NCBI GenBank assembly: GCA_001938485.1
Contig: MQRK01207995.1
Location: 80,793 to 144,792, forward strand
Direction of reading: 5' to 3'
DNA length: 64,000 nucleotides
Source: Girardia tigrina
Lineage: Eukaryota
In this document: positions 1 through 64,000 of the stretch, in pieces
Position numbering within the stretch: position 1 is the first letter of the stretch
Layout of the letters: each line of letters opens with the position of its first letter
Position numbers and translations under genes: made by a program
The notes under the pieces: model-generated
Database searches by the model: none
Seen by the model: only the letters and a program-made list of their open reading frames with translations
What the model was told of the DNA's origin: nothing

Positions 1-736
1 TCGTTAAATATGATTTAAATGAAATAGAAAATTAAGTGAATGAAGTTGTCGAGATAGCAGAAAATATTGGGATACAGGGTAAAAATTTGATATTCGAAGA
101 AATTATACCAGAATTTGAAATGCTGGCGGTTGAAGATTTACGCAACGTTATAATTGAAGAGTTTTATGATGATTATCCAATTGAAGAAGATGTGATCGAA
201 CCCGATAATGTGGAAATAAATAATAATATCATTGGAATTCTAATATCTAATGACGAGGTAATAAATTATTTGACGAAATTAATAACTTATGCAAAAGAAA
301 AATATATGTATGAAGGGGAATTAAATTTGTTAAAAATGAAACAGGATGTTATTTCTCAACATAAGAAGAATTTGAACCAAAACTCAATTATAGATTTTTT
401 TATAAAAAAATAAATGTTGATTGATGCTTTAATTGATCCATTATATTTTAAACTTTTTACATCGTTACAAAATTTTACATCTTTTCTCTAAACGTTAAAA
501 AAATTATATTACTATCATTTGGTGAAATCTATTTATATTCCAAAAAAATATCAAGTGATTTTCTTGTAAAATTTAATAATTAGTAAATATAATACTTTTG
601 ATCTATAATTTTATTTTACATTGCCTTTTATTTCTAGAAAAAATGCACCAAAAACTTTATGTTACATTCTATATAAGGTACATTTTCGAAAAATTTTCTT
701 GAAAAATAGGATGAACCTTATGGGGAGGTTTCACTG
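1..736 (+). mobile_element. 3' end of a pogo/Tigger-like DNA transposon (transposase C-terminus plus right TIR)
   Basis: ORF ends in QNSIIDFF (PIP-box-like pogo C-terminus); terminus ...GGAGGTTTCACTG followed by TA. Confidence 0.7.
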
Positions 737-1285
737 TATACAAATAAGAAATGAGCAACAACACATTGTTATATCATTTAAGCAAGGTCTTATTGTAACA
801 TTTAGCGCTTATTGTGAACATATTATCTAGACATAACATATACCATCTAAAATGATTTAAGATTAAAAAAACTGTTTTATTTAAAAGGTAGAATCACAAA
901 CAAAGGAGTGTCAATGATATTTTCATTAATGGTTTCTAATTTTTTAAATTTTCCGAAAAAATGCACAAATATTTGTTGTTGTTGTGCTCGATTATTTAAT
1001 ATTTTTTTAAAATAAATTATCAACTTTGAATATTTATTCATGTGTATTTTGGTATGATGACTTGGTTCCGTAAACATACCAACAAAACTTTTAAATACAA
1101 ATTTTGGGTCAATGTGGAAATATATTCAAAGTATTGTTTTATAAGTTATTCCTAAATCAAAATCACTAAAAAATGTCCAATACTCAAAATATTCAAAATA
1201 ATGTAATAAAATTCAAATTAAAAATCTTTTCTTTGATAGGAGAATTAAAAGAACAGGAAACATTTATCAACTTCTGTGAAATTAC

Positions 1286-1609
1286 CTTTATTGTTTGAAG
1301 TCTCTTGGAATTAACATCATGGTTCTTATATCCTTCAGTTATCATTGATTCCAGCTCCCTATCCGTATCCGTTATCCAACTTTGAATTTGATTACTCAAA
1401 GTGTCCAAAGACGCCCAAAAATCGAGAAGACGATTCATTCGGTTTTTAATTTCATTGAATTTTTCTTTATAATTATTCCAATTCTTTTTTAAAGCTAAAG
1501 ACATTTCATTAATTATTCTTTCTGATTCAAAGAAAATTGAAAGTTTGTTGGACATTTGCATTGAATCCTCAACCATTCGATCACCCTCTGGTATTTGTGA
1601 TTCAAGTAA
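1286..1609 (-). CDS. Spectrin-repeat gene exon (last traced), LLESQIPEG...LQTIK
   Basis: ttcag|TTA, AAG|gtaat, 324 nt; W-containing spectrin motifs. Confidence 0.85.
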
Positions 1610-4600
1610 CTGAATTTATGAAACAAATCAAAGTTTTTCTTTCTTTTGAATTACTTAGAAAAAGTAAAATGAATATCAATTAGATTCAGAAATTTATTAA
1701 GTGTATCAAGATTTTTATTTGGAGATTAACAATAAATGAAATTCATTCATTAAAAAAATATATTTAACTACGTAACCGGATGTTTTATCACCGGACGATT
1801 CATCACATTTTTATTTTTCTAGTGGACGATTCACCACCGGATGTTTCATTACCGGCCGATTAATCACACTTTAAATGAAATTATAATAATTTTTTATTAA
1901 ATAATTCACCATACACTAAATAAAATTTTATAAATTAAAAGTAATCACATTTTTATTTTTGCCGAATGATTTTTTTATTAAACAATTCATCATATTTTAA
2001 ATGAAATTTTACAAATTAAAGCCTTCAGTCATTGCTCTTATGCCGGTTAATAATTTTATATATCCATCAATCATCCATCAATGTTGACTTTTCTTCAGGG
2101 AATAATCAATGAAATGGCTATGCAGACTGGAAGTTTTTATTGGCCGCAGCAGGAAGTCATAGAGGACCAAAGAAACAATATGTAATACTTTAAGAGCAGA
2201 TCAGGAGTGCAGTTGAAAGTTGCATGAGAACAAGTCGTTTGATGTTTTTAAGTTATACTGCTAATAAATATTGTAATTCTTATATTCTTGTAATATAAGT
2301 ATATTTATATATATTTTATCTTAATTCATTAGTCATAATTTTAATTCAGTATTGGTCAATCAGTGATAAGATGTGTCTTAAAAATAGTTTGTTGTGAAAG
2401 TTATCGAATTTAGTACGAATTATCGTTAAAATAATTGTTTTTATTAATTTCAAAATTAAAGCAGGTTTGATGAATCATCCGCGAGAAAAATAAAAAAAGA
2501 GATGATTCATCCGATGGTAAAAAGTCCTAGAATCTTAACTATAATATACTTTGAGGGACCAACCGTCATCTTCAGGTGACGGAATAATAATTTAATTCAT
2601 CTATAAATAAATGTAAAAATAATGCTTATGTAATCGTTTACATGAACTTAGGCTCATAAAAAATTCTCAATCAGTTGGTTGAGACTGCCTATTTAACATT
2701 GATTTTAAGGCAAGGTTACCTAAATAACAAGACTTTATGCGACAATCTCTCCCAATAAGAGCAATTTTGCAGAACATAAGAAAATATGTAAATGTGATAT
2801 TAATAAATTTGAGATTCTGTGTTAGCATTTCGATAGTTATCGGGAGAGGAGATGGTTTAATTTTAACAAGAGCAAAGGTATGTATTACTTTGAAATTTAA
2901 GAAAATGATTATTAAAACTAAGTCTACCTGAAGCTCGTTAAAGAGTTTTTGATACTCGCTAAATGAAGCAACATTGCGCAATTGATCAAATGGTGAAAGA
3001 TCTGTCTTCATCGAATTTATCAGATCAACAGTTGCCTGATACTGACGATCAAACCCCATCTTTTCGGTAATAATTTGAGCAAGTGAATCTATTTGAGACT
3101 AAAATATAACACAATAATTATGTAAATATTAATAATAACAATAATAATAATATAATGTTTGTAATGACATAACTGTTCTCAAAATATAATAATATTACAC
3201 TAAGATGATGTCACGTCTCATCATATCATCTGAGTTCGAATTAAAGTGATTTTATATTTAATGAAATCACCTGAATATGCAATTGTAATATCAGATTGCA
3301 TTGAATGAACTGATCCAAGGATTTATTTTATAATATTGCTTCAATATAAAAGGAATAATTATTTCGTTACGTTCAGTTATTGAACCATGCTTGCGTTTAA
3401 ATAGATTTTATTATGAAATTTCTGTTCTTTACAATTTTAGCAGAATTCGAGAAAGATTCAACAAATCTCTTTCCTAAATCTCGGGAATTCTAGGTCAGTG
3501 ATGATGGTTCACCATCTCAAAGTTTGATTCAAAAACAAAAACAACTGCTCAGACATGGTCAAGTATCTCATCAGCAATCTTCCTTCTGAAATCCTCCAGA
3601 ATTTCGACTCCAACGCTGCGAAATGCCTCAATTCTTTAAGGCAATATAAAGAATTGCAAATATTGATTTTTAATTCTTCTAGCCGATCACAATTCGATTT
3701 ATTTAGCAAATATTTCCAAGCTCAAACATCGGGTAATTTTACAGTCTCATAATTTATTTCAAAAACTATTTCGGAATTAAACTCATTTTAACCTAACAGT
3801 CATTCAAATTCAGAACTCGTGAAGCAATTATTTCTAGTCACTAAGCTAGTTCACATTTGTCCATATTATCCGGCTCCAATGAATCCCAGCTTTTTGATTT
3901 GGCCACAATTGCTGATCGTGTTCTTCAAAAATCAACAAAACAAATGTTCCACCGACCCTCAGGTTGCCACGAGAATCGGACGGAGGCAGCAGGGTTACGC
4001 AGTGAACTCTTTCCGATTTGATTGTGCTGGGCCCATTAATTGAGAGTGCCGTCGAATCCCAGACATGCGGTAATCGAGCTGTCTATTCGGCAGATCAATC
4101 GATCTAGGTTGGTATAAGCCGGCCGTTCGATATCGAGATTCTGGCCGCAGATATCGTAAATCGCTTCATTGTCCACCACAAACGCACAATCGAGTGTTCG
4201 AGAGTCGTATGAGTCATCAAGACCAAATCGTATAATTCAACGACTACAGTAGCGATCTGCGGAGCCGGATAAACGGCGAATTCGAGTTTCGACCTCCTTT
4301 CGCAACCGACACAATTTGAAAAGCCCTTTATAAGTCTGTAATTCATATTTTTCTTCTTTTCAAAAAATCAAAAAAAAACAATTGAAAACACGAAATCAAT
4401 CCACTCAAATTCAAAATCAATAATCCATCAATTTTTCCAGAAAATGTTTTCAGTTAATTTAATTTGTAAAATAAAACAAATTTCAAGATCGAAAAACTTT
4501 CACCTTTTTCAATGAATTTTTTACCTTAAAAATATAAAACAATTTTTTTGAATCGATATAACCGTCATAATAAAATTTCAATGAAAACAATTGTAAAATT

Positions 4601-5369
4601 GACGATGGAAAAATTTCGGTTTCGTTTTTCAATAATTATTCGATTGGATTATGATTCCAATCGACCGATTTCAGATATTGATTTAATAAGTATTTTTTTA
4701 GGAGATTGAATTTTTCTTTTCTCGATGATATAAATAATAATAATAATAATAAATCTAAAATATAATAATTTTAATATTGAATTCTGAACACCAAAGATCC
4801 ACAAATATCCAGACCTATGCTTCACAGTTGAAGAATTCTGCAAATAAGTCAAGTTATTAACGACTTAAAATGTGACTGACAATTTATGTAAACCGGTCAG
4901 ATTCACATTCTCTCATCTGAAAACCCTTCAAAGCGGATGGTGCAGATGTCATTGTCCCGGCTGTATCAGATACCATATAAGCTCTAAGGATGTTGGGACT
5001 GCCTGGTAGATCATGTCAACCTCTGGAAAACTGATCATCTCTAACACAGACGGATGTATCCTATTATGTCATAAATTACTAGAGAAACTGTGAAGATCCG
5101 TTTTGACGTATCCCAATTAAGCAATGATAGTTTCGGTGATATATTGTAAACCAGCATAATCACAAGTTTTAAATCCTTTAGGTTTATAGTTTTTTGTGTG
5201 ACTTTTTCATGTTGGAGTAGGCCTCCTCCCCGCGGCAACCCGCGCTAATGACTCATAGAGCCTGTAAGGAGCCGAGTCGGTAACTTTACTGACACTGTTT
5301 CTATTTTCGTTATTTCCTGTTTGTAAAAGATTTTCAGTGATATCGAATCGCATTATAAATGAATCTCAG

Positions 5370-5417
<48 letters not shown>

Positions 5418-8400
5418 TCTTACAATTATTATACATATGATGCTAATTTAAATCAAATGCAAAGTCATAATATTTACATACATAGGTATTAGTTCATAAT
5501 ATGTACGCATTAATTCATTTAACATATGGTAGAATAATGGTTTGATAATATATGTTAGTTAAAATTACTTTGCAATCTATTTCATGGCCATCTAACTGAT
5601 CTGAAAGGTCCTGTAGAACGAAGTCAATCTGAGGTTCTTGTGACATTTCCATAAGTAAATGCATTTGAGTTGAAAATAGTTCCAAATTTGATTTTTCTTG
5701 TACAATATCATTGAGTAATAGCTATGTGAAAATTAGAATGAACAAATTTTTATTATTAATAATGCAAAAATAATAGCATAAATAACAACAAATTCCAATT
5801 AAAATGAGTTTATCTTCGTGAAGCAGTCATTTACTTTATTCATCGTTTCATATGATAAACTCAGGTGAAGGAATTGCTTGCACGACGAATAAACGAACGA
5901 TGGAAAAAGGCATCAAGTTTGTTACAATTTTCGCATAAACAGAATCAAGTAGAATTAAATAATTAAAATGGTGAATTAAATTTAGACCCATCACTAAAAT
6001 TTAAGACAGAGTTTGCATTTTTGCTTGTTAAGCTATCAAATTGATCAAAAGTAAAGACTCGTACGATTCTGATTCATAATAAAAAGTCATGGAAGAAGAT
6101 AATCCTAGCTTAACTTTACAAGAAAAACTGGAATATGCAATACAAAGAGACAGAAATTCTAATATTACTCCCAAAGTTCGAATATGAAAAAATGTTACAA
6201 ACATTATAAAAAAATTTAATTATTGAAATTGATAGCAGACGGGGATCAAGCCATGAAAGATGTTATAACAACTTATATTCAATACCCTCAGGTAGTAAAA
6301 GTCAGAACGAGTTATTTCTTAATGTGGAAAAATTTCTACAAAAATAAGGTCCTTCTTGAACGATGAAACTTTTGATATGTTATGCTTTTTAAGATCTTAC
6401 TTCAAGTCCGATAAGAAATAATAAATAAGTTATATGTTTGATTTTTGTTTGAAAAATAAATCAAATATTGATGTCCAAAATTTTTCCTATTTTGCATTTC
6501 CGTTAACATTTTCAAGTTTTCTTTGAACCGCAGCAGAAGCGGGTACCCGGTTATGAATAAATTCAACAACAGAAAAACTGGTATAAAACTTACTGTTTTG
6601 CATATCTAACTCAAGTCATGTATAACTCGATTATCAACCTTTATTTATTCTTTAACCCGATAATCAGGCAGATTTACTTTATCATAATTAAATATGTTTG
6701 TAAAAAATAAAAGATTCACCTCTTTATATTTTTATTGAGGAATCTGTTATTTTTTAACTATAAAACGAAATTGAACCAAACAAGTTTACCAAACGGAAAG
6801 TGGTTTGATGAACTTGTCTAATGTTATGTATAGAGAAATGAAAAAATAAACCGACAACCAGAACGGAAACTATTATTTTGAATTCCAACTGATAACCGTA
6901 TAACTCGACAAAAATTACTCCCTAGAATACACAGATTGTTAACGATAAATCAGTCAATGAAGATAGGGATATTTTTCGGCAAAACTGGAATGTTAATGGA
7001 TAGAAAATGATTAATATTCGCCAATATTCGGTTGATGAATTGTAAATAAGTGGACGGCAAATAATGTTATTTCCTTCTGATAATTCCTTAGTTAGCGATA
7101 AGTAATTGTAATTAATATTCATTTGTGCATTGATTTCAATTTTTATCTAAATTCATAATTGAAATTTCTATGCCAAACATAATATAAAATATAATGCCAA
7201 ATATAATTATCTTTTCTTCCTCTCCTTATTCTTCTTTATAAATAAAAAGGATCTTCTTTTTCTTTTCTTAAATAGTTTCTTGGGAACAAAATAAAAATGT
7301 ACATTTTCAGTAAACATAACATACGACACATTCCATAACATATAAAAAATAAAAAATGTGCATTTACAATGTTTTTCCTAAACGTATTCAAAATCGAGTA
7401 CAATGAGTCATGTATCCATTAATAAACAGATATCAGGCAACATATAAACATCTCAATTCTTTGCATGGTACGAGTAATGTTTTCACATAAATCATTCCTT
7501 ATTTACAGGACATGTTATTCAAATGTTGTTGTTGTTTAAAACTGGTCTTAAGTCACGTTGCTTCATGTCTCTTCTAACAAAGGATATTTATAGATACATT
7601 TCAGCCGATTATATTCGTGTTAGACATAAACTGGCTGAACATCGTTTGGCTGGATCTGCCAGTACTTGAAATATTCAAGACTTATACAAATCATAATAAT
7701 AAAATTTTTAAAAGATTTAAGTATAATAATTACAAAATAAATATAAGCAAAATTAAAAATAAAAATATTCCAACCTTCATTTTATCAATTTCCATTTCCA
7801 TATTACTCGAGTAATTATATCTTACAATTTTAAACTTTTCTTTTCGACCAGCAAAACTTTTCAATTTTTTAGAGAAACCTTTAATATTTTTATTGTAAGT
7901 TCTCCATTGTTGCAAAATATCCTTCACAGAAGAATTGTAATTTTCAGCTGTTTTCGTTAAATTGAAATACTCGGCTTCCATTTTATTGATTTGGTTTTGG
8001 ATCTTTTCCTTGGAGTTTGTTTCACTGATATTTTTAATGAGAACATCAGCTTTTTCCACGGCAAGATTCATCATAGATTTACCGTCTTTATTAATAACTG
8101 AATAAATCTGTTTCAGTTTTTCACACCTTTCGTTAATTAAAGACTCTGAACCTCGAACATCGAAGTTTAAATTAATCAATTTATTTTGTTCTTCTAGCCA
8201 GAGTCCAAGATCGGAGACTGATGTTTGATAATTCTGATTAAGGTCTAAAAGAGAGTTGGTCTTCTTTTTCTTTTTAGTTAAGATATCGGATGCAGATTTC
8301 AATTTCTTTTCCACCAAAGTTAACCACTCTTTAATCGTTTCGTTTTGATTGCTTTTATAATCATTTACAGATCTGACGAATATGGTTGATTTCTGATTTA

Positions 8401-11400
8401 GTTCTTGGGTGAAATATTCCATTTCATTTAAAAAGCTTTGCAAGGATGATATCTGAATTTCAGATGTTGGATTTTGCTTTGAAACTTCTTCAATCAATCC
8501 ATCGAGACTTAGGGATAGATTCTCCATCGTATTTCGTATTTGATTTTCTTGAATTCTTTCAGAAGTATAAGACGATTTGAAGTCATTATATGAATCTACA
8601 GCATTGTCGTAGATTTTAATACAATCTAAGTAATCTATTGATAAATCTTTTTTGCCATTGTCACTTGTTTCCACCATCACTTCCTTGAACGACGTATTGA
8701 GGACTAATTTTAAATCTTCATTCTTAATAATTTTATTATCTAATATTTCAAATTCTTCTCTTAAATCATTGAGACTTTGTGAGTTTTCCTTTCTTTCTTT
8801 AATATCTTTTATTTCTTCCTCAAATGCACTGGTCATTTCCTTAAACTTATTAATTTGACTTATGTAAAGTTCATGAGTTCCCAACCATTTTCCAAGAGTT
8901 TCCACCCGTTGCTGTGTTGACGTTACCAAAGCCGAATATCTGATTTGAATGCCTTTAATGTTATGGTTTAAAATAAAATTCAAAGGGAACTTCTTTCCAT
9001 TTTCTATTAAATCATCGAGTTTTAATTTATGATCATAAATACTTAGAAGATGGTTTTGACATTTTTCTAAACTATTCTCCTTTTCTTCAAATGTTGCAAG
9101 CAAACTTTTATTATTAAACAGACCCTCTTTTTCACTTAACCAAGTTTCGAATTCCTTAAAATTCATTTCATACTCTTGTAAATAAGCTTTTTCCTGTTCA
9201 AATTTATTTATTTTGTTTTTTAAAATATCATAAAGGGTTTCGTATTTTGCACAAATTTGTCTTACTGTTTCATCGATACATTTTTGTCCCTCTGACGACA
9301 ATGACTGAATAAAACTATTTTTATAGCCATTTAAGCTAGAAATTTTTGATTTTCCTTCCATTAGTTCCATTTGAAGAGAAAGATGATCTTTAATCTCATC
9401 ATTAAGTTCCTCAACCGAACAATCAAATTTTGATGAAATACTTGAAAGTTTATTTTCAATTGTTTCTAACCATTTCATCAATTCTTCGCTTTTTTTGTCG
9501 AATTCCGTCTGACTATCAAGAGCCAACTTTGCTTCTGAAACTTCAAAGTTAATTTCTTGAATCATCTCTCGATATCTCTTCGACATTTCCGTTCCATCAT
9601 CATCGGATTTCAAATCTCTCATTGTATCTAAGTGTTTATTCATTTCCTCTTTCCAATCTTTAGCTTCACTTTGAAGCTTTTTGTTGTCAAAATATTTCTT
9701 TCTTTTTTGAGCAACATTGTCTGCATTTTCTTTCTTAAACGTGTTTAAAGAATCTTTAATCTTTTCCAACCAGTCGTTTAACATTTTACTTTGATTACTA
9801 AATTCAAGCATTTTGAATTCTTCCTTTTCTTTATCTAATCGGATTTTGGTATATAAATCTTCAAGCTTCTTTACATTCTTCTCTATTAGAGCCATTTTAT
9901 TACTTATTAGTTCCTTTCCTTCGGCGGAAGAGACATTTTGACACTCATTTCCTATACTATTCAGTTTTGTTAAAGAGTTTTTCAAATCCGACAAGCCAAA
10001 ATTTTCGATGTTTGATTTATCAAACTCAACATTCTGAATGTCATTCTTTTTATTTGCGATTTCTTTTAACAAATCTTTATAGCAAATCTCAAACTTCTCT
10101 TCGGAAATTATTGAACGAGTGTGTTGTTCGATCAGTTTGTCTACCTTTTCCCTTTGTGACCGGTTTTGTGACTCTAACTTTTTGATTATATTACTCAAAT
10201 TTTCACTGATAAATGAAATCGAAGTTTTATTTATCAATTTCTCTGCCACCTCATCAATTTCTGTTTCCAAATCAACAACTTCCTTCTTCAATTCCAGGGT
10301 CTTATTCAAAATTACTTTTTTATTCTCAATCGTTATTCCATAACCTTCCAAATTGGAAATTTCTTCATCAAATTCAAAGTTTCTTTTGCTAATTCTATGA
10401 ATCCTATCTTCAAGTGTGTTCCAATTTTGAAGATCTTTATTCAGTCTAACTTTAATTGACTTTAATTCCATTTCCAGTTGATCTCTTTCTTTTTGAAGGT
10501 TTTGTAGTTCTTCGACTTCCACAGCACAACCGATACGATCAACCGTTAAACCTTCTTCAATATTTCGTTTAACTGATGAAATTAAATTCAAATTTTTATC
10601 AATTTCTTTAATTTTATCTTCAAGATTTATTTTATTAATTGGAAATTCAATAAGAAAAGTTTGCTTCACTAAGTCAATACAGTGCATAGTTTCCCGGATA
10701 CTATGGATCAAAGATTCCAGTTGTTCTTGATTAATTATTGTCTTATTGACGTCTTTTATTAATTTATCAACATTATTTAAAGATTTTTCCACTAAATTCA
10801 GTTGTTGATACTTATCCTTTTCAACAAAATCCCTCAACCTTTTATGAGCAATCGATTTGACATTGATTTCATTCAACCGATCTTTTATCGAAGTCAACGC
10901 ACCATTCCAGCAACTCAAACTGTTCACCAAATTGAACTTCAACACCTTCTGATCAGATATTTCACGCAATTCTCCAATATTCAGCGAATCGAATTCATTC
11001 CGCATATCCGTCAACTTCCTATTCGTCTCTTGGACGGTTGTATGGATGTTATTAAACTGACCTTTAAATTCATTGGCATCATTTAAATATCTCTCAAAAT
11101 TTTGTTTCATTTTATTAAATTGAGTTTTATTTATTGATTGTTTTTCGTGAGAAAATTGACCGAATCTTTGATAGAGCGATTTGAGAGACTCAAGTAAGAC
11201 CTCAGTGTCCTGATGACGAGAAATGGTTCCATCGAGTTCGGATCTGATCATTGAACATGCTACAAGACTGTCGCACTCGGTGAAGTCATTGATAAGGGAA
11301 TTCAGTCGAGCTTCCATTTGCTTCAATACAAAATCGAGATTCTTTTCATCATTATCAAATTGATTCTGTAGCACCGTAAGTTGATCGCAGTCAGAACTGT

Positions 11401-13393
11401 ACCGTTCGATAACATTCATTAGGTCGCTTAGTTGATTCTGTTGCGACTTGGCTATATCTAAAGGGTATGAGTTCTTGGATGACTGTAAAATATCTAATCC
11501 CATATCATAAAGTTGTTTTATTTCTTTCGATAGTGATTTCGCGGTTTCTAACATTTTGTTGATGATTTTATGCTCCCATTGGGCGTTTGTTTGAACGTCT
11601 TGTCTTAAACGATTTAAACCTGATGATATTGACTCATATTTTAATTTGAAGCTTTCTAAGCATTTGTAGGCTTCTTCTAAATTCGATCGTACTGATTTCA
11701 GTTGTTCATCTAATGAATTTCTTTCACTGATAATTGTTTCCAATCTTTCTTTAAAGGCTTTCTGCTCGGAAGGACAACTGGTGGTTAAGGAACAATTGTA
11801 TGACTTTAGTAAATGATTGAAAATTTTATCAGCTTGGTGTTCGTTGTTCATGAGTTCCTGAAAAATAAATACTTTTTGATTTCTTATAAAAACTCAAATA
11901 TGAAACAAGAGAAAATATATTAATTTGAATTAAATTTTTTTTCGTATTGCCAAAATAAAAGGAAACTTAAGAATTAATTCAAAATAATAAGAAAATAAAA
12001 TAGTACAGTTTCTGATAGATCAAAGGAAAATAAAAGTATTATTTAACGGAACAATAAGCCAAACAATATGTTAATATATAATAAACATTTCGACTAGCAA
12101 TTATTATAATTCCATAGATCTAATCTCCAAATGAATATTATATTTATTGTTCTCCTTCTTGTGTTTTTATTGTAATGCAAATAGTTTTTTGTTACTTTAT
12201 CTTTTGTCTCGTTGACAATAATTAAATTACATTAACAATATTTAATAAAAAGGTTGACCAGACGTCTAAGTTTTGTGAGATTTGTTACGAATTTTCATCA
12301 TTTATCAGGATGTCCTATCTTTTAACATTCAAACAGAATTAGTTTCAGTTACTAAGACAATTTAATCACCCAATTGTACAGGGTGGCCCATAAGTCCCTA
12401 CCTTTTTTGGATACATCATAGGAAAGCGCTAACTTTTTATATCATATAATAATTGTTTGAACTTATTAACAAGGGTTTATTAACTTATTAACAATAATTT
12501 TAGCCCACGTTTAATTTATAATGAGTGATACTAGTCCATATTCTATTCCATATCGCGTGCTAGCAGCAGCATGGCTGTGACGATCTGACAAATCAAACCA
12601 GACCATGCGACAAGTAAAGGCAACGCTGCGAGCTCTTGCGACAATGCCTTATGAAGAATGATCAAGTGTAAAGTCATGTCGAAAACATTTCATACAATCA
12701 ACGAGCTTAAAGACGAGGTCAAACAGGACATTCACGCCATTCGGACATATACATTGCAGGCCATTCACAAGTGTACATTCCGACGCGTCCAATTATGCAT
12801 TAACAATGATGGATATCAGGTCGAAACCTTTGATCATTTACCTATATCCTCTGTAATAAATAAACTATGTTGCGTTGGATTCTTTTGTGTTTAAAAAAGA
12901 ATAGGAACTTATTGGTCACCATTTACATTCATCAATAAACTGGATATGCGATAGATTCAATTAAAATCTGTAGATTCTTATAATGAATAACTTATATCTG
13001 TAATCTGTTATAAAACAGTAAATAAATTACAAACTCATTTAATTTAAGTATTTACAAAGAAAAGAAAGCAAAAAGCTCAGTACAATAATATTAATAGCTG
13101 TATCTACGACAGTGACTGAACGTGTGAAAGTGTGGGAAATGTCCCGGTAATGTACCTATAATCTCGGACTATTTCGTCCTCAAAGCAACAAATGTTCCGG
13201 TTAGCCATTATCCATTTATGAGCTTATAGCACGTTTACATAATACAAAATTTATAACATTAATCATCAAAATTATGATTTATTCATTATAAGATGCTATT
13301 CAGTAATAAATTGAGATGATCAATTTTATTTTTAGCCTTTCTAGATTATGATTTATATAAATGAAAATCGTGTAATAATAATAATAATAATAA

Positions 13394-13424
<31 letters not shown>

Positions 13425-16400
13425 AAGAAAAGAAGAAGAAAAGAAGAAGAAAATTGATAACAATCAACTAAATACCGGTTGTTGGGAAAGTCTTGTCGAA
13501 AGGCACTCCAAACAGATAAACATGTATATTTCAGAAAATATAAAAGATACTGTAATGAAACTTTATTATTAAATTCAAGTGGTTTAAATAATTTATTCAA
13601 AATGATCGCCTCCTGCATGCGAAACAAGTTTTACTGCCATTCGTTTACAAACAGATTTCTAAATATCCAAGATTGATTTAAAAAGAGTCTCAATGCTTAT
13701 AATCTCTAAACTAAATATAAATAAATTGTTACATATCAGGTTAAGTTCCTTAAATTAAGTGTCAAAGTCCATTGACAAGGCTTTCAATATACGCGGTATA
13801 TATTAAATTAGTTTGAACAACATACCATTAAATGACGTTTATGTTTAAAATATTGATAGAAATTTCTAAATTAATTAATTTTTTATGTACTTTTTTCTAA
13901 AACTTTGATAAAACATAGATATAAATAATATCCGACTGTGTTTTTTATCATAAAGAATTCAATTAGAGTTCAAATAAAAATAAGTGCAAATAAGGAATGT
14001 TTACATGGACCGTACATACGTCTCTCGCCATTAGTATCTGAATATTCAAATTAAAATTGTTAACAAACGAAAACATAAACTGAATTAATAAATTAATTAA
14101 AAGTGAAATATGAAGATCTAAATTTGAGTATTCATAATTAATTAAAAATTAAGACAAAATACAAATGAAAGCTTTTGTCAGGTTGTTAGAAGTGCTTTAC
14201 AAAACAAGAAACAATTATGATCAAAACACCGACTAACTTCAACGACATAGATCTTACCTTTGTCAACACAGTCTAAACAATAATAATAATAAGATAATTT
14301 TATAGTCATTAAATTTTATTTAAATGATAAAATTAATTATTTCAGACAAAATTATAAATAACAAAAGTAGGTCTTTGGTTTCCGAGGGCTCTCATAATGT
14401 TTAAAGCTGAGTGATAAATAGTGATAATTATCTTTTGATGTAATTGTTGGACAATTGTTTAATAAATTTTAATAACAAATTATTTAGTACAAAAAATCAA
14501 ATTTAATCTATATTTGTTTACAATTATAAAGACGATGAAAAAGATTCAAAAATAAAATTAAGAAAAAGTTGAAAAATGAAGGTAGGAACTGTATGTACTA
14601 CTTTTATCGAATTTTGGGGGTAAAATGTTTTACATTAATATTATAAACTAATTTGGGACTCGTCGTTTGAGTCTTGCGATGATTCTCTTCTAAGAAACCA
14701 GTAAAGGATAAATCTGGTTGTAGAAATTCTATAGTCAGTAAATTTTTATTCACTCAATGGTTCACAATCTTTCTCATACCGTGACTCTTTAATACAATTC
14801 CCAAAGCTCTGATGATGTGATTTATTAAAATATTTTACTACTAAAAAAATCAAGTTAATATAAAAATGTTTGAAACCATACTGATTAATTTCTCTCTAAA
14901 GCTGTGGATTTGAACATTTTTGCTAGAGCAGTACCTCACAAAAACATTCCTCTAGCTTGAATAACCCCTGTGCAATAATTTAATTGTCTCATACAGAAAA
15001 CAGTATTTATTTTTAAAATGAAATACAAATATTTATGTTCAGAGAATTGTACATGTTTGTTAATGAAATTAAAACAAAATTGTACATGTTTGAATAGACC
15101 AAATTTATTCTTGTTAGAAACTCAGTGGGAAATCTGAGTCTGGTGTTTCTTGCACAACTCTTTATGATTCGGTCGTGTTTTTGATAAACAAACAAATTTT
15201 ATCTACCACCGACAGCAATTGTGCTCGTTTCTTGTGTTTTATAGTTATCAGAGCTGAAAATCCAAATTTACCAAAATATGGAGTAAAAAATTACACGAGA
15301 AGTTGAAGCGCTTTTTGGGAAATTGTTGGATATTCATTTTCAACTAGCAACCAAAAATGCATTCAGGTTAATTATGTTAAGTTTTGTATATTTAAACTAT
15401 AAATAATAATAATAAAATAGATTTTCAAAATTAAATTTAATATGTTTATTTGATTGTCGTTCAAATTTAGAAATTGTAGAACTCCTGGAGTGTACTGGGA
15501 GGACCCTAGTTGAAAACTCTTGCTCTAAAATCTATCCTCGAATAAAACTAGCACTAAAATATCGTATTCCAACCAATGAAAAAATAAAAAAAACAAGGTT
15601 TACACATTAAAACAAATAAAATCCTATATAAGGTTATAAAAAGTTATTCGAGCCCCTACTGGCTGCAAACCCTTGGCCTAATAAAACGTTAGTTTTGGTA
15701 ACTTTGAAAAAAAATAGTTGGATACAAATCTCGTAACGATAATTTTATTTTCTATCAATTTTCATTAAAAATAACACCAAAACCTTTAAATAATTACAGC
15801 AGGGAACAGAATATGACTGTTATACATTTAAAATAAAATTATTTCCGATTCTAAGATTTATTAATTATAACACAATATCAATAATCTCAACTATTTAATG
15901 GGGAAAATAGTGATGTTATAATGACTCACATTTTCAAAGCATTTTCATTGGTTTACACTCTCAAACACACACATATTATCAACATAAATTCAACATACAT
16001 TCAGCATACATTCAACATCAGAAAAGTAACCCATAATATTATATCATTACAACTGATTTTACACAATCAATGTCATCAGCAATCACACAATAATTATTGT
16101 GTAATCAATCTTAGTTATTTCTGTTAGTAACAAACATTATTTATTACGTAACTATTCCTACTCACAATGACCACCACGAAAAATATGGCTTTACTTTGAA
16201 TGTCGTCGGAGATGATGGTTTTGCATAACTGAATCAAATCTGTCTGAGCTTTTACTAAAAATTGCGATAGAAAAGCAGTACCTATACTTTTTAAAGTACC
16301 TACATATAGAAAGTGAGTTAATAAAAAGAATGGAAAAATAATGTCGTTTTTTGAATGGTCCTGATTTTTGATCATGTGTTGAAATAAATCTTTATCATTT

Positions 16401-19400
16401 ATTTATGTTTTATACATAATTTTAAAGCTTATGAAAAACTCTATATTTCTGTGATACATTGTTTAAATATTAACTTTAAAATAACGTGTTTATTTAAATA
16501 GTTGTTAATATGCAAAAATCGTAATTACGAGCAATTTTTTTTATATGAATTCAAACTTGGTCAAAAAGCATCAGAGGCTGCCCGCAATATCGACGGTGCA
16601 TTGGGCGATGGAACCCGAAACGAACGTATGTTACAACGTTGGTTCAAAAAATTTTAAGGAGATGAGATCCTCAAAGATGATGATGGCTGTGGACGGAAAC
16701 CTTCCATTGAAAATGAAAATTTGAAGGCTCTAGTAGAAGCAAATCAACGCACAATAGTTCGAGAGCTTGTGGAGGAACTAGGTGTCACAATAAGAACAAT
16801 TTTAAACCATCTGGATAAATAAAAAAAAAAACTGGATAAATGGATTCCATACGAATTAAATGACAATCAAAAAATGCGTCGTTTTGAGGTATCGTCTTCA
16901 CTTCTTCTACGGAACAAGAATGGTCCGTTTCTGGACCGAATTGCAACTTGTGATGAAGAGTGGATTCTCTACGACAATCGGAGACTTTCTTCTCAATGGT
17001 TGAACCACAATCAAGCTCCTCAACCCCTTTCGAGGCCGAAATTGTACCAAAAAAGAGGATGGTGACTGTTTGGTGGTCTGTAAACGGTGTTATTCATCAT
17101 AGCTTCCTAAATCCAGGAGAAACAATTACGGCAGAGAGATACTGTCAGGAAATTTTCAAAATGAACCAGAAACTTCAACAACAACAACAACCAGCATTAG
17201 TCATTAGGAAGAGGCCTATTCTTCTCCACGACAACGCTCGGCCACACATCGCACATCTGACAATGCAACTGTTGATCGAACTTGGCTACAAAACTTTGAG
17301 TTTTCCACTGTACTCACCTGACCTCTCGCCTACTGATTATCACTTTTTAAAACATGTTGACATTTTCCTACAATAGAAATACTTCAAAAATCAAGGGCAT
17401 GCTGAAACTGCTTTCAACGATTTAATCGCCTCCAAAAAGCCAGAATTTTATGCAACCGGAATAAATAAACTTGTGCAACGTTGAAAAAAGTGTATTGATG
17501 CTAATGGTTTTTATTTCGATTAATAAAGTTGATTCTACGCTGAGATATTTGTCTTTAAAGATTAACGTTAAAAAACGACATAATTTTTTAAACAACCTAA
17601 TAAGTTTAAATTGAATTTTGAATAGATTAAATAAATGTTTTTAAATAAACCATTTTTAAAGTAAAATAATTTTTAAATAAAATTCCACCGGAGAATATTC
17701 TACAGCCATATAGTCGTTTTATAAGGGTCTATGAAAGAAATATCTGACAATCACTAAATGATAATAGAGTTAAAATATAAATTATTAGAAATAAATAAAG
17801 TTAAAAAATGGTAGGAATGATATCGACCCTTCCATACAAACACATTAAAAAAATATAAGAGGAACATATGACGAAAAAATAGAAATATTTTATAATGATT
17901 AAATAAAATTTCTAATTATTATTTGCTAAAATTAATAACTTTTGAATAAATACTCAAAAAAAATTTATTCTGACCTGAATTCTCGTCATTCTTGCTTCTA
18001 AGGAATTGGTTGTTCCTTCCATATGTTCACAAAGACCAATTTTCTTTTTCAAAACATTTAAATAATCTTGAGCTTGTAAAAAGGATGTCTCTAGTGTTTC
18101 ATGATTTTGATGACTTTTCACACAAAGTTCCTTTGCATTTTCCAACAAATCTTGGGAGGTATTGAAAGAAGCCCTCAGGTCGTTTATTTCGGAGGCCAGT
18201 TCATTGTTTTCTTCTGATTCAGTATAATTTTCTAATCTTTGAATGGAATTATTCAATCTATTAAAACTTTGTTTCAATTCGAGAAACTTTTGCAACTGAC
18301 GATCCTTGTTTTCCAATCCCATAATGAAGTGTATCTTTACGGGATCCGTTTCTTCAATTTCTTCTAATAATGATAAATTAATGTCTGTGTACTGTGCTTT
18401 ACATTTTTCTATTTTATCAAATAAAGATTCGTTTTTCTTAATTTTCTCTTCAAGAATTTCCAAAAGAGTCGGTAAATCATCGAATATTTCGTGCCACTGC
18501 TTTTTATTTATTTTCAACTTTGATTTAATATTTTCTCTACCTGCAGAAGTTAGACATGGAAGAATAGCTTCTCCATTTGAGGAGATGGATAAAATGACTT
18601 CGAACTTCTGGTTCTTTTCATTCAATAAAGACCTTATGAAGTCTCTCATATTGAAATCATGCATTGACTTCATTTGTCTTCTTTTCCCTATCGTCTTATC
18701 ATACCAATTGTTCCATTCGTTAACAAGTTTGTTGAATGTTTTAAAGTCTAATGAAACTTTCTCTAGATGAGTGATTTTTGTCTAATAAATAAAATGTATT
18801 AAACAATAAACTGCTTACAGAAAATTACTTTGACAAGATCCAAAAGATTTTCACATCTCTCCTTCAAATCCGAATGCTTCGTATCCGAACTGTCATGTAA
18901 AGAACTTGGAAGAAACGCAATATCTTCTTGTTTAATGATTATTTCGTCCAAAAGTGACTGAAGATTTACAAAATTAAAAATACAACAAAATAAAAAAACA
19001 ACGTGTTCTTAGCCAAAACATTTTTAAAAAAAAATATTATATTTCTTTTTCTTAAAATATTCCTTAAGTTCTGTCCGAATTTTACCTTTTTAAAAATTGA
19101 ACGAATTTAAGGAGTATTTTATATCTGATTGAGTTGAATATTATTAGTATATTACAGTCTATGTAGAGGAATATGTGAATGAAATAACTCGCTGAAAATG
19201 GTGTGTGAAATGCAGCTGTGAAGATTTCGTCCTAGAAGATGAGGATCGAACAGGTCGCGCCTTTGAGTTTGATGATAAACTTCATGAAGCAACTCTGAAT
19301 GAAACTCCAAGTTCATCAGTTTAGGAATCGGTCATAAAGCTTAGTTCAAACCCTAAAACAGTTCATCATCATCTTTAACAATTTGGAAAAGTTCCTAAAC

Positions 19401-19949
19401 CTGACAAAATTGGTGCCTCATGAATTGTCCGCAAAAATCTCAAATCCAAAGTTAAAATATGCTCTTCTCTTCGTTCTGGACAACTTGTTTTACTTTTTTT
19501 GGTTAGACTTGTGACTAGCAACGAAAAATGGATATTTAATTGTAATGGCAAGTGTCATAGACTTTGTACTCACATATATACAGAGCCGTAGTAAGGAAAA
19601 ATTACGCCCTGTGCGAAGTTCAAATCTGGCGCCCCCAGCACGAAAAAGATTCACTACTACAAATTATGCCTTAAAAGAATTACATTGACTTTGGACGTTT
19701 GTATTCACATGCTCTATGACGCAGCATTGATGCTTAAGCCTTGCATCGCCTAGCTATAAGAAAACATGAATTTATTCGGATAAATTCATGGATGCTTTGC
19801 CATTAAACAAAAAATTATTACTATAATTATTATTATAAAGTGATTAGCCTACAGAGATCTGATCTGTCAAAATTGGTCATTTTGCGATTTTAGCGCCCCT
19901 TCAGATTTTGGCACCCATGCGTCCGCTCGAACCGCCCTCACTACGGCTC

Positions 19950-19988
<39 letters not shown>

Positions 19989-22804
19989 TTTGTAGTAACT
20001 TTGTACATGGGAAAGACTCCAGCCACAACCAAGAAGAAGAATTCCTTGAGAAAAGGTTCTTTCAATCTGGTGGGATTACCAAGGAAAATTCAACTTCAAA
20101 TTATTACAACGTAATACAATAATTAATGCTGTCAGTGATTAAAACGTTTGAACCAAGCTTTCAGAAATAGATACCTGTTTTTCTGAATTCAAAATGGGTG
20201 ATGTTTCATCAAGACAATGCACGAACCACAAAGCAAAGGGTGAAAGAACTTGTTCTGGAGAAAACTCTTCATGCACCCTTTTCTCCCAACCTTACTCCTT
20301 CAGAAAATCATTTATTTCTTGGCTTACAAAATCATTTAAAAGAAATAATTTTTGCAAAAAAAGATGGTAAAATTGGCATTTGTGAGTTCTTCAGTTCACA
20401 ACCAAAAGAAATTTACAATAATAGAATAGATAAACGTGTTAATTGATGAAAGGAGGTTGTGGATAATCGAGGAAAATACATTAGTGACCTTTTGCAACTT
20501 GATTCTTTATTCTAATTGCTACAAAACGAATGTGATGAGAGGATAATTTTTATGTCCTATTTTTAATTTTTTTTAAAACTAGTTTTATGTTTTCTTCATT
20601 TAAAAATGATTTCAATAATAATGGATTTTTGTAAAATATAAAATTAGTTCATCTGAAAAAGTGATATCCTTTAAATAAAATTAAAAATACTCCCCTAAAC
20701 CGTTCTTAATTTAAATGGCGAGTCGATACAAAAGGGTTTGCTGTATGATTGAGATTAAGGTGAAACAATGATCAGATGGACAGGAAATAAATGATAAAAA
20801 TTAACATTCTTAAATAAATGTTATTCATTAATGTGGTGTAAATGTTTAAAAATAAATGATAAATATAAAATTCCATAACAAAATAAAAAATAATAAAAAG
20901 ATTCCATTAATTATTTAAAAAATTACTTTTAGTCTTTTGACTTCTTCATGAATCTCCCGTTCCCCATCAACTTGATCCGTCAGTTTCATTTTTTTCTCTT
21001 CCTTCTTTAACCAGGATCTTATACTCTCCTCGACAACATTCTTTTCCTTTATTTCTGACAATTTTCTCTCTAATTTCAGTTTTAACTCTTCGGCCGTCTT
21101 TTTTGTTTCAAGAAAATTGCAATTAATATCATCAATATCCTTTTGAATGATGGTTAAACCGTCATTGGAGAAGCATCGCAAATTGTTTATATTGAGTTTA
21201 ATACAATCTGTTATTAAAGATTCGTTTTTATCCAACGACACGAGTATTTCCTGATTCAATTGAGTCAAATGTTTCCTCTAAAAATACAAAAATTAATAAA
21301 ATTACGTTTATTTTGTGAATTTCGTTTTCGAGCTGATAGAAAGTTTCATTAGTATGATATGACCGGGATAACTTTCCTTGGACCTGCTTGATAAAACCTT
21401 TGGCGGCTTGCGTCAAGTTCTGATACTCCTTGAATTCCTGAATTGCTTTTCGATGTTCTTTTATATCATCCTAAGATATAAATGTCAAAGATTTTATGTT
21501 TGATATAATTTTTTTATCAAATTACTTCTATTTTTTGTTTCATCAATTCGATCTTCTGGAACATTTGATTCATTATTTCGTTCGAACGATCTTGATCTGA
21601 TGTTTTAGATTTATGTTGATTGGCATTCTTAAGTTCAATAATTTTCAGTTTGATCTCTTCAGATTCGGAAAGAAGGGACCGAAGAACTGTTTCATTGTTT
21701 TGTAGGGAAACCAAATCAGTTGGTTTTGACAAAGATTCCAGTTGAAATTCCACTCGTTTTATATCTTCTTCAAGAACTTGTTTCTTTAAATTAAATTTTG
21801 CTACATGATCAATTTGCTGTTTCAATATCGAATTAAGTTCATGAATTTTGGTATCAATTAACTGAAGATGTCTTGCGCGACTTCTGTGATCTTCGGATAA
21901 CTCAAGAAACCGGTCGGAATGTTTGTCGACATCGTTTTGTAAAATTGAGGATAGATTGCCTTGAATATTATGCAATTGTTCACTTCCTTGGATTAACTTT
22001 TGAACTCCACTATTATTCAATGGATTCTTTTCCGTTCTCATAAGGTCTTCTTGAATCTCTTTGGCCAAATCAACAAAATCTTGATCTAACTTACAATATT
22101 TTTCCTTTATTAATGTCTGATGACTGAATTTTTCATAAATGCGATTTAGTTGTTCGACTAATTCCGATAATTTGTGTTGAAAATTATTCATATCAAAATG
22201 AACCTTTGGAGATCTCGCAAGAAGACTCGACGAATTACTCAATGCTTTAACTTCTCCAAGAGTCTTTTCGTTCTCGACGATTTTTAATTTGAAATCCTAA
22301 ATCAAACATAAAAAAGTAAAGTATTTTATTAAGCAAAAAATTTAAATATAATAAATAATAAATGTAAATTTTAGTTTGAGATAGTAATGTAAATAAACTT
22401 TATTTATGAGTAGAAAGAATAAAAAAAGAAAAGATAAAAAGAAAAAAATGGTTAAATATGAGAAAAGTAAGTTAATTGACAATATTAGGTTCGTAATTAA
22501 AATTGGAAGTCATAATTTTGTAAACTTTATTTCTACTACAATTTTTATTATTGAAACAAATTTATGAGGAACAATATTTCAATTACATAATCCAGATCTC
22601 AAAATTCTAAATATAAATAATAATATCGATAAATATATAAATGTTATTTTATTCAAATTTTGATTTTTTTTGATTTTAAATCATTTGATTATAAATTATT
22701 TCTTTTTACTTTGTTTTTTAATAAAATTGCAAAAATAACTTACCAACTTAAAATACAAAAATATTTAAATTTATTATTATTTAATAGAGATTCATTAATT
22801 ATAA

Positions 22805-22840
<36 letters not shown>

Positions 22841-25800
22841 NNNNNNNNNNNNNNNNNNNNNNNNNNNNNNNNNNNNNNNNNNNNNNNNNNTAATTTGCAG
22901 AATTTCCAACTGCCTTTTAACTTTAAATTATCTTTTTTATTACATCTCTGACAACAAAAATTTTAACAAAAAATTCTTCCGAATAACTCTTAAAATAAAT
23001 GCAAAACAAATAAAATTCAATTATTTATGATATTAACTTTTTTAAAATTAATTAAGATTTTTTTTACTAATAACTGTTTAAAACTTTTGATTTTATTTTA
23101 GAGATTATTTATAACAATTATTATTTCCAAAAATTTAAAGAATGAGCTTGTTCTTTTTTAAGAATTTAAAAGGTTTTTTATTTTAAAGAATTATTTCATT
23201 TTAATTAATCGAACATTATTTATAATTTACTTAAAATACAAATATGATTTTTTAAAAAATATCAAAAATTTAAAGTTCACCAAAAGTAACCACAACAGGC
23301 AAAAAAAATTACTACCAAAACAAGCCTTCCTCATATCTTGTTATCCAGAAGCTTTAGTGAACAAATAATACACTTAAGTGAGTTTTGGTTTCGCTACTTT
23401 TGTCTTTTATTTAAACCTTCAGCATCCTCCACTATTGTAACCTTCTTAAGAATTAAATTAAGGAGATTTGAATAATAAAAGTGAGTAATTATAATATTTC
23501 GGATTATTCTCAACTGTTTTAATCAAATCTTTGTTCCTTAAGTCAATAAACTTAGAAATAATGTTATATAAAGAAGGAACTCAATGTCGCTAGAACACAA
23601 AATATTCATTGGAATTTTTTTTAAATAAAAGATTGTTTAATAGAAAAATTTATATAAGTAATGGAAAATTTAAAGTTTAGGACCATTTTAAAATGGAGAA
23701 AAAATCGGAACATTTACGACACATTATGATCTTCTACTATAGAAAATAAAAAAATGTAATTGCAACCTGGAAAAGATTGTGAATATTTATTGAAAGAATG
23801 CGTTAATTAAATCTATTGTAAAAAGATGGTTTGTTAAATTCAAAACTGGAAATTCTGACTTCGAAAATGTCAATCGCCCTGGACGACCTTTCGATGTTTA
23901 TGCTTGTCAAATTAAGGAACAGATTCAGTCAAATCCAAGATTAACTATTCGTGACATAGCAGAGGCTGTGGGTATTTAAAAAAAGCACGCTACATGATCA
24001 TTTGGTGAAACTTAGTTATATTTTCCGATACGATATATGGCTTCCTCATAAACTGTCTCTGAAAAGAATTGTATGAATCATTTTTTCGACATGCGATATG
24101 CTCATAAAACGCAACGAAACAACACCTTTTCTGAGACAAGTTATAACAGAAGATGAGAAGTAGATTGCATACGACAATGTGGTGAGAAGAAAATCATGAA
24201 TTCACTCATCTTAGCATCCACCAGCAATTCCAAAGCGTCCATACACCAAAAATAGTCATGCTCTGTGTTTGGTGGGATTTTAAAGGTGTCATAAATTACG
24301 AGATTCTTTCACAGAATCAAACAGTTAATTCTGATGTGTACTGTCATCAGCTAAAACATTCGAACCAAAAAATACAGGAAAAGCATCTGGAACTGGCAAA
24401 AAGAAAAGGTGTTCTGCTTAAACAGGACAACGCAAAACAACATATTGTTTTATCATCACTAGAAGAAAATTATACGACCTTGGTTTGGAGGTGTTACTCC
24501 ACACATCATATTTACCTGATCAGACTGTTGTCAACTGAGAGACTTTCAAAAATCATGGGGATGCGTTTTTTGAGTCAAACCCGATACAGTTCTATACCGA
24601 TGGAATTTTGGAATAACCTGAAATATAGGTTAAGGTGATAGAACATAACGGTAAACACTTTACTGAATAAATTTTGTTCTTTCTTGTAAAAAAATGATTT
24701 TTATTTTCATGAAATAATGGGCATTATTTTTCGGACAACCCAATAAAAGTGGTGCTTATTTGTATTGATACGTTAAAAAAACAATTATATTCTTTCTACT
24801 ATATTAGTACAGTTTTTTATTTTTCAAATCATGTTATTGGAAAGAATAATTAATTGAAGATTACAAAATTCCAAGTAAAAGGAAAAAAACTGAAAAAAGA
24901 AAACAAATTTATAAATACGGATCTTCTTTATTGTGTGTATAAATTTTGTTATAATAGTTAAAATTTAATGAAATGAAAAAATTGTTTCAACACAATAAAA
25001 AAGCGGTTTTCAAGACACAACAGAAAATAATTATTTACCGTTCAGAAACAATCAATAATAATAGAAACGATTTAAAAGACAAATCTGAAATTAAATAAAG
25101 AAAATCCAAGTTTGAGAAACGATCCAATGAGTAAAATGAATTGTACAGTATGATTCATAAGTCTGTTCGCCCCCTCATATTTTGATTACTTATTTTCTAA
25201 CTAAAAATTTGACGTCATATTAATTTTGATTATTTGTTTATATATAGTTTTTTATGCTACACATTTGAATTTATATGTTAAATATTGAAATTTTCATTAA
25301 TGACTTATTTTTTTAAAATTTTAGATAAATTAAATATCAAGAGTATTTAGTGAATTTGAGCATGGAATGATTGTTGCGCTTAAAAATGCAGGAAATACAT
25401 GGAATCAAATGAAGGTCGAACTATTTACAAGATATAATAGAAATATTTCAAAACGTGGAATGCAAAAAATATGGGCGAAGTATTTAAAAACAGGAGAAGT
25501 GAAAGATCAGCCACGTGGATCAGATCAGACCTCTTTACAGCTTTGAATGCCAGTATTCCATATTTCTGTAAAATCCTTTCAAATGTAATGGTGTGAGTGA
25601 GCATTTATAAAATAATAATAATAATAATAAATAATACCTATTATTATAAAAAATATGTGTACTTGTATTCTTTTCATGCTGCTCTGATTGGAATCCCATG
25701 ACCTCTCCAAATACATCAAATCTGTGACCATATTACTTATTGAATCTTCCAAATCATTAACTATTTTATTATAGTGAGAACTTAGATCCAGTTCTGTGTC

Positions 25801-28800
25801 ACATTGAGTAATAAATTCATTTATACTTTGCAATAAATCCTCAATCTTTGTAGAAATCTCTCTAGTGGATTTATTCAATTTCAGAGTTTTCAAATGAGGT
25901 TCAATTTTATCTCCATATGTTTGATCAAGTAAGAATAATTGATCCTGAATTTTAGAGTTTTGCTTTCGAAGTTCCAATGCTTGCATTTTCGATTTCGATA
26001 CACTTTCGATATCTGAAAAACCCCGAGAACACAGGGAATTTAATGAGTCTTGATTGGTAGTGATTTGAGATTCGATATCATTTAATAAATGCAAATAATT
26101 TATTTGAAGTTCTTGTTGGTCTTGTGAAAAAGAAAAATCTTTCTTAATGTTTTGTAAAAGTCGTTCATACTGGGCTAAAAAGTGTCCAGCTGACTCCTGG
26201 CAAGTGCTGTAGCCAGAATCACTTGCTAATGACCTTAGATGGTCAACTTGTGATCTGTTGCTCAAAACATTGTTTAGGAGATCCTAAAATATTTGTAAAA
26301 ATTAAATTACATATGAAATTTAATAATGAAAATTCCAATATTAAAGTGATTGTTACATATGATAATTGTATGAGGTGGCCTGCCGAAAATTTTTTATATA
26401 TTTGTTTTAAGGAATAATGATAAACAGTAAAAAGATTAGAATTAAATTCGTCATCAATTATTTTGAAAATTATTTTATTGTAACAAAGTAAAATTGATAA
26501 ATTGAGTTCAAGAGTGTAATAATATCTAGTAACATATTAAACTTAAACATTCATTAATTCCAGATATGATATCTGTTGATTTCGGGATTATGTATTGTTG
26601 AAGATCTTTTTGATTTCGATATTCTTCTTTTCAAGGTTTAACTCAAATTAGATGATCCATTTTTCATCAATGTCTTCTGAAAAATCCAAGCTAAAATCGT
26701 CACGATTCATCATGATATCGATGTCCTCCATGTTATAGTAATCTAAGTCTACATCCTAGTGATTTCCATGGTTTCCGACTTCCATAATGCATAACTATTT
26801 CCTTTTTCCTTTAATGCAGGGGTCGGCAACTTTTTCCCCTCTGAATGCCAAATAGGTATGTAAGATGATTGGGAAGGGCCGCACACTTAAAATAACACAA
26901 CCTTCCTTTTCTTAGTAGCGAAATAAGTGATAATTACAATTTAATAAAAAAATATGAAAATTATGAGGACCGGCATGTGGCCCACAGGCCGCAGGCTACA
27001 ACCTCTACTTTAACTTATTTTTTATATTTTACAAAAAAATGTTTCTCGATTTTTGTGTTTCTGACGTGATAATTTTGCATATATTATTGAATTATTCCAT
27101 ACATTAATCTCAATGAGGCATAGAAGCGAAGGTAACTTATAATTAAACCATGTTTTCCAAAAACCTAAATTATCTTTCAAATATCCTTATGGAGCTTCAT
27201 TTATAATAGATACCATTACTTTAAACGTGGGTTTCGTTAAATGAACGTTTTGAAACTTTTGACATGTTCCATTCGAATGCGTACCGATTTTTATTTATAA
27301 TTTGTATATATTTGCATATACATTTAGTTTTGTATTAGTCTATATGGGGTCAGCCATTATAGTACACATTTGAAAGACCTTTAAAGGATATAAGTATAAT
27401 AAATAAAGATTCCTAAGATTTGACATAACAAAAACTACGTTAGGAATAATGTCATTAAATAATACTTTAGTGTTCACTAAATCTTATCTGCAGCAGCAAC
27501 CAATTTTTTTTTCTAGGTTATATTTAGTTTAATTTTTGATTTTATAATTATTTAAAATGTCTTAATTGGATTTGCGATTCCTGAAATTTTTGAGTTGGAA
27601 AAATCCAGACTTACATTAAAAATAATAAAAAGAAAAAGAAAAGACATTTGTTCATCCGGGCTACGGCATTAATTAAATTTCGATATTTAGTGTTGTTTTA
27701 ATAATCAACATATTTTGGAATTTTGAATTGATACATCATTATTGCATTATCATAACGTAATATGATTACTATGAAAGAATTTAAACGAATTTCTGTTCCA
27801 TTGAAATTTAAAGATCATTTCAATCATCGGTCATCTTCTCAAATCAGAAAATCCTCCGATAATTTTATGCAAAAATCGCCGACTGAATTTCGATCCTACA
27901 ACCCCCAAACTTAAATAGGACAATCGATATTTGATTAATTCAGTCTCGAAATTGCCGATATGGGACTTGACGAAATGCACTTTTTCGGATTTGGATTTGA
28001 GTACTGATGTTGTAAATGCCCTCAAAGAAAATCGATTCGTGTGTCCGACGAATATTCAAATTAGCACAATCCAAACAATCCTCATTGGACTGAATATGAT
28101 TTTGAGTGATGAAACCGGTGGCTGTAAAATCTTTGGCATGATATACGCAGCCGGTCTGAGGCTTGGAGACAGTCTCGTTGCGTTCATGCATAGAATGAGA
28201 TCTCTCGGCAGTGTCCCCTTGGATACGCACTTCCGTTTGTACAAGATCAGGTCACCTCAAATACTTTTCCCATAAATTTAATAAAATAAATAATAATAAT
28301 AATCAATATTTTATATTTTACTATTTGATAACCTTAATGACTATACAAATTATTCGTTCAATCGGTACTAGATTAGGGTTGAATAACTTAAGACTATTTC
28401 CTTATTTTGCTTATACATAATGTATATTTTCCCTATTCATTTATAAGCCTTTTCAATTATTAACAAGAGCCTCAAATATCCTTCGTTAATTTGTCTATAT
28501 AATGATAGGTAAAATCCTTCAGAATCCTCAATTGTTTGTCTATTCAAAAGAGAGATACAAGACTTAGCCTTATTCATAACACGCAAAGAGAATGAAAGGG
28601 CGAAAATTCAAAATAAATAACAAAGGATAATAATAATTGCATATCTATTCAAAAGACTCGAACGAATCTTTAGGCTACCCCAAATGATCTTTATAAACCT
28701 GGTGATAAGATTGACAGTATTGAAACTAAAGATAAGGGTTTACAAAGTCATGATTTATTCTTCTATGAAAACAAGACAAAAATTAATAAAAAAATATTGT

Positions 28801-31800
28801 TTATCTTAAATATCTTTTATCCACATAATCTCTTCACTTGTGTATATTATTTTCAGATATATGAATTTTACGGACCTTCTTCAGATTCTACCATTACGAC
28901 AGGGCCATCTATTAAAAGAGAAATGAAGGAGCTTAATCTTGTTCACAAAAAAGTTTAAAAAAAAGTCAAGAAAACATAAAAACGCTACTAAAATAGGAAA
29001 GGATCTTAAGTTATCAGAAAATAAATCGGTGGGATGTACTGAACGGATGATTGAAGTCCAAGAGTGATAATGTCTAAGTGGACAGTTAGAAAGACAAGAA
29101 TAAGTACCAAACGAAGTGAAAAAAATAATATAAATTAAAATAATGTGAGTAAAAGAAATATAATCAAAATACATAATAAATTTAATTACAATAAATCTAT
29201 TTTCTAATATACTTAAAACTCTTACCTCTTGCTTTTCAAGTTTCTCCGCCGGTTTTTCTTCCATATTTATCGAATTATACATCACCACGACGTCGTCCAT
29301 CCAATTACTGAGACTCTTCAAGTGACCCTTAAAGACACCTAAAGATACTTTCTTTTCTTCCAAGAGAAACAGTTTTTCTTTGATCTCACTTTTAAGAATT
29401 ACTTGCGAGACTTCCAGTTTTTCAAGATCAATGAGCATTAATTTATGAATATTAGTTGCCAGTTCCAGTTGGGAGATTTTCTGACAGACCGACCGACACT
29501 CTGCAATACACTTATCTATTTCCAATAAATCATTTGAAAAACTATGATAAAATTCCATTTCATTTTCAAGATTAGAAATAAAAGTTGGCCGATTCAATTT
29601 CGATTTAATTTGATCATGTTTCTCACCAATTATTTTCATTTTTTCTCTGTTTGTTATAAGCATTTCTTGTATTAATCTTCCTTCATCCAACAACTTTTCC
29701 AACCCTTCCTTCATTTCACAAAGTTCTAATTTAACTTTGTTTTTCGTCAAATCCAACTCATTTGCTTCAGTAAAGTTCGATTGAAATGTTTTCTCAAATT
29801 CATCCATTACATTCAATTTGGAGTCTAATTCGAAATCCAAATTTTGAATTTCGTTGAGTTTTTTCTTGAAAAGATCGTCATTAGCATTCCATGGGGACGC
29901 TTTTATCAGCTTTCTTTTATCAGTTATCCAATTTTGAAGGGATTTAAGAAGCTTCTCTCCGTTCTCTATAGACTTGAATTCTTTGGTTTGCAAACCAATT
30001 TCATTATCGAGACTCCAGTTCAATTCTTTTATTCTTTCTGTTACTTCATTGTATTCTTTATTCAATTTGTCTTTTCCTTTCTCATTTGTTTCATTGTAAA
30101 CGACATCTTTGTCATTTTTCAGTCTTTTAACTTCCTTTTCAATATCTAATAACTTAGATTTCAACATTTTTGCTTTCTTTATGGCGTATTTTAGAGATTT
30201 TGTATTAATTTCTTCGACACTTTTTACGTCAACTGAATCCAGTGCCAATTTTATTTCAGAAATTTTGGTATCATAATCTTTATGTTGTTGAAAGATCTTT
30301 CGAATTCGAGGAATATTTTCCAAGTTTATTTTCCCAATTTGTTTGTGTTGTTGGTTGAGTTCGTGTACGTGATGTCGGTACTGGGTTCCCTTTAATTGGG
30401 TGGCGAGATTTTCGAGGTTTCGAATATTTATCTTGAATAATTCCAAATGCTCTTTGTTAGACTAAATTAAATGATTAAAAAATTAATTCTTAAAGGAATA
30501 TGAAAATAGATCAAATTGAAAAATTCAGTCACTTTCAAATTATTAAGAAATTATAAGTATTACATTAATAATTTAATATTGAAAATCACAATAAAAAATA
30601 AATTATCTATTAAAATTCCGACAAAAAACTCGAATTATACTTTAAAAGAATGTCCTTTGATTTTATAACTATTAAAATGTTCTCTGGACTGGTCGACATT
30701 GAGACATCGGGGATCGTATTGCGCCGTTGCCAAGTACGAGTAGTCGCCTGTTGTGGCGACGAACGTCGATTGCGCGATCTGATATTTTCGATAATCGGGA
30801 TCGACGGATTCCCGTTCGAATTCCATCGGCAAACGACCGATAACAAATCGATAAAACCAAGATGGATGATCCTGTTTTTCCGAGAATTTCTTCTCTGGCA
30901 TTTTTACATTTACCCAAACTAGGCGAAATGTCCAAATCGATCAATGTAATCAAGAGAATATTTTAATAAAATATTTACTAAAACCATATTGGATAGAAAT
31001 TAAAATGATTATTAATTATTTAAAAAATATTAATTTGATTTATTTATTAAAAATTGATTTTATAATATGTAAGGAACAAGCAATGTCAGTTTATAATCAT
31101 TAAAGAATATTGTACACAATTTTTCAAAATTTATTGTAATCAATTTCAGCGGATTACTCAGTGCTATAGTTAGACTAAATTAACATTATTTTTTAGAGCT
31201 TCCATATTATATAATCAATCATACCATAAAGGTTTTTTTTTAAAGTGTTTAACAGGAAAGTTGAGTGTGAGGCTTGAATATTAATTTTCGGATTCATCAA
31301 TCTTATTAACACAAAGGTTATTTTTGCCAACGATCCACAGACAAAAAATTGTAAAGATTTTGTTTTCGGATGGAAGATTGTTAAATTATCTATTAAAATT
31401 CCGACAAAAAACTCGAATTATACTTTAAAAGAATGTCCTTTGATTTTATAACTATTAAAATGTTCTCTGGACTGGTCGACATTGAGACATCGGGGATCAT
31501 ATTGCGCCGGATGGAAGATTGTTTACTCCTCCTTTAAACTGGGTATAATTGACAATCAACAGACGCTTGTAGCAAACATGAGAAATGAACTTGATACTTG
31601 GAGATTGATTAACATAAGATGCTGTTACTCTTGTTCTCCTTGTGGACATCAGACATGACAGTAATTAGATTGGCTTAATCATCACTTGTTGATATTTCCC
31701 GACGAATTCTATGATTATCATTTTTATTTTCCGCTTGATTATCCAAAATGTCCGCTCAGATTTTGACTGATTTCTTTTAATAATTTTAAAATTCTTGACA

Positions 31801-34800
31801 TCGTTATAATGTGCAGCGATTTAACTAGTTGAGTCTTCAAAAACCATTGGTTTTTATTAATTCTCATTTTACGACATTCTACAAGAGGACCCGTTTGATC
31901 TTGATGATTTATGATGAACTCTTTGTACACAATATATTCATAACCCACCGGCGCAGTCGTCTCTGGCAATTGACTGGTTATCTCGTTCAAAAAATTTTAA
32001 TGAAATACATCATAGCAATTCAATCGGATACTCTCGAGATTATTGATTCAACTGTGTCTCGCAAATATGGCAAATCAAATGGTAATCACGGTCTTCTAAC
32101 TCTTGTAGATACGATTTAACAATACATTTATCGTGATCTGTTATGAAAGAATACTAGTACACATTGACTTAATGTTCGAAACAGAACAATTTTTTTAATT
32201 ATTTATTTATTATTATTATTTTTATTCGATTATTTCTTTTAAAGTTTCTTCACAATTAGTCCTAAAATATTTTTGAGATTGTCTTTTGAAGAATGATCTG
32301 AATTTGAATGATGGTTTTTCAAGGAGTCCGAAAACAGATCATTTGTATTTTAGTTCTGAAATAACTCACTTGAACTTCTTTTTAACTTTTCGGTTTAAAT
32401 ATAGATGATTATGATCAGTAAAGATCTTTGAATTCCATAGTTTTAGATTACAAATAACAATCGATAATTGCGGATCCTGATAAAGGTCTCCTAAAATAGT
32501 TTTGATCAACTTTAAGATCCATTATCGATTATTAAAGAAAAAAAGTTAAAGAATACGGACATATATTTCATAAAGTAATGGTAAAATATTGGTTTTTGGC
32601 CAAAATGAAGTTAATTGTATTCTTTATAACATCCAAAACTGATTTGCGAACAATAGTTGTTCTCATTATATATTTATTGAAATAACCTTTTGATAAAAAG
32701 ATTATTTGAATTGAAGTTTTTAAATATTTTTTAAATATAAATAAATATTGTACATTGAATCAGCTATGAATTTTATGGCAATTGTCATGATTTAATAGGA
32801 AGTTTCGACAAATATTCAACTGACAACTGATTTATATTTAAGCAAATTGTAAAAAACAAGTGAGGAAATAGTTACTTTTTTCGAAGAACAAATCTATGGC
32901 TTTTCTTTTCTGATTTAAGTATTCTTTTTTCCAAGACAAGAAGTTACCATTTGTTACTGAGAATATTTTTTATTTCCGGTTGCCAGTTACGTACACATAA
33001 GAGGAACAAGTCTCTAAAATGTTACTTGTATTTTTTATTATTAATTGTAAAAACGTAGCTTATACAGTGATTCAATCAATGGAAAATTATAAGCTAGTTT
33101 TTACCAAAATTAAAATTATTACTTAGACTAGTTGAAAAATGAAGTCTATCAGTAAATATGTATGGTTATTTCAACAAGTGAAATGGTTAAACAAAATGTG
33201 TATGATAGATTATGTTTAATGATGATATATAACAGTGAAGAAACGTATAACAGATGATTTTAACAAATAAAGTTACTTCCAAAAAATTGTGTTTAATAGA
33301 CAGTTAGCGATAGAAAGGTTCGTAGAATTCACAATATATGAGATTTGACGGAATTGTCGAATAACTAATTTTTTTGAGCGACAATTATCAAACGATCTTC
33401 AGGAAATCAACAATTATTGATATAGATTGTTATTTGACTGATCATTGTATTAACGAGTCCAAAATAAGGAAAAAAATCCAAATAACGAAAGTAATTCCAA
33501 ATAATGAAAATAATTCTTTCTAATTATTTTTCTATTGATTTCTTGTCAATTATATATATACATAATTATATTTATACATAAATACACAGGAATAAGTAGG
33601 ATCACTACATTAATCATTTTAAAAATAGTAAATTATAATATCATCAGAATGTAAAATACACTTTAAAAATTGTAAACGAAACATTCTTCCTCTAGTCAAT
33701 TTTAACCATGATGTATCTTTTGTTATAAGACTTACGTGACTTTTTAAGACTACTTCCTAAATTGTATAAATAATAATTAATTTGAAGACTGAAATGAATA
33801 CTGTTCTTCAAAAATTTTATTGTTTCTATTTCAAATGTTGGAGACTTTTTTATTCTTTAGTGATGTATGAATTGGAATTTTTAATTTTTTTTAAAGTATT
33901 TAAATAATAAATTCATAATTAATTAAAAAAGAGAAAGTAATCTTTAAATAAACTAAACTTATTTATTTTTTGTATTTATTTTTTTACCCATGCTAAACAG
34001 TTTACCAATAAAAGTAAATAATGTTTCTTTTTTTCGGTGGGACAAACAAATAATTGAAAGAAAAATTAATTAAAGATTAATTCTTTTTTGTCTGAAATTA
34101 AATATTTGAATAATTAGAAATTATTAAATAAATGTTACAAAACAATTAATAATAATCAGGACAATGAACACACTAAGAATATTATCCATTCTTTAATGCT
34201 TTTGTTGTTGATTTTAGTGCTCTCTTTCGTAAATTTTTATATAAATTTAGACATTCTCATATCATTCTTTTTTCTTTCTTTCACTATTTTTAATAGTCTT
34301 TTGATTTCATATTATGGTCTTTTTCATGGGGACAAGTTGCTTCTCCTCCGAAAAAACATTTTGATGTAATTTAATACATCATAATTTAATGATTAAAAAA
34401 ACTTTAATTATATTATTTTATCAAATAAAAATTGAAATTGTTCAAATTTTGTCATTGAATATAATTTTTTTGTCACTTTTTAAAATTTTGTTATTCTAAA
34501 TTCATATTTTTTTCATTTTATATAAAGATTTTGTTCTTGAACATAATAATCGGAAGAGAAATAATCGGAGGAGAAACGTCGTAGGAGAACTTATACGTAC
34601 CCCTATTTCATTTATAAAAAGAGGTACACTAGGTCGCTAAATTATATGAAATATTATATTTTACAAGGATGTTGGATATTCAGCAATTCAAATCAATTGC
34701 ACGTTACTAATTGTATAGACTTGATGTAACTACGCTAATAGATCGATTTTCGTTGCCCCGATTTACAATGATTCGCTATTACGCTCTTTTCAACATTTTT

Positions 34801-37800
34801 TTTATAAATCAGTCAGAAGAAATCATTCGTTTTGTGCAACCGATGTGGCTAACGTCGGTATTTCAACATTATTTTGTAAAATCGTAAACAGAACAGGACA
34901 TAGCGCACACTTTGCTTGCGTGGTAGCATAATACCCTTTTTTATAATAAATTCATTTAGATATTTTCGAAAATTCATGAATGATGTTTTATCGTTACATT
35001 TTTTGACAAGTAAAATTATTTTTTCATTTAGTACATTATTACCTAAAAGGTTTTTATTCAAAATTATGCATTGATTCTATTAAGAACACCAATTTAACTT
35101 TTCATATTTTTATTTAAACAACAATTTTGATTGTCCTTAAGACAATCTTTGTCAAAGCTTTCGCACGATGGCATTATAAACTAAATTGATTAATGAATTA
35201 ATTCTTATTATTTTTTAGCAAATGGGGAAATAAATATTTTAATAAACTATTTACTAAAAACTTATTGGATAGAAATTAAAATGATTATTAATTATTTAAA
35301 AAATATTAATTTGATTTATTTATTAAAAATTGTAAAAACTAATTAACTTATTTAAAATTCTAAACACGCTCAAATATTATATTGAGCATGTTTAGATGAC
35401 ATAATAATCCATTGATGACATAATCACTGCTTGTCTATATAAGCAGATTTAAAATTCATTTTTTTCTTGAGACCTGGCGATGACGGTTATACCGTCGAAA
35501 TTAAATCCAATTGAGTGTGTTTAGATGACATAATAATCCATTGATGATATAATCATTGCTTGCCTATATAAGCAGATTTAAAATTTATTTAAAATTGTAA
35601 ACTTATTTGAAATTAAAAATAAATTTAAACATTACATATTTTTAGATAATAATAATTAAAATATTAATCATCCATCTGGGTAGGAGAGACACATTTCCAA
35701 ATCAACATACACATTCAAACACAAAACATCAAACATTCAAAATATTCCTCACAGATTCAAACAAGGGAAAATCCATTTCTTTTGAAACACAGTTGGAAGT
35801 GCTGCGTTGATTAAAAACTAGACAAAGGAAAATTGACATTAAAAATCCTTTGAATTTTTTTTGTAGATATTCATTTCGCCTATTTCAATTATTTAGTTAA
35901 TTCTTTTTCCTATAAAATTTTATAATTATTATAATTGTTTTTTAATTAAATTATTTTATATCAAAATAAGTTATGATTTTAAATTAAATATTTTCAATTG
36001 TGCTTTTATTTATTATTTATTTTATTTTTTTTTAATTTTTAAAGTAAATTTGGATTTTCTAAATATGTTATTTGGCGAAATGAAATTTTAACTAACTCCT
36101 TATAGTGTTTATTACTGAATCATATTTTAAAGATATAATTAAAGTCAAGTATTATAAAAAAATATTTCAGATAAAAGATCTTTACTGTTCCTCCATCTGT
36201 CAGTTCAAGAACACAAAGAATACATTTTTTCAACACGGATTTTTGTGAAAACATAAAATTTAAATACTGCATTTGTCGTCTTTGTATAACCCCTTATGTT
36301 ACGAACAAAGGGTATGAATATCCAAATAAAATGTATGAGTTGATTCACTCGACAAAAAAATAAATAAATTGTTTTATTTTAGTTTCTACATCAAAATACA
36401 AGATTCTTCATTTCCTGGTAATTTCCTTCCAATATGTAAAATTTAGTTAAAGTTACTTTGAAATACATATAAAAACCAAAATGTTTAAAATATTCATATT
36501 CATATAAATTTATTTAAATCAAGAACATGAGCAAATTTAAGTCGGATATAATTTATCATTTATTTTCTATTGGTAAGTTTTTACATTCATTATTCTGCAG
36601 GACTGAACAATTTGTGGGTCAAAATATCGAAACGATAAATCATAGTTCTCAGCGTTAATTATATTAATCTTCTAACAACCAGTGAAATCTCTAGCGAGCC
36701 CATGCCAACTTTGCGGTTTAATATTTTCGTTAAAGTATAACTTTTAGTGCTTAGTGATAAACAGTTTTATAAGTCACACTCTGATTTAGTAACTCGAAGA
36801 TTTCATAAAGTTTCTGCTTCCTAAGTTATAAAATGTGATATATATGAAGGCTCAAAGTTGGTTTAGGGTCGCTAACGAACCCGCTGTAGTTAGACGGTTA
36901 ATTAAACAAAAAAACATCTGTTTATTTCAAAAATATTGTTACATAAAATTGAAAAATTCAACTTACAATACACAAATTGTATTTTAGCTCTTTGTCATGG
37001 GCGTTTTCAGATCTGTTTGATTCCTCTTCAACCGATTTTTCCAACTGATATAAAACGTCTCGACTCTCTGACAATGTGTCATTCCATTCTGTTAGATTTC
37101 CATCACAAAATTTCCATTCTTCTTCAATTATTGAAAGCTGTTTATTCAACTGTTGAACATTCATTTGTATGGTATTTGTAATGGAACTTATGTCTTCTGG
37201 AAATATCCTATTATCGAAAATTGATTCAGCTACATTTAGACAACTGTTTTGATGTGCAAGAGTTTCTTCAATGCATCTTTCGAGATTCTTAAACAAAAGA
37301 TTTATATTTAGAATTTCTTAATAATTATGTATTACACAAAATTAGTTTAATTTATTATCAATTTAATTTTACAATATTTTTTTAAATGCAGAAAGAGCCA
37401 AAATTCAATGTACAAAGTTAAAAATTAATGCTTTGCAAAAAAATGTTTATTTTAAAAGATCTTTACAATTATATTTATTAAAATAATAACTTACAGATGT
37501 ATAAAATGCTATTGGTAAATATATCACGGTAGTGGTCTGACAATAACCCTCGTTTAACTATACCCGTTAAAACTTTAGGTCAACTGAAGTTAATACCGTA
37601 TTTTCCGGTAGATAACGCGCAGTTTTATAAGATTTATAATCCATTTTGATGTATAGATAACGCGCATAGCAGGCATGGTTATATACCTAAGAGGTGTACA
37701 TCATTATCACCAGTACAGGATTCACATGTTCATATTTTGACAAAATTTAACATTTTTGTATAGATAACGCGCGCTTTATCTACCGGAAAATACGGTAATT

Positions 37801-40800
37801 TGATTTGCTTTTAGTTCACATTTTATTAATGAGCTATTATTTGTTAACGGAATCGTTTCCAGCAGAGGTTACATTAAAGTGTTGTGTACTTTTTTCTTAC
37901 TTGTTTTAATAAACAAGGGTTCCAATGAAAGGCAACATTTAACATCTATGAATAATAGTGCCCCTTATTATTTTACTCTTCCAGTGCGCCTGTAAATTAA
38001 CTGTATCCTCCCTGATAAGTGAATTGGTCCTGTAGACCCCATGTTTCATAACAAATTTCATTTTCTTGTTGTTTTCAGTCTGCTTATATTATATTGTTTT
38101 TCATAACTTGAATAGATAGCAACAAATTAACAAAAAATTAGTGAGTGACCGAATGATGACGATTGATTCGTCAAAATATATTGTCTTACAAATATATTTT
38201 TAAATGAATCAGTTTTAGCCGTTTAGTGTTAACCTCATACATGTGGTCTCAGTTGTGTTTCACAGCATGTATGAGTAGTAGAGCATCCCGCGTGCCTGGT
38301 CTTGTAATCAATTTCTTTTGCAAAAATGGCAAAAATAATTTTTTGCTGTGGATAGATAAATAAAACACACGGAAAACCAAGTTCCGCACAATTAAAGAAA
38401 ATATAATTCGGGTCCAGGGCAATAATCTTCTCAAGTAAAAGTTTTCAAATAGAATTTTTTTGTCAGAATTTTACGCAATATTTTAATTTTTTAGAACACT
38501 TTATTTTTAATTTAAGGATTTATAAACTATTTCTTCTATTTTTTTAATTCGACATTAAAATATTTGTTAGTCATTACGGAAGGAGATGTTCCAAAACGGA
38601 AATCCTTTTAATAATTGAAAACTAAACGTATCTATTATTTATTCGTTAATCTTTCAAATTCATTCATGCTCATTAGCAATGGTAAATTTAGTTTTCATAA
38701 GGTATTTTACCAATAAAAGGATCAACATAAAATCAAAAAACTATAGTTAAAAATACTATTATAAAAGTTTTAATGTTTAAATTAATTTAATTTGCATTTA
38801 AAACATAAATATCTTGCAATTAATATTGTTCGGGAACTCCGAATTTTCAGTTTTTTTTCCATTTTTAGATCTTAAAAAGTTTTTTCGATCAAATTTTCAC
38901 ATAATTACGTTTTTGAATGAAAATAATTTTTGATTTGGTATTATTAACACTTTAACGGTAGATCTTACACAGTTAAACTTAACCAGGGATCGATATTATT
39001 CCATTCTTTTTATTAACTTACTTACCACAGATATATACATGTGTGTATCCATGGAATTTAGAAACTATATTTGAAGGATTTTTACTCAATCGATTTTCTT
39101 CAAACTTTGCACACTTATTCATTCTCTATGACAAATAAATGATGATGTGAAAATTTGATCAAAAAAACTTTTTAAGATCTAAAAATGGAAAAAAAACTGA
39201 AAATTCGGAGTTCCCGAACAATATTAATTGCAAGATATCTATTTATAAATTATAATTAGTTCATATTAATTTTTATTATGTTTTTTTAATTAAAATTTTT
39301 TAAATGTTAAATTTTTTAAATTATAAAAACTTTGTTGGCAAAGTAGAGTTCTGTTAGCATAAAGAATGGATATAAAAAATTTAATTTTTTGATTTACTAG
39401 TTTTAATTATAAGTTTGGAATCGTCCAGAAAATGAAGTACATAGAGTGTTACCGCTCAATAGCTGCAGGTGATAATATCATGCATGTGTTGTGTGATCGA
39501 CCTCTAACAGTTGTTCCGGCTATCATACACCTGCTGAGTGAGCGCCCATTTAAGTGTTAATATTAATGTAATTCTTGAATAGATAGCAACAAAATAACAA
39601 AAATTATTTATTAAAATTATCCTTATCTTTCATTTAAACAATAAAAATCCTAATTAATTAAATAAAATCTACCTTTGATGTTTTTTCAAGGTGCAAAAGA
39701 TAATTATTATCAATCGCGTCATGAGAATGACTTCCAACTTTGAAATGGTCGAGTTTTACTTTCGTTTCTCGTTTCAAATTATAGAGCTCTTCCATCACAT
39801 TTTCGTGAGTTTTGAGATTTTCTCTCAATTCGGCTTTATTTAGACCAATTCTTTGTCGAAATTCTTGAAGAGTCGTACAGATATCGTCCTTCATCTTCTT
39901 AACGGATAAGTCTTTGATGTCACTATCCATTTCAATCAAATTTTGTATATCTACGTTATTATGCTTCTCAATTTCCTAAAAAAATTTTTTTCATAATATA
40001 TGAAAAATTATTTTCTTAAATTAAAATTTCAAAATTGACTTGGATTTTGATTATCGATGTGAGAAATACTGTAGCATAACTCAAGTACTCATTTAAGAAG
40101 CAAAAGAAAGAAGAAATTATTGTCTACAAAAAAGACTGCCATAAAAGTGTATATGACCCAGTGAATGGTCCGCATTGTTATAAAAAAAGTTTTGAAGGGA
40201 TATACAGGGTGCGGCAGCTATTTGAGAACAAAATGACATAAAGTTCAAAAAATGAATATACAACAGAAAAATAACATTTATTACAATTTAAAATTTTACA
40301 TATATTAACACGTANNNNNNNNNNNNNNNNNNNNNNNNNNNNNNNNNNNNNNNNNNNNNNNNNNNNNNNNNNNNNNNNNNNNNNNNNNNNNNNNNNNNNN
40401 NNNNNNNNNNNNNNNNNNNNNNNNNNNNNNNNNNNNNNNNNNNNNNNNNNNNNNNNNNNNNNNNNNNNNNNNNNNNNNNNNNNNNNNNNNNNNNNNNNNN
40501 NNNNNNNNNNNNNNNNNNNNNNNNNNNNNNNNNNNNNNNNNNNNNNNNNNNNNNNNNNNNNNNNNNNNNNNNNNNNNNNNNNNNNNNNNNNNNNNNNNNN
40601 NNNNNNNNNNNNNNNNNNNNNNNNNNNNNNNNNNNNNNNNNNNNNNNNNNNNNNNNNNNNNNNNNNNNNNNNNNNNNNNNNNNNNNNNNNNNNNNNNNNN
40701 NNNNNNNNNNNNNNNNNNNNNNNNNNNNNNNNNNNNNNNNNNNNNNNNNNNNNNNNNNNNNNNNNNNNNNNNNNNNNNNNNNNNNNNNNNNNNNNNNNNN

Positions 40801-43046
40801 NNNNNNNNNNNNNNNNNNNNNNNNNNNNNNNNNNNNNNNNNNNNNNNNNNNNNNNNNNNNNNNNNNNNNNNNNNNNNNNNNNNNNNNNNNNNNNNNNNNN
40901 NNNNNNNNNNNNNNNNNNNNNNNNNNNNNNNNNNNNNNNNNNNNNNNNNNNNNNNNNNNNNNNNNNNNNNNNNNNNNNNNNNNNNNNNNNNNNNNNNNAC
41001 AAACTTGTTTCCGTTGCGAAGCTTCAGCCCCATCACCCTTCGCAGCTCCTAATTCTGTACGAACTTTAAAAACAAACGACCGGGCGACTTTCAAAAATGT
41101 AGCAATTTCTGAATCCGGTGTGTCCTGCAGCTAATGACACAATAACTGCATGCCTTTTCATTTGATTCGTAAGAGTAGCTTCTGCCATGTCTACCAGGAA
41201 AAATAAAATTATGTAATTATAACACACAAAAAGATATGGTGTCTATATTACGTGTTCTCAAATAGCTGCCGCACCCTGTAAAGTTCTGGTGGATTCAATG
41301 TGCCCAGATATGGGAGACCAAATTATCTAATAAAAGGAATTTATTGAATGAGAATAACTTACAAGTTTACTTCTAGTTAGATGGAATTTCATCTTATAAT
41401 ATGATATTCGCATGTATCAATGGCGATATCAGTCATTTATATATAATTCAACTAGTCCACATCGTCCTGCAGAGATGTCTTCAATATATAATGATATTAT
41501 TTGAAGGCATTTGAAGACCCTTGTGAATCAGTGATATACACGAAACATTTCACATAACACTACCAGTCATCAATTATTACAAGGGAATATGTTTGAAAAT
41601 ATTTTCCAAAGCATTTGCCATTGTGTAGTCCATATTATACAAATCAAAATGGTTTTTTGGAAAAAATAGTTATTTTTCCGAGATGAGGAAACCCATGGCA
41701 TATCATTTATATATATAAATGTATATAATGTTGGTCACAAGAACATAATTGTTATTAATCTTTTTGTAATTATTCGTGATTACAATATTTACGTTTACTA
41801 TATAAATACGATAAATATTTTGTCTCTGTGTCCAAGTTTTTTACATCAGATTTCCTCCAATTGTTTCCATTTCAAAGAGTAGAAATGTTATTTGAACAGA
41901 TATTAAAATGATATTACCTGGAAAATATAAATAAAATGTTATGATATTTCTTACAAAATTATTTTCTTTTTAAGATTCACAAGTGTAATTCAAAGGAATT
42001 ATGTGACTTGAAATATGCAAGGATGCGAATGACTGACTTCGCTCTATAGTTAGAGAACCTTGAGTTTATAAACTTGAGATTGTTAACTTTCAATATGGAT
42101 AGACCGGTGCTTTAGAGAATTTTTAGTTTGCTTTCCTGTTTTAGAAATTTTTACCAGTTTTCAGGAAAGGAGGATATGAAGCACTGCTTTAAACATAATA
42201 AGATTCTAATTGAATGACTTTTATCAATCAATCAAAACGGGAAACTAAAATTATTTTTTTACCATTTGCGTCATACGTTAGACTTATATTCATTCCCAAT
42301 TTGCTATTGTTGATGGAACTTTTTCCTTTTAGTGATTTAAATATTTATTTTATTTTTGTCTACGATTTCTTAAACATATTTGACTGAATATCCGTGAAAT
42401 TAATTTTGTTATGCAAAACCTTCATAAATGATTCAACTCATTTAAGAACTTCTGTCCCTAAAAAACAACTGAAATCATTTACTTTTTCATGATCTATTTT
42501 GCTACAGGAAATTAGAACTCTTAGTTTGAGGTTTAGTTTCTATGGTGTAAAGAAACAATAATCTAAATTCTTTAAACTGCTGGTTATTGAATGAGATTTC
42601 GTTCTTCTTTTCCTTTGTAAAAGTTATTTAAAACTTAATTTTAACGTGAGATTTGATTTCAAAAACAAAATGATGCTCTTACTACACAAAACTCTGATTA
42701 CGGAGCATTTAGCGACGATTTTTATGTGCCAAGCCGCTAAAACAAAATATTTGGAGGCATATTTGGTACGGCAGAAAACATGCAAAACAAGCAACGGAAA
42801 ATAATAATCATTTTGTCAATCTGCGCTCAACAACAAATACTATTTGTTACTTAAGACCAGATGAAACAAGTACAAATGAATACTTAATGCATGAAATCAT
42901 TTGTAAAATGGCGATTTCTTCTCGCTATTTAGGAGGATGTATTTAATTATCATTTGGCTGACAAACAATAAAATATTTATTTTAAAAAATGATAAAAATT
43001 TAATATTATAAAAAAATTTAATTAAATATTAAAATTAAAAAAATTA

Positions 43047-43091
<45 letters not shown>

Positions 43092-46000
43092 AAATGCATC
43101 AAATATAAAATAAAAGGTTTTCAATTAAATATTATTAAAATAAAGTATTTTAAATTAAATATTATTTTATTAAATATTTAAAATTAAATATAATACTGTA
43201 GCATAGGTTAATTAACCTTTGTCGGTGTAGTAAGAACTTTTAAGCCGTGTTTCTGGGTCACTATGACCCAGAAACACGAACAAGGGTTAAATTTTAGAAT
43301 TGAAGAATTTAATAACTTAAAATAAAAATCAAAATTAATATTTTTTATTTTAAAATTATCAGAATATTATAGGATAAATAAGAGATTAGTTAAACAATAG
43401 AAATTGGCGAAATTATCATAAGTTAAAGAAAAGAACTTAAAATTTGTTTAAATTTGTGTGTAGTAAAAATCATTAGTTGTGCTATTCTGAATTCAAATAT
43501 TGATATAACTAACATATTGGGGTAATGTAAATATAAACTTTTTTTTGTTGATTTCGTTTGTTTATTTTCAACTATAGTAAAAATATTGTGAATTTTGTTT
43601 GTGTTAATATGAAAATATTTGTCATTTTATTTTATGTGATGCGTGCCTTGTTTCTATTATTTATATATATTATTTATTAAAATAAAACTTTAATTTATAT
43701 GATATTTATTTATTTTATTAAAATTATTATTGTTATTATTATCTTCGTCACGCACTATGCACTCTTGTTACGCATAGTGCGTCCTCATTTTGCGTGGCCA
43801 CACATATTTTATTTCTTAAGCCACGCATATTCCTTTGTTGAACGCGCATCACCGTACGCATTCAAAGCCTTGCCACGCACAATTTCTTTCTCAGTGCTCC
43901 ACTTTGTGTGACCACGCGCAAAATTATCTTTCTTACGCGTACTTCGCGATTTTGCTTGTTTTGTTACGCGACTACGTTAAGCCACGCGATTTTACGGATA
44001 GTATAAAAAACTCAATAAAAACAGCTCAAGACGTATTAGTTATATTTTCTCATAGGTAAACGACATTTCTTTTTTCTTAAAACGTATTAGTTGTATTTTC
44101 TCACAGCTTGCTTAGTAGCCAACTTCTACTTCGATTGATCCGTGATAGACTTTGAATTTATTCGACGACAATTTCCTAACTCCAATTATTTGTGATAAAA
44201 CCTCGGATCCTGATTTGACCGTGTGGAGACATTCGACTGATATTTCGAGACAGAGATTCCTTTTTCGGTGAAAGGTTATGCATAAATTTTTCTTAAGATA
44301 ATTTCTTTTAAAATTAATATATTTTAAAATCAATAATTCTTGTAATTATATTAAATTAATAATCTTTATCTATAAAATTCAAACTCTTGGTAACTGGAGA
44401 ACGGTGTTTCCCAGTTCCATAATATTTTTACATTATACACAGGGATATTGTTATATTTTTATTTTCAACAAATTGTAATTTGTAAAAATTTTTATAAACA
44501 TTTTAATAAATATTTTTAAAAGAAGTCTCACGTTGTTTATTCATTTATTCTATTGATTGATTTATAAATTCCAATTTATATAAATCGATTGTCAGGAGAC
44601 CTATTTATTTCTCATTTTGTTACAAGGTTTGGGAAATATAAAATTGACCCTTGTACGTAACAAACACTAATAAAATTATTTGCATTTGTACGCTAAGTTG
44701 ATGCTAAAGGAACTTTTAGAAAGGCAACTAAATATTTTAACTTATTTTCATCGTTCTTGAAATTTGATTTTTTTTGGTTACCTCAATGAACATTCTGTGT
44801 GGTTACGTCTATGGTTACGTATAAATACTTTAAAATATGCTGGGTTAGATGAATTATTAGTTTTGCATCTTAATCTTAAAGGTGATTAATGAGTAAAGTT
44901 TAAAATATGTTTCCATCAAGTATTATTCTCGGTTTAACTATTATTCATTTTATCCAATTTTCCTTGTTCGGGATTCAATTATTTTACTTATTGATATTAC
45001 AAATTAATTAATTATCTACATAAAAGTGAAAAAAAACCTTTTTGTGATTCTGATTGCGTTTTTTTGAATTTGTGGGTTTATATGAAAAGATTGGAAAAAA
45101 ACTATTATTTGTAAAACTATTATTATTAAAATTATTTTTTATTAAGAAATTAATTGGATTATGTGAAAAAGATGAATTTGTTTTATTAGATTAAATGAGA
45201 TTAAAGATGAAAATTTGAAAATAAAATCGATTCATTTGCCTTATTTTTTCTTTTGGAGATTTTGATTTCCACAAATTGATATTAACAAGAAATATTAATG
45301 GAGGAAGTCGAGTTGCCTTATTTGTTATTAAATTGGCTTCGAGGTGGTGCTGAAGAAATGCAATTGTCGGTCCTCGAACAACTGTGTCTGGCACTCTTGC
45401 AATACGAGACATTTTTTGTGTCAAGATTTCGATATTTCATTTGCGCTTCCTCACGGAATGATCAATCGATTGGTCAATGCCAAAGGATCATTAATTGCCA
45501 TTTGTATGAGATTGGAGAATCCCAATATGAATAATTCCATTAGTCGGATCAAATTAAAATGGGCCCAGCATATCGAGAAAGGTTCCCTGCGCAACCCTGT
45601 TACCTCAGTCCGATTCTCGGGGCAACCTGAGTGTCGGGCGGAACAGGGGTAACTACAAACATATTTCTAAAAATTATCAAAATAATAATTTAAATATTTT
45701 TAGCGGCATAAATTATTTTATAAAAAATTATATATTTATAAGTTATTCGATATTCTGTAAATAGATTTTCTTTTATTTTTTTCGATTATTAATATCAATT
45801 TTCGTAAATATATTTACCTCGATTTCTTTTAAATTTTCTTTCTTCATTTCAGCATTTATCATTTTATTCGAAGAGTAATTGAGTAATCTGTTTTTGTTGT
45901 TCAGGAACTTATTCTCAATAAGAGATACGACTTCTCTTTGCTCGTTGGCTCTTTTAGCATCCATTTCTAGTCTCTCTTTTTGTTTGAAGATCTCCGAAAC

Positions 46001-49000
46001 AAGAGATCGAAAGTTATGTTGAAGATGTTCTGCGTCTCTTTGGTGATTCCTCTCCTGAATCTCTGAAGGTGGAAGTTCAAATTGATTGAAGATATGAGCC
46101 TGTATTATCAGATCTTCTATTATCTTTTCTCCATTATCAATCGAAGAAATTAAATTATTTAATGTTTCTAATTCTGATTCGATATTTCTTTCACCAACTT
46201 CAGAAGATTGGGTCGCTTTTATTTTAGCTTCTGCTTCATTTATCCATCGATCATGATCTTCCTTGGCAGCCTTAAACTTTTCTATCATTTTGTCATAAAC
46301 ACTAACCTTTATTGAATCTACTGTATCAAGAAAGTGTACCGTTTTTTCTTTTAACTGGATAGATTTTTGCATCAACTTCTGAATATCTTCATCACTCGTT
46401 TGACTAATCAAAACCTTTGAAGTTTTTTCACAGTTTTCGATTTTATTAATCAAATCCTTCAGTTCTGTCAAACAAAGTCTAACATTTTGAAGATGAAATG
46501 TATCTTCTTTAGGATCTTCTAGATTTTCCTTTTGAAGACTTTCAATAATTCTTTCCAAATTGTTGGATGCATTCTGCAAATCTTTGGATAAAGTTTCTTT
46601 ACCGTCTTTCAAAGTTCGAATTTTTTCTTTCACTGTATTCATCAATTCTTCGGCATTTTCAAAACATTTTATTGTATTGTTGAGTTGAATTGGAAGATTC
46701 TTTGGGTTGAAATGATGATATGAGTCTTTCAACAATTTACTCACTTTTATATGACCCTCCTGAATTATTTCTAATTTGTTTTTTATTCTTTCCATTTCAT
46801 TTTCAATATAAGGGAGAGACATATTCTCATTGTTAAGTTTCTCTAAATCACTCAAACAATCGTACGTTTGCTTTTCCAAAAATGCTACTCCAGCCTCTAG
46901 TTCCTCAAGTTTTTGCATTTCGACATTAAAAGATTGTTCTTTTTCTCTCATCGGTGTTTGATATTGGGATAATTCTTTTTTAATTTTATCATTATTTGTA
47001 ATAATCGCACTATAAGACATCTCTTCAAATAATCCATCGTATTCTTGTATATTCTCTATACATTGGTCCACGATTTCCAAGCGTCTATTTGCATCTTCAA
47101 CATCAGACTGAACATTTTCCAACCACTCTTTTAAGTAACCTTTCATTTCTCCGGAAGTTTGAAAGACTTTATTTGCCTTAAATTTTTTAATTTTCTTCAT
47201 TATATTTGAAATATAAAGCCACTGTTCTTCGATGTCATTAACCTTTTCATAAATTCGGTTGAAACCATTTCTTTTTTGAGATAAATTTGTTCTTAAATTA
47301 TTCATATCATTAACAGTTTGCGCCACGCATTCTAATGGGACTTTTAGTTTAACACTTTTTTCTTTTGATAATTCGTCAATCATTTCGTTTAAAGATTGTA
47401 AATCTTGTTCTAAGTTGTCAACATTCTTCTCTATGGAATTCAATTCTTTTTGGACGGAATTCAAACCTGGAACTGTGAAGTATTTCATGGATATTGTTTC
47501 GAGTCTTTTTACATTTTTGCCAATATTTTCATCGACTAATTTTCTTTTCTTTTCGAAACTTTTCCAATTTTCATTGACCTTTGAAATGGATTTTGTTTTT
47601 TGGTTTAATTTTTCTTTGGAGTCCGCAATTTCATGATCGAGTTGGTTAAATAAATCTTGTAAATTGACCGGTTTGAAATTTATTTTATCCACAAGAGGAA
47701 AAAATCTTTTCCTTCCTTTCATCATTTTTTTCATACTTTCAAGTTTATTTTTGAAATTGTTTAAATCACTTTGAATGTTCTTCATATTATCTTCATTAGC
47801 AATGTTTAGCAGATCATTGACTTCCTCCAATCCTTCTTTCAGTTCCAAAATGTCATCATAGGTTTTCCAACTCCATTTATTAAAATCGAACATTTCATCA
47901 ATCGTTTGTTCAATAAAGAGTAATTTACTTGCTAAATCTTTATTTTTTTTATAACTTCTCACTAACCTTTCGTCTTTTGTCATGTCATTTAAGGAAATCA
48001 TCTTGTTACTTATATCTTCGATCTTTAAGCTTAACACCATACTCGTGTTATTTTTAATATTCTTCAATTGTTCATTGACGGATTCACCATCTCCAAACAC
48101 AATATTCATGTCCTTTATTATATTATTGACATTTTCAACGTCCTCATCAATAGATTGTAACTCATCCAGAGTGGCATCCAGTACTTCTTTTTTGGACGTC
48201 TCCGTGGCCATCATTTCCTGGCATTTATCCGAACTTCTTTTCAATTCATTACTTAACATTTTCAGTTGACTTCTTAATTTTTCCACGACTGTTGAATTAA
48301 ATATTGAGTTTTGATTTCCGATTTCGAAATTTCTTTTCTCGCATTTATCCAACATTTCATTTATATTTTCTTTGATTTTGTTAATTGATTGAATTTTATT
48401 TTCAAATGTCTCTAGATTGTTTGCCGAAACTTTATCAAGAGATTTGATAATGTTTTTAGATGCCATTTCAATATTTTTGACGAATTCCTCGTTTTCAACC
48501 ATAAATTCCATACCACATTTTGCGTAGATGTATTCCTCTTCGAATATACCTTTGAGGGATTTCGATCTATTTAATAACTTCTCAAACTGATAATTCACTT
48601 TTTCCACAGGCGGACGAAGAGTTTTGATATTAGTTTCCAATGTCTCATATATACTGTTTTGGCATTGTTCAAGTTTATTTTGGATGCGTCTCAGTTTGGT
48701 CAAGGGTACCTCGTTCTCCCAGTCTGCAATACTCAACTTTATAGATCTAGTTTCCGATAACTCTTTTTCTATATCATCCAACTCATTTTTATACTTACGC
48801 TCCCTTTCATTTATATTTGCCAAACTTTCTAAATAAGTTTCAACTTTATTTTCAAGAGAAGTTATATTATCGATTATTTTATCAACATCTTTATCGGTAT
48901 TTTTAAATAATTCATCAATTATTTTTCTAATAGTCTCTTGGTCAGAACTACTTTTTCTTAGCAAATCTTTGATAATCTTATCTTTCGTCGCTTTACGCTC

Positions 49001-52000
49001 TTTGACTTCCTCTTTCAGTTGTCCTAACTCATTCAAAAGACTTCCATTAATTTTCGATTGTAGTTCGGTTTGAATATTTTCAATTGCTGATACTTTGTCT
49101 GACACAAAATCTTCAAAATCTTTTGCCATTTCAGTCGAGTTGTTTAAAATTTCATTTTTGACTTTTAAATCTTGAATTTTTTTCTCAACATTCTCTTTAC
49201 ACTCATCAATAATGGTCTTCAAGGTATCTTTTTTGTTCTTAAATTCTGCTTCTTTTGTGGCACTAAACTTTGTATGAGACCTTTCTACAGCACTGCTAAG
49301 AGCTGTAAATTTTTCTTCAATGTTATCATCAATCCGAGAAAGAATGTTTTCTAGTTTTGATATAGAATCTTCAAATTTGATGTCGTCTAGCTTTTCATTA
49401 TTTAAAATGCTCAATTCCTTGTTGATATCATTTAGTTCAGTTAGGAGAGTTTCAGAATAGTTTTCTATTGCAAGTAAAACTTCTTTTGTTTCTTGCAACT
49501 TTTCTAATTTATTCTTCATAATTTGATTGATCATATTCCACGTATTTTCGAGATCAACGGACATTGGAGTGATGATACTTTGTGTTTCAGACTGATTTTG
49601 TAAATTCTTTCCTTCTTCGATTTCCATCAAAATATTCGGAGCTTCATTTTCCAAACAAGATAAAAGTTTTTGTTCTTCTTGATAAATGTCTTCTATTTCT
49701 AAAATTTCTTCTTCGTTTATTTGATCCAGCTGCATCTTTAATTCCAAAAGTTTTTTGTTTCGCTTTGCTAAACCTTCATTGATTTCCATTGACTTTGCAA
49801 CCATCGGCGCTGAAGGAAAATAAATCTTACAAAAACTAACAAAACAAAATGAGATTTCATAATTTATGTAGAGATATTATTAAAATTATACATAAAAATA
49901 ATGTGAAACTATAGATTAAAATATAATTTTTGCCGAATGTATAAGTGATTAGAAATTCCTTTTTCTTATAATAATTGAAAAATTAAGATGAATTATTAGT
50001 AGCAGACATTAAAACTTTTATTATACCACAAAAAATGTTTAAATCTAATATTTAAACAAATTTTTTTTGAGAAACTATTTGTTTTATAAATCTTAAACCG
50101 ATATAGATAAAAATACATATAAATATTCATATTTGATTTTTTTATTACTTCTATAATCACTTTTAAATCGTTTCACATAAAAATTATACACTTTTTTTTT
50201 ACTTTTTATATAATATTAAAACTATCAAAAAAATTTTATTAGCAATTTAATTGATCTTCTTAATTTTAGTAATTTTATTTTTTCGAATGTTACATATTTA
50301 ATTATATAAAAATTTTAATTTGTACATATTTAATATAACCTTCTTTCAAAAATTTTCCTAACATTTTTAATTTCTAACAATTATTATTATCATATTTTAC
50401 GGGGCAATGTAGCCCCAGTTTAAGCCTAAGGACCAATAAGATAATGCACAGTCAGACAAGCGTTTACGTCTAAAAAACAATGAGTAATTTCATCTTTACC
50501 GATCGCTGTCAAATAGTTCCTTTAGCTCATTCCGTATTAGTAAAATCTGCCTCCCTATGGATACTATGTGAAGTCAGTGTTAACTTGTTTCTCCCCCAGA
50601 ATGTGCTAATATTTGACAGTGATTCGTGATTATTTTAATGGCGTTTTCATATTTCTAAGGTTGTGAGAGAATCGGTATTTCGGACTTTAAATAAAAAATC
50701 CTAGACGTCAAATTTCAGAATGTTCTCAGAAATTAAGTATAAGCATATATTTATTATGAAATGTTTTCCAAAAATTAAGAAAACATTAGAATTTGTTAAT
50801 TTCTGAAAAATAAGGACAAATTTAAAACAGGGATTTTGAAAAGCTTTTAGAAAGATTTTAAAAATATTGATAATGAAAATAATTAGATAAATAGTACAAC
50901 ACATTTCGAAACATTACTTTCAATTTCACAAGGGCCTTTTTATATTTATCAATCAGAAAGTGTAATACTACAAATGGCAAAGGTAAACAAGGAAAAGATT
51001 TAAAAACTTGACAATTAGATGTTCTTGGAACTTCCTCTGAATTATTATTATGAGTTACTTCAGACATCCAAATTTTATTAGAATACAAAAAAATGTTTAA
51101 ATCTAATATTTAAACAAACTTATTCTTTTGAGAACAATTTGTTTTATAAAACAAAAATACTTATAATATTAATATTTTATTTTATTTTAATTTTATAAAT
51201 CAATTTTAAATTATGATAACATTTTAAAATATTTAATCGTTTGGTTTCATTTTATTAATTTTTAAAATCATTACACATTTAAAAATTATTCATTTTAATT
51301 TGTATATTACATTTTCGGCTATTTCAAAAATTCTTAATATTTAACAGCTTAATTAGATCTCATTAATTTTAAAATTTTCTTTTTAAACTTTACATATTTA
51401 AATATATCTAAATTTTAATTTGGACATATTTAGTGTAAGCTTATTTCAAAAATTTTCCAAACATTTTTTTTAAATTCCTAACATTGACCACTAAATTTTT
51501 CCTTAGCCATTCAAATTCTCCAACGTTATTCAAAAAAAGTAACATTTTTTCTCTTCATAACTGTGAGGAATGTTTTGAATTGTGTGTTGATATTGTGCAT
51601 GTTGTATGTTGATTAGGATTGTGCCTCTCCTACACAGATGGATGATTGGTATCTTCTTTGATTCTTACTAATTAAAAATAATTTAATTTAATTTTAAAGT
51701 AAAAAGATTTTAAATAATTTTTGAATGTATTATTTATTTTTTTAATCTAATTTAAAATTTTAATATACTAATTTAATATGTTCTTTTTTTAAAAATGTTT
51801 AGATTTAATTTCGACCAATTAGATTCTTTATAATTAATAATTTTTATTAACAGATTTTCATTTATAATAATTAGTTTGAACTCAGAAAAATATTGATCAA
51901 GAGAGATGTCAAATAGTGAATGCGCTTGTGATAATAATAAATGTTGCAAAACTCATATTGATGTTGTTAATAATAACCAGACGTTTTGAAATGGGATCAG

Positions 52001-55000
52001 CAAGTAAGTGCAAAGTCGAAATTTTCTTCCAGTCCAAACGCACCAAATTTTATGAAAATATTTGTAAGATAGGAAAACTTTGTACTCAAATTTTCAATAT
52101 ATTCACAAAATAGTATTTTTTTAATCCAAATAAATGTGAGAAACAAAACAGAAGTTATATGCGACCTAACTCATACATGAAAATGGATCACTTCCATCGT
52201 TCCATATTGTATATCTCTTATAATCGTATTTAATAATCAAAATTTTTGTACCTTTTTTCGAAACCATATCAATTTTTGGAGCCACTTTTTCATATTTTGA
52301 TAATGAATTCTGAATTTGATTTTTTTCTCTTCCTAATTGTAACGAAGGCGTTGCGTAAATTAAATCAGATAACATTTTGTTAAGAGTTTTTTGTTCAGTC
52401 ATGTATTTATCCCTGAGACTATAAAGTCTTTCGAATTCTTCCAATGTTTTGCCATATTCTTCTGCATTCAGACTTTGAAAATCAATGTTGTCAGAACCAC
52501 ATTCCTCATTTGCACCTTCTTCGGGCACTTTTAGTTGTGACGACAAATGTTCTATTGATGTTACCCAATCCGTGACCTTTGCTAATCTAAATAAAATATC
52601 GAGTGTTATCTAGAATGTTATTAAATAATTATTAAAACTGAAAATATCAATTTTAAAATTGTCAATGGTTTGATAAATTGATATGTAAGGATGATATTTT
52701 TATCAGCGTAGACCAGTGCGAAAGAAATTGCATCAACTTTGAATATTGAACAAATATTTATATTATAACGTACTTTTAAAAGAAAAAACACTACTTCACT
52801 ACGAATCTGTTAGACATGAACCCCAACAGATACCTGAAAATGATTTTAAGATGAGTTAATGTTTATGAAATGTAGATCTCGCTTTATAAGTTTTTAAAAT
52901 CACTTCCAAGAGTTGGAGGCATATTTCGAGAATATGTCGTAAAATGATTTCGTAAGAGCTGGAAACACACTGCATGGTTTCGGACTTGGTTGTAACAAAT
53001 GTTGATTCATAAAATTTGAAAGGCAATGACCAATTTGATGAACTTAAGTTATAGCAGGAATTTTATTCCTAATGAAGTGAAAAGCACTTTTGAATGTCTA
53101 TAATTTATTGCACATCTGACAAATTCTTTTAAAAATGTTGCAATGTCTTACTAGATTCCTTTTTAAAAAACTAGTCACCGTAGGGACTGCATCTTTAAGA
53201 TTTTAAAAACTGAAACTGATTAATACTGACCTCAGATCAAAAAGGCATCGACAAAGATTGTGTGGACTAGCTATTTTGTTCATAGAAGAAATCATTAATC
53301 CCCGTTAGACCACAAGGACATAATTGAAGACTTCGAAAACACAAAGACAACGATAGTAATTTTTCAGCTGTGGTTTCCTCATGAAGTTTGAAGTATAGTA
53401 AAGTCCATTATTACCACGAATTCTCAAAGAACTTAAAAAAATTTGAAGTATAAATCCTTGCTACTAACCTTAATAATTTTGCTACTTCGACATCGAAAAT
53501 TTTACAGACATGTTATGCAGACCGAAAAAAGTCTAAAATAATAATATATCTAATGTCAATATGCTATCATCCCAGATACGCTTCATTATGACTTTAGTTA
53601 TTATAAGGAGTTAGTTACATCTTTGAAATTCGCCAGATAATTTAATTATATAATAGAATTATGATTTCTGTCTGTCATTCTGTTTGTGTGAAGTTCCCGG
53701 AGTTCAGTAAAACAAATTTAATTATTTTTATTAAATAATTTCCGTAGTGCCCGACACATTTAAGTCATTATTTCGGATCTGCCCTGAAGTATATGAATTT
53801 TGATATGGATTTGGGGAGAAATCGGTCACAATCCCGGATTCGATTCCATACTGCCCCGATATAGGAATATTCTGAGGCTGATTTGAGATATTCTTTCCAT
53901 AATGCCCCAACATAGAAATATCATCATTTCGGATCTGCTCCGGCATACATCGATTTCTATAGAGATTTGGGGGGGCGGAATTTCCTGCCGTTGTTTAGAC
54001 GAATCACTTTAATCATCGGGAACTTCACACAGACTAATGACAAGTACTCGCGTATATTGTGTTCATTTGAAATGTTTTGTGTTATTGAATGCATTATACG
54101 TGACATGTAATTCGTTACGACAAGATGTGATTTGATAAATTATATTTGAAATTTTTTGTTATTTTGTTTATCAAGTCAATTTTTTTAAGTTTTGTTGCAT
54201 CAATTATGTTGTACCAGCCCCGTACCGTGCCACCTTTTGTGGGTCCCAGACTCTTTCTAAGGGGGCTAGTAATTCTCGTGTAATAAATGAATACTTTTTG
54301 AAAACACACAGTCTGAATGTTTAAATGTCGAATGATCAAGGAAAACAAAATAAATCTTTTATCTAGACATTATTTTGCGTCATTATTGCATATATGAAAT
54401 GATTTTTGCACATTTTTCAGAAATAAAGACAAAAATCAATTACAGTAGCTGCATATTTTATTTTGTTTGCACGATGGACAATTGAACATAGAGAGTACAG
54501 ACAATCAGACAGATTTTCTATAATTTAGGATGAGTGTAGTACTATACAATAGAAATAATACAGCAATTACATACGAAAGTAAGAAATTGTATGCATGAGA
54601 TATTAATGTGACTCAAAATAACTGTAGTCGACGATTTTTCATTTCATTAAACCGTCGAAGAAAGTCATCAGATTTGATGTTATTAGTGATGCCACTTTCA
54701 AACGAGAGCAATACAAGGTTTGCTTTACTAGAATAGGTCATAGATGAACGAAAGGGAGTTAGAACACGAGATAAAGTACTAAAAATCGCCTCACATGAGT
54801 GAGTGCCGAAGCTGCAAGACGATACACAGATGGAAATGCCTCTCGGTAAGAGTACAGTTCTTTCACTAACTGATGAACGTTTGTCACAGTAGTTGTCCTC
54901 TTCAAAAGAAATGTCTTTGCAGTTTCAAACTCATGATGGGTTTTGCTTACCTTCACTTCACACAAATTCGCTAATGTCTTTAGTTCTTCAATATTTAAAA

Positions 55001-58000
55001 ACTTAACCATGCAAGAGACTTTTAAAAGTTTTTGTTACTGACACTGAAGCACTTTGTTAATTCCAGGAGAGTCATCTCAACGACTTCGTAATACATTTCG
55101 CAATATGCACATCTGATAGACAAGTCCTGGTGTTCTGTCTGTCCCACAGATCCCAATACAACGAAATTCTCCAATTGTGAATTCATCTTAGTTCGTCTTC
55201 TTTTCAGTTTCGGTTCCATATCAATATGACCTTTAAATTTCTCAAAAAGAACTTGGAATTCCTCTTCATTACGGAGGCTGCTAATGCGCTCTATGACGGC
55301 ATCCATACCATCACATGTAGGTGACATAGATTGATGACATAGTAGCAGGGATAGTATCACTAGATGAAGTGACTGAAGTCACAGAATTCTTCGGAATGAC
55401 TTCGAAGAAATTCATGATGCTCTTGTGTGTCGAAATATTGTATTATAATAACATTAATGTCACAAGGTAGGATCAATTACAATGACACTATGCACTGTAT
55501 AGTTTGCTGTAAGATTAAGGTCAGAATAAGGACAGATATAGACAGCAAATGTGTGCTTCTGTATGCGTGTTTATTTGGATGTGGATGATTCCCTCATACC
55601 ACGTCAATCCATGTGTGCACACTTTCCTTCTCTCTCACCCACGCTACCTACATTACTCTCTGTCACCCTATAGGTCTGTTTTTCAGTTGTTCTCTATACA
55701 TTTTGCCTGTTGTGTGTATAGGTATGTATGTATGTGTGTTAAGGGGTAGAAAATATTTTTTCATATATTTTCTATTCTCAAGTGGACATTTCATTATCAA
55801 ATGGACATTTGAGTAAGTATGTTTGTTAAATTAACATTTTGATTGGTTAAATTGTATATTTCTTTCAATTTTAGATATGGATTTACTATCAAATAGACTT
55901 CTTATATAATTAAATGGACCTCACTGTACTACTACACTATGTATATGATATATGAATAAATATGACTCCCTATTTCTTTTTCATTTGTCCTTTTTACTCT
56001 GGGGGGTAGACTTGCGTTTGGGGGGCCGGGCCCTCTTGCCCCCCCCCCGACGGTACGGGCCTGTGTTGTACTGATTACAATATCCAGAAAAAGCATGATG
56101 AATAAGGATATTGTGCAAGGTCTAACGAATTTAGTTAACAAAAAAAATCGCCAGACCTGGCGAAACGGGTTCACCATAGTGTATTTAGTAGTTCAAATCT
56201 AAAATATTAAATATTTGACAAAAACCGCAAATTACTTAAGATTTAATATTATTTACAAATTAATTACAATGTATATCAAAAATTAAAAAATATTTATTAT
56301 TTAATGTTACGACAATTAAAAGATTTGAATAAATTACAATTTCAAAAAGTTGTAGAATAGGATAAATTAAAAATATATAATTAAAATTAGGATAAAATTT
56401 AGGATAATAATTTAAACGAAATTAATTGAGGAGTTTACGAAAAAAATTAATTAACACAAGTTTTTGAAAATGTATTTTGTTATATTAATGATTTTTTAGT
56501 GTTAAATAGGAATTTGTATTCTGAAATGTCACATAACGACAATAGCATAAACGACTAGCAGTTATAAAACCATCAAATTCTTTTGTACTCTGGAGATGTT
56601 TAATATTAATTACACGATGTTTTCACGTTGACCTCTCTGAAATTAATCCCATATCAATATAAGAAATTAGAAATTATATATTTGAGAACATTACTTATTT
56701 CATATTCTTCTAAGTATAACTTAAGACGTCATCAGTTGGAGTATTATTGCAGATTTTGCTTCTTTAGGCTTTTCTTGAGACTAATTAATTTAAGAGTGAC
56801 TGTTCGATTCACATTCGGGGGGCCCATATGGAAGTTAACCCGACAAATAATATTTGGAAAAAATCGTTTAAATGATGGGGCTGATTTAACTCCGAAAGCA
56901 ATTGAGACGAAAACACAGAAATTAAAGCCGAAACCAATCAACCAAAAATCAATTCAATCAATAGCGGTTCGTCGTAAAATTNNNNNNNNNNNNNNNNNNN
57001 NNNNNNNNNNNNNNNNNNNNNNNNNNNNNNNNNNNNNNNNNNNNNNNNNNNNNNNNNNNNNNNNNNNNNNNNNNNNNNNNNNNNNNNNNNNNNNNNNNNN
57101 AGAAACCAATCGGAAATGAATATATCAAAAGAAAACGAAAATTTGTGAAAAGAAATTGGAATTTGTTGATATACGAAAAAAGACGAAGAATTTTATCCAA
57201 TAAATTTTTTGGGGAATATGTTTGGAGATATAGAAGAGAGGGAAACTTTTGTACTTTCCTGTTCTGAGAGTTCAATCGATAACATCCTACTGGGAATGTG
57301 ATTTTTTTACTGTTTTATAGATGTTTATGACTTCAAAAAAAATTGATTTTGTAATTTTGATTTTCCGAGGGGTATTCGGTTGTTTTTTGTTGTCGAGGTG
57401 TTGTTAAAATTGATTGGTGAAAGTTTCGATTTTGTTTGAATCGAATAAATAAATAAATTTTTATAGCGCGAAATTTGTTTTGTTTGGTGAATGAATGAAT
57501 GAAATTGACAATTAAATCGATTCACTACGATTCCGAACGAAAATCGATGGCCGATGAATATTATCCGTTGTCACAAAGTGTTGTCGGGAATTTATTGGAT
57601 AAATTGTACGAAAAACGTAAATCGGTCGCGATCGATATCGAAAAAGTCGTCAAGCAATTGCGGAGCCAAGGCAAGAACGAGGAGATCGAATTGATCATTA
57701 AACATTGCGGAGAGACATTTTTCAATTCGAGCAATTGTCACTACCACAAGGGCGACACGATTGGGTTGACCGCTGTCGCCATCGCTCTCGGCAAACAAGC
57801 GGACGAGTACTGCAGTCTTATTATTTGTCCGTCCATCAAACTTCTCCACGATTCCGATGGCCGAGTTCGGTATTACGCATATGAAAGTCTCTACAATTGC
57901 ATTAAGGTTTTAAACGGTAATGTTATGCCGCATTTAAGCCCCCCGCGTCCCGCAACCCGCCCACCATCGCCAACGCGCCGCAGCCACCAAGCTGCGCTCG

Positions 58001-61000
58001 CTCTCGCATCTCCAGTGACCCTCAAAGCCTGTATTCAGAATGAGGAAGGATTGTGTCATGTGAATTTCTTTTATGAAGTTGTTTTATACTAATGAAAGAA
58101 GAAAATATTCATATTTAATCACTTTAAAATGGAAGAAAAGTGATGATACTAAAATACTAAATAATGAAACATTCTATTTACCTTTCCTGAAAATCCTTTA
58201 ACTTTATTGGAATTTCAGTTATTGCTTTTTTAGTATTATCAGCTTTCTGAAAGATCGACTGAACTTTTTGCTTTAATTGGTCAAATAATTCGGCGAAGTC
58301 GCTGCCGGAAGCACTTCCTATTTCCATATTCAACAATCTTATCGCTTCAAGCAATTCCAAGCAATCATTTCGCATTTTATTGTCAGCAAAATACGCCTTA
58401 AAATAAATTTTGAATTAAAACAATTGTAACATTAATTTTTTATTTTTTCTTTTTTTTATTTAAAATTAAAAATCGTTTTTATAGAGTTAATTACAAATTT
58501 TAAATTAAATAATAATTTTAATTATTTTTATGTATTTTTAAAGAAATTTGATAATAAAAAATTGGCTAGGTTTCCGTTAGAGCGAATTAATAATCTCGTT
58601 ATATTTTCTGTCTACATTCTTCTTCCGTTATAATTATTCTTTATATACTGAGTTGTGCTGATCAATTAGGAGTTCTGTGTTATTGTTTATAGTTATGTAT
58701 CAACTGCAAAGCCTTTTTCAGACTTCTTCAAATGTCTTTAACATTCAAATAGAAATAAAAGTTAATTCATTAATTACAGAAGAATAAGAATAATTTTGTT
58801 TATAAATTAGGTTGGTTAAAAAATCACCACTTTTTCGTATTTAAAATTGAGCTTTAAAATAAAATGTTATGGGATAATAATTGATTTTTTGAAAGACGTC
58901 TTTTATTTACAAGTTTGTTTTTGTATTGCTTAAGAATTTTTTATTTTTTGGTTAATAAAAGGTAATGTCAAGTCGCTCATATGAGCATTTTCAACACCAT
59001 ATTTTTATGTTTGATTTGAGAACTACAACCGCAGAAACTATCTGATTTATGCCATATACAGAAAAGAGATTATGCTTACAAAAAAGTAGGAAAGGTCCAT
59101 ATTAAGAACATTAATTGAATTTCCTTTACATTTATTATTATCACAATTTGAATTGTCACTACAACAATTCTCCGTAAAACTTGCGTAGCTCGTCATCGTT
59201 CTTGATTGATAATCTTTANNNNNNNNNNNNNNNNNNNNNNNNNNNNNNNNNNNNNNNNNNNNNNNNNNNNNNNNNNNNNNNNNNNNNNNNNNNNNNNNNN
59301 NNNNNNNNNNNNNNNNNNNNNNNNNNNNNNNNNNNNNNNNNNNNNNNNNNNNNNNNNNNNNNNNNNNNNNNNNNNNNNNNNNNNNNNNTAGTTTAATTTT
59401 AAAGTGATTATTTAACTTTTAATAATTGATTAAACAACTCAACGTTTTAAAATATTTAAGATATCAATCTTCCATCTGGGTGGGAGAAACACAATCCTAA
59501 AACAACACAGAATAAACACCATTCAAAAATATTCCTCACAGTCCATACGTTTGGCGCATGGATTTCTCATGTTTTGAATAACAAAAATAAAATAATTCAA
59601 AAATTCATGGTAACCTTCGGTATCATCTTTCAAAACATTAGCACATGTAAACATTTATTTACCTAAGATTTATCGTTAACGAAACTGGTGCTCGATAGTC
59701 AATATGGAGCAGTACAAGAAATTAGCTAGTCCAATAAACTGCGACACTGCTAGAAAAACAAGGGGTCACCTGCATAAAATAATGTTTTGTAAAATATGGG
59801 ACTGGAAGGCATTGTCCACTTCAATTTCCTCTAAAGGAGTAAAATGGCTTGCAAGATTTAAAGGTTTGAATTATAATAAAATATTTTAATTCCCAAATTT
59901 TAATGATTATTAGTCTGATTAAATATCTATATCTAATATCTATATTTACAATTATCGATAAAAAATGAATTATTAAAATATCCTCAATAAAAAAATGTTT
60001 TTTAAATAATCAGAAATAGTGTGAAAATTTTAAAATTTTAATTAAATAAATTATTTTCACGTCGTTTTATCTTTCTATTTATTTAAATGTCAGAAGAGTC
60101 AAGAGATATTTACACAATCAATGTCGTTCCTAACATGCCAATATGGAATTTCATGTCCAACAAATGTGTTTTCGTTAGGTAGTGATACAGAATTAATTAC
60201 TTGGTTAATTAAATTCTTCAAGTTGAGACGAGGCAAATTTTTACTACGGAGATTTTGACAAACTTTTTGAAGGTTTGAAAGAAGTAGTAAACAATAACGG
60301 AGAGTATATTTAATGATTAGTTTATTGTTTTGTATTTTGTGAAAATAAATCTTTTTAAATCAACCATGACAGCCTTAAATTATCAATCAAGTTATGAAGG
60401 TAGAATATATAACACAAACAGATAAAAATGGTGCTTGAAGATCTTTCAGATTTTAAGTTAACAATGTATTACAATAAAAGAGTAGTGTCCTGATAGACAT
60501 TCTTATAAATAAAAATATAAATAAACTTGTATTGGATTTTTTGTTTTTACTGAACGCTAATGAGCGGCTTGGAACCATAACTACTTGGGGAGCAAGTGGT
60601 TGGTTCCAAGTGGCTCAAATAAGGAAACAAGTAAACAACAGAAATAATAAATATACATAAATAACATTAAATATAAAATTAGAAAATCAAAATATCGACT
60701 TTTAATTTTAAAAAAATATTATTAACATCGATTAATAAAAAACTATAACATATTTAACCTCCTCAGGCCCAGTGCACATTGTAATGTATATAAATTTCAG
60801 TCCTTCTTTCAAAGCCATTTTCGACTTGTTTACATTGGGAACATTTTATACATCGTAGTGTATACAATATTTATTCGTTTATTCTTGCCAGTGTCCCCAT
60901 TTAGGGATTAACATTTGTGTTATGTGTCATTCTTGCAAATTTTGAAAAATATTTAAAATAAAGTTAGGTCTGAGGAGGTTAACAACAAAAATAATTAATC

Positions 61001-62135
61001 CTTTAATCCGAAGTTATCAAGAAAAACCAAAAAAAGAAAATAAAATCTCCAACAATTATATAGAATATATTTTAAAATAACTTCCGCGAACAATTATTGA
61101 AGACGATATACAATCATATATTCAATCAACAATTTCCTTCATCGAATATTTTAGAATACCAATTCGAATTGACAAAGTAGAATCTCTTTCTTTTGATATA
61201 AGTATCGTTTCATCTATTATTCGAATTTTATTAAAATAAGTAATTTTTATTAAGTTTCAAAGGTATCGAAATTATTTAAACAATTTATTATGTTATTTGA
61301 TTATACTATGGTAATTACGACTGAAGATGGTGGATAATCCTCCGAAATATATCACTAAGACCTTTTTAAATTTGTATATTCATTATTATTCTTTGATATT
61401 AACCAATTAAAAATTAAAATATTACTTCATGATTTACAAGGATTTTCGAAAAATCTTTTTCTTCATTCATTTGAATTTCTTCTTCTTTAATTTGTTCTTC
61501 AACTTGTTTCATCAATTTTATTAGTTTCATATGCATACGAGTAAATTCGAATTCTTTCCTTTTTATCGAAAAATTATCAAAATAAGTCTAAATAAAGTGA
61601 AAAATAATTTATTTATATTAAAGTATTATAAAATTTTCATTCGTACCCGAATCCGAGTGGTTATTTCCGTCATTTCATCCTCGCTCGAGGATGTATCAAC
61701 ATCTTCACTAACCTTTTCCGATATGCTTTTAAGAATTTTTTTGTTTTCATTAATTTTCCTTTCCACATTTGATTTACTGCTGCTATTAAACGCGTTCTAT
61801 AAAATTATTTATATATTTTGTTCGAAAACAAAAGTTCTCACTTCAAGTTCCGTCAAAGATTCATTGAATATTTGTTCTTTGACAACATCAGAAGAGTTTG
61901 ATAAATTTAATAAAATTTGGTCAACAGTTTTCATCCAGTTTATCAAATCATCAATGTTGTTGTTATATGTTTGTAGTGTGGTTTTGACTTTATCTAACTT
62001 CTTTACTTTCACACCTATTTCGTTGCGAACCTTCACGAATCTGTCTTTATCCACGTGTAGTGTACCGAGTATTTCTTCCACCTCAACTTCACGCATATTC
62101 GACTTAAACATAGACTCTCCAATTTTTGCTGCAGC
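1286..62135 (-). CDS. SYNE1: Giant spectrin-repeat protein, nesprin-1/MSP-300-like; partial gene, 19 exons traced (4,861 codons)
   Basis: Long helical ORFs with spectrin-type W/L periodicity ([27 protein letters not shown]). All exons are bounded by GT-AG and phases join without stops. No CH or KASH domain is in the window, so the symbol is family-level; dystonin/MACF-type is not excluded. Confidence 0.7.
1771..2534. mobile_element. Non-autonomous TIR element, MULE-like
   Basis: Imperfect ~60-bp TIRs built from GGA(C/T)GATTCATCAC-type repeats; flanked by TTAACTA on both sides. Confidence 0.6.
2543..2582 (-). ncRNA. Degenerate minimal hammerhead ribozyme core
   Basis: CTGAAGA-T-GACGG-ttggt-CCCTC-AAAG-tatat; GAAA core mutated; stem II resembles the copy at 35474. 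Confidence 0.4.
2928..3098 (-). CDS. Spectrin-repeat gene exon, SQIDSLAQ...FNELQ
   Basis: tttag|TCT, CAG|gtagac, 171 nt. Confidence 0.8.
3465..3944 (+). mobile_element. Decayed Ty3/gypsy-type gag fragment (DUF7041-like)
   Basis: [11 protein letters not shown] and [22 protein letters not shown] resemble gag motifs; frameshifted. Confidence 0.5.
3945..4038 (-). other. GC-rich structured module, copy A (3'-truncated)
   Basis: About 80% identical by eye to 45558-45646; fused to the 3' break of the alpha-tubulin fragment. Confidence 0.85.
4039..4335 (-). pseudogene. TUBA: Alpha-tubulin internal fragment, frameshifted
   Basis: [19 protein letters not shown]...THTTLEHS / [32 protein letters not shown]...[14 protein letters not shown]. 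Confidence 0.92.
5372..5416. repeat. (TA)n microsatellite
   Basis: direct observation. Confidence 0.95.
5569..5721 (-). CDS. Spectrin-repeat gene exon, [10 protein letters not shown]...HEIDCK
   Basis: catag|CTA, AAA|gtaatt, 153 nt open (not in the ORF track). Confidence 0.7.
7775..11857 (-). CDS. Spectrin-repeat gene giant exon (4,083 nt)
   Basis: 1373-aa ORF; ttcag|GAA, AAG|gttgga. Confidence 0.9.
12379..12922 (+). mobile_element. Internally deleted Tc1/mariner-superfamily element
   Basis: TA-CAGGGTGGCCCATAAGTCCCTA left TIR and degenerate right TIR; KVMSK...TINELKDEV...[16 protein letters not shown] is a transposase C-terminal motif. Confidence 0.7.
13372..13450. repeat. Compound (AAT)n(AAG)n microsatellite
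   Basis: direct observation. Confidence 0.95.
14929..15522 (-). mobile_element. Non-autonomous hAT (Buster/Charlie-like) remnant
   Basis: CAG terminus with TCTAGA-like flanks; minus strand ends in KKHQTQISH*, like the Buster transposase C-terminus. Confidence 0.55.
16332..17600 (+). mobile_element. Mariner (Hsmar1-like) element, transposase pseudogene
   Basis: [45 protein letters not shown]; right TIR ...AACAACCTAA-TA; partial left TIR at ~16332. Confidence 0.92.
17975..18781 (-). CDS. Spectrin-repeat gene exon, TKITHLEK...MTRIQ
   Basis: attag|ACA, CAG|gtcaga, 807 nt; NEWNNWY motif. Confidence 0.9.
18829..18957 (-). CDS. Spectrin-repeat gene exon, SLLDEII...LLDLVK
   Basis: ttcag|TCA, AAA|gtaatt, 129 nt; 47-nt intron follows. 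Confidence 0.75.
19064..20560 (+). mobile_element. Decayed mariner element interrupted by a hAT MITE
   Basis: [45 protein letters not shown]; boundaries approximate. Confidence 0.8.
19581..19951. mobile_element. hAT-type MITE
   Basis: Perfect TIR CAGAGCCGTAGT/ACTACGGCTCTG; 8-bp TSD CATATATA. Confidence 0.9.
20927..21277 (-). CDS. Spectrin-repeat gene exon, [10 protein letters not shown]...VKRLK
   Basis: tttag|AGG, AAA|gtaatt, 351 nt. Confidence 0.85.
21306..21470 (-). CDS. Spectrin-repeat gene exon, DDIKEHRK...IHKIN
   Basis: cttag|GAT, AAC|gtaat, 165 nt; followed by a 28-nt intron. Confidence 0.8.
21526..22296 (-). CDS. Spectrin-repeat gene exon, [10 protein letters not shown]...KQKIE
   Basis: tttag|GAT, GAA|gtaatt, 771 nt. 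Confidence 0.85.
22808..22840. repeat. (TA)n microsatellite running into an assembly gap
   Basis: direct observation. Confidence 0.9.
23570..24743 (+). mobile_element. Decayed mariner element
   Basis: [48 protein letters not shown]; right TIR ...CGGACAACCCAA-TA; left end approximate. Confidence 0.85.
25146..25520 (+). mobile_element. 5' fragment of a Tc1/Tc3-like element
   Basis: TA-CAGT terminus; [15 protein letters not shown]...[14 protein letters not shown] paired-like HTH. Confidence 0.65.
25663..26283 (-). CDS. Spectrin-repeat gene exon, [10 protein letters not shown]...MKRIQ
   Basis: tttag|GAT, CAA|gtacac, 621 nt. Confidence 0.85.
26817..27007. mobile_element. hAT (Charlie-like) MITE
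   Basis: CAGGGGTCGGCAAC terminus, GGCCC/GGCCG subterminal motifs, CTTTAA-type flanks on both sides. Confidence 0.6.
27771..28138 (+). pseudogene. DDX28: 5' fragment of a DEAD-box helicase, DDX28-like (Q motif to motif I)
   Basis: [11 protein letters not shown]; FSDLDL...PTNIQ...TI..IL.G.N.IL..ETGGCK (AETGxGKT is DDX28-type); frameshifted, ends at motif I. Confidence 0.7.
28136..28260 (+). other. GC-rich two-hairpin module fused to the DDX28 fragment
   Basis: Helices GCATGA/TCATGC, ACGCAGC/GTTGCGT, GAGGCT/AGTCTC; second hairpin GATCT/AGATC, CGG/CCG, AGTG/CACT. Confidence 0.55.
29226..30461 (-). CDS. Spectrin-repeat gene exon, SNKEHLEL...LEKQE
   Basis: tttag|TCT, GAG|gtaag, 1,236 nt. Confidence 0.9.
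30690..30935 (-). pseudogene. CpG-rich coding-like fragment, possibly the N-terminus of a RUS1/DUF647 protein
   Basis: [22 protein letters not shown]...LATAQ resembles RUS1 LPxGFPxSVSPDYxxYQ...LATQ; identity uncertain. Confidence 0.4.
31367..31523 (+). repeat. ~127-bp copy of 30599-30726 inserted between 16-bp direct repeats
   Basis: CGGATGGAAGATTGTT at 31367-31382 and 31508-31523; insert differs from the donor by one G>A. Confidence 0.9.
31840..32191 (-). pseudogene. ZFPL1: ZFPL1 (zinc finger protein-like 1) N-terminal fragment with stops and frameshifts
   Basis: LFCFEH*VNV...[23 protein letters not shown]...[20 protein letters not shown] matches ZFPL1 LFCFEHRVNVC..NHAKCIVQSYLQWLQDSDY..QLPRNTAPAGY. 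Confidence 0.85.
35359..35590 (+). mobile_element. Penelope-like pseudo-LTR / retrozyme-like tandem repeat with a hammerhead
   Basis: Two ~80-bp direct repeats (period ~129) each with CTATATAAG; 15-bp inverted copy at the 5' end; hammerhead core between the repeats. Confidence 0.65.
35474..35507 (+). ncRNA. Minimal type I hammerhead ribozyme core with one core substitution
   Basis: CTGGCGA-T-GACGG-ttata-CCGTC-GAAA-ttaaa-TC. Confidence 0.6.
35669..35755 (+). repeat. Dispersed repeat, copy 1 of 3
   Basis: CCATCTG.GT.GGAGA..CACA...TTCAAAA..TTCCTCACAG also at 51562-51648 (-) and 59471-59541 (+). Confidence 0.75.
36967..37287 (-). CDS. Spectrin-repeat gene exon, NLERCIEE...YNLCI
   Basis: ttaag|AAT, ATT|gtaagt, 321 nt; EEEWKF/LTEW motifs. 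Confidence 0.85.
37596..37795. mobile_element. Tc2/pogo-like MITE (200 bp)
   Basis: Perfect 20-bp TIR CCGTATTTTCCGGTAGATAA; TA TSD. Confidence 0.9.
38809..39238. repeat. Near-perfect ~94-bp inverted repeat with ~240-bp spacer
   Basis: 38809-38902 is the reverse complement of 39145-39238. Confidence 0.9.
38948..39556. mobile_element. Possible piggyBac-like non-autonomous element
   Basis: TTAA-CACTT...AAGTG-TTAA ends; short TIR only. Confidence 0.35.
39673..39975 (-). CDS. Spectrin-repeat gene exon, EIEKHNNVD...LEKTSK
   Basis: tttag|GAA, AAG|gtagat, 303 nt. Confidence 0.8.
40205..41278 (-). mobile_element. Young Tc1/mariner-superfamily element spanning an assembly gap
   Basis: Perfect 26-bp TIR CAGGGTGCGGCAGCTATTTGAGAACA, TA TSD; [14 protein letters not shown] / [16 protein letters not shown]-terminus. 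Confidence 0.88.
43050..43087. repeat. (TA)n microsatellite
   Basis: direct observation. Confidence 0.95.
43216..43286. mobile_element. Tiny piggyBac-like MITE with an internal palindrome
   Basis: TTAA-CCTTTG...CAAGGG-TTAA; perfect 15-bp hairpin at 43246-43278. Confidence 0.65.
45298..45550 (+). pseudogene. HECTD1: HECTD1 N-terminal fragment (from the start codon), internally deleted/frameshifted
   Basis: [34 protein letters not shown] and [28 protein letters not shown] match HECTD1 MADVDPDTLLEWL..DMQLIALEQLCMLLL and RRIVGVDGAIKALCNRL..LNNRTSR. Confidence 0.85.
45558..45653 (+). other. GC-rich structured module, copy B (longer copy)
   Basis: Homologous to 3945-4038; GCAA-capped hairpin plus flanking helices. 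Confidence 0.85.
45818..49809 (-). CDS. Spectrin-repeat gene giant exon (3,992 nt)
   Basis: 1343-aa ORF; ttcag|CG phase-1 acceptor, GAG|gtaaat donor. Confidence 0.9.
50029..51480 (+). repeat. Diverged AT-rich direct repeat pair (~50029-50380 and ~51086-51480)
   Basis: Shared AAAAAATGTTTAAATCTAATATTTAAACAAA start and collinear motifs to TTCAAAAATTTTCC.AACATTTTT. Confidence 0.7.
52252..52586 (-). CDS. Spectrin-repeat gene exon, LAKVTDWV...MVSKK
   Basis: tttag|A (phase 2), G|gtacaa (phase 1); phases match both neighbours. Confidence 0.85.
52690..53350 (+). mobile_element. Decayed hAT transposase C-terminal (dimerisation) region
   Basis: [21 protein letters not shown]...[12 protein letters not shown]...DIIEDF resembles the hATC consensus. 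Confidence 0.7.
54215..56063 (-). mobile_element. Internally deleted hAT element with transposase remnants
   Basis: TIR CAG(C/G)CCCGTACCGT; perfect 8-bp TSD TGTTGTAC; [33 protein letters not shown] motifs. Confidence 0.9.
57547..57937 (+). pseudogene. VAC14: VAC14 N-terminal fragment (~130 codons from the start codon)
   Basis: [47 protein letters not shown]; truncated. Confidence 0.92.
57938..58030 (+). other. Very GC-rich tract fused to the VAC14 break
   Basis: About 70% GC in an AT-rich intron; GCAGC/GCTGC hairpin; G-runs on the minus strand. Confidence 0.6.
58182..58396 (-). CDS. Spectrin-repeat gene exon, [11 protein letters not shown]...KDFQE(R)
   Basis: ttaag|GCG, AG|gtaaat; phase-2 end matches the next exon. 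Confidence 0.8.
60561..60617. repeat. 57-nt near-perfect hairpin
   Basis: TGAGC.GCTTGGAACCA..ACTACTTG / CAAGTGGT TGGTTCCAAGT.GCTCA. Confidence 0.8.
60758..60978. mobile_element. piggyBac-like MITE
   Basis: TTAA TSD; TIR CCTCCTCAG(G/A)CC. Confidence 0.8.
61321..61353 (+). ncRNA. Minimal type I hammerhead ribozyme core (Penelope-type)
   Basis: CTGAAGA-T-GGTGGA-taa-TCCTCC-GAAA-TATA-TC; intact core, palindromic mini stem III. Confidence 0.65.
61426..61587 (-). CDS. Spectrin-repeat gene exon, [15 protein letters not shown]...LVNHE
   Basis: tttag|ACT, GAA|gtaat, 162 nt open. Confidence 0.75.
61647..61796 (-). CDS. Spectrin-repeat gene exon, NAFNSSSK...TTRIR
   Basis: tatag|AAC, CGG|gtacga, 150 nt open; flanked by 45- and 59-nt introns. 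Confidence 0.75.
61842..62135 (-). CDS. Spectrin-repeat gene exon (first traced), [11 protein letters not shown]...ESLTELE
   Basis: tttag|GCT acceptor, GAA|gtgaga donor, 294 nt. Confidence 0.8.
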
Positions 62136-62537
62136 CTAAATTTAGGTAACCCTTAACCAACCATAATAAATGAGATCCAGTTATTTTATTTTAACTGGTA
62201 CTGGTATCAGAAAAAAGTTTTAAACAATTAGAGTAAAACAAAACATATGATAGTGAATAATCGAATCAAAATATTTTTACTAAACATATTGAATGTCAAT
62301 CGACAAAACCTTTACAGTACCAAATGATACTTTACACTAAATTCAACTTTATTTTATTTATTTTTATTTTTTAACTATTTTATTTTCTAAATTTTCAATT
62401 AAAGTGATGAAATTTTTACAGTTTCGTCACCCAGACTTGTATTAAAATTATGAGGAAGCTCGTCCGTAATACAGAAGAATGGACACTGACCCATATGCAT
62501 TGTAATGAATCGTAAATATGATTTATTGATATTTGTA

Positions 62538-63595
62538 CAGTCTGAGTCATATAATTATCACTTTTTTAAATAAAGCCCTATCTTTTCTATTATTTAAGAT
62601 ATATCTCTGTAATTTAGTATATTTATATTACTCATGTTATATAACAATATTTTAAATAAAAGAAATTAATATGATAGCTATAATTGAAAAAAAACACAAA
62701 ATCATTATTTTCACCATTTTAGGCTGAGTCAGATAATTATCNNNNNNNNNNNNNNNNNNNNNNNNNNNNNNNNNNNNNNNNNNNNNNNNNNNNNNNNNNN
62801 NNNNNNNNNNNNNNNNNNNNNNNNNNNNNNNNNNNNNNNNNNNNNNNNNNNNNNNNNNNNNNNNNNNNNNNNNNNNNNNNNNNNNNNNNNNNNNNNNNNN
62901 NNNNNNNNNNNNNNNNNNNNNNNNNNNNNNNNNNNNNNNNNNNNNNNNNNNNNNNNNNNNNNNNNNNNNNNNNNNNNNNNNNNNNNNNNNNNNNNNNNNN
63001 NNNNNNNNNNNNNNNNNNNNNNNNNNNNNNNNNNNNNNNNNNNNNNNNNNNNNNNNNNNNNNNNNNNNNNNNNNNNNNNNNNNNNNNNNNNNNNNNNNNN
63101 NNNNNNNNNNNNNNNNNNNNNNNNNNNNNNNNNNNNNNNNNNNNNNNNNNNNNNNNNNNNNNNNNNNNNNNNNNNNNNNNNNNNNNNNNNNNNNNNNNNN
63201 NNNNNNNNNNNNNNNNNNNNNNNNNNNNNNNNNNNNNNNACACGAATGGGACCACATTATATTTTCAGATGAGAAGAAATGGAATTTAGATGGTCCGGAT
63301 GGGATATCATATTACTGGCATGACATTCGACATGAACAACGTTATCTGTCAAGGCGTGCAGGAAAAGGAGGATCAGTGATGGTTTGGGGAGCTTTCACTT
63401 CCACATCTAAGAGTACTTTGGCCTTTATCTCTAATAAAATGAATTCTATTGCGTATCAAGAAATGCTTGAAAGTCATTTACTACCATTTATCAATGAACT
63501 CAACGACGAGAATATCAGTTTTCAACAAGATAATGCACCAATCCACGTCTCTGGATCGACAAAGGAGTGGTTTGACAACCAAAATATTGAGAATA
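62538..63595 (+). mobile_element. Tc3-like transposon, 3'-truncated, spanning a gap
   Basis: TA-CAGTCTGAGTCA end with an inner direct repeat; IIFSDEKKWNLDGPDG..YYWHD, VMVWGAF, FQQDNAPIH. Confidence 0.85.
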
Positions 63596-64000
63596 TTTAT
63601 GATCGAATCTTCAATAAAATTCAATAATTCAAATATTTCTGTTCAACGCGAATTTCAAAAGCGTTATAAAACTAAAAATGTTCCAGAGAGAAGAACAATT
63701 TAAAATATTTTAAATAAATTTTTGACTTCTGGATGTGTGGTAGATTTGCCAAGATTTGGGCGTCCTAAGATTGTGAGATCCGAAGAAAATATCCAACGCG
63801 TAGAAGAAAATGTTCAATTCAAACCAAGATTATCGACAAGAAAACGTTCGAGTCATCTGAATATTTCGAGGAGATCTCTTATGCGAATTTTAAAAATTGA
63901 TCTGAAAATGAAAGCATACAAAATTCAGATCTGCTAAAAACTTCAACCGAATGATTTTCAGAAACGAGTTCATTATTCTGTCAGAATTCTGCAAATGGTG
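63596..64000 (+). mobile_element. N-terminal part of a second Tc1-superfamily (DUF4817-type) transposase, with stops
   Basis: SVQREF...KFLTSGCV.DLPR.GRP..VRSEENI..V...P..STRKRS..L.ISR.SL.RILK.DL.MKAYKIQ. Confidence 0.8.

Follow-up and report, generated by a model that had tools for sequence, protein, structure and literature searches.

The coding fragments and GC-rich tails dispersed through the window (the whole stretch of DNA analysed, 64,000 nucleotides) form families of composite repeats, in which the 5′ head of a gene is joined to a non-coding tail and the two are copied together; two or more of these kinds are mobile units present in multiple copies. The units are copied whole, share modules between different heads, keep a fixed 3′ end, and decay neutrally. 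We judge it about an even chance that each fragment is a dead copy of a composite, non-autonomous retroposon, formed by a template jump of a non-LTR reverse transcriptase and subsequently amplified.

Table 1. Composite units, associated features, and host gene in the window, with the evidence that defines each.
Feature	Position	Strand	Evidence
Module A, tubulin-type copy, non-coding tail (start ..AATGGGCCCAGCA, end ..GGAACA)	3945-4038	-	Similarity, covariance model
Alpha-tubulin internal piece, dead copy	4039-4340	-	PDB phmmer and six-frame read
Host gene, giant spectrin-repeat/coiled-coil	7730-49813	-	P0002 collinear map, Pfam
Host gene, large exons (first set)	7730-11851, 17954-18673, 21523-22302, 25663-26283	-	P0002 map
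Host gene, large exons (second set)	29226-30461, 36967-37314, 39682-39987, 45815-49813	-	P0002 map
DDX28-like N-terminal piece, broken by one or more stops or frameshifts	27762-28144	+	PDB, ORF pieces
DDX28 tail, GC-rich tract (GC 0.52)	28145-28262	+	Composition
Unit with ORF head	30679-30951	-	Similarity to L006 and L007
Module B, shorter here than in other copies	30679-30765	-	3′ ~85 nt of the 30679-30951 unit
Young 128-bp duplicate, differing from 30599-30726 at one position	31383-31507		Repeat comparison
ZFPL1-like near-N-terminal piece, no GC-rich tail	31840-32190	-	Six-frame read by eye
HECTD1-type leader, AT-rich	45184-45297	+	Similarity to L005/L009 starts here; flanks upstream unrelated
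HECTD1-like (armadillo-repeat) N-terminal head, from its ATG	45298-45557	+	Similarity to P0005
Module A, HECTD1-type copy, true 3′ end at 45645	45558-45645	+	Shared end, then unrelated flanks
Probable VAC14 leader, CpG-bearing	57365-57546	+	CpG content against AT-rich surroundings
VAC14 N-terminal head, residues 1-130, frame intact	57547-57936	+	Pfam, P0001
VAC14 tail, very C-rich tract	57937-58040	+	Composition

Composite units and their shared modules

Three public metagenome assemblies yielded three more copies of leader, HECTD1-like head, and module A, all on short contigs (L005, L009, and L010). Window positions 45184-45645 are 92-98% identical to them through leader, head, and module, with 96-98% identity among the four copies in the head part. 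Junction and 3′ end are common to all four loci, and the flanks are unrelated (about 50% mismatch). Because the whole unit recurs at this identity in three separate assemblies between flanks that cannot be aligned, both an orthologous intron and a mis-join in the window assembly are excluded as sources of the similarity. One contig copy (L010) is 5′-truncated, with ~60 nt missing from the start of the leader, whose 5′ boundary is placed with a precision of about 20 nt. These copies bear out the original prediction that gene-start pieces move joined to a terminal module, and do so more firmly than the window by itself could. The head is 80% identical to P0005 (E = 3e-12) and carries one frameshift in the window, its frame being open in the contig copies. 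A Pfam search returned no match and a PDB search an armadillo-repeat-like match only; the HECTD1 assignment holds by eye, as HECTD1-like, and was not recovered by these tools. Variable sites among the four copies fall 5/5/5 over codon positions, and this evenness points to neutral decay. No TSD was found at the window copy, nor at L005 and L010, the contig copies that have flanking sequence on both sides.

Module A, ~90 nt long, also follows the alpha-tubulin piece: the two tails are 82% identical over 94 nt and share both 5′ and 3′ boundaries, and the tubulin-type copy scores 84 bits with covariance model R1. The tubulin assignment was confirmed by PDB phmmer (E = 7e-18, residues 203-249), though on the minus strand, where piece and module are fused in sense orientation. 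By eye, the piece extends upstream to about residue 143-163; it is thus internal (about residues 143/163 to 249) and contains one frameshift. A candidate decayed 14-nt TSD flanks this unit (3927-3940/4363-4376; p = 0.02 against null placements). All five module A copies (four HECTD1-type and the tubulin-type) end in ..GGAAYA and then pass into unrelated flanks, whose first bases are G, A, G, C, and T. The two copies within 64 kb each follow a coding piece directly at its 3′ side, in the same sense and starting at the same module base, and the module reading frame is identical after both heads. Two unrelated heads sharing the module is inconsistent with its being native to the parental loci.

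The module contains a terminal hairpin of 16 bp, capped by a GCAA loop and lying 3-4 nt from the module's 3′ end. Relative to shuffled sequence, the least-decayed copy folds with z = -3.1 and the window copies with z = -1.5 and -0.3; a very stable fold for the window HECTD1-type copy was rejected, as flank bases had been borrowed. The hairpin is specific to the sense strand (z = -3.1 vs. +0.2 on the other strand), as expected for an RNA signal. The alignment contains 0 compensatory pairs, and hence no covariation in favor of the structure, four of the five copies being nearly identical, and an Rfam search of the modules matched no family.

A second family is represented by the 30679-30951 unit, previously proposed as a possible RUS1 piece. 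Its ORF head has no Pfam or PDB match, leaving the RUS1 name unsupported, and its intact relatives (P0006 and P0007) are ORFs without an assigned family. The unit is 85-91% identical to contigs L006 and L007, and its GC-rich module B is 95% identical to that of L008/L011, where the module comes after a CUX1_N head (Pfam E = 3e-27); the CUX1-module B junction is present in two assemblies. One terminal module accompanies different heads in the case of module A (tubulin and HECTD1-like) and of module B (the family-less ORF and CUX1_N). A further terminus, ..GGTGACACTGGTCACWTC, is common to three contigs (L007, L008, and L011), whose sequences beyond it are unrelated. Modules B and C occur in mosaic order, with segments present or absent from copy to copy; each is an open reading frame and may itself come from a gene.

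The VAC14 head matches Pfam Vac14_Fab1_bd (1e-17) and is 78% identical to the real VAC14 N-terminus (P0001) over residues 1-130 only, the real protein continuing beyond; the predicted VAC14 fragment is thus secure. Its probable leader holds 12 CpG in 182 nt; with a single copy to go by, the 5′ boundary given is provisional. The tail (GC 0.66; 49 C in 104 nt) was rejected as continued VAC14 coding in every frame, folds with z = -1.1 against shuffled sequence, and had no match in an Rfam search; no TSD was found at the unit. For the DDX28-like piece, the best PDB matches are DDX28 (E = 0.002), with similarity stopping at the Walker-A motif, so that the predicted identity gains weak support for what is a broken piece. 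Its tail folds with z = +0.7 and likewise had no match in an Rfam search. The two tails are unlike module A, each other, and everything else compared, contigs included. The original grouping of four fragments under one class of structured module consequently holds for the homologous tubulin and HECTD1 tails and fails for the unrelated DDX28 and VAC14 tails, whose fold z is about 0. By extrapolation, these two may also be retroposon tails; each is single-copy in all sequence searched.

Head and tail share the same sense in every unit, and leader plus ATG are present in the VAC14, HECTD1-like, CUX1, and DDX28-like heads. Two further pieces have no such tail. The 128-bp duplicate is flanked by a perfect 16-bp TSD (31367-31382/31508-31523), a length reached in 0/300 null placements, longer than the TSDs of cut-and-paste DNA transposons and within the 10-20 bp LINE range (PMC2104539); it indicates that short poly(A)-less patches do get inserted in this genome. 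The ZFPL1-like piece, as predicted, can be read by eye, on the minus strand; no search tool supports it, and it is heavily decayed, with several stops and at least one frameshift. Its candidate 11-nt TSD (31770/32232) has p = 0.06. The four candidate TSDs other than the perfect one are marginal (p = 0.02-0.12, with a null drawn from less AT-rich sequence); the predicted lack of TSDs accordingly stands at the HECTD1-type and VAC14 units, with marginal candidates elsewhere.

Genomic setting

The host gene (Pfam Spectrin 2.7e-8) is collinear with P0002 at 30-45% identity, P0002 being the only long one of just three relatives among 1.84 billion representatives. On the minus strand, this collinear match continues through two gaps, 22841-22890 and 40315-40998, supporting the placement of the fragments in introns of one gene across both. 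P0002 starts at the 45.8-49.8 kb exon, where the coverage ends, and the map does not extend across the gap at 56982-57100. More exon-like ORFs occur on both sides of the mapped exons. Given such long host-gene exons, 130 intron-free codons in a head prove little. None of the five N runs in the window touches a fragment, tail, or head-tail junction; the nearest to any unit (56982-57100) precedes the VAC14 leader by 200 nt or more.

Composition is as originally described, with GC of 0.34-0.47 in heads, 0.52-0.66 in tails, and 0.14-0.32 in flanks; CpG observed/expected is about 1 across the window. Searches around the units found no poly(A), TIRs, or Helitron end—only short, AT-rich, chance inverted matches—in agreement with the prediction. 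The window contains relics of mariner and hAT, and no reverse transcriptase or LINE was found in the window or contigs.

Proposed origin and alternative explanations

The fixed 3′ end and 5′ truncation of the units form the classic non-LTR pattern (PMC2104539), and there are precedents in LINE template-jump chimeras (PMC2104539) and in internally primed, poly(A)-less retropseudogenes (PMC5322556). The head would comprise the 5′ leader and first 85-130 codons of a cellular mRNA, and the tail a short non-coding RNA sequence. DNA synthesis would begin on the tail RNA, by a poly(A)-independent non-LTR (LINE-type) reverse transcriptase, which for module A probably recognises the hairpin near the 3′ end. 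On reaching the 5′ end of the tail, the enzyme would jump into the interior of an mRNA and continue to the 5′ end of that mRNA; such a jump would explain why heads derive from gene starts, stop mid-CDS, and meet the tail at a fixed boundary. Some chimeras would then become source elements recopied whole, accounting for small families whose members share a 3′ end, differ in 5′ truncation, and lie between unrelated flanks; whole-unit recopying is observed for the HECTD1-type and CUX1-type units. Tail-less pieces (ZFPL1, the short unit at 30679-30951, and the 128-bp duplicate) could arise where this enzyme primed internally on an RNA. The partner enzyme is hypothetical, as neither window nor contigs contain a reverse transcriptase or LINE.

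A second RNA route, exon trapping by splicing, is possible and clearly less probable. A module-bearing retroposon in an early intron would offer an acceptor at the 5′ edge of its module, the spliceosome would join the first exon or exons to it, and the product would be retroposed, SVA with a MAST2 exon being the precedent for such 5′ transduction. The fixed 5′ edge and single frame of module A after two heads, the N-terminal bias, the common sense orientation, and the intronic position of the units would all follow. However, the tubulin head is internal and not a gene start, the DDX28 head stops inside Walker-A and the VAC14 head at residue 130 with no sign of exon ends, and the mosaic B/C modules fit serial jumps at least equally well.

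Capture at the DNA level appears more doubtful still, whether by a DNA transposon (Pack-TIR/MULE-like, Helitron-like, rolling-circle) with the modules as its terminus or as break-repair filler. Most units lack a convincing TSD, like Helitrons and repair insertions; the near-3′ hairpin of module A loosely resembles a Helitron terminus, and the mariner and hAT relics attest to DNA transposons in the window. Pack-type capture is reported in animals (PMC8277862). Yet no unit is enclosed by TIRs, there is no TC...CTRR end or A/T insertion context among the 3′ flanks, the hairpin is stable on just one of the strands, the 3′ end alone is fixed and one copy is 5′-truncated, and filler insertion cannot put an identical junction at four or more loci. 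The original suggestion of an element that inserts near gene starts and co-mobilises upstream DNA finds no flanking genomic DNA, TIRs, or Helitron end in its favor, and its alternative, reintegrated extrachromosomal gene-start DNA, leaves the repeated copying of one identical junction unexplained. The RNA route is favored over DNA flank capture by the fixed 3′ end, the 5′-truncated copy, the same sense, and the ATG-containing leaders.

It is very improbable that there is no system, merely unrelated pseudogene scraps beside chance GC-rich tracts, or chimeras of short-read assembly. The N runs, the unique and unstructured DDX28 and VAC14 tails, the tail-less ZFPL1 piece, and several identities made by eye would allow it, but the recurrence of the HECTD1-module A junction in three independent assemblies and of CUX1-module B in two, the same-base sense placement of both window module A copies directly 3′ of coding pieces, and the distance of N runs from any junction do not; for module A and module B units it is already refuted. 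That the units are young functional chimeric genes, with a borrowed N-terminus and a module-encoded C-terminus, is scarcely credible: head-plus-tail ORFs are open in the least-decayed copies (P0005, 124 aa; P0008, 177 aa; window 57499-58092, 197 aa), but GC-rich tracts are open by default in an AT-rich genome, substitutions are even over codon positions, window copies have frameshifts and stops, and the tail-encoded parts match no protein family.

Comparison with known systems

Ordinary processed pseudogenes are likewise dead housekeeping copies decaying neutrally in introns, but they are 3′-biased, polyadenylated, and single-copy, whereas the present units are 5′-biased, poly(A)-less, tailed, and multi-copy. 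SINEs with LINE-derived 3′ tails are non-autonomous, combining a head with the tail of a partner reverse transcriptase; like SVA, they amplify as units, become 5′-truncated, and carry one tail across different heads, all features of the composites described here. SINE heads, however, are genes that Pol III transcribes from internal promoters (tRNA, 7SL, 5S), in contrast to Pol II mRNA starts with coding sequence, and SVA has a poly(A) end and relies on L1, whereas these units have no poly(A) and no known partner LINE.

Pack-MULE/Pack-TIR elements and gene-capturing Helitrons (PMC8277862 for animals) similarly mobilise host gene fragments, often from several genes and in introns, but with TIRs and fixed-length TSDs or TC...hairpin-CTRR ends, where here only the 3′ end is conserved. 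Tailless retropseudogenes made by L1 keep the 5′ part, are cut short at 3′, lack an A-tail, and are primed inside the RNA, fitting the ZFPL1 piece, the short 30679-30951 unit, and the TSD-flanked duplicate; they differ in that perfect TSDs and A-rich priming sites were the basis of their selection, derive mostly from small structured RNAs, and are single events, not families bearing added tails (PMC5322556).

The bipartite and tripartite chimeric retrogenes made by LINEs, such as MINE (WEIRD-MGL) in Magnaporthe and U6-L1 in mammals, also fuse two or three RNA parts in one orientation with a retroposon end as the 3′ part (PMC2104539). They are explained by template switching, the tripartite mosaics recalling head plus module B plus module C here, and the Magnaporthe chimera is a multi-copy family with hot spots as switch points (PMC2104539). 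Their 5′ part is a full-length cellular RNA, here a 3′-truncated mRNA retaining the gene start only; their 3′ part is a recognisable 5′-truncated LINE, here a ~90-nt sequence with no known LINE parent; and their TSDs are 10-20 bp, the LINE range (PMC2104539), here mostly not visible. A 3′-truncated mRNA as the 5′ part requires an internal landing site, unlike in the published chimeras. Identical junctions here also mark one chimera amplified, not one formed repeatedly. It seems an evenly balanced proposition that the composite units are a variant, itself new, of these LINE-made chimeras; if so, they show the birth of new short retroposons from gene-start pieces and tails.

Host gene and intronic background

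Nearly the whole window is covered by one giant minus-strand gene whose product is a spectrin-repeat/coiled-coil protein; the sequence is animal-like and non-human, AT-rich (GC about 28%), and CpG is not depleted (observed/expected 1.07). Searches with this host gene were run separately for each exon. For a 1,199-residue exon, the search of 1.84 billion representative proteins returned three relatives only, of which the closest is 30% identical, and the lineage is therefore poorly sampled. Exact look-ups of the window ORFs in public assemblies returned no record. Relative to the host gene, the tubulin, 'RUS1', and ZFPL1 pieces lie in sense, and the DDX28, HECTD1, and VAC14 pieces in antisense. 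Mobile-element remains in the window comprise mariner and hAT relics only; no LINE or reverse transcriptase, or remnant of the latter, was detected there, nor was either detected in the related metagenome contigs. Pfam was also run on 20 intronic ORF pieces of higher GC content, to look for reverse transcriptase or other captured genes, and yielded a single weak hAT dimerization match.

Several further features of the window were recorded (see table). A 270-bp CpG-rich island (observed/expected 1.9) is made up of short (C)CACGC(A/G)/TACGC motifs, roughly twelve in all, with neither an ORF nor a domain match, and could represent DNA-transposon subterminal repeats or a cluster of binding sites. 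A GC-richer island consists of two similar neighboring segments with a peptide-like motif repeated in one frame and has no domain match. A dispersed repeat of ~100 bp, its copies 74-77% identical, is not related to the modules described below. Residues 1436-1551 and 1553-1658 of P0002, the only long relative of the host protein, are consecutive and both align to a single host exon; either P0002 is tandemly repeated there, or the window lacks or conceals a copy of the exon.

Coordinates of the features discussed in the text (window positions)
Feature	Position	Strand	Remarks
Module A beside tubulin piece	3945-4038	-	same frame after both heads, 3945-4040
HECTD1-type unit	45184-45645		
Module A after HECTD1-like piece	45558-45645	+	same frame after both heads, 45545-45650
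DDX28 tail	28145-28262		9-mer at 28250-28258
VAC14 tail	57937-58040		9-mer at 58015-58024
'RUS1' piece	30679-30951	-	
Source of 128-bp copy	30599-30726		
128-bp copy	31367-31523		including target-site duplications
Matches to L007:1-101	27563-27622; 39256-39332		85%; 74%
Mariner transposase relics	16957-17373; 24186-24635	+	Pfam Transposase_1, 5e-18 and 4e-15; intronic
hAT-like relic	54616-55378	-	weak Dimer_Tnp_hAT; intronic
CpG-rich island	43738-44007		
GC-richer island	53700-54100	+	
Dispersed repeat	59451-59541; 35651-35754; 51560-51655		
Host exon matched twice by P0002	36967-37314	-	
Collinear P0002 match	49813 -> 21523	-	
Assembly gaps within P0002 match	40315-40998; 22841-22890		
Assembly gap beyond P0002 coverage	56982-57100		at least 200 nt upstream of VAC14 leader

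Gene pieces and their tails

The base composition of the pieces and tails is as the original prediction described. A unit joins a head (a piece of a cellular gene, usually its start) in sense to a short non-coding tail; the identities assigned to the heads fared unevenly. The VAC14 piece is secure (Pfam 1e-17) and is 78% identical to residues 1-130 of a genuine VAC14 N-terminus (P0001), with its frame intact. The alpha-tubulin assignment also stands (PDB E=7e-18, residues 203-249), with the correction that the piece lies on the minus rather than the plus strand; it represents an internal part of the gene and carries one frameshift. The DDX28 piece is weakly supported, its best PDB matches being DDX28 entries at E=0.002. 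The VAC14 and DDX28 heads end in mid-CDS, at residue 130 (whereas the real protein goes on) and at the Walker-A motif, respectively, so these 5' parts do not correspond to full-length cellular RNAs. Read by eye, a minus-strand piece interrupted by several stops and one or more frameshifts presumably derives from ZFPL1. Another by-eye reading gives what we take to be a HECTD1-like piece, for which the tools return an armadillo-repeat flavor only. No support was found for the proposed RUS1 identity, and the name is kept here as a label. Neither a spliced leader nor any other 5' motif is common to the unit leaders.

The tubulin and HECTD1-like heads share a tail, module A. The two window copies are 82% identical, share both their first base (..AATGGGCCCAGCA) and their last (..GGAACA), and are read in the same frame after their different heads. 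The putative DDX28 and VAC14 units are each represented by one example, with tails that resemble neither module A nor each other. The possibility that these tails are diverged copies of module A was rejected: local alignments remain at shuffle level, and a covariance model (R1) built as a profile of five aligned natural module A copies finds the five known copies only. Likewise, tblastn of P0001 on both strands ruled out frame-shifted, inverted, or downstream VAC14 as the source of the VAC14 tail.

The tails lack a coding signal in every frame, and no known RNA family accounts for them. Rfam returned no family at the gathering threshold on the whole window or under permissive settings on each tail and all contigs, and the tRNA scan found no tRNAs. 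No Rfam ribozyme family was matched even at E<=10 on 240-nt slices, a weak negative as Rfam captures HDV-like folds poorly. Origins from snoRNA, snRNA, rRNA, hammerhead, or HDV-like sequences found no support. Module scans of JGI metagenomes gave no matches and then four chance matches in GC-rich, prokaryote-like contigs; scans of viral contigs and prokaryote genomes gave none.

The modules had been described as structured, which holds for module A only; the DDX28 and VAC14 tails fold no more stably than shuffles, and neither do modules B and C, tail segments of a second family. In module A, a 16-bp hairpin capped by a GCAA loop stops 3-4 nt short of the 3' end, and the least-decayed copy has a fold z of -3.1 in sense versus about +0.2 in antisense. 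Trimmed to their true ends, the window copies reach z=-1.5 and -0.3; the striking fold of the window HECTD1 module copy reflects the inclusion of eight flank bases absent from other copies. Among the five copies, four of them nearly identical, no covariation support for the hairpin was detected.

At the point where GC content drops, the DDX28 and VAC14 tails each carry a 9-mer (GGTCACCTC and GTGACCCTC, respectively) like that at the module C terminus (GGTCACATC; L008:632-640). The comparison was made post hoc; at most, it could faintly hint at a common 3' recognition motif.

Unit families outside the window

Copies outside the window came to light when the HECTD1-like and 'RUS1' pieces were used as protein queries: the matches were ORFs on short, low-coverage contigs from three ENA metagenome assemblies, and none of the contigs resembled human sequence. 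The complete HECTD1-type unit (AT-rich leader, HECTD1-like head, and module A) is present in contigs L005, L009, and L010, and these copies and that of the window are 92-98% identical to one another. L010 is a 5'-truncated copy from which the first ~60 nt of the leader are absent. The head frame is open in the contig copies and carries one frameshift in the window copy, and every module A copy ends ..GGAAYA. In each contig the similarity ends within the contig on either side, with flanks mismatched at about 50%, that is, random. Variable sites in the head fall 5/5/5 across the three codon positions; the unit evolves neutrally. Under neutral evolution an orthologous intron would show flanks as similar as the unit itself, and the four copies therefore occupy different loci. 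A GC-rich stretch precedes the truncated copy (L010:1-33), unlike the AT-rich flanks of other copies, and may itself have been captured, as a third part of the unit, instead of being ordinary flank.

A second family is defined by the 'RUS1' piece, which is 85-91% identical to contigs L006 and L007; the intact ORFs of these contigs (P0006, P0007) match no known family in Pfam, PDB, or PHROGs. Its GC-rich 3' ~85 nt, module B, recur at 95% identity in L008 and L011, where they follow a different head, the CUX1 N-terminal domain (Pfam E=3e-27). Module B is ~65 nt longer in all four contigs than in the window, indicating that the window copy has been cut short. A further terminal segment, module C, is common to L007, L008, and L011 and ends in a small hairpin (..GGTGACACTGGTCACWTC), beyond which similarity between the flanks is lost; up to that end, L008 and L011 show 96% identity across 640 nt. 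The 5' flank of L007 (L007:1-101) matches two window sites, one of them just upstream of the DDX28 unit. The dispersal of this repeat in both genomes suggests that the metagenome organism and that of the window are closely related.

The recurrence of units and modules in these contigs indicates that the general pattern is real: gene-start heads joined to non-coding tails, tails common to several heads, and copying of whole units, followed by neutral decay.

Insertion signatures

The module ends read ..GGAACA and ..CACWTC, and the 3' flanks start with G, A, G, C, and T; a piggyBac-style TTAA target was rejected. Against a null drawn from the window as a whole, where AT content is lower than in the flanks, the candidate target-site duplications (TSDs) comprise 14 nt with one mismatch for the tubulin unit (p=0.02), 11 nt for ZFPL1 (p=0.06), and two others at p about 0.1 (up to 0.12), and given this null the support for TSDs of old units is weak to marginal. 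None was found for the HECTD1 unit, the VAC14 unit, L005, or L010.

A younger event is clearer. A 128-bp segment, composed of the cut-short module B end and 80 nt of AT-rich flank, has been copied with one mismatch to a site 780 bp away in the same orientation. The copy is flanked by perfect 16-bp direct repeats, a length reached by 0/300 null placements, and lacks an A-tail. This insertion is unambiguous and shows that short poly(A)-less patches do insert in this genome. Its long TSD is of the kind that LINE machinery makes (10-20 bp; PMC2104539).

Origin of the units

The original prediction proposed a gene-fragment capture system, by an element that inserts near gene starts and carries along the upstream flank or by reintegration of extrachromosomal gene-start DNA; its observations were borne out in part, and its interpretation finds partial support. 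We give roughly even credence to a reading in which each unit is a composite non-autonomous retroposon. A non-LTR reverse transcriptase with no need of poly(A) would begin on the tail RNA, reach its 5' end, jump into an mRNA, and continue to the 5' end of that mRNA. Such a jump would explain why heads tend to be gene starts and break off within the CDS, why the tail boundary is fixed, and why head and tail point the same way. Some chimeras may then have become sources of further copies, which would account for a constant 3' terminus, for 5'-truncated copies, and for flanks that bear no relation to one another. The RNA route, the template jump, and a role of the hairpin are inferred. With so few relatives of the host protein, the lineage is very poorly sampled, and the partner element, too, may be a new one.

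The main rival shares the RNA route and differs in how the junction is made: upstream exons would be spliced to the module, in the manner of composite elements that trap exons. We regard this as unlikely. Capture at the DNA level fits worse and is less probable again. The units show no terminal inverted repeats (only short AT-rich chance inverted repeats, none common to units), and every unit lacks the Helitron end (5' TC, 3' hairpin then CTRR) and the A/T insertion context; the units are 5'-biased and no poly(A) tail follows them, in agreement with the absence of poly(A), enclosing inverted repeats, and Helitron ends reported initially.

Coincidence or assembly artifact also fits worse, and we consider it very improbable. 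The window contains five N runs, and no fragment, tail, or head-tail junction is in contact with any of them. P0002 maps collinearly to the window across two of the gaps, so order and orientation are consistent there; a third gap lies beyond its coverage. Functional chimeric genes are the least credible reading: the head-plus-tail ORFs of the least-decayed copies are open and annotated as genes in public assemblies (P0005, P0008, P0011), and their substitution patterns nonetheless look neutral.

If the retroposon reading is correct, the birth of short retroposon families has been caught in progress in this genome: a tail attracting reverse transcriptase and the first few hundred bases of an mRNA would be copied as a unit, and the acquisition of new heads by SINE-like elements could be modeled in concrete, countable terms. 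It would account for gene fragments that are 5'-biased and lack poly(A), a class that standard pseudogene and transposon annotators overlook or wrongly record as gene models. It would also point to a source from which in-frame modules of gene starts can spread into introns, in either orientation, where they might possibly affect splicing and exon shuffling.

More doubtful is the extension that the units form a previously undescribed class, "Pol II SINEs", in which a LINE reverse transcriptase would be recruited by a short tail RNA ending in a hairpin. The 5' end copied from a housekeeping mRNA would include the downstream portion of the core promoter, so that the chimera could be transcribed from its own first base and amplify; gene starts would be captured not by accident but as what enables a tail to found a family. 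Genome-wide, many heads and few tails would be expected, with full-length copies starting at the parental transcription start.

Comparison with known systems

Pack-MULE and Pack-TIR elements carry TIRs and fixed-length TSDs, whereas TIRs are absent here; L1-type processed pseudogenes are 3'-complete and polyadenylated, whereas these units are 5'-biased and have no A-tail. SINE-like retroposons form families of dispersed copies with unrelated flanks, a common 3' end, and variable 5' truncation, a pattern seen in the four HECTD1-type copies (including truncated L010) and in L007 and L008/L011 with another common 3' terminus. However, SINE heads contain internal Pol III promoters (A/B boxes; tRNA, 7SL, or 5S origin), and the heads here are protein-coding gene starts; no internal Pol III promoter head was detected in the units (no tRNA, no Rfam small RNA).

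Among published systems, two come closest: chimeras made by LINE template jumps, among them the MINE family, which is multi-copy and switches templates at hot spots (PMC2104539), and the "tailless" retropseudogenes that arise by internal priming (PMC5322556). The 128-bp copy has a TSD and no A-tail and would resemble the latter if it derives from RNA; the ZFPL1 piece has a marginal TSD only. As in the LINE chimeras, parts of different transcripts directly abut in the same orientation, in fusions of tubulin or HECTD1-like heads to module A and of the family-less ORF or CUX1 to module B (and C). In those chimeras, however, the 5' part is a full-length cellular RNA, the 3' part is a LINE end, and 10-20 bp direct repeats flank the insertion; here the 5' part is a 3'-truncated mRNA or, for tubulin, an internal piece, no LINE is known as parent of the tail, TSDs can mostly not be seen, and a single identical junction has been amplified. 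The head-plus-tail architecture is real and recurrent, and it differs in its details from the known LINE-made chimeras.

Follow-up and report, generated by a model that had tools for sequence, protein, structure and literature searches.

The window, a 64,000-nt stretch of a Girardia tigrina contig, has a GC content of 29% and carries exons of a single gene, very large and encoded on the minus strand, that has spectrin repeats. These exons were searched one by one, and look-ups of the host gene were blank. The intron adjoining a large coiled-coil exon contains, antisense to the host gene, a promoter-like leader, a coding fragment, a short linker, and a module that ends in a hairpin (Table 1). 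We take the coding fragment to resemble the N-terminus of HECTD1, apparently with an internal deletion; this name found no support in Pfam, NCBIfam, or PDB (all blank), and the fragment is called the HECT cargo below. A second copy of the module, on the other strand, follows an internal fragment of alpha-tubulin with one frameshift near 4195.

Table 1. Features of the two chimeric loci and of the host gene in the window
Feature	Position	Strand	Remarks
AT-rich 5′UTR/promoter-like leader of the HECT cargo	45094..45297	+	Left boundary undefined
Cargo 1 (HECT), ATG-started N-terminal coding fragment	45298..45547	+	94–99% identical in four ENA contigs
A/T-rich linker	45548..45558	+	AATTA directly 5′ of the tRNA match, also in the tubulin copy
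Antisense to tRNA-iMet nt 36 to 24 (anticodon, 5′ strand of anticodon stem)	45559..45571	+	
Purine-rich spacer	45572..45580	+	9 nt; bulges from the predicted tRNA duplex
Antisense to tRNA-iMet nt 23 to 1 (D arm, 5′ acceptor strand)	45581..45601	+	
GC-rich hairpin with G-U pairs	45602..45645	+	GCAA tetraloop 45622–45625; ACA right end 45643–45645
Host gene, large coiled-coil exon	45776..49804	−	Context
Module copy 2	3945..4036	−	tRNA match 4036–4024, spacer 4023–4008, tRNA match 4007–3988
Module copy 2, hairpin and ACA end	3987–3945	−	
Cargo 2, internal alpha-tubulin fragment	4039..4310	−	Residues ~159–249; PDB E 5e-21 and 8e-12
Companion host exon with spectrin repeats	7733–11851		

The module and its copies

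In a self-BLAST of the window, 3945–4037 aligned with the opposite strand of 45558–45645 (94 nt, 82% identity, E 6e-16), and the local alignment of the two copies scored 99, against a maximum of 25 among 2,000 shuffles. This alignment bears out the sequence-only reading, which had described one module on opposite strands at about these coordinates. A covariance model recovered only 45559–45645 (+) and 4036–3945 (−) in the whole window, with no second copy near either the HECT or the tubulin locus. The module is 87–92 nt long, and each window copy is preceded at a distance of 2–11 nt by a gene fragment in sense orientation.

The ORF running from the HECT fragment into the module matched proteins of four ENA metagenome assemblies, and ENA contigs L005–L008 hold the same leader, cargo, linker, and module as the window HECT copy. 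The known sample comprises six copies with two types of cargo, four of them on contigs of 513–679 nt. A cargo is present in all six; four of these were retrieved with a cargo-containing query, and only the two window copies are unbiased as to the presence of cargo. The shared mechanism that had been proposed is supported by two unrelated cargos having one module, one junction point, and one orientation in common, and by the presence of a gene fragment in every copy found.

The right end is GGAACA in five copies and GGAATA in the sixth (L007), and the right flanks of all six are unrelated, with G, T, A, A, G, and C as their first bases. Since similarity stops after GGAACA and the six flanks are unrelated, the right end of the module is a true terminus. 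Of the extent originally assigned to the module, the common GGAACA end holds; the last 8 nt (45646–45653, GGGGTAAC) lie beyond the point where similarity stops and therefore belong to the flank, so that the module is 45559–45645. No poly(A) follows the right end in the copies found, and no direct repeat adjoins either window locus.

Exact-pattern scans of the viral, JGI, and GTDB collections and BLAST against phage sequences did not find the module, and a gapped scan of JGI returned only chance matches and tRNA-iMet genes or pseudogenes. Protein-based scans of the loci were blank. Some sense fragments are in frame with the module (P0168, 124 aa). Other cargos, sought through a second reading frame of the module, yielded no candidates, a result that says little because a called ORF of 43–138 aa was required.

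Further gene fragments were seen in the window. One, corresponding to VAC14 residues 1–130 (57547–57936, +), has 130 codons with no intron, stop, or frameshift and an AT-rich leader of its own; a C-rich tract with 78% GC and no Rfam match (57937–58030) stands in the place of the module. It has one close relative, a UniParc-only protein (78%), all others being at or below 51%. In a quick tree, which placed them in an animal clade including flatworms, the UniParc protein had a zero-length branch and the window VAC14 a branch of 0.27; the former therefore looks like the parent, and the latter like a decayed duplicate. Top hits in cestodes, the base composition, and the type of accession suggest a planarian host, probably Schmidtea or a relative. 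CpG-rich, gene-like intronic fragments at 53780–54030 and 56790–56980 also lack the module. Since VAC14 and other fragments are without it, the module does not explain all gene fragments. About 60 nt of the HECT and VAC14 leaders (45200–45260 and 57470–57525) share a weak similarity ending AAATCGATTCA (z 3.7), possibly a common promoter or UTR motif.

The window also contains a 128-nt direct repeat (30599–30726 and 31382–31509, 99%), which overlaps a CpG-rich minus-strand ORF of 88 codons (30668–30931) with no match in Pfam, NCBIfam, or PDB; a 19-nt repeat (31367, 31508) brackets its second copy. Short GC-rich structured islands are present at 5181–5302 (no Rfam match) and 55968–56103, and self-BLAST revealed other small dispersed or inverted repeats (35576–35754, 51561–51726, 59451–59542; 38735–39301; 50003–51483). 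The stretches 16546–17376, 24258–24638, and 54700–55700 are presumably decayed mariner-like transposase fragments and a hAT-like fragment.

Initiator tRNA complementarity and the terminal hairpin

The sequence-only reading had recognized the module as a shared unit and had left out its identity: the first half is antisense to the initiator tRNA, tRNA-iMet. The complementarity is exact over nt 36–24, passes a bulge of 9–16 nt (a spacer of about 16 nt in the tubulin copy), and continues over nt 23–1 with about 19 of 22 positions. The first block reaches 12/13 in the window HECT copy. About 32 of 36 tRNA positions are matched overall, or about 31 in the tubulin copy, and both families mismatch G9 and A6. 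The match was first noticed against an oligonucleotide in PMC1797187 and then scored against the tRNA genes of contig L019. Its whole score was reached by 0–3 of 5,000 shuffles; the second block taken by itself was equalled by 0–2 of 5,000 in the ENA copies, by 13 in the HECT copy of the window, and by 131 in the tubulin copy. Module scores were 31.5–34.5, and the best other tile of the window scored 24. No tRNA or 5S call was made on the module itself. tRNA-iMet-like copies with insertions of 4–5 nt in the D-loop region were also observed in unrelated eukaryotic contigs (L011 1561–1594, L017 2294–2326, and L019 869–902, the last with a small tRNA-Met array).

In cofolding, the predicted binding energy was −25 to −35 kcal/mol with the half tRNA and −19 to −29 kcal/mol with the whole tRNA; two helices flanked the bulge, and nt 37–40 stayed unpaired. 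Position 37 of the mature tRNA is modified (t6A37). Likewise, G9 is commonly methylated on its pairing face (m1G9; PMC5066629). A stop before nt 37 and a break at G9 are as expected of a site that binds the mature tRNA; the G9 coincidence is suggestive only, because the chance for one of the two shared mismatches to lie at this position is about 0.06.

Like the half-tRNA primer binding site (PBS) of hemiviruses (copia, Ty5), the module contains a complement of the tRNA-iMet anticodon stem-loop, with 13 of 13 matches at nt 24–36 in four of six copies. Unlike it, the module has no match at nt 37–40, although the 3′ end of a hemivirus primer pairs at nt 39–40 (PMC1181622), and extends to nt 1; moreover, it follows a cargo instead of an LTR, lies at the end of the element rather than its start, and has no gag-pol next to it. 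Read on the minus strand, the chimera has the order of a primer and its cDNA, namely tRNA nt 1–36 and then antisense cargo. A tRNA-iMet fragment ending at nt 36 could have primed cDNA on an mRNA in a copia-like manner and have itself been copied into DNA; half-tRNA priming exists in hemiviruses (PMC1181622), and the m1G9 mismatch could be a misreading. We nevertheless find such an origin improbable, since the primers of hemiviruses end at nt 40, up to which the match does not extend, since the spacer within the match and the 44 nt of hairpin past nt 1 have no explanation, and since re-amplification including the hairpin is unaccounted for.

The miniature terminal-repeat retrotransposons (TRIMs) Helenus and Cassandra and tRNA-derived SINEs (PMC10886601) resemble the module in being small, non-autonomous, and related to small-RNA sequence. 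In these elements the tRNA part serves as a Pol III promoter and contains A and B boxes; in the module it runs antisense to the strand of cargo and hairpin, lacks a B box, and has a broken A box (G9 changed). A TRIM was rejected because no LTR pair lies near either locus and the tRNA part covers only nt 1–36, and a tRNA-derived SINE because, on the tRNA-sense strand, 44 nt precede the match, which breaks off at nt 36, and neither strand has an A-rich or repeat tail.

The second half of the module folds as RNA in a strand-specific manner, with z-scores of −2.7 to −6.4 for the sense strand and 0 to −2 for the antisense strand. Covariation was absent among the few sequences because divergent copies are lacking. 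Rfam gave nothing at threshold for the window, the locus, or contig L006 (best 18.7 bits against a threshold of 100). The patterns of HDV-like, twister, hammerhead, 7SL, 5S, and H/ACA RNAs could not be fitted by hand, and a likeness of the hairpin to internal 5S sequence received no model support.

The mobile HECT family and the tubulin cargo

Over the coding part and module, the HECT chimera is 92–100% identical in the four ENA copies; the homology extends into the leader, at 83–92% near the ATG and 72–76% further upstream. The window copy has a frameshift in a T run near 45413, and three of the four ENA contigs keep the frame. Variants in the ORF comprise 6 synonymous and 17 nonsynonymous changes, against 21% synonymous expected under neutrality; the ORF is therefore without purifying selection, and selection on the chimeric ORF was ruled out. 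Since junction and right end are common to all copies of the family and the flanks are unrelated, the HECT chimera is a neutrally evolving, dispersed multi-copy mobile unit. Contig L008 appears 5′-truncated. Its left flank, positions 1–35, is GC-rich and contains a short hairpin that ends in CTAG and resembles the 3′ end of a Helitron; a nested insertion, genuine 5′ truncation, or chimerism at the contig end may account for it.

These data change two parts of the original interpretation. The HECT copy of the window had been taken for a capture event of its own and is rather one member of a re-amplified family. The identity of about 80% between the window copies had been regarded as a sign of independent events, of which it is no proof, because the tubulin copy alone is about 10–12% decayed and this could explain much of the gap; it is the different cargos that point to separate captures.

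The chimera contigs were assembled at 2–4x coverage, whereas a host exon of the window had no matches when searched, which suggests a high copy number of the chimera. Such coverage, together with the state of the window as a gapped draft, could raise the suspicion of an assembly chimera or of chance. This is very improbable, since four independent samples, which differ in their variants, contain the same chimera and right end, and the match within the window has an E value of 6e-16.

Seven or more A>G changes in the tubulin cargo are unambiguous (residues 161, 163, 164, 186, 203, 228, and 233); G>A occurs three times, C>T four or five times, and T>C not at all, as counted by eye against conserved alpha-tubulin orthologues of other species rather than against the parent gene. 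The A>G excess suggests the pattern that A-to-I editing of a transcript would produce. The skew is absent from the VAC14 fragment and from the HECT variants. Both the HECT and the tubulin cargo are sense coding sequences, intronless over the stretches seen. AAT is common to tubulin codon 249 and the linker. No left end common to both cargos was found within about 0.9 kb. At 4311–4346 (−), a T-rich leader and an ATG in frame with the tubulin fragment are apparently of non-tubulin origin and possibly represent a second captured 5′ end.

The upstream leaders are long, AT-rich, and contain ATCGAT motifs; they might be promoter DNA, which would count against an RNA stage. Together with the one fixed end bearing a hairpin, they would fit a DNA-level capture in which the module is one end of a Helitron-like or otherwise one-ended DNA element that inserted in genes and moved flanking DNA. 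Pack-MULEs and Helitrons are likewise mobile units in which pieces of host genes are dispersed and evolve neutrally. Unlike these, the module has no terminal inverted repeats and shows features pointing to an RNA stage; a Helitron was rejected because the end is AACA instead of CTRR and the next base varies. DNA-level capture is further opposed by the lack of an A/T target rule and of an inverted partner and by the hairpin, which is weak as DNA and, as DNA, not significant in the tubulin copy. It would also leave the tRNA complement, the sense-only coding cargo, and the A>G excess unexplained, and we judge it unlikely.

A possible tRNA-docking end of a retroelement

We give an even chance to a reading in which the module acts in cis as the 3′ terminus of the RNA of an LTR-type retroelement and docks its tRNA primer, with the reverse transcriptase jumping onto mRNAs at the edge of the tRNA duplex. 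The module would then correspond to an LTR end (the end of U3, R, U5, and the terminal CA). Its first half would bind the 5′ half of initiator tRNA-Met in vivo, and the tRNA 3′ end would stay free to prime at a PBS elsewhere and bridge both RNA ends, as at the U3 site of Ty3, where the D arm of tRNAi pairs with U3 (PMC5371799). Reverse transcriptase would copy inward from ACA, through the hairpin and then the tRNA-bound stretch, and at the duplex edge would occasionally switch templates at a short A/U-rich stretch to a co-packaged host mRNA. Gene fragments in sense orientation, attached at a single fixed point, would result. Chimeras that kept the module and gained an upstream promoter-like leader, such as those of the HECT family, could be copied again as non-autonomous elements, presumably through an RNA intermediate and with an LTR-type integrase. 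Re-amplification with a fixed ACA end implies that copying starts at or beyond that end, and priming at the tRNA site alone is thus insufficient.

In the window, no gag or pol was found near the module loci. No canonical PBS follows any right end (best p 0.07), and no target-site duplication, which in TRIMs and solo LTRs has 4–6 bp and surrounds TG...CA, was found for the HECT copy within 1.6 kb, the left ends being undefined and the ENA contigs 513–679 nt long. Since the search yielded neither a partner LTR nor a canonical PBS, and neither a target duplication nor an autonomous element, a LINE-type tail has to be considered. The module would then be the 3′ recognition tail of a non-LTR (R2/NeSL-like) element, inserted by target-primed reverse transcription; the anti-tRNA part would be a relic of a tRNA-iMet gene target taken into the tail, and mRNA fragments would have been added by end-to-end template jumping at the 5′ end of the short tail RNA. 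A fixed 3′ end, a stem-loop a few nucleotides upstream of it, variable or undefined 5′ ends, and the lack of target duplication agree with such a tail, and the 5′-truncated appearance of L008 looks more LINE-like. Moreover, the planarian elements LIN15_SM and LIN25_SM target tRNA genes (PMC4640811), and among R2 elements there are lineages whose 3′ UTR derives from the target, as well as a planarian R2 that is non-specific (PMC5035012). However, the tRNA 3′ half is missing upstream of all six cargos (p 0.2–1.0), for which reason insertion targeted to a tRNA gene was rejected, and an A-rich or repeat tail is absent. A relic also fails to explain the bulge between colinear matched segments and the stop at nt 36. 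We therefore hold a LINE-type tail to be possible but doubtful, and favor the LTR-type end because in it the tRNA complement, the bulge, the halt of the match at nt 36, and the CA end would each have a function.

The closest analogues of the LTR-type end support parts of this scheme. LTR-mediated retrocopies (Tan et al. 2016, PMC5131818) are partial, mostly sense mRNA pieces joined to an element without poly(A), with a recurrent switch site and re-amplified chimeras, features also found here. They differ in that their cargo lies within both LTRs, whereas only a right end of 90 nt was seen here, with the edge of a tRNA-complementary block as the switch site. In HIV-1, a tRNA-gene-like sequence at U3-R is reported to aid strand transfer (PMC6468702). 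Like this sequence and the bipartite PBS of Ty3, the module lies near the RNA 3′ end, as it would be in the proposed element, and could pair with a primer tRNA outside the tRNA 3′ end. Unlike in these systems, two colinear blocks, situated 44 nt from the end, together complement all of the 5′ half (nt 1–36) of tRNA-iMet, and a matching 5′ PBS was not found. By analogy, the module could work like LTR-mediated retroposition with a Ty3-like tRNA dock. As it departs from the features of hemivirus PBSs, TRIMs, tRNA-derived SINEs, tRNA-targeted insertions, and Helitrons, we file it under none of them. The arrangement is undescribed in the literature searched; Repbase lay outside this search and could list it as an unclassified repeat.

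A stronger proposition, which we hold to be a doubtful possibility, is that an RNA module of about 90 nt clamping the 5′ half of the initiator tRNA beside a terminal hairpin suffices for the reverse transcription, insertion, and re-amplification of mRNA fragments. With the same reserve, such a self-sufficient module would need no paired LTRs, inverted repeats, or poly(A) tail. If true, it would define a new class of one-ended, tRNA-docking gene-capture elements that seed introns with pseudogene fragments. The module itself offers a defined sequence handle on the origin of retrocopies in an invertebrate outside the L1 route. A junction fixed at the edge of the tRNA site would predict where and why reverse transcriptase switches templates. 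In a planarian host, a model of stem-cell biology, amplified sense fragments of housekeeping genes would matter for genome annotation, for RNAi off-targets, and as sources of piRNAs.

What the first reader, a model, noticed from the sequence alone, without database searches (positions are those of the whole stretch)
45558..45653. The shared module folds as a GNRA-capped hairpin inside a possible pseudoknot; no family recognised
Seen (hand folding): GTCCGA/TCGGGC plus CTCGGG-GCAA-CCTGAG form a hairpin, closed by GTTACCTC/GGGGTAAC. The intervening GGAAC can pair with upstream GTTCC, giving an H-type pseudoknot, and an alternative CCCTGTT/AACAGGG helix also exists. G-U pairs and a GCAA tetraloop favour function as plus-strand RNA. 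Inference: a ribozyme, an RT/transposase recognition structure, or an ssDNA origin.
Basis: inference. Interest (0 to 1): 0.8.

Follow-up and report, generated by a model that had tools for sequence, protein, structure and literature searches.

The report
Hairpin end of gene-carrying mobile repeat
The GC-rich hairpin is the end of a small (about 90-base) jumping element in an AT-rich animal genome that has picked up and spread pieces of host genes; it is not the pseudoknotted ribozyme first suspected.

Summary
The GCAA-capped hairpin is real and specific to the plus strand. The pseudoknot and the two outer helices form fully only in this one copy. I found six copies: two in the window and four in ENA assemblies. 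The shared sequence starts at ATGGGCCC and stops at GGAACA with different flanks, so the module is an 87-92 nt mobile unit with a 17-bp 3'-terminal hairpin. In the consensus the 'pseudoknot' GGA is paired inside that hairpin. Five copies form a family in which an internally deleted HECTD1/TRIP12-like first exon is fused to the module. The sixth sits inside an alpha-tubulin pseudogene whose substitutions are A-to-G skewed (10 vs 0), a hint of an RNA stage. No Rfam family, ribozyme core, covariation, target-site duplication, poly(A) tail, or Helitron or Ginger end was found. The 5' part resembles a decayed tRNA (p about 0.01-0.04; inconclusive). Best reading: a short, tailless SINE-like retroposon whose 3' stem-loop is recognised by an unidentified reverse transcriptase, and which carries host exons as SVA_F1 does. 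The mechanism is inferred and the host is unidentified. Modest interest.

The parts
45559..45645 (+). Copy A of the mobile module (87 nt, ATGGGCCC...GGAACA)
   Evidence: Boundaries from six copies; covariance model R1 scores 107 bits
45605..45642 (+). 3'-terminal 17-bp hairpin. The 3' arm is a near-perfect inverted copy of the 5' arm; departures are mostly G-U
45622..45625 (+). GCAA tetraloop, invariant in all six copies
45561..45628 (+). Possible decayed tRNA-like head (A-box-like 45566-45577, B-box-like 45607-45617); inconclusive
45561..45597 (+). Weak 5' stem-loop (GGG/CCC, GCA/TGC). Invariant in all four distinct copies but without covariation
45646..45653 (+). 8-nt extension found in full only in copy A, complementary to 45599-45606; probably templated from the element at this junction.
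   Evidence: Chance of 8/8 pairing for a random flank from this window is 8e-5
45298..45558 (+). Captured N-terminal coding exon of a HECTD1/TRIP12-like E3 ligase, with internal deletions of about 54, 45 and 10 nt and a frameshift, fused to the module
   Evidence: Intact relative P0005/L005; weak TRIP12-N match; the name HECTD1 is from memory
45094..45297 (+). AT-rich upstream (5'UTR or promoter-like) part of the chimeric family, shared with L001-L003; true 5' end not located
3945..4036 (-). Copy B of the module (92 nt, 82% identical to A)
4039..4313 (-). Alpha-tubulin pseudogene piece (codons about 158-249) directly 5' of copy B; nonsynonymous A>G 10 vs T>C 0
3849..3921 (-). More decayed alpha-tubulin sequence (to about codon 307) 3' of copy B, so B lies inside the pseudogene

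Best explanation
The module is a short non-autonomous retroposon (SINE-like, 87-92 nt) with no poly(A) tail and no target-site duplication. Shown: it is dispersed, has shared ends with unique flanks, and folds on the plus strand into a long 3'-terminal GCAA hairpin followed by ACA. Inferred: (1) it arose from a small RNA, possibly a tRNA, whose 3' end was extended by fold-back copying to make the hairpin; (2) an unidentified stringent-type non-LTR reverse transcriptase recognises the 3' stem-loop and starts cDNA at or just after ACA; (3) because its Pol III boxes are decayed it rides on host transcripts. One copy came to lie behind the first exon of a HECTD1/TRIP12-like gene, by insertion or splicing, and the exon+module RNA was copied into a family with a fixed 3' end and variable 5' ends, as SVA_F1 did with MAST2 exon 1. 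Another copy sits in a tubulin pseudogene that appears to have passed through an A-to-I-edited RNA.
For: Six copies end at GGAA(C/T)A with different flanks. Copies A and B start at the same point although attached to different genes. L004 is 5'-truncated about 50 nt before the ATG while its 3' end is fixed. Only the plus strand folds; the hairpin has z -4 to -7 in the family and G-U rather than A-C departures. Both host fragments are in sense orientation to the module. E3-ligase homology stops at about the probable exon end of the intact relative. A>G 10 vs T>C 0 in the tubulin piece, p=0.004. tRNA profiles align collinearly from the module's 5' end on the plus strand only, p=0.013-0.04. 3' stem-loops in stringent LINE/SINE pairs and tailless retroposons: PMC3747384. 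Exon-capturing SVA subfamilies: PMC6139936.
Against: No partner LINE was found. There is no poly(A) or clear repeat tail and no TSD. The A/B boxes are degenerate. The tRNA signal is weak: 6 of 60 natural GC-matched controls score as high, and Rfam and ARAGORN find nothing. There is no covariation. Only two independent gene contexts are known. L001-L004 are short low-coverage contigs that may be read consensuses. The A>G skew could partly reflect transcription-coupled asymmetry, since B is on the host gene's sense strand. Intron loss could not be tested.
Confidence: 0.5

Rival explanations
1. Orphan LTR of a tiny TRIM (Helenus-like, tRNA-bearing LTR) or another TG...CA integrase-type end. Host fragments were captured by template switching during LTR-type reverse transcription, which would also explain the internal deletions.
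For: The module reads TG...CA from its second base. Possible tRNA-like content. Internally deleted, mosaic host fragments. Helenus exists in several animal phyla (PMC10886601).
Against: No second LTR copy near A or B. No 4-6 bp TSD and no polypurine tract. No PBS seen by eye. Helenus keeps GGTTC in box B, whereas here it reads CGTCC (AGTCC in A). Ginger ends (TGTNR; CCGG or RTATAY targets) are not met.
Confidence: 0.15
2. Terminus of a rolling-circle (Helitron-like, HUH) element, where the hairpin is the replication terminator. Copy B would be a former end left inside a mosaic of captured gene pieces.
For: No TSD. The hairpin lies 3 nt from a fixed end. The window holds other gene-fragment pseudogenes (Vac14; an unidentified fragment at 30638-30940). 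Helitrons are known to capture gene fragments (PMC6431247).
Against: No CTRR end or A|T site (HLE1), and no T|T site or short TIRs (HLE2) (PMC11417382; flanks). The 17-bp stem is longer than typical Helitron terminators (my own knowledge). The strand-specific G-U pattern and the A>G skew fit RNA better.
Confidence: 0.15
3. The hairpin is a historical scar, a fold-back duplication made during repair or integration. It has no function and is carried passively inside a larger repeat.
For: The 3' arm is a near-perfect inverted copy of the 5' arm, and A carries a further templated 8 nt. B has a broken pair and does not fold better than chance as a whole (z -0.07). No covariation.
Against: The same two ends recur in two unrelated gene contexts at 82% identity, which a passive scar would not explain. 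The hairpin is no more variable than the rest of the family (small counts).
Confidence: 0.12
4. A new pseudoknotted self-cleaving ribozyme that defines the element's end.
For: Sharp ends at both sides, a GNRA loop, G-U pairs, no Rfam hit, and a few invariant unpaired bases.
Against: The pseudoknot is complete only in A and is blocked by the lower stem in the consensus. No hammerhead or HDV core and no shared twister motif. No covariation.
Confidence: 0.04

Closest known systems
tRNA-derived simple SINEs and tailless retropseudogenes (PMC3747384)
   Same: Short, non-coding, dispersed, defined 5' start, possible tRNA-like head, 3' stem-loop, no poly(A) needed.
   Different: A/B boxes decayed, tRNA origin unproven, no TSD, tail is a fold-back copy of the head rather than a recognised LINE tail, no partner LINE found.
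SVA_F1 (MAST2 exon 1) and pt_SVA_D6 (STK40 exon 1) (PMC6139936)
   Same: A host first exon joined, at about its 3' end, to a retroposon 3' part and amplified as a new subfamily with variable 5' length.
   Different: Tiny element in an invertebrate-like genome; no poly(A), TSD or L1 signature; the exon carries internal deletions; a splice junction is not shown.
Helenus/Ajax/Cassandra TRIMs (PMC10886601)
   Same: Short TG...CA unit with possible small-RNA-derived sequence.
   Different: No paired LTRs, PBS, PPT or TSD; promoter boxes not conserved.
Penelope-like pLTR-mediated gene mobilisation (PMC3846280, PMC8557442)
   Same: A terminal repeat suffices to move host sequence in trans; one pLTR carries a 38-bp palindrome; TSDs are often missing.
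   Different: No hammerhead, no tandem or inverted pLTR arrangement, and the unit is much shorter.
Helitrons HLE1/HLE2 (PMC11417382)
   Same: Terminal hairpin, no TSD, gene-fragment cargo.
   Different: Terminal motifs and target dinucleotides not met.

Membership tests
SINE2 (tRNA-derived SINE) | Dispersed short non-coding copies with unique flanks | tested here: met
   Six copies, six different 3' flanks
SINE2 (tRNA-derived SINE) | tRNA-related head | tested here: inconclusive
   Best-isotype p 0.013-0.04, reverse strands null, but 6/60 natural controls as high; no Rfam or ARAGORN hit
SINE2 (tRNA-derived SINE) | Intact Pol III A and B boxes | tested here: not met
   No consensus box match inside the module; the B-box-like site reads GTCCGA in all copies
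SINE2 (tRNA-derived SINE) | 3' tail shared with a partner LINE | not testable with these tools
   Host genome not searchable; a 3' stem-loop is present
SINE2 (tRNA-derived SINE) | A-rich or repeat tail and TSD | tested here: not met
   only L002 repeats AACA once
SINE3 (5S-derived) | 5S rRNA-related head with box A, IE and box C | tested here: inconclusive
   No RF00001 hit even with truncation allowed; E. coli 5S alignment null but weak in power; no eukaryotic 5S reference obtained
Helenus/TRIM | Two LTRs with PBS and PPT between them | tested here: not met
   Single copy at each locus; no PPT
Helenus/TRIM | 4-5 bp TSD | tested here: not met
Ginger1/2 | TGTNR ends in inverted repeats; CCGG or RTATAY targets | tested here: not met
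   End reads TGTTC; flanks do not fit; no inverted partner within 6 kb
Helitron HLE1/HLE2 | CTRR end at A|T, or short TIRs at T|T | tested here: not met
Known self-cleaving ribozymes (HDV-like, hammerhead, twister) | Catalytic core and topology | tested here: not met
Self-cleaving ribozyme of a new class | Site-specific self-cleavage | not testable with these tools
   Needs an in vitro assay
Box H/ACA snoRNA | H box hinge, ACA three constant bases from the 3' end, guide pocket | tested here: not met
   No H box; the bases after ACA vary and there is no pocket
Penelope-like pLTR | Hammerhead in the pLTR; tandem or inverted pLTR arrangement | tested here: not met
SVA_F1-type exon-capturing retroposon (works like) | Junction at the donor site of the captured first exon | tested here: inconclusive
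   Homology ends within a few bases of a GT in the relative's gene, but the true intron is not established

The most novel reading that the evidence does not exclude
An undescribed class of tailless, TSD-less mini-retroposon: a small-RNA remnant extended by fold-back into a 3' hairpin handle. It has no working promoter, joins host mRNAs (by splicing or template switching, sometimes A-to-I edited), and so turns host exons into amplifying families.
Probability: 0.2. Interest if true: 0.55.

Novelty: new variant of a known kind. Interest (0 to 1): 0.3.

Why it matters
If right, a roughly 90-nt RNA handle is enough to make host exons mobile in an invertebrate genome. That parallels primate SVA_F1 without poly(A) or L1, and gives a compact substrate for finding which reverse transcriptase reads it. 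It would help explain the gene-fragment pseudogenes in this genome. It is not evidence for a new catalytic RNA.

Tried and rejected
Rfam at gathering score and at E<=10 on five inputs: nothing credible. Exact-pattern scans of viral, JGI metagenome and GTDB collections and blastn against phages: none, or chance hits that do not extend. Word searches with the module in two other reading frames: no candidates. The big protein search was used once, because family scans left the upstream protein open; it gave three hits, all E3-ligase related. Searches for the chimera in GTDB and viral contigs were blank. Coding constraint on the module: differences spread evenly over codon positions by hand count, rejected. 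Module derived from tubulin: nhmmer threads it through codons 251-275, but alone it is not significant and the position-constrained test is marginal (7/200 at best); not supported, not fully excluded. A and B as the two TIRs of one 42-kb element: host exons lie between them and there is no TSD, rejected. SRP-like and group II D5-like resemblances seen by eye: no Rfam support. A 5S resemblance recalled from memory could not be tested for lack of a eukaryotic reference; I did not type one in. Planarian tRNAs from PMC7962491 were compared by eye only: the D-arm looks Arg-like and the acceptor/T-stem Gln-like, with no single parent. Sample accessions are not in the paper library. N stretches were left untouched. 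Nothing appeared human.

Full report
Setting. The window is eukaryotic, about 28% GC, with (TA)n tracts, a mariner remnant and exons of one giant spectrin-repeat (nesprin-like) gene on the minus strand throughout. The host was not identified. A flatworm such as a planarian is my guess from composition and protein divergence; this is inference only. Nothing looked human, and N stretches were not filled. The module occurs exactly twice in the window, both times in introns: A at 45559-45645 (+) and B at 4036-3945 (-), 82% identical.

The observation. Rfam gives nothing at gathering score or credibly at E<=10.

More copies change the picture. A word search with the module translated in one frame found ENA contigs L001-L004, each carrying the module fused to the same upstream sequence as A. 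All six copies stop sharing sequence at GGAA(C/T)A and have different flanks; A and B also begin together at ATGGGCCC although attached to different genes. The closing helix GTTACCTC/GGGGTAAC pairs 8/8 only in A (3-6/8 elsewhere) and CCCTGTT/AACAGGG 7/7 only in A (3-6/7 elsewhere). The pseudoknot helix is 5/5 only in A. In L001-L004 the lower stem extends to 9/9 pairs and takes in the GGA of GGAAC, with pair probabilities of 0.89-1.0, leaving only ACA free; A has a private C-to-A change that opens this stem. In A the last pseudoknot loop would be a single base across a 5-bp stem, which is implausible by general pseudoknot geometry (my own knowledge). The robust structure is therefore a 17-bp hairpin with a GCAA loop at the 3' end (last 47 nt: z -4.0 in A, -5.6 to -7.0 in L001-L004, -2.5 in B) plus a weak 5' stem-loop. 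No pair shows a compensatory change among the four distinct copies, though power is low. The 3' arm is a near-perfect inverted copy of the 5' arm, with 3-4 G-U departures and no A-C. That fits plus-strand RNA but is only suggestive. A's extra 8 nt are unlikely to be random flank (8e-5) and are probably templated from the element (inference).

What it is attached to. Upstream of A and L001-L004 is the N-terminal coding exon of a HECTD1/TRIP12-like E3 ligase with its AT-rich 5' region. An intact relative (P0005, L005) shows that the captured piece has internal deletions of about 54, 45 and 10 nt, and that homology ends at about the probable exon end. Family copies differ from their consensus at 4-17 of 399 positions. 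L004 is 5'-truncated about 50 nt before the ATG while its 3' end is fixed. Copy B follows alpha-tubulin codons about 158-249, and decayed tubulin resumes after it up to about codon 307 (0/60 shuffles and 0/120 real windows score as high), so B lies inside a tubulin pseudogene. The upstream tubulin piece has 10 nonsynonymous A>G changes and no T>C (p=0.004). This hints at A-to-I editing of an RNA intermediate, but transcription-coupled asymmetry in the host intron could contribute, and the E3-ligase piece shows no such skew against its relative. The downstream tubulin piece is more decayed than the upstream one, which I cannot explain.

Origin of the module. Profiles built from 665 ARAGORN-called viral tRNAs align end to end with the first 70 or so bases, starting at the module's own 5' end, on the plus strand only. 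Best-isotype p is 0.013-0.04 against 1000 shuffles, but 6 of 60 natural GC-matched controls score as high, and real tRNAs score about 38 bits against 7-11. ARAGORN and Rfam see no tRNA. I noticed this resemblance by eye after trying several other ideas, so it is inconclusive. A 5S resemblance from memory could not be properly tested. A tubulin origin is marginal at best.

Family tests. No hammerhead core lies in the module, no HDV fold is shared by A and B, and no H box or consensus Pol III box lies inside it. There is no TSD, PPT, second LTR or inverted partner. Ginger, HLE1/HLE2, Helenus and pLTR features are not met.

Mechanism. Shown: a dispersed 87-92 nt unit with shared ends, a plus-strand 3' hairpin, and fusion in sense orientation to two different host-gene fragments, one of which became a family. 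Inferred (about 0.5): a tailless SINE-like RNA whose 3' stem-loop is the handle for a stringent non-LTR reverse transcriptase (PMC3747384), transcribed from host promoters and carrying a host first exon as SVA_F1 and pt_SVA_D6 do (PMC6139936). Rivals: orphan TRIM LTR or integrase-type end (0.15), Helitron-like terminator (0.15), functionless fold-back scar (0.12), new ribozyme (0.04). It works like an exon-carrying SINE, but it fails the box, tail and TSD tests, so I do not file it as a member of SINE2.

Verdict. A real feature and an uncatalogued mobile-element end with captured gene pieces; not the pseudoknotted catalytic RNA proposed. New variant of a known kind; interest 0.3.

Noticed in passing
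window 57547-57940 (+), then 57940-58040: Intronless Vac14 N-terminal pseudogene fragment (Pfam PF12755) followed by an unrelated C-rich 100-nt stretch; no module nearby.
   Followed up: partly
window 30638-30940 (-) and 31382-32150: CpG-rich gene-like fragments with no Pfam or PDB match; 128 nt duplicated at 99% identity (30599-30726 and 31382-31509).
   Followed up: partly
window 3400-3850 (-): Coding-like text after the tubulin piece of B, LRR-like by eye and with no Pfam hit; possibly a further captured fragment, making region B a mosaic.
   Followed up: partly
window 4039-4313 (-): Strong A>G skew (10 vs 0 T>C) in the tubulin pseudogene; the tubulin piece 3' of B is much more decayed than the piece 5' of it.
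   Followed up: partly
window 45094-45297 vs L001-L003: The AT-rich upstream part of the chimeric family is only about 76-85% identical between copies, while the exon and module are about 95-98%; unexplained.
   Followed up: partly
window 16540-17376 (+): Decayed mariner transposase (PF01359); another mariner-like remnant at about 24258-24638.
   Followed up: no
window 38735-39301: MITE-like element with 118-nt inverted arms at 92% complementarity.
   Followed up: no
window 35576-35754, 51560-51726, 59451-59542: A second dispersed repeat with three copies at about 72-77% identity.
   Followed up: no
window 43750-43995: GC-richer island with repeated CCACGC/ACGCG motifs, possibly subterminal repeats of a DNA transposon.
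   Followed up: no
window 7730-11851 and 45773-49804 (-): Two exons of about 4 kb of a giant spectrin-repeat (nesprin-like) host gene; copy A lies about 120 nt from the end of the second.
   Followed up: partly
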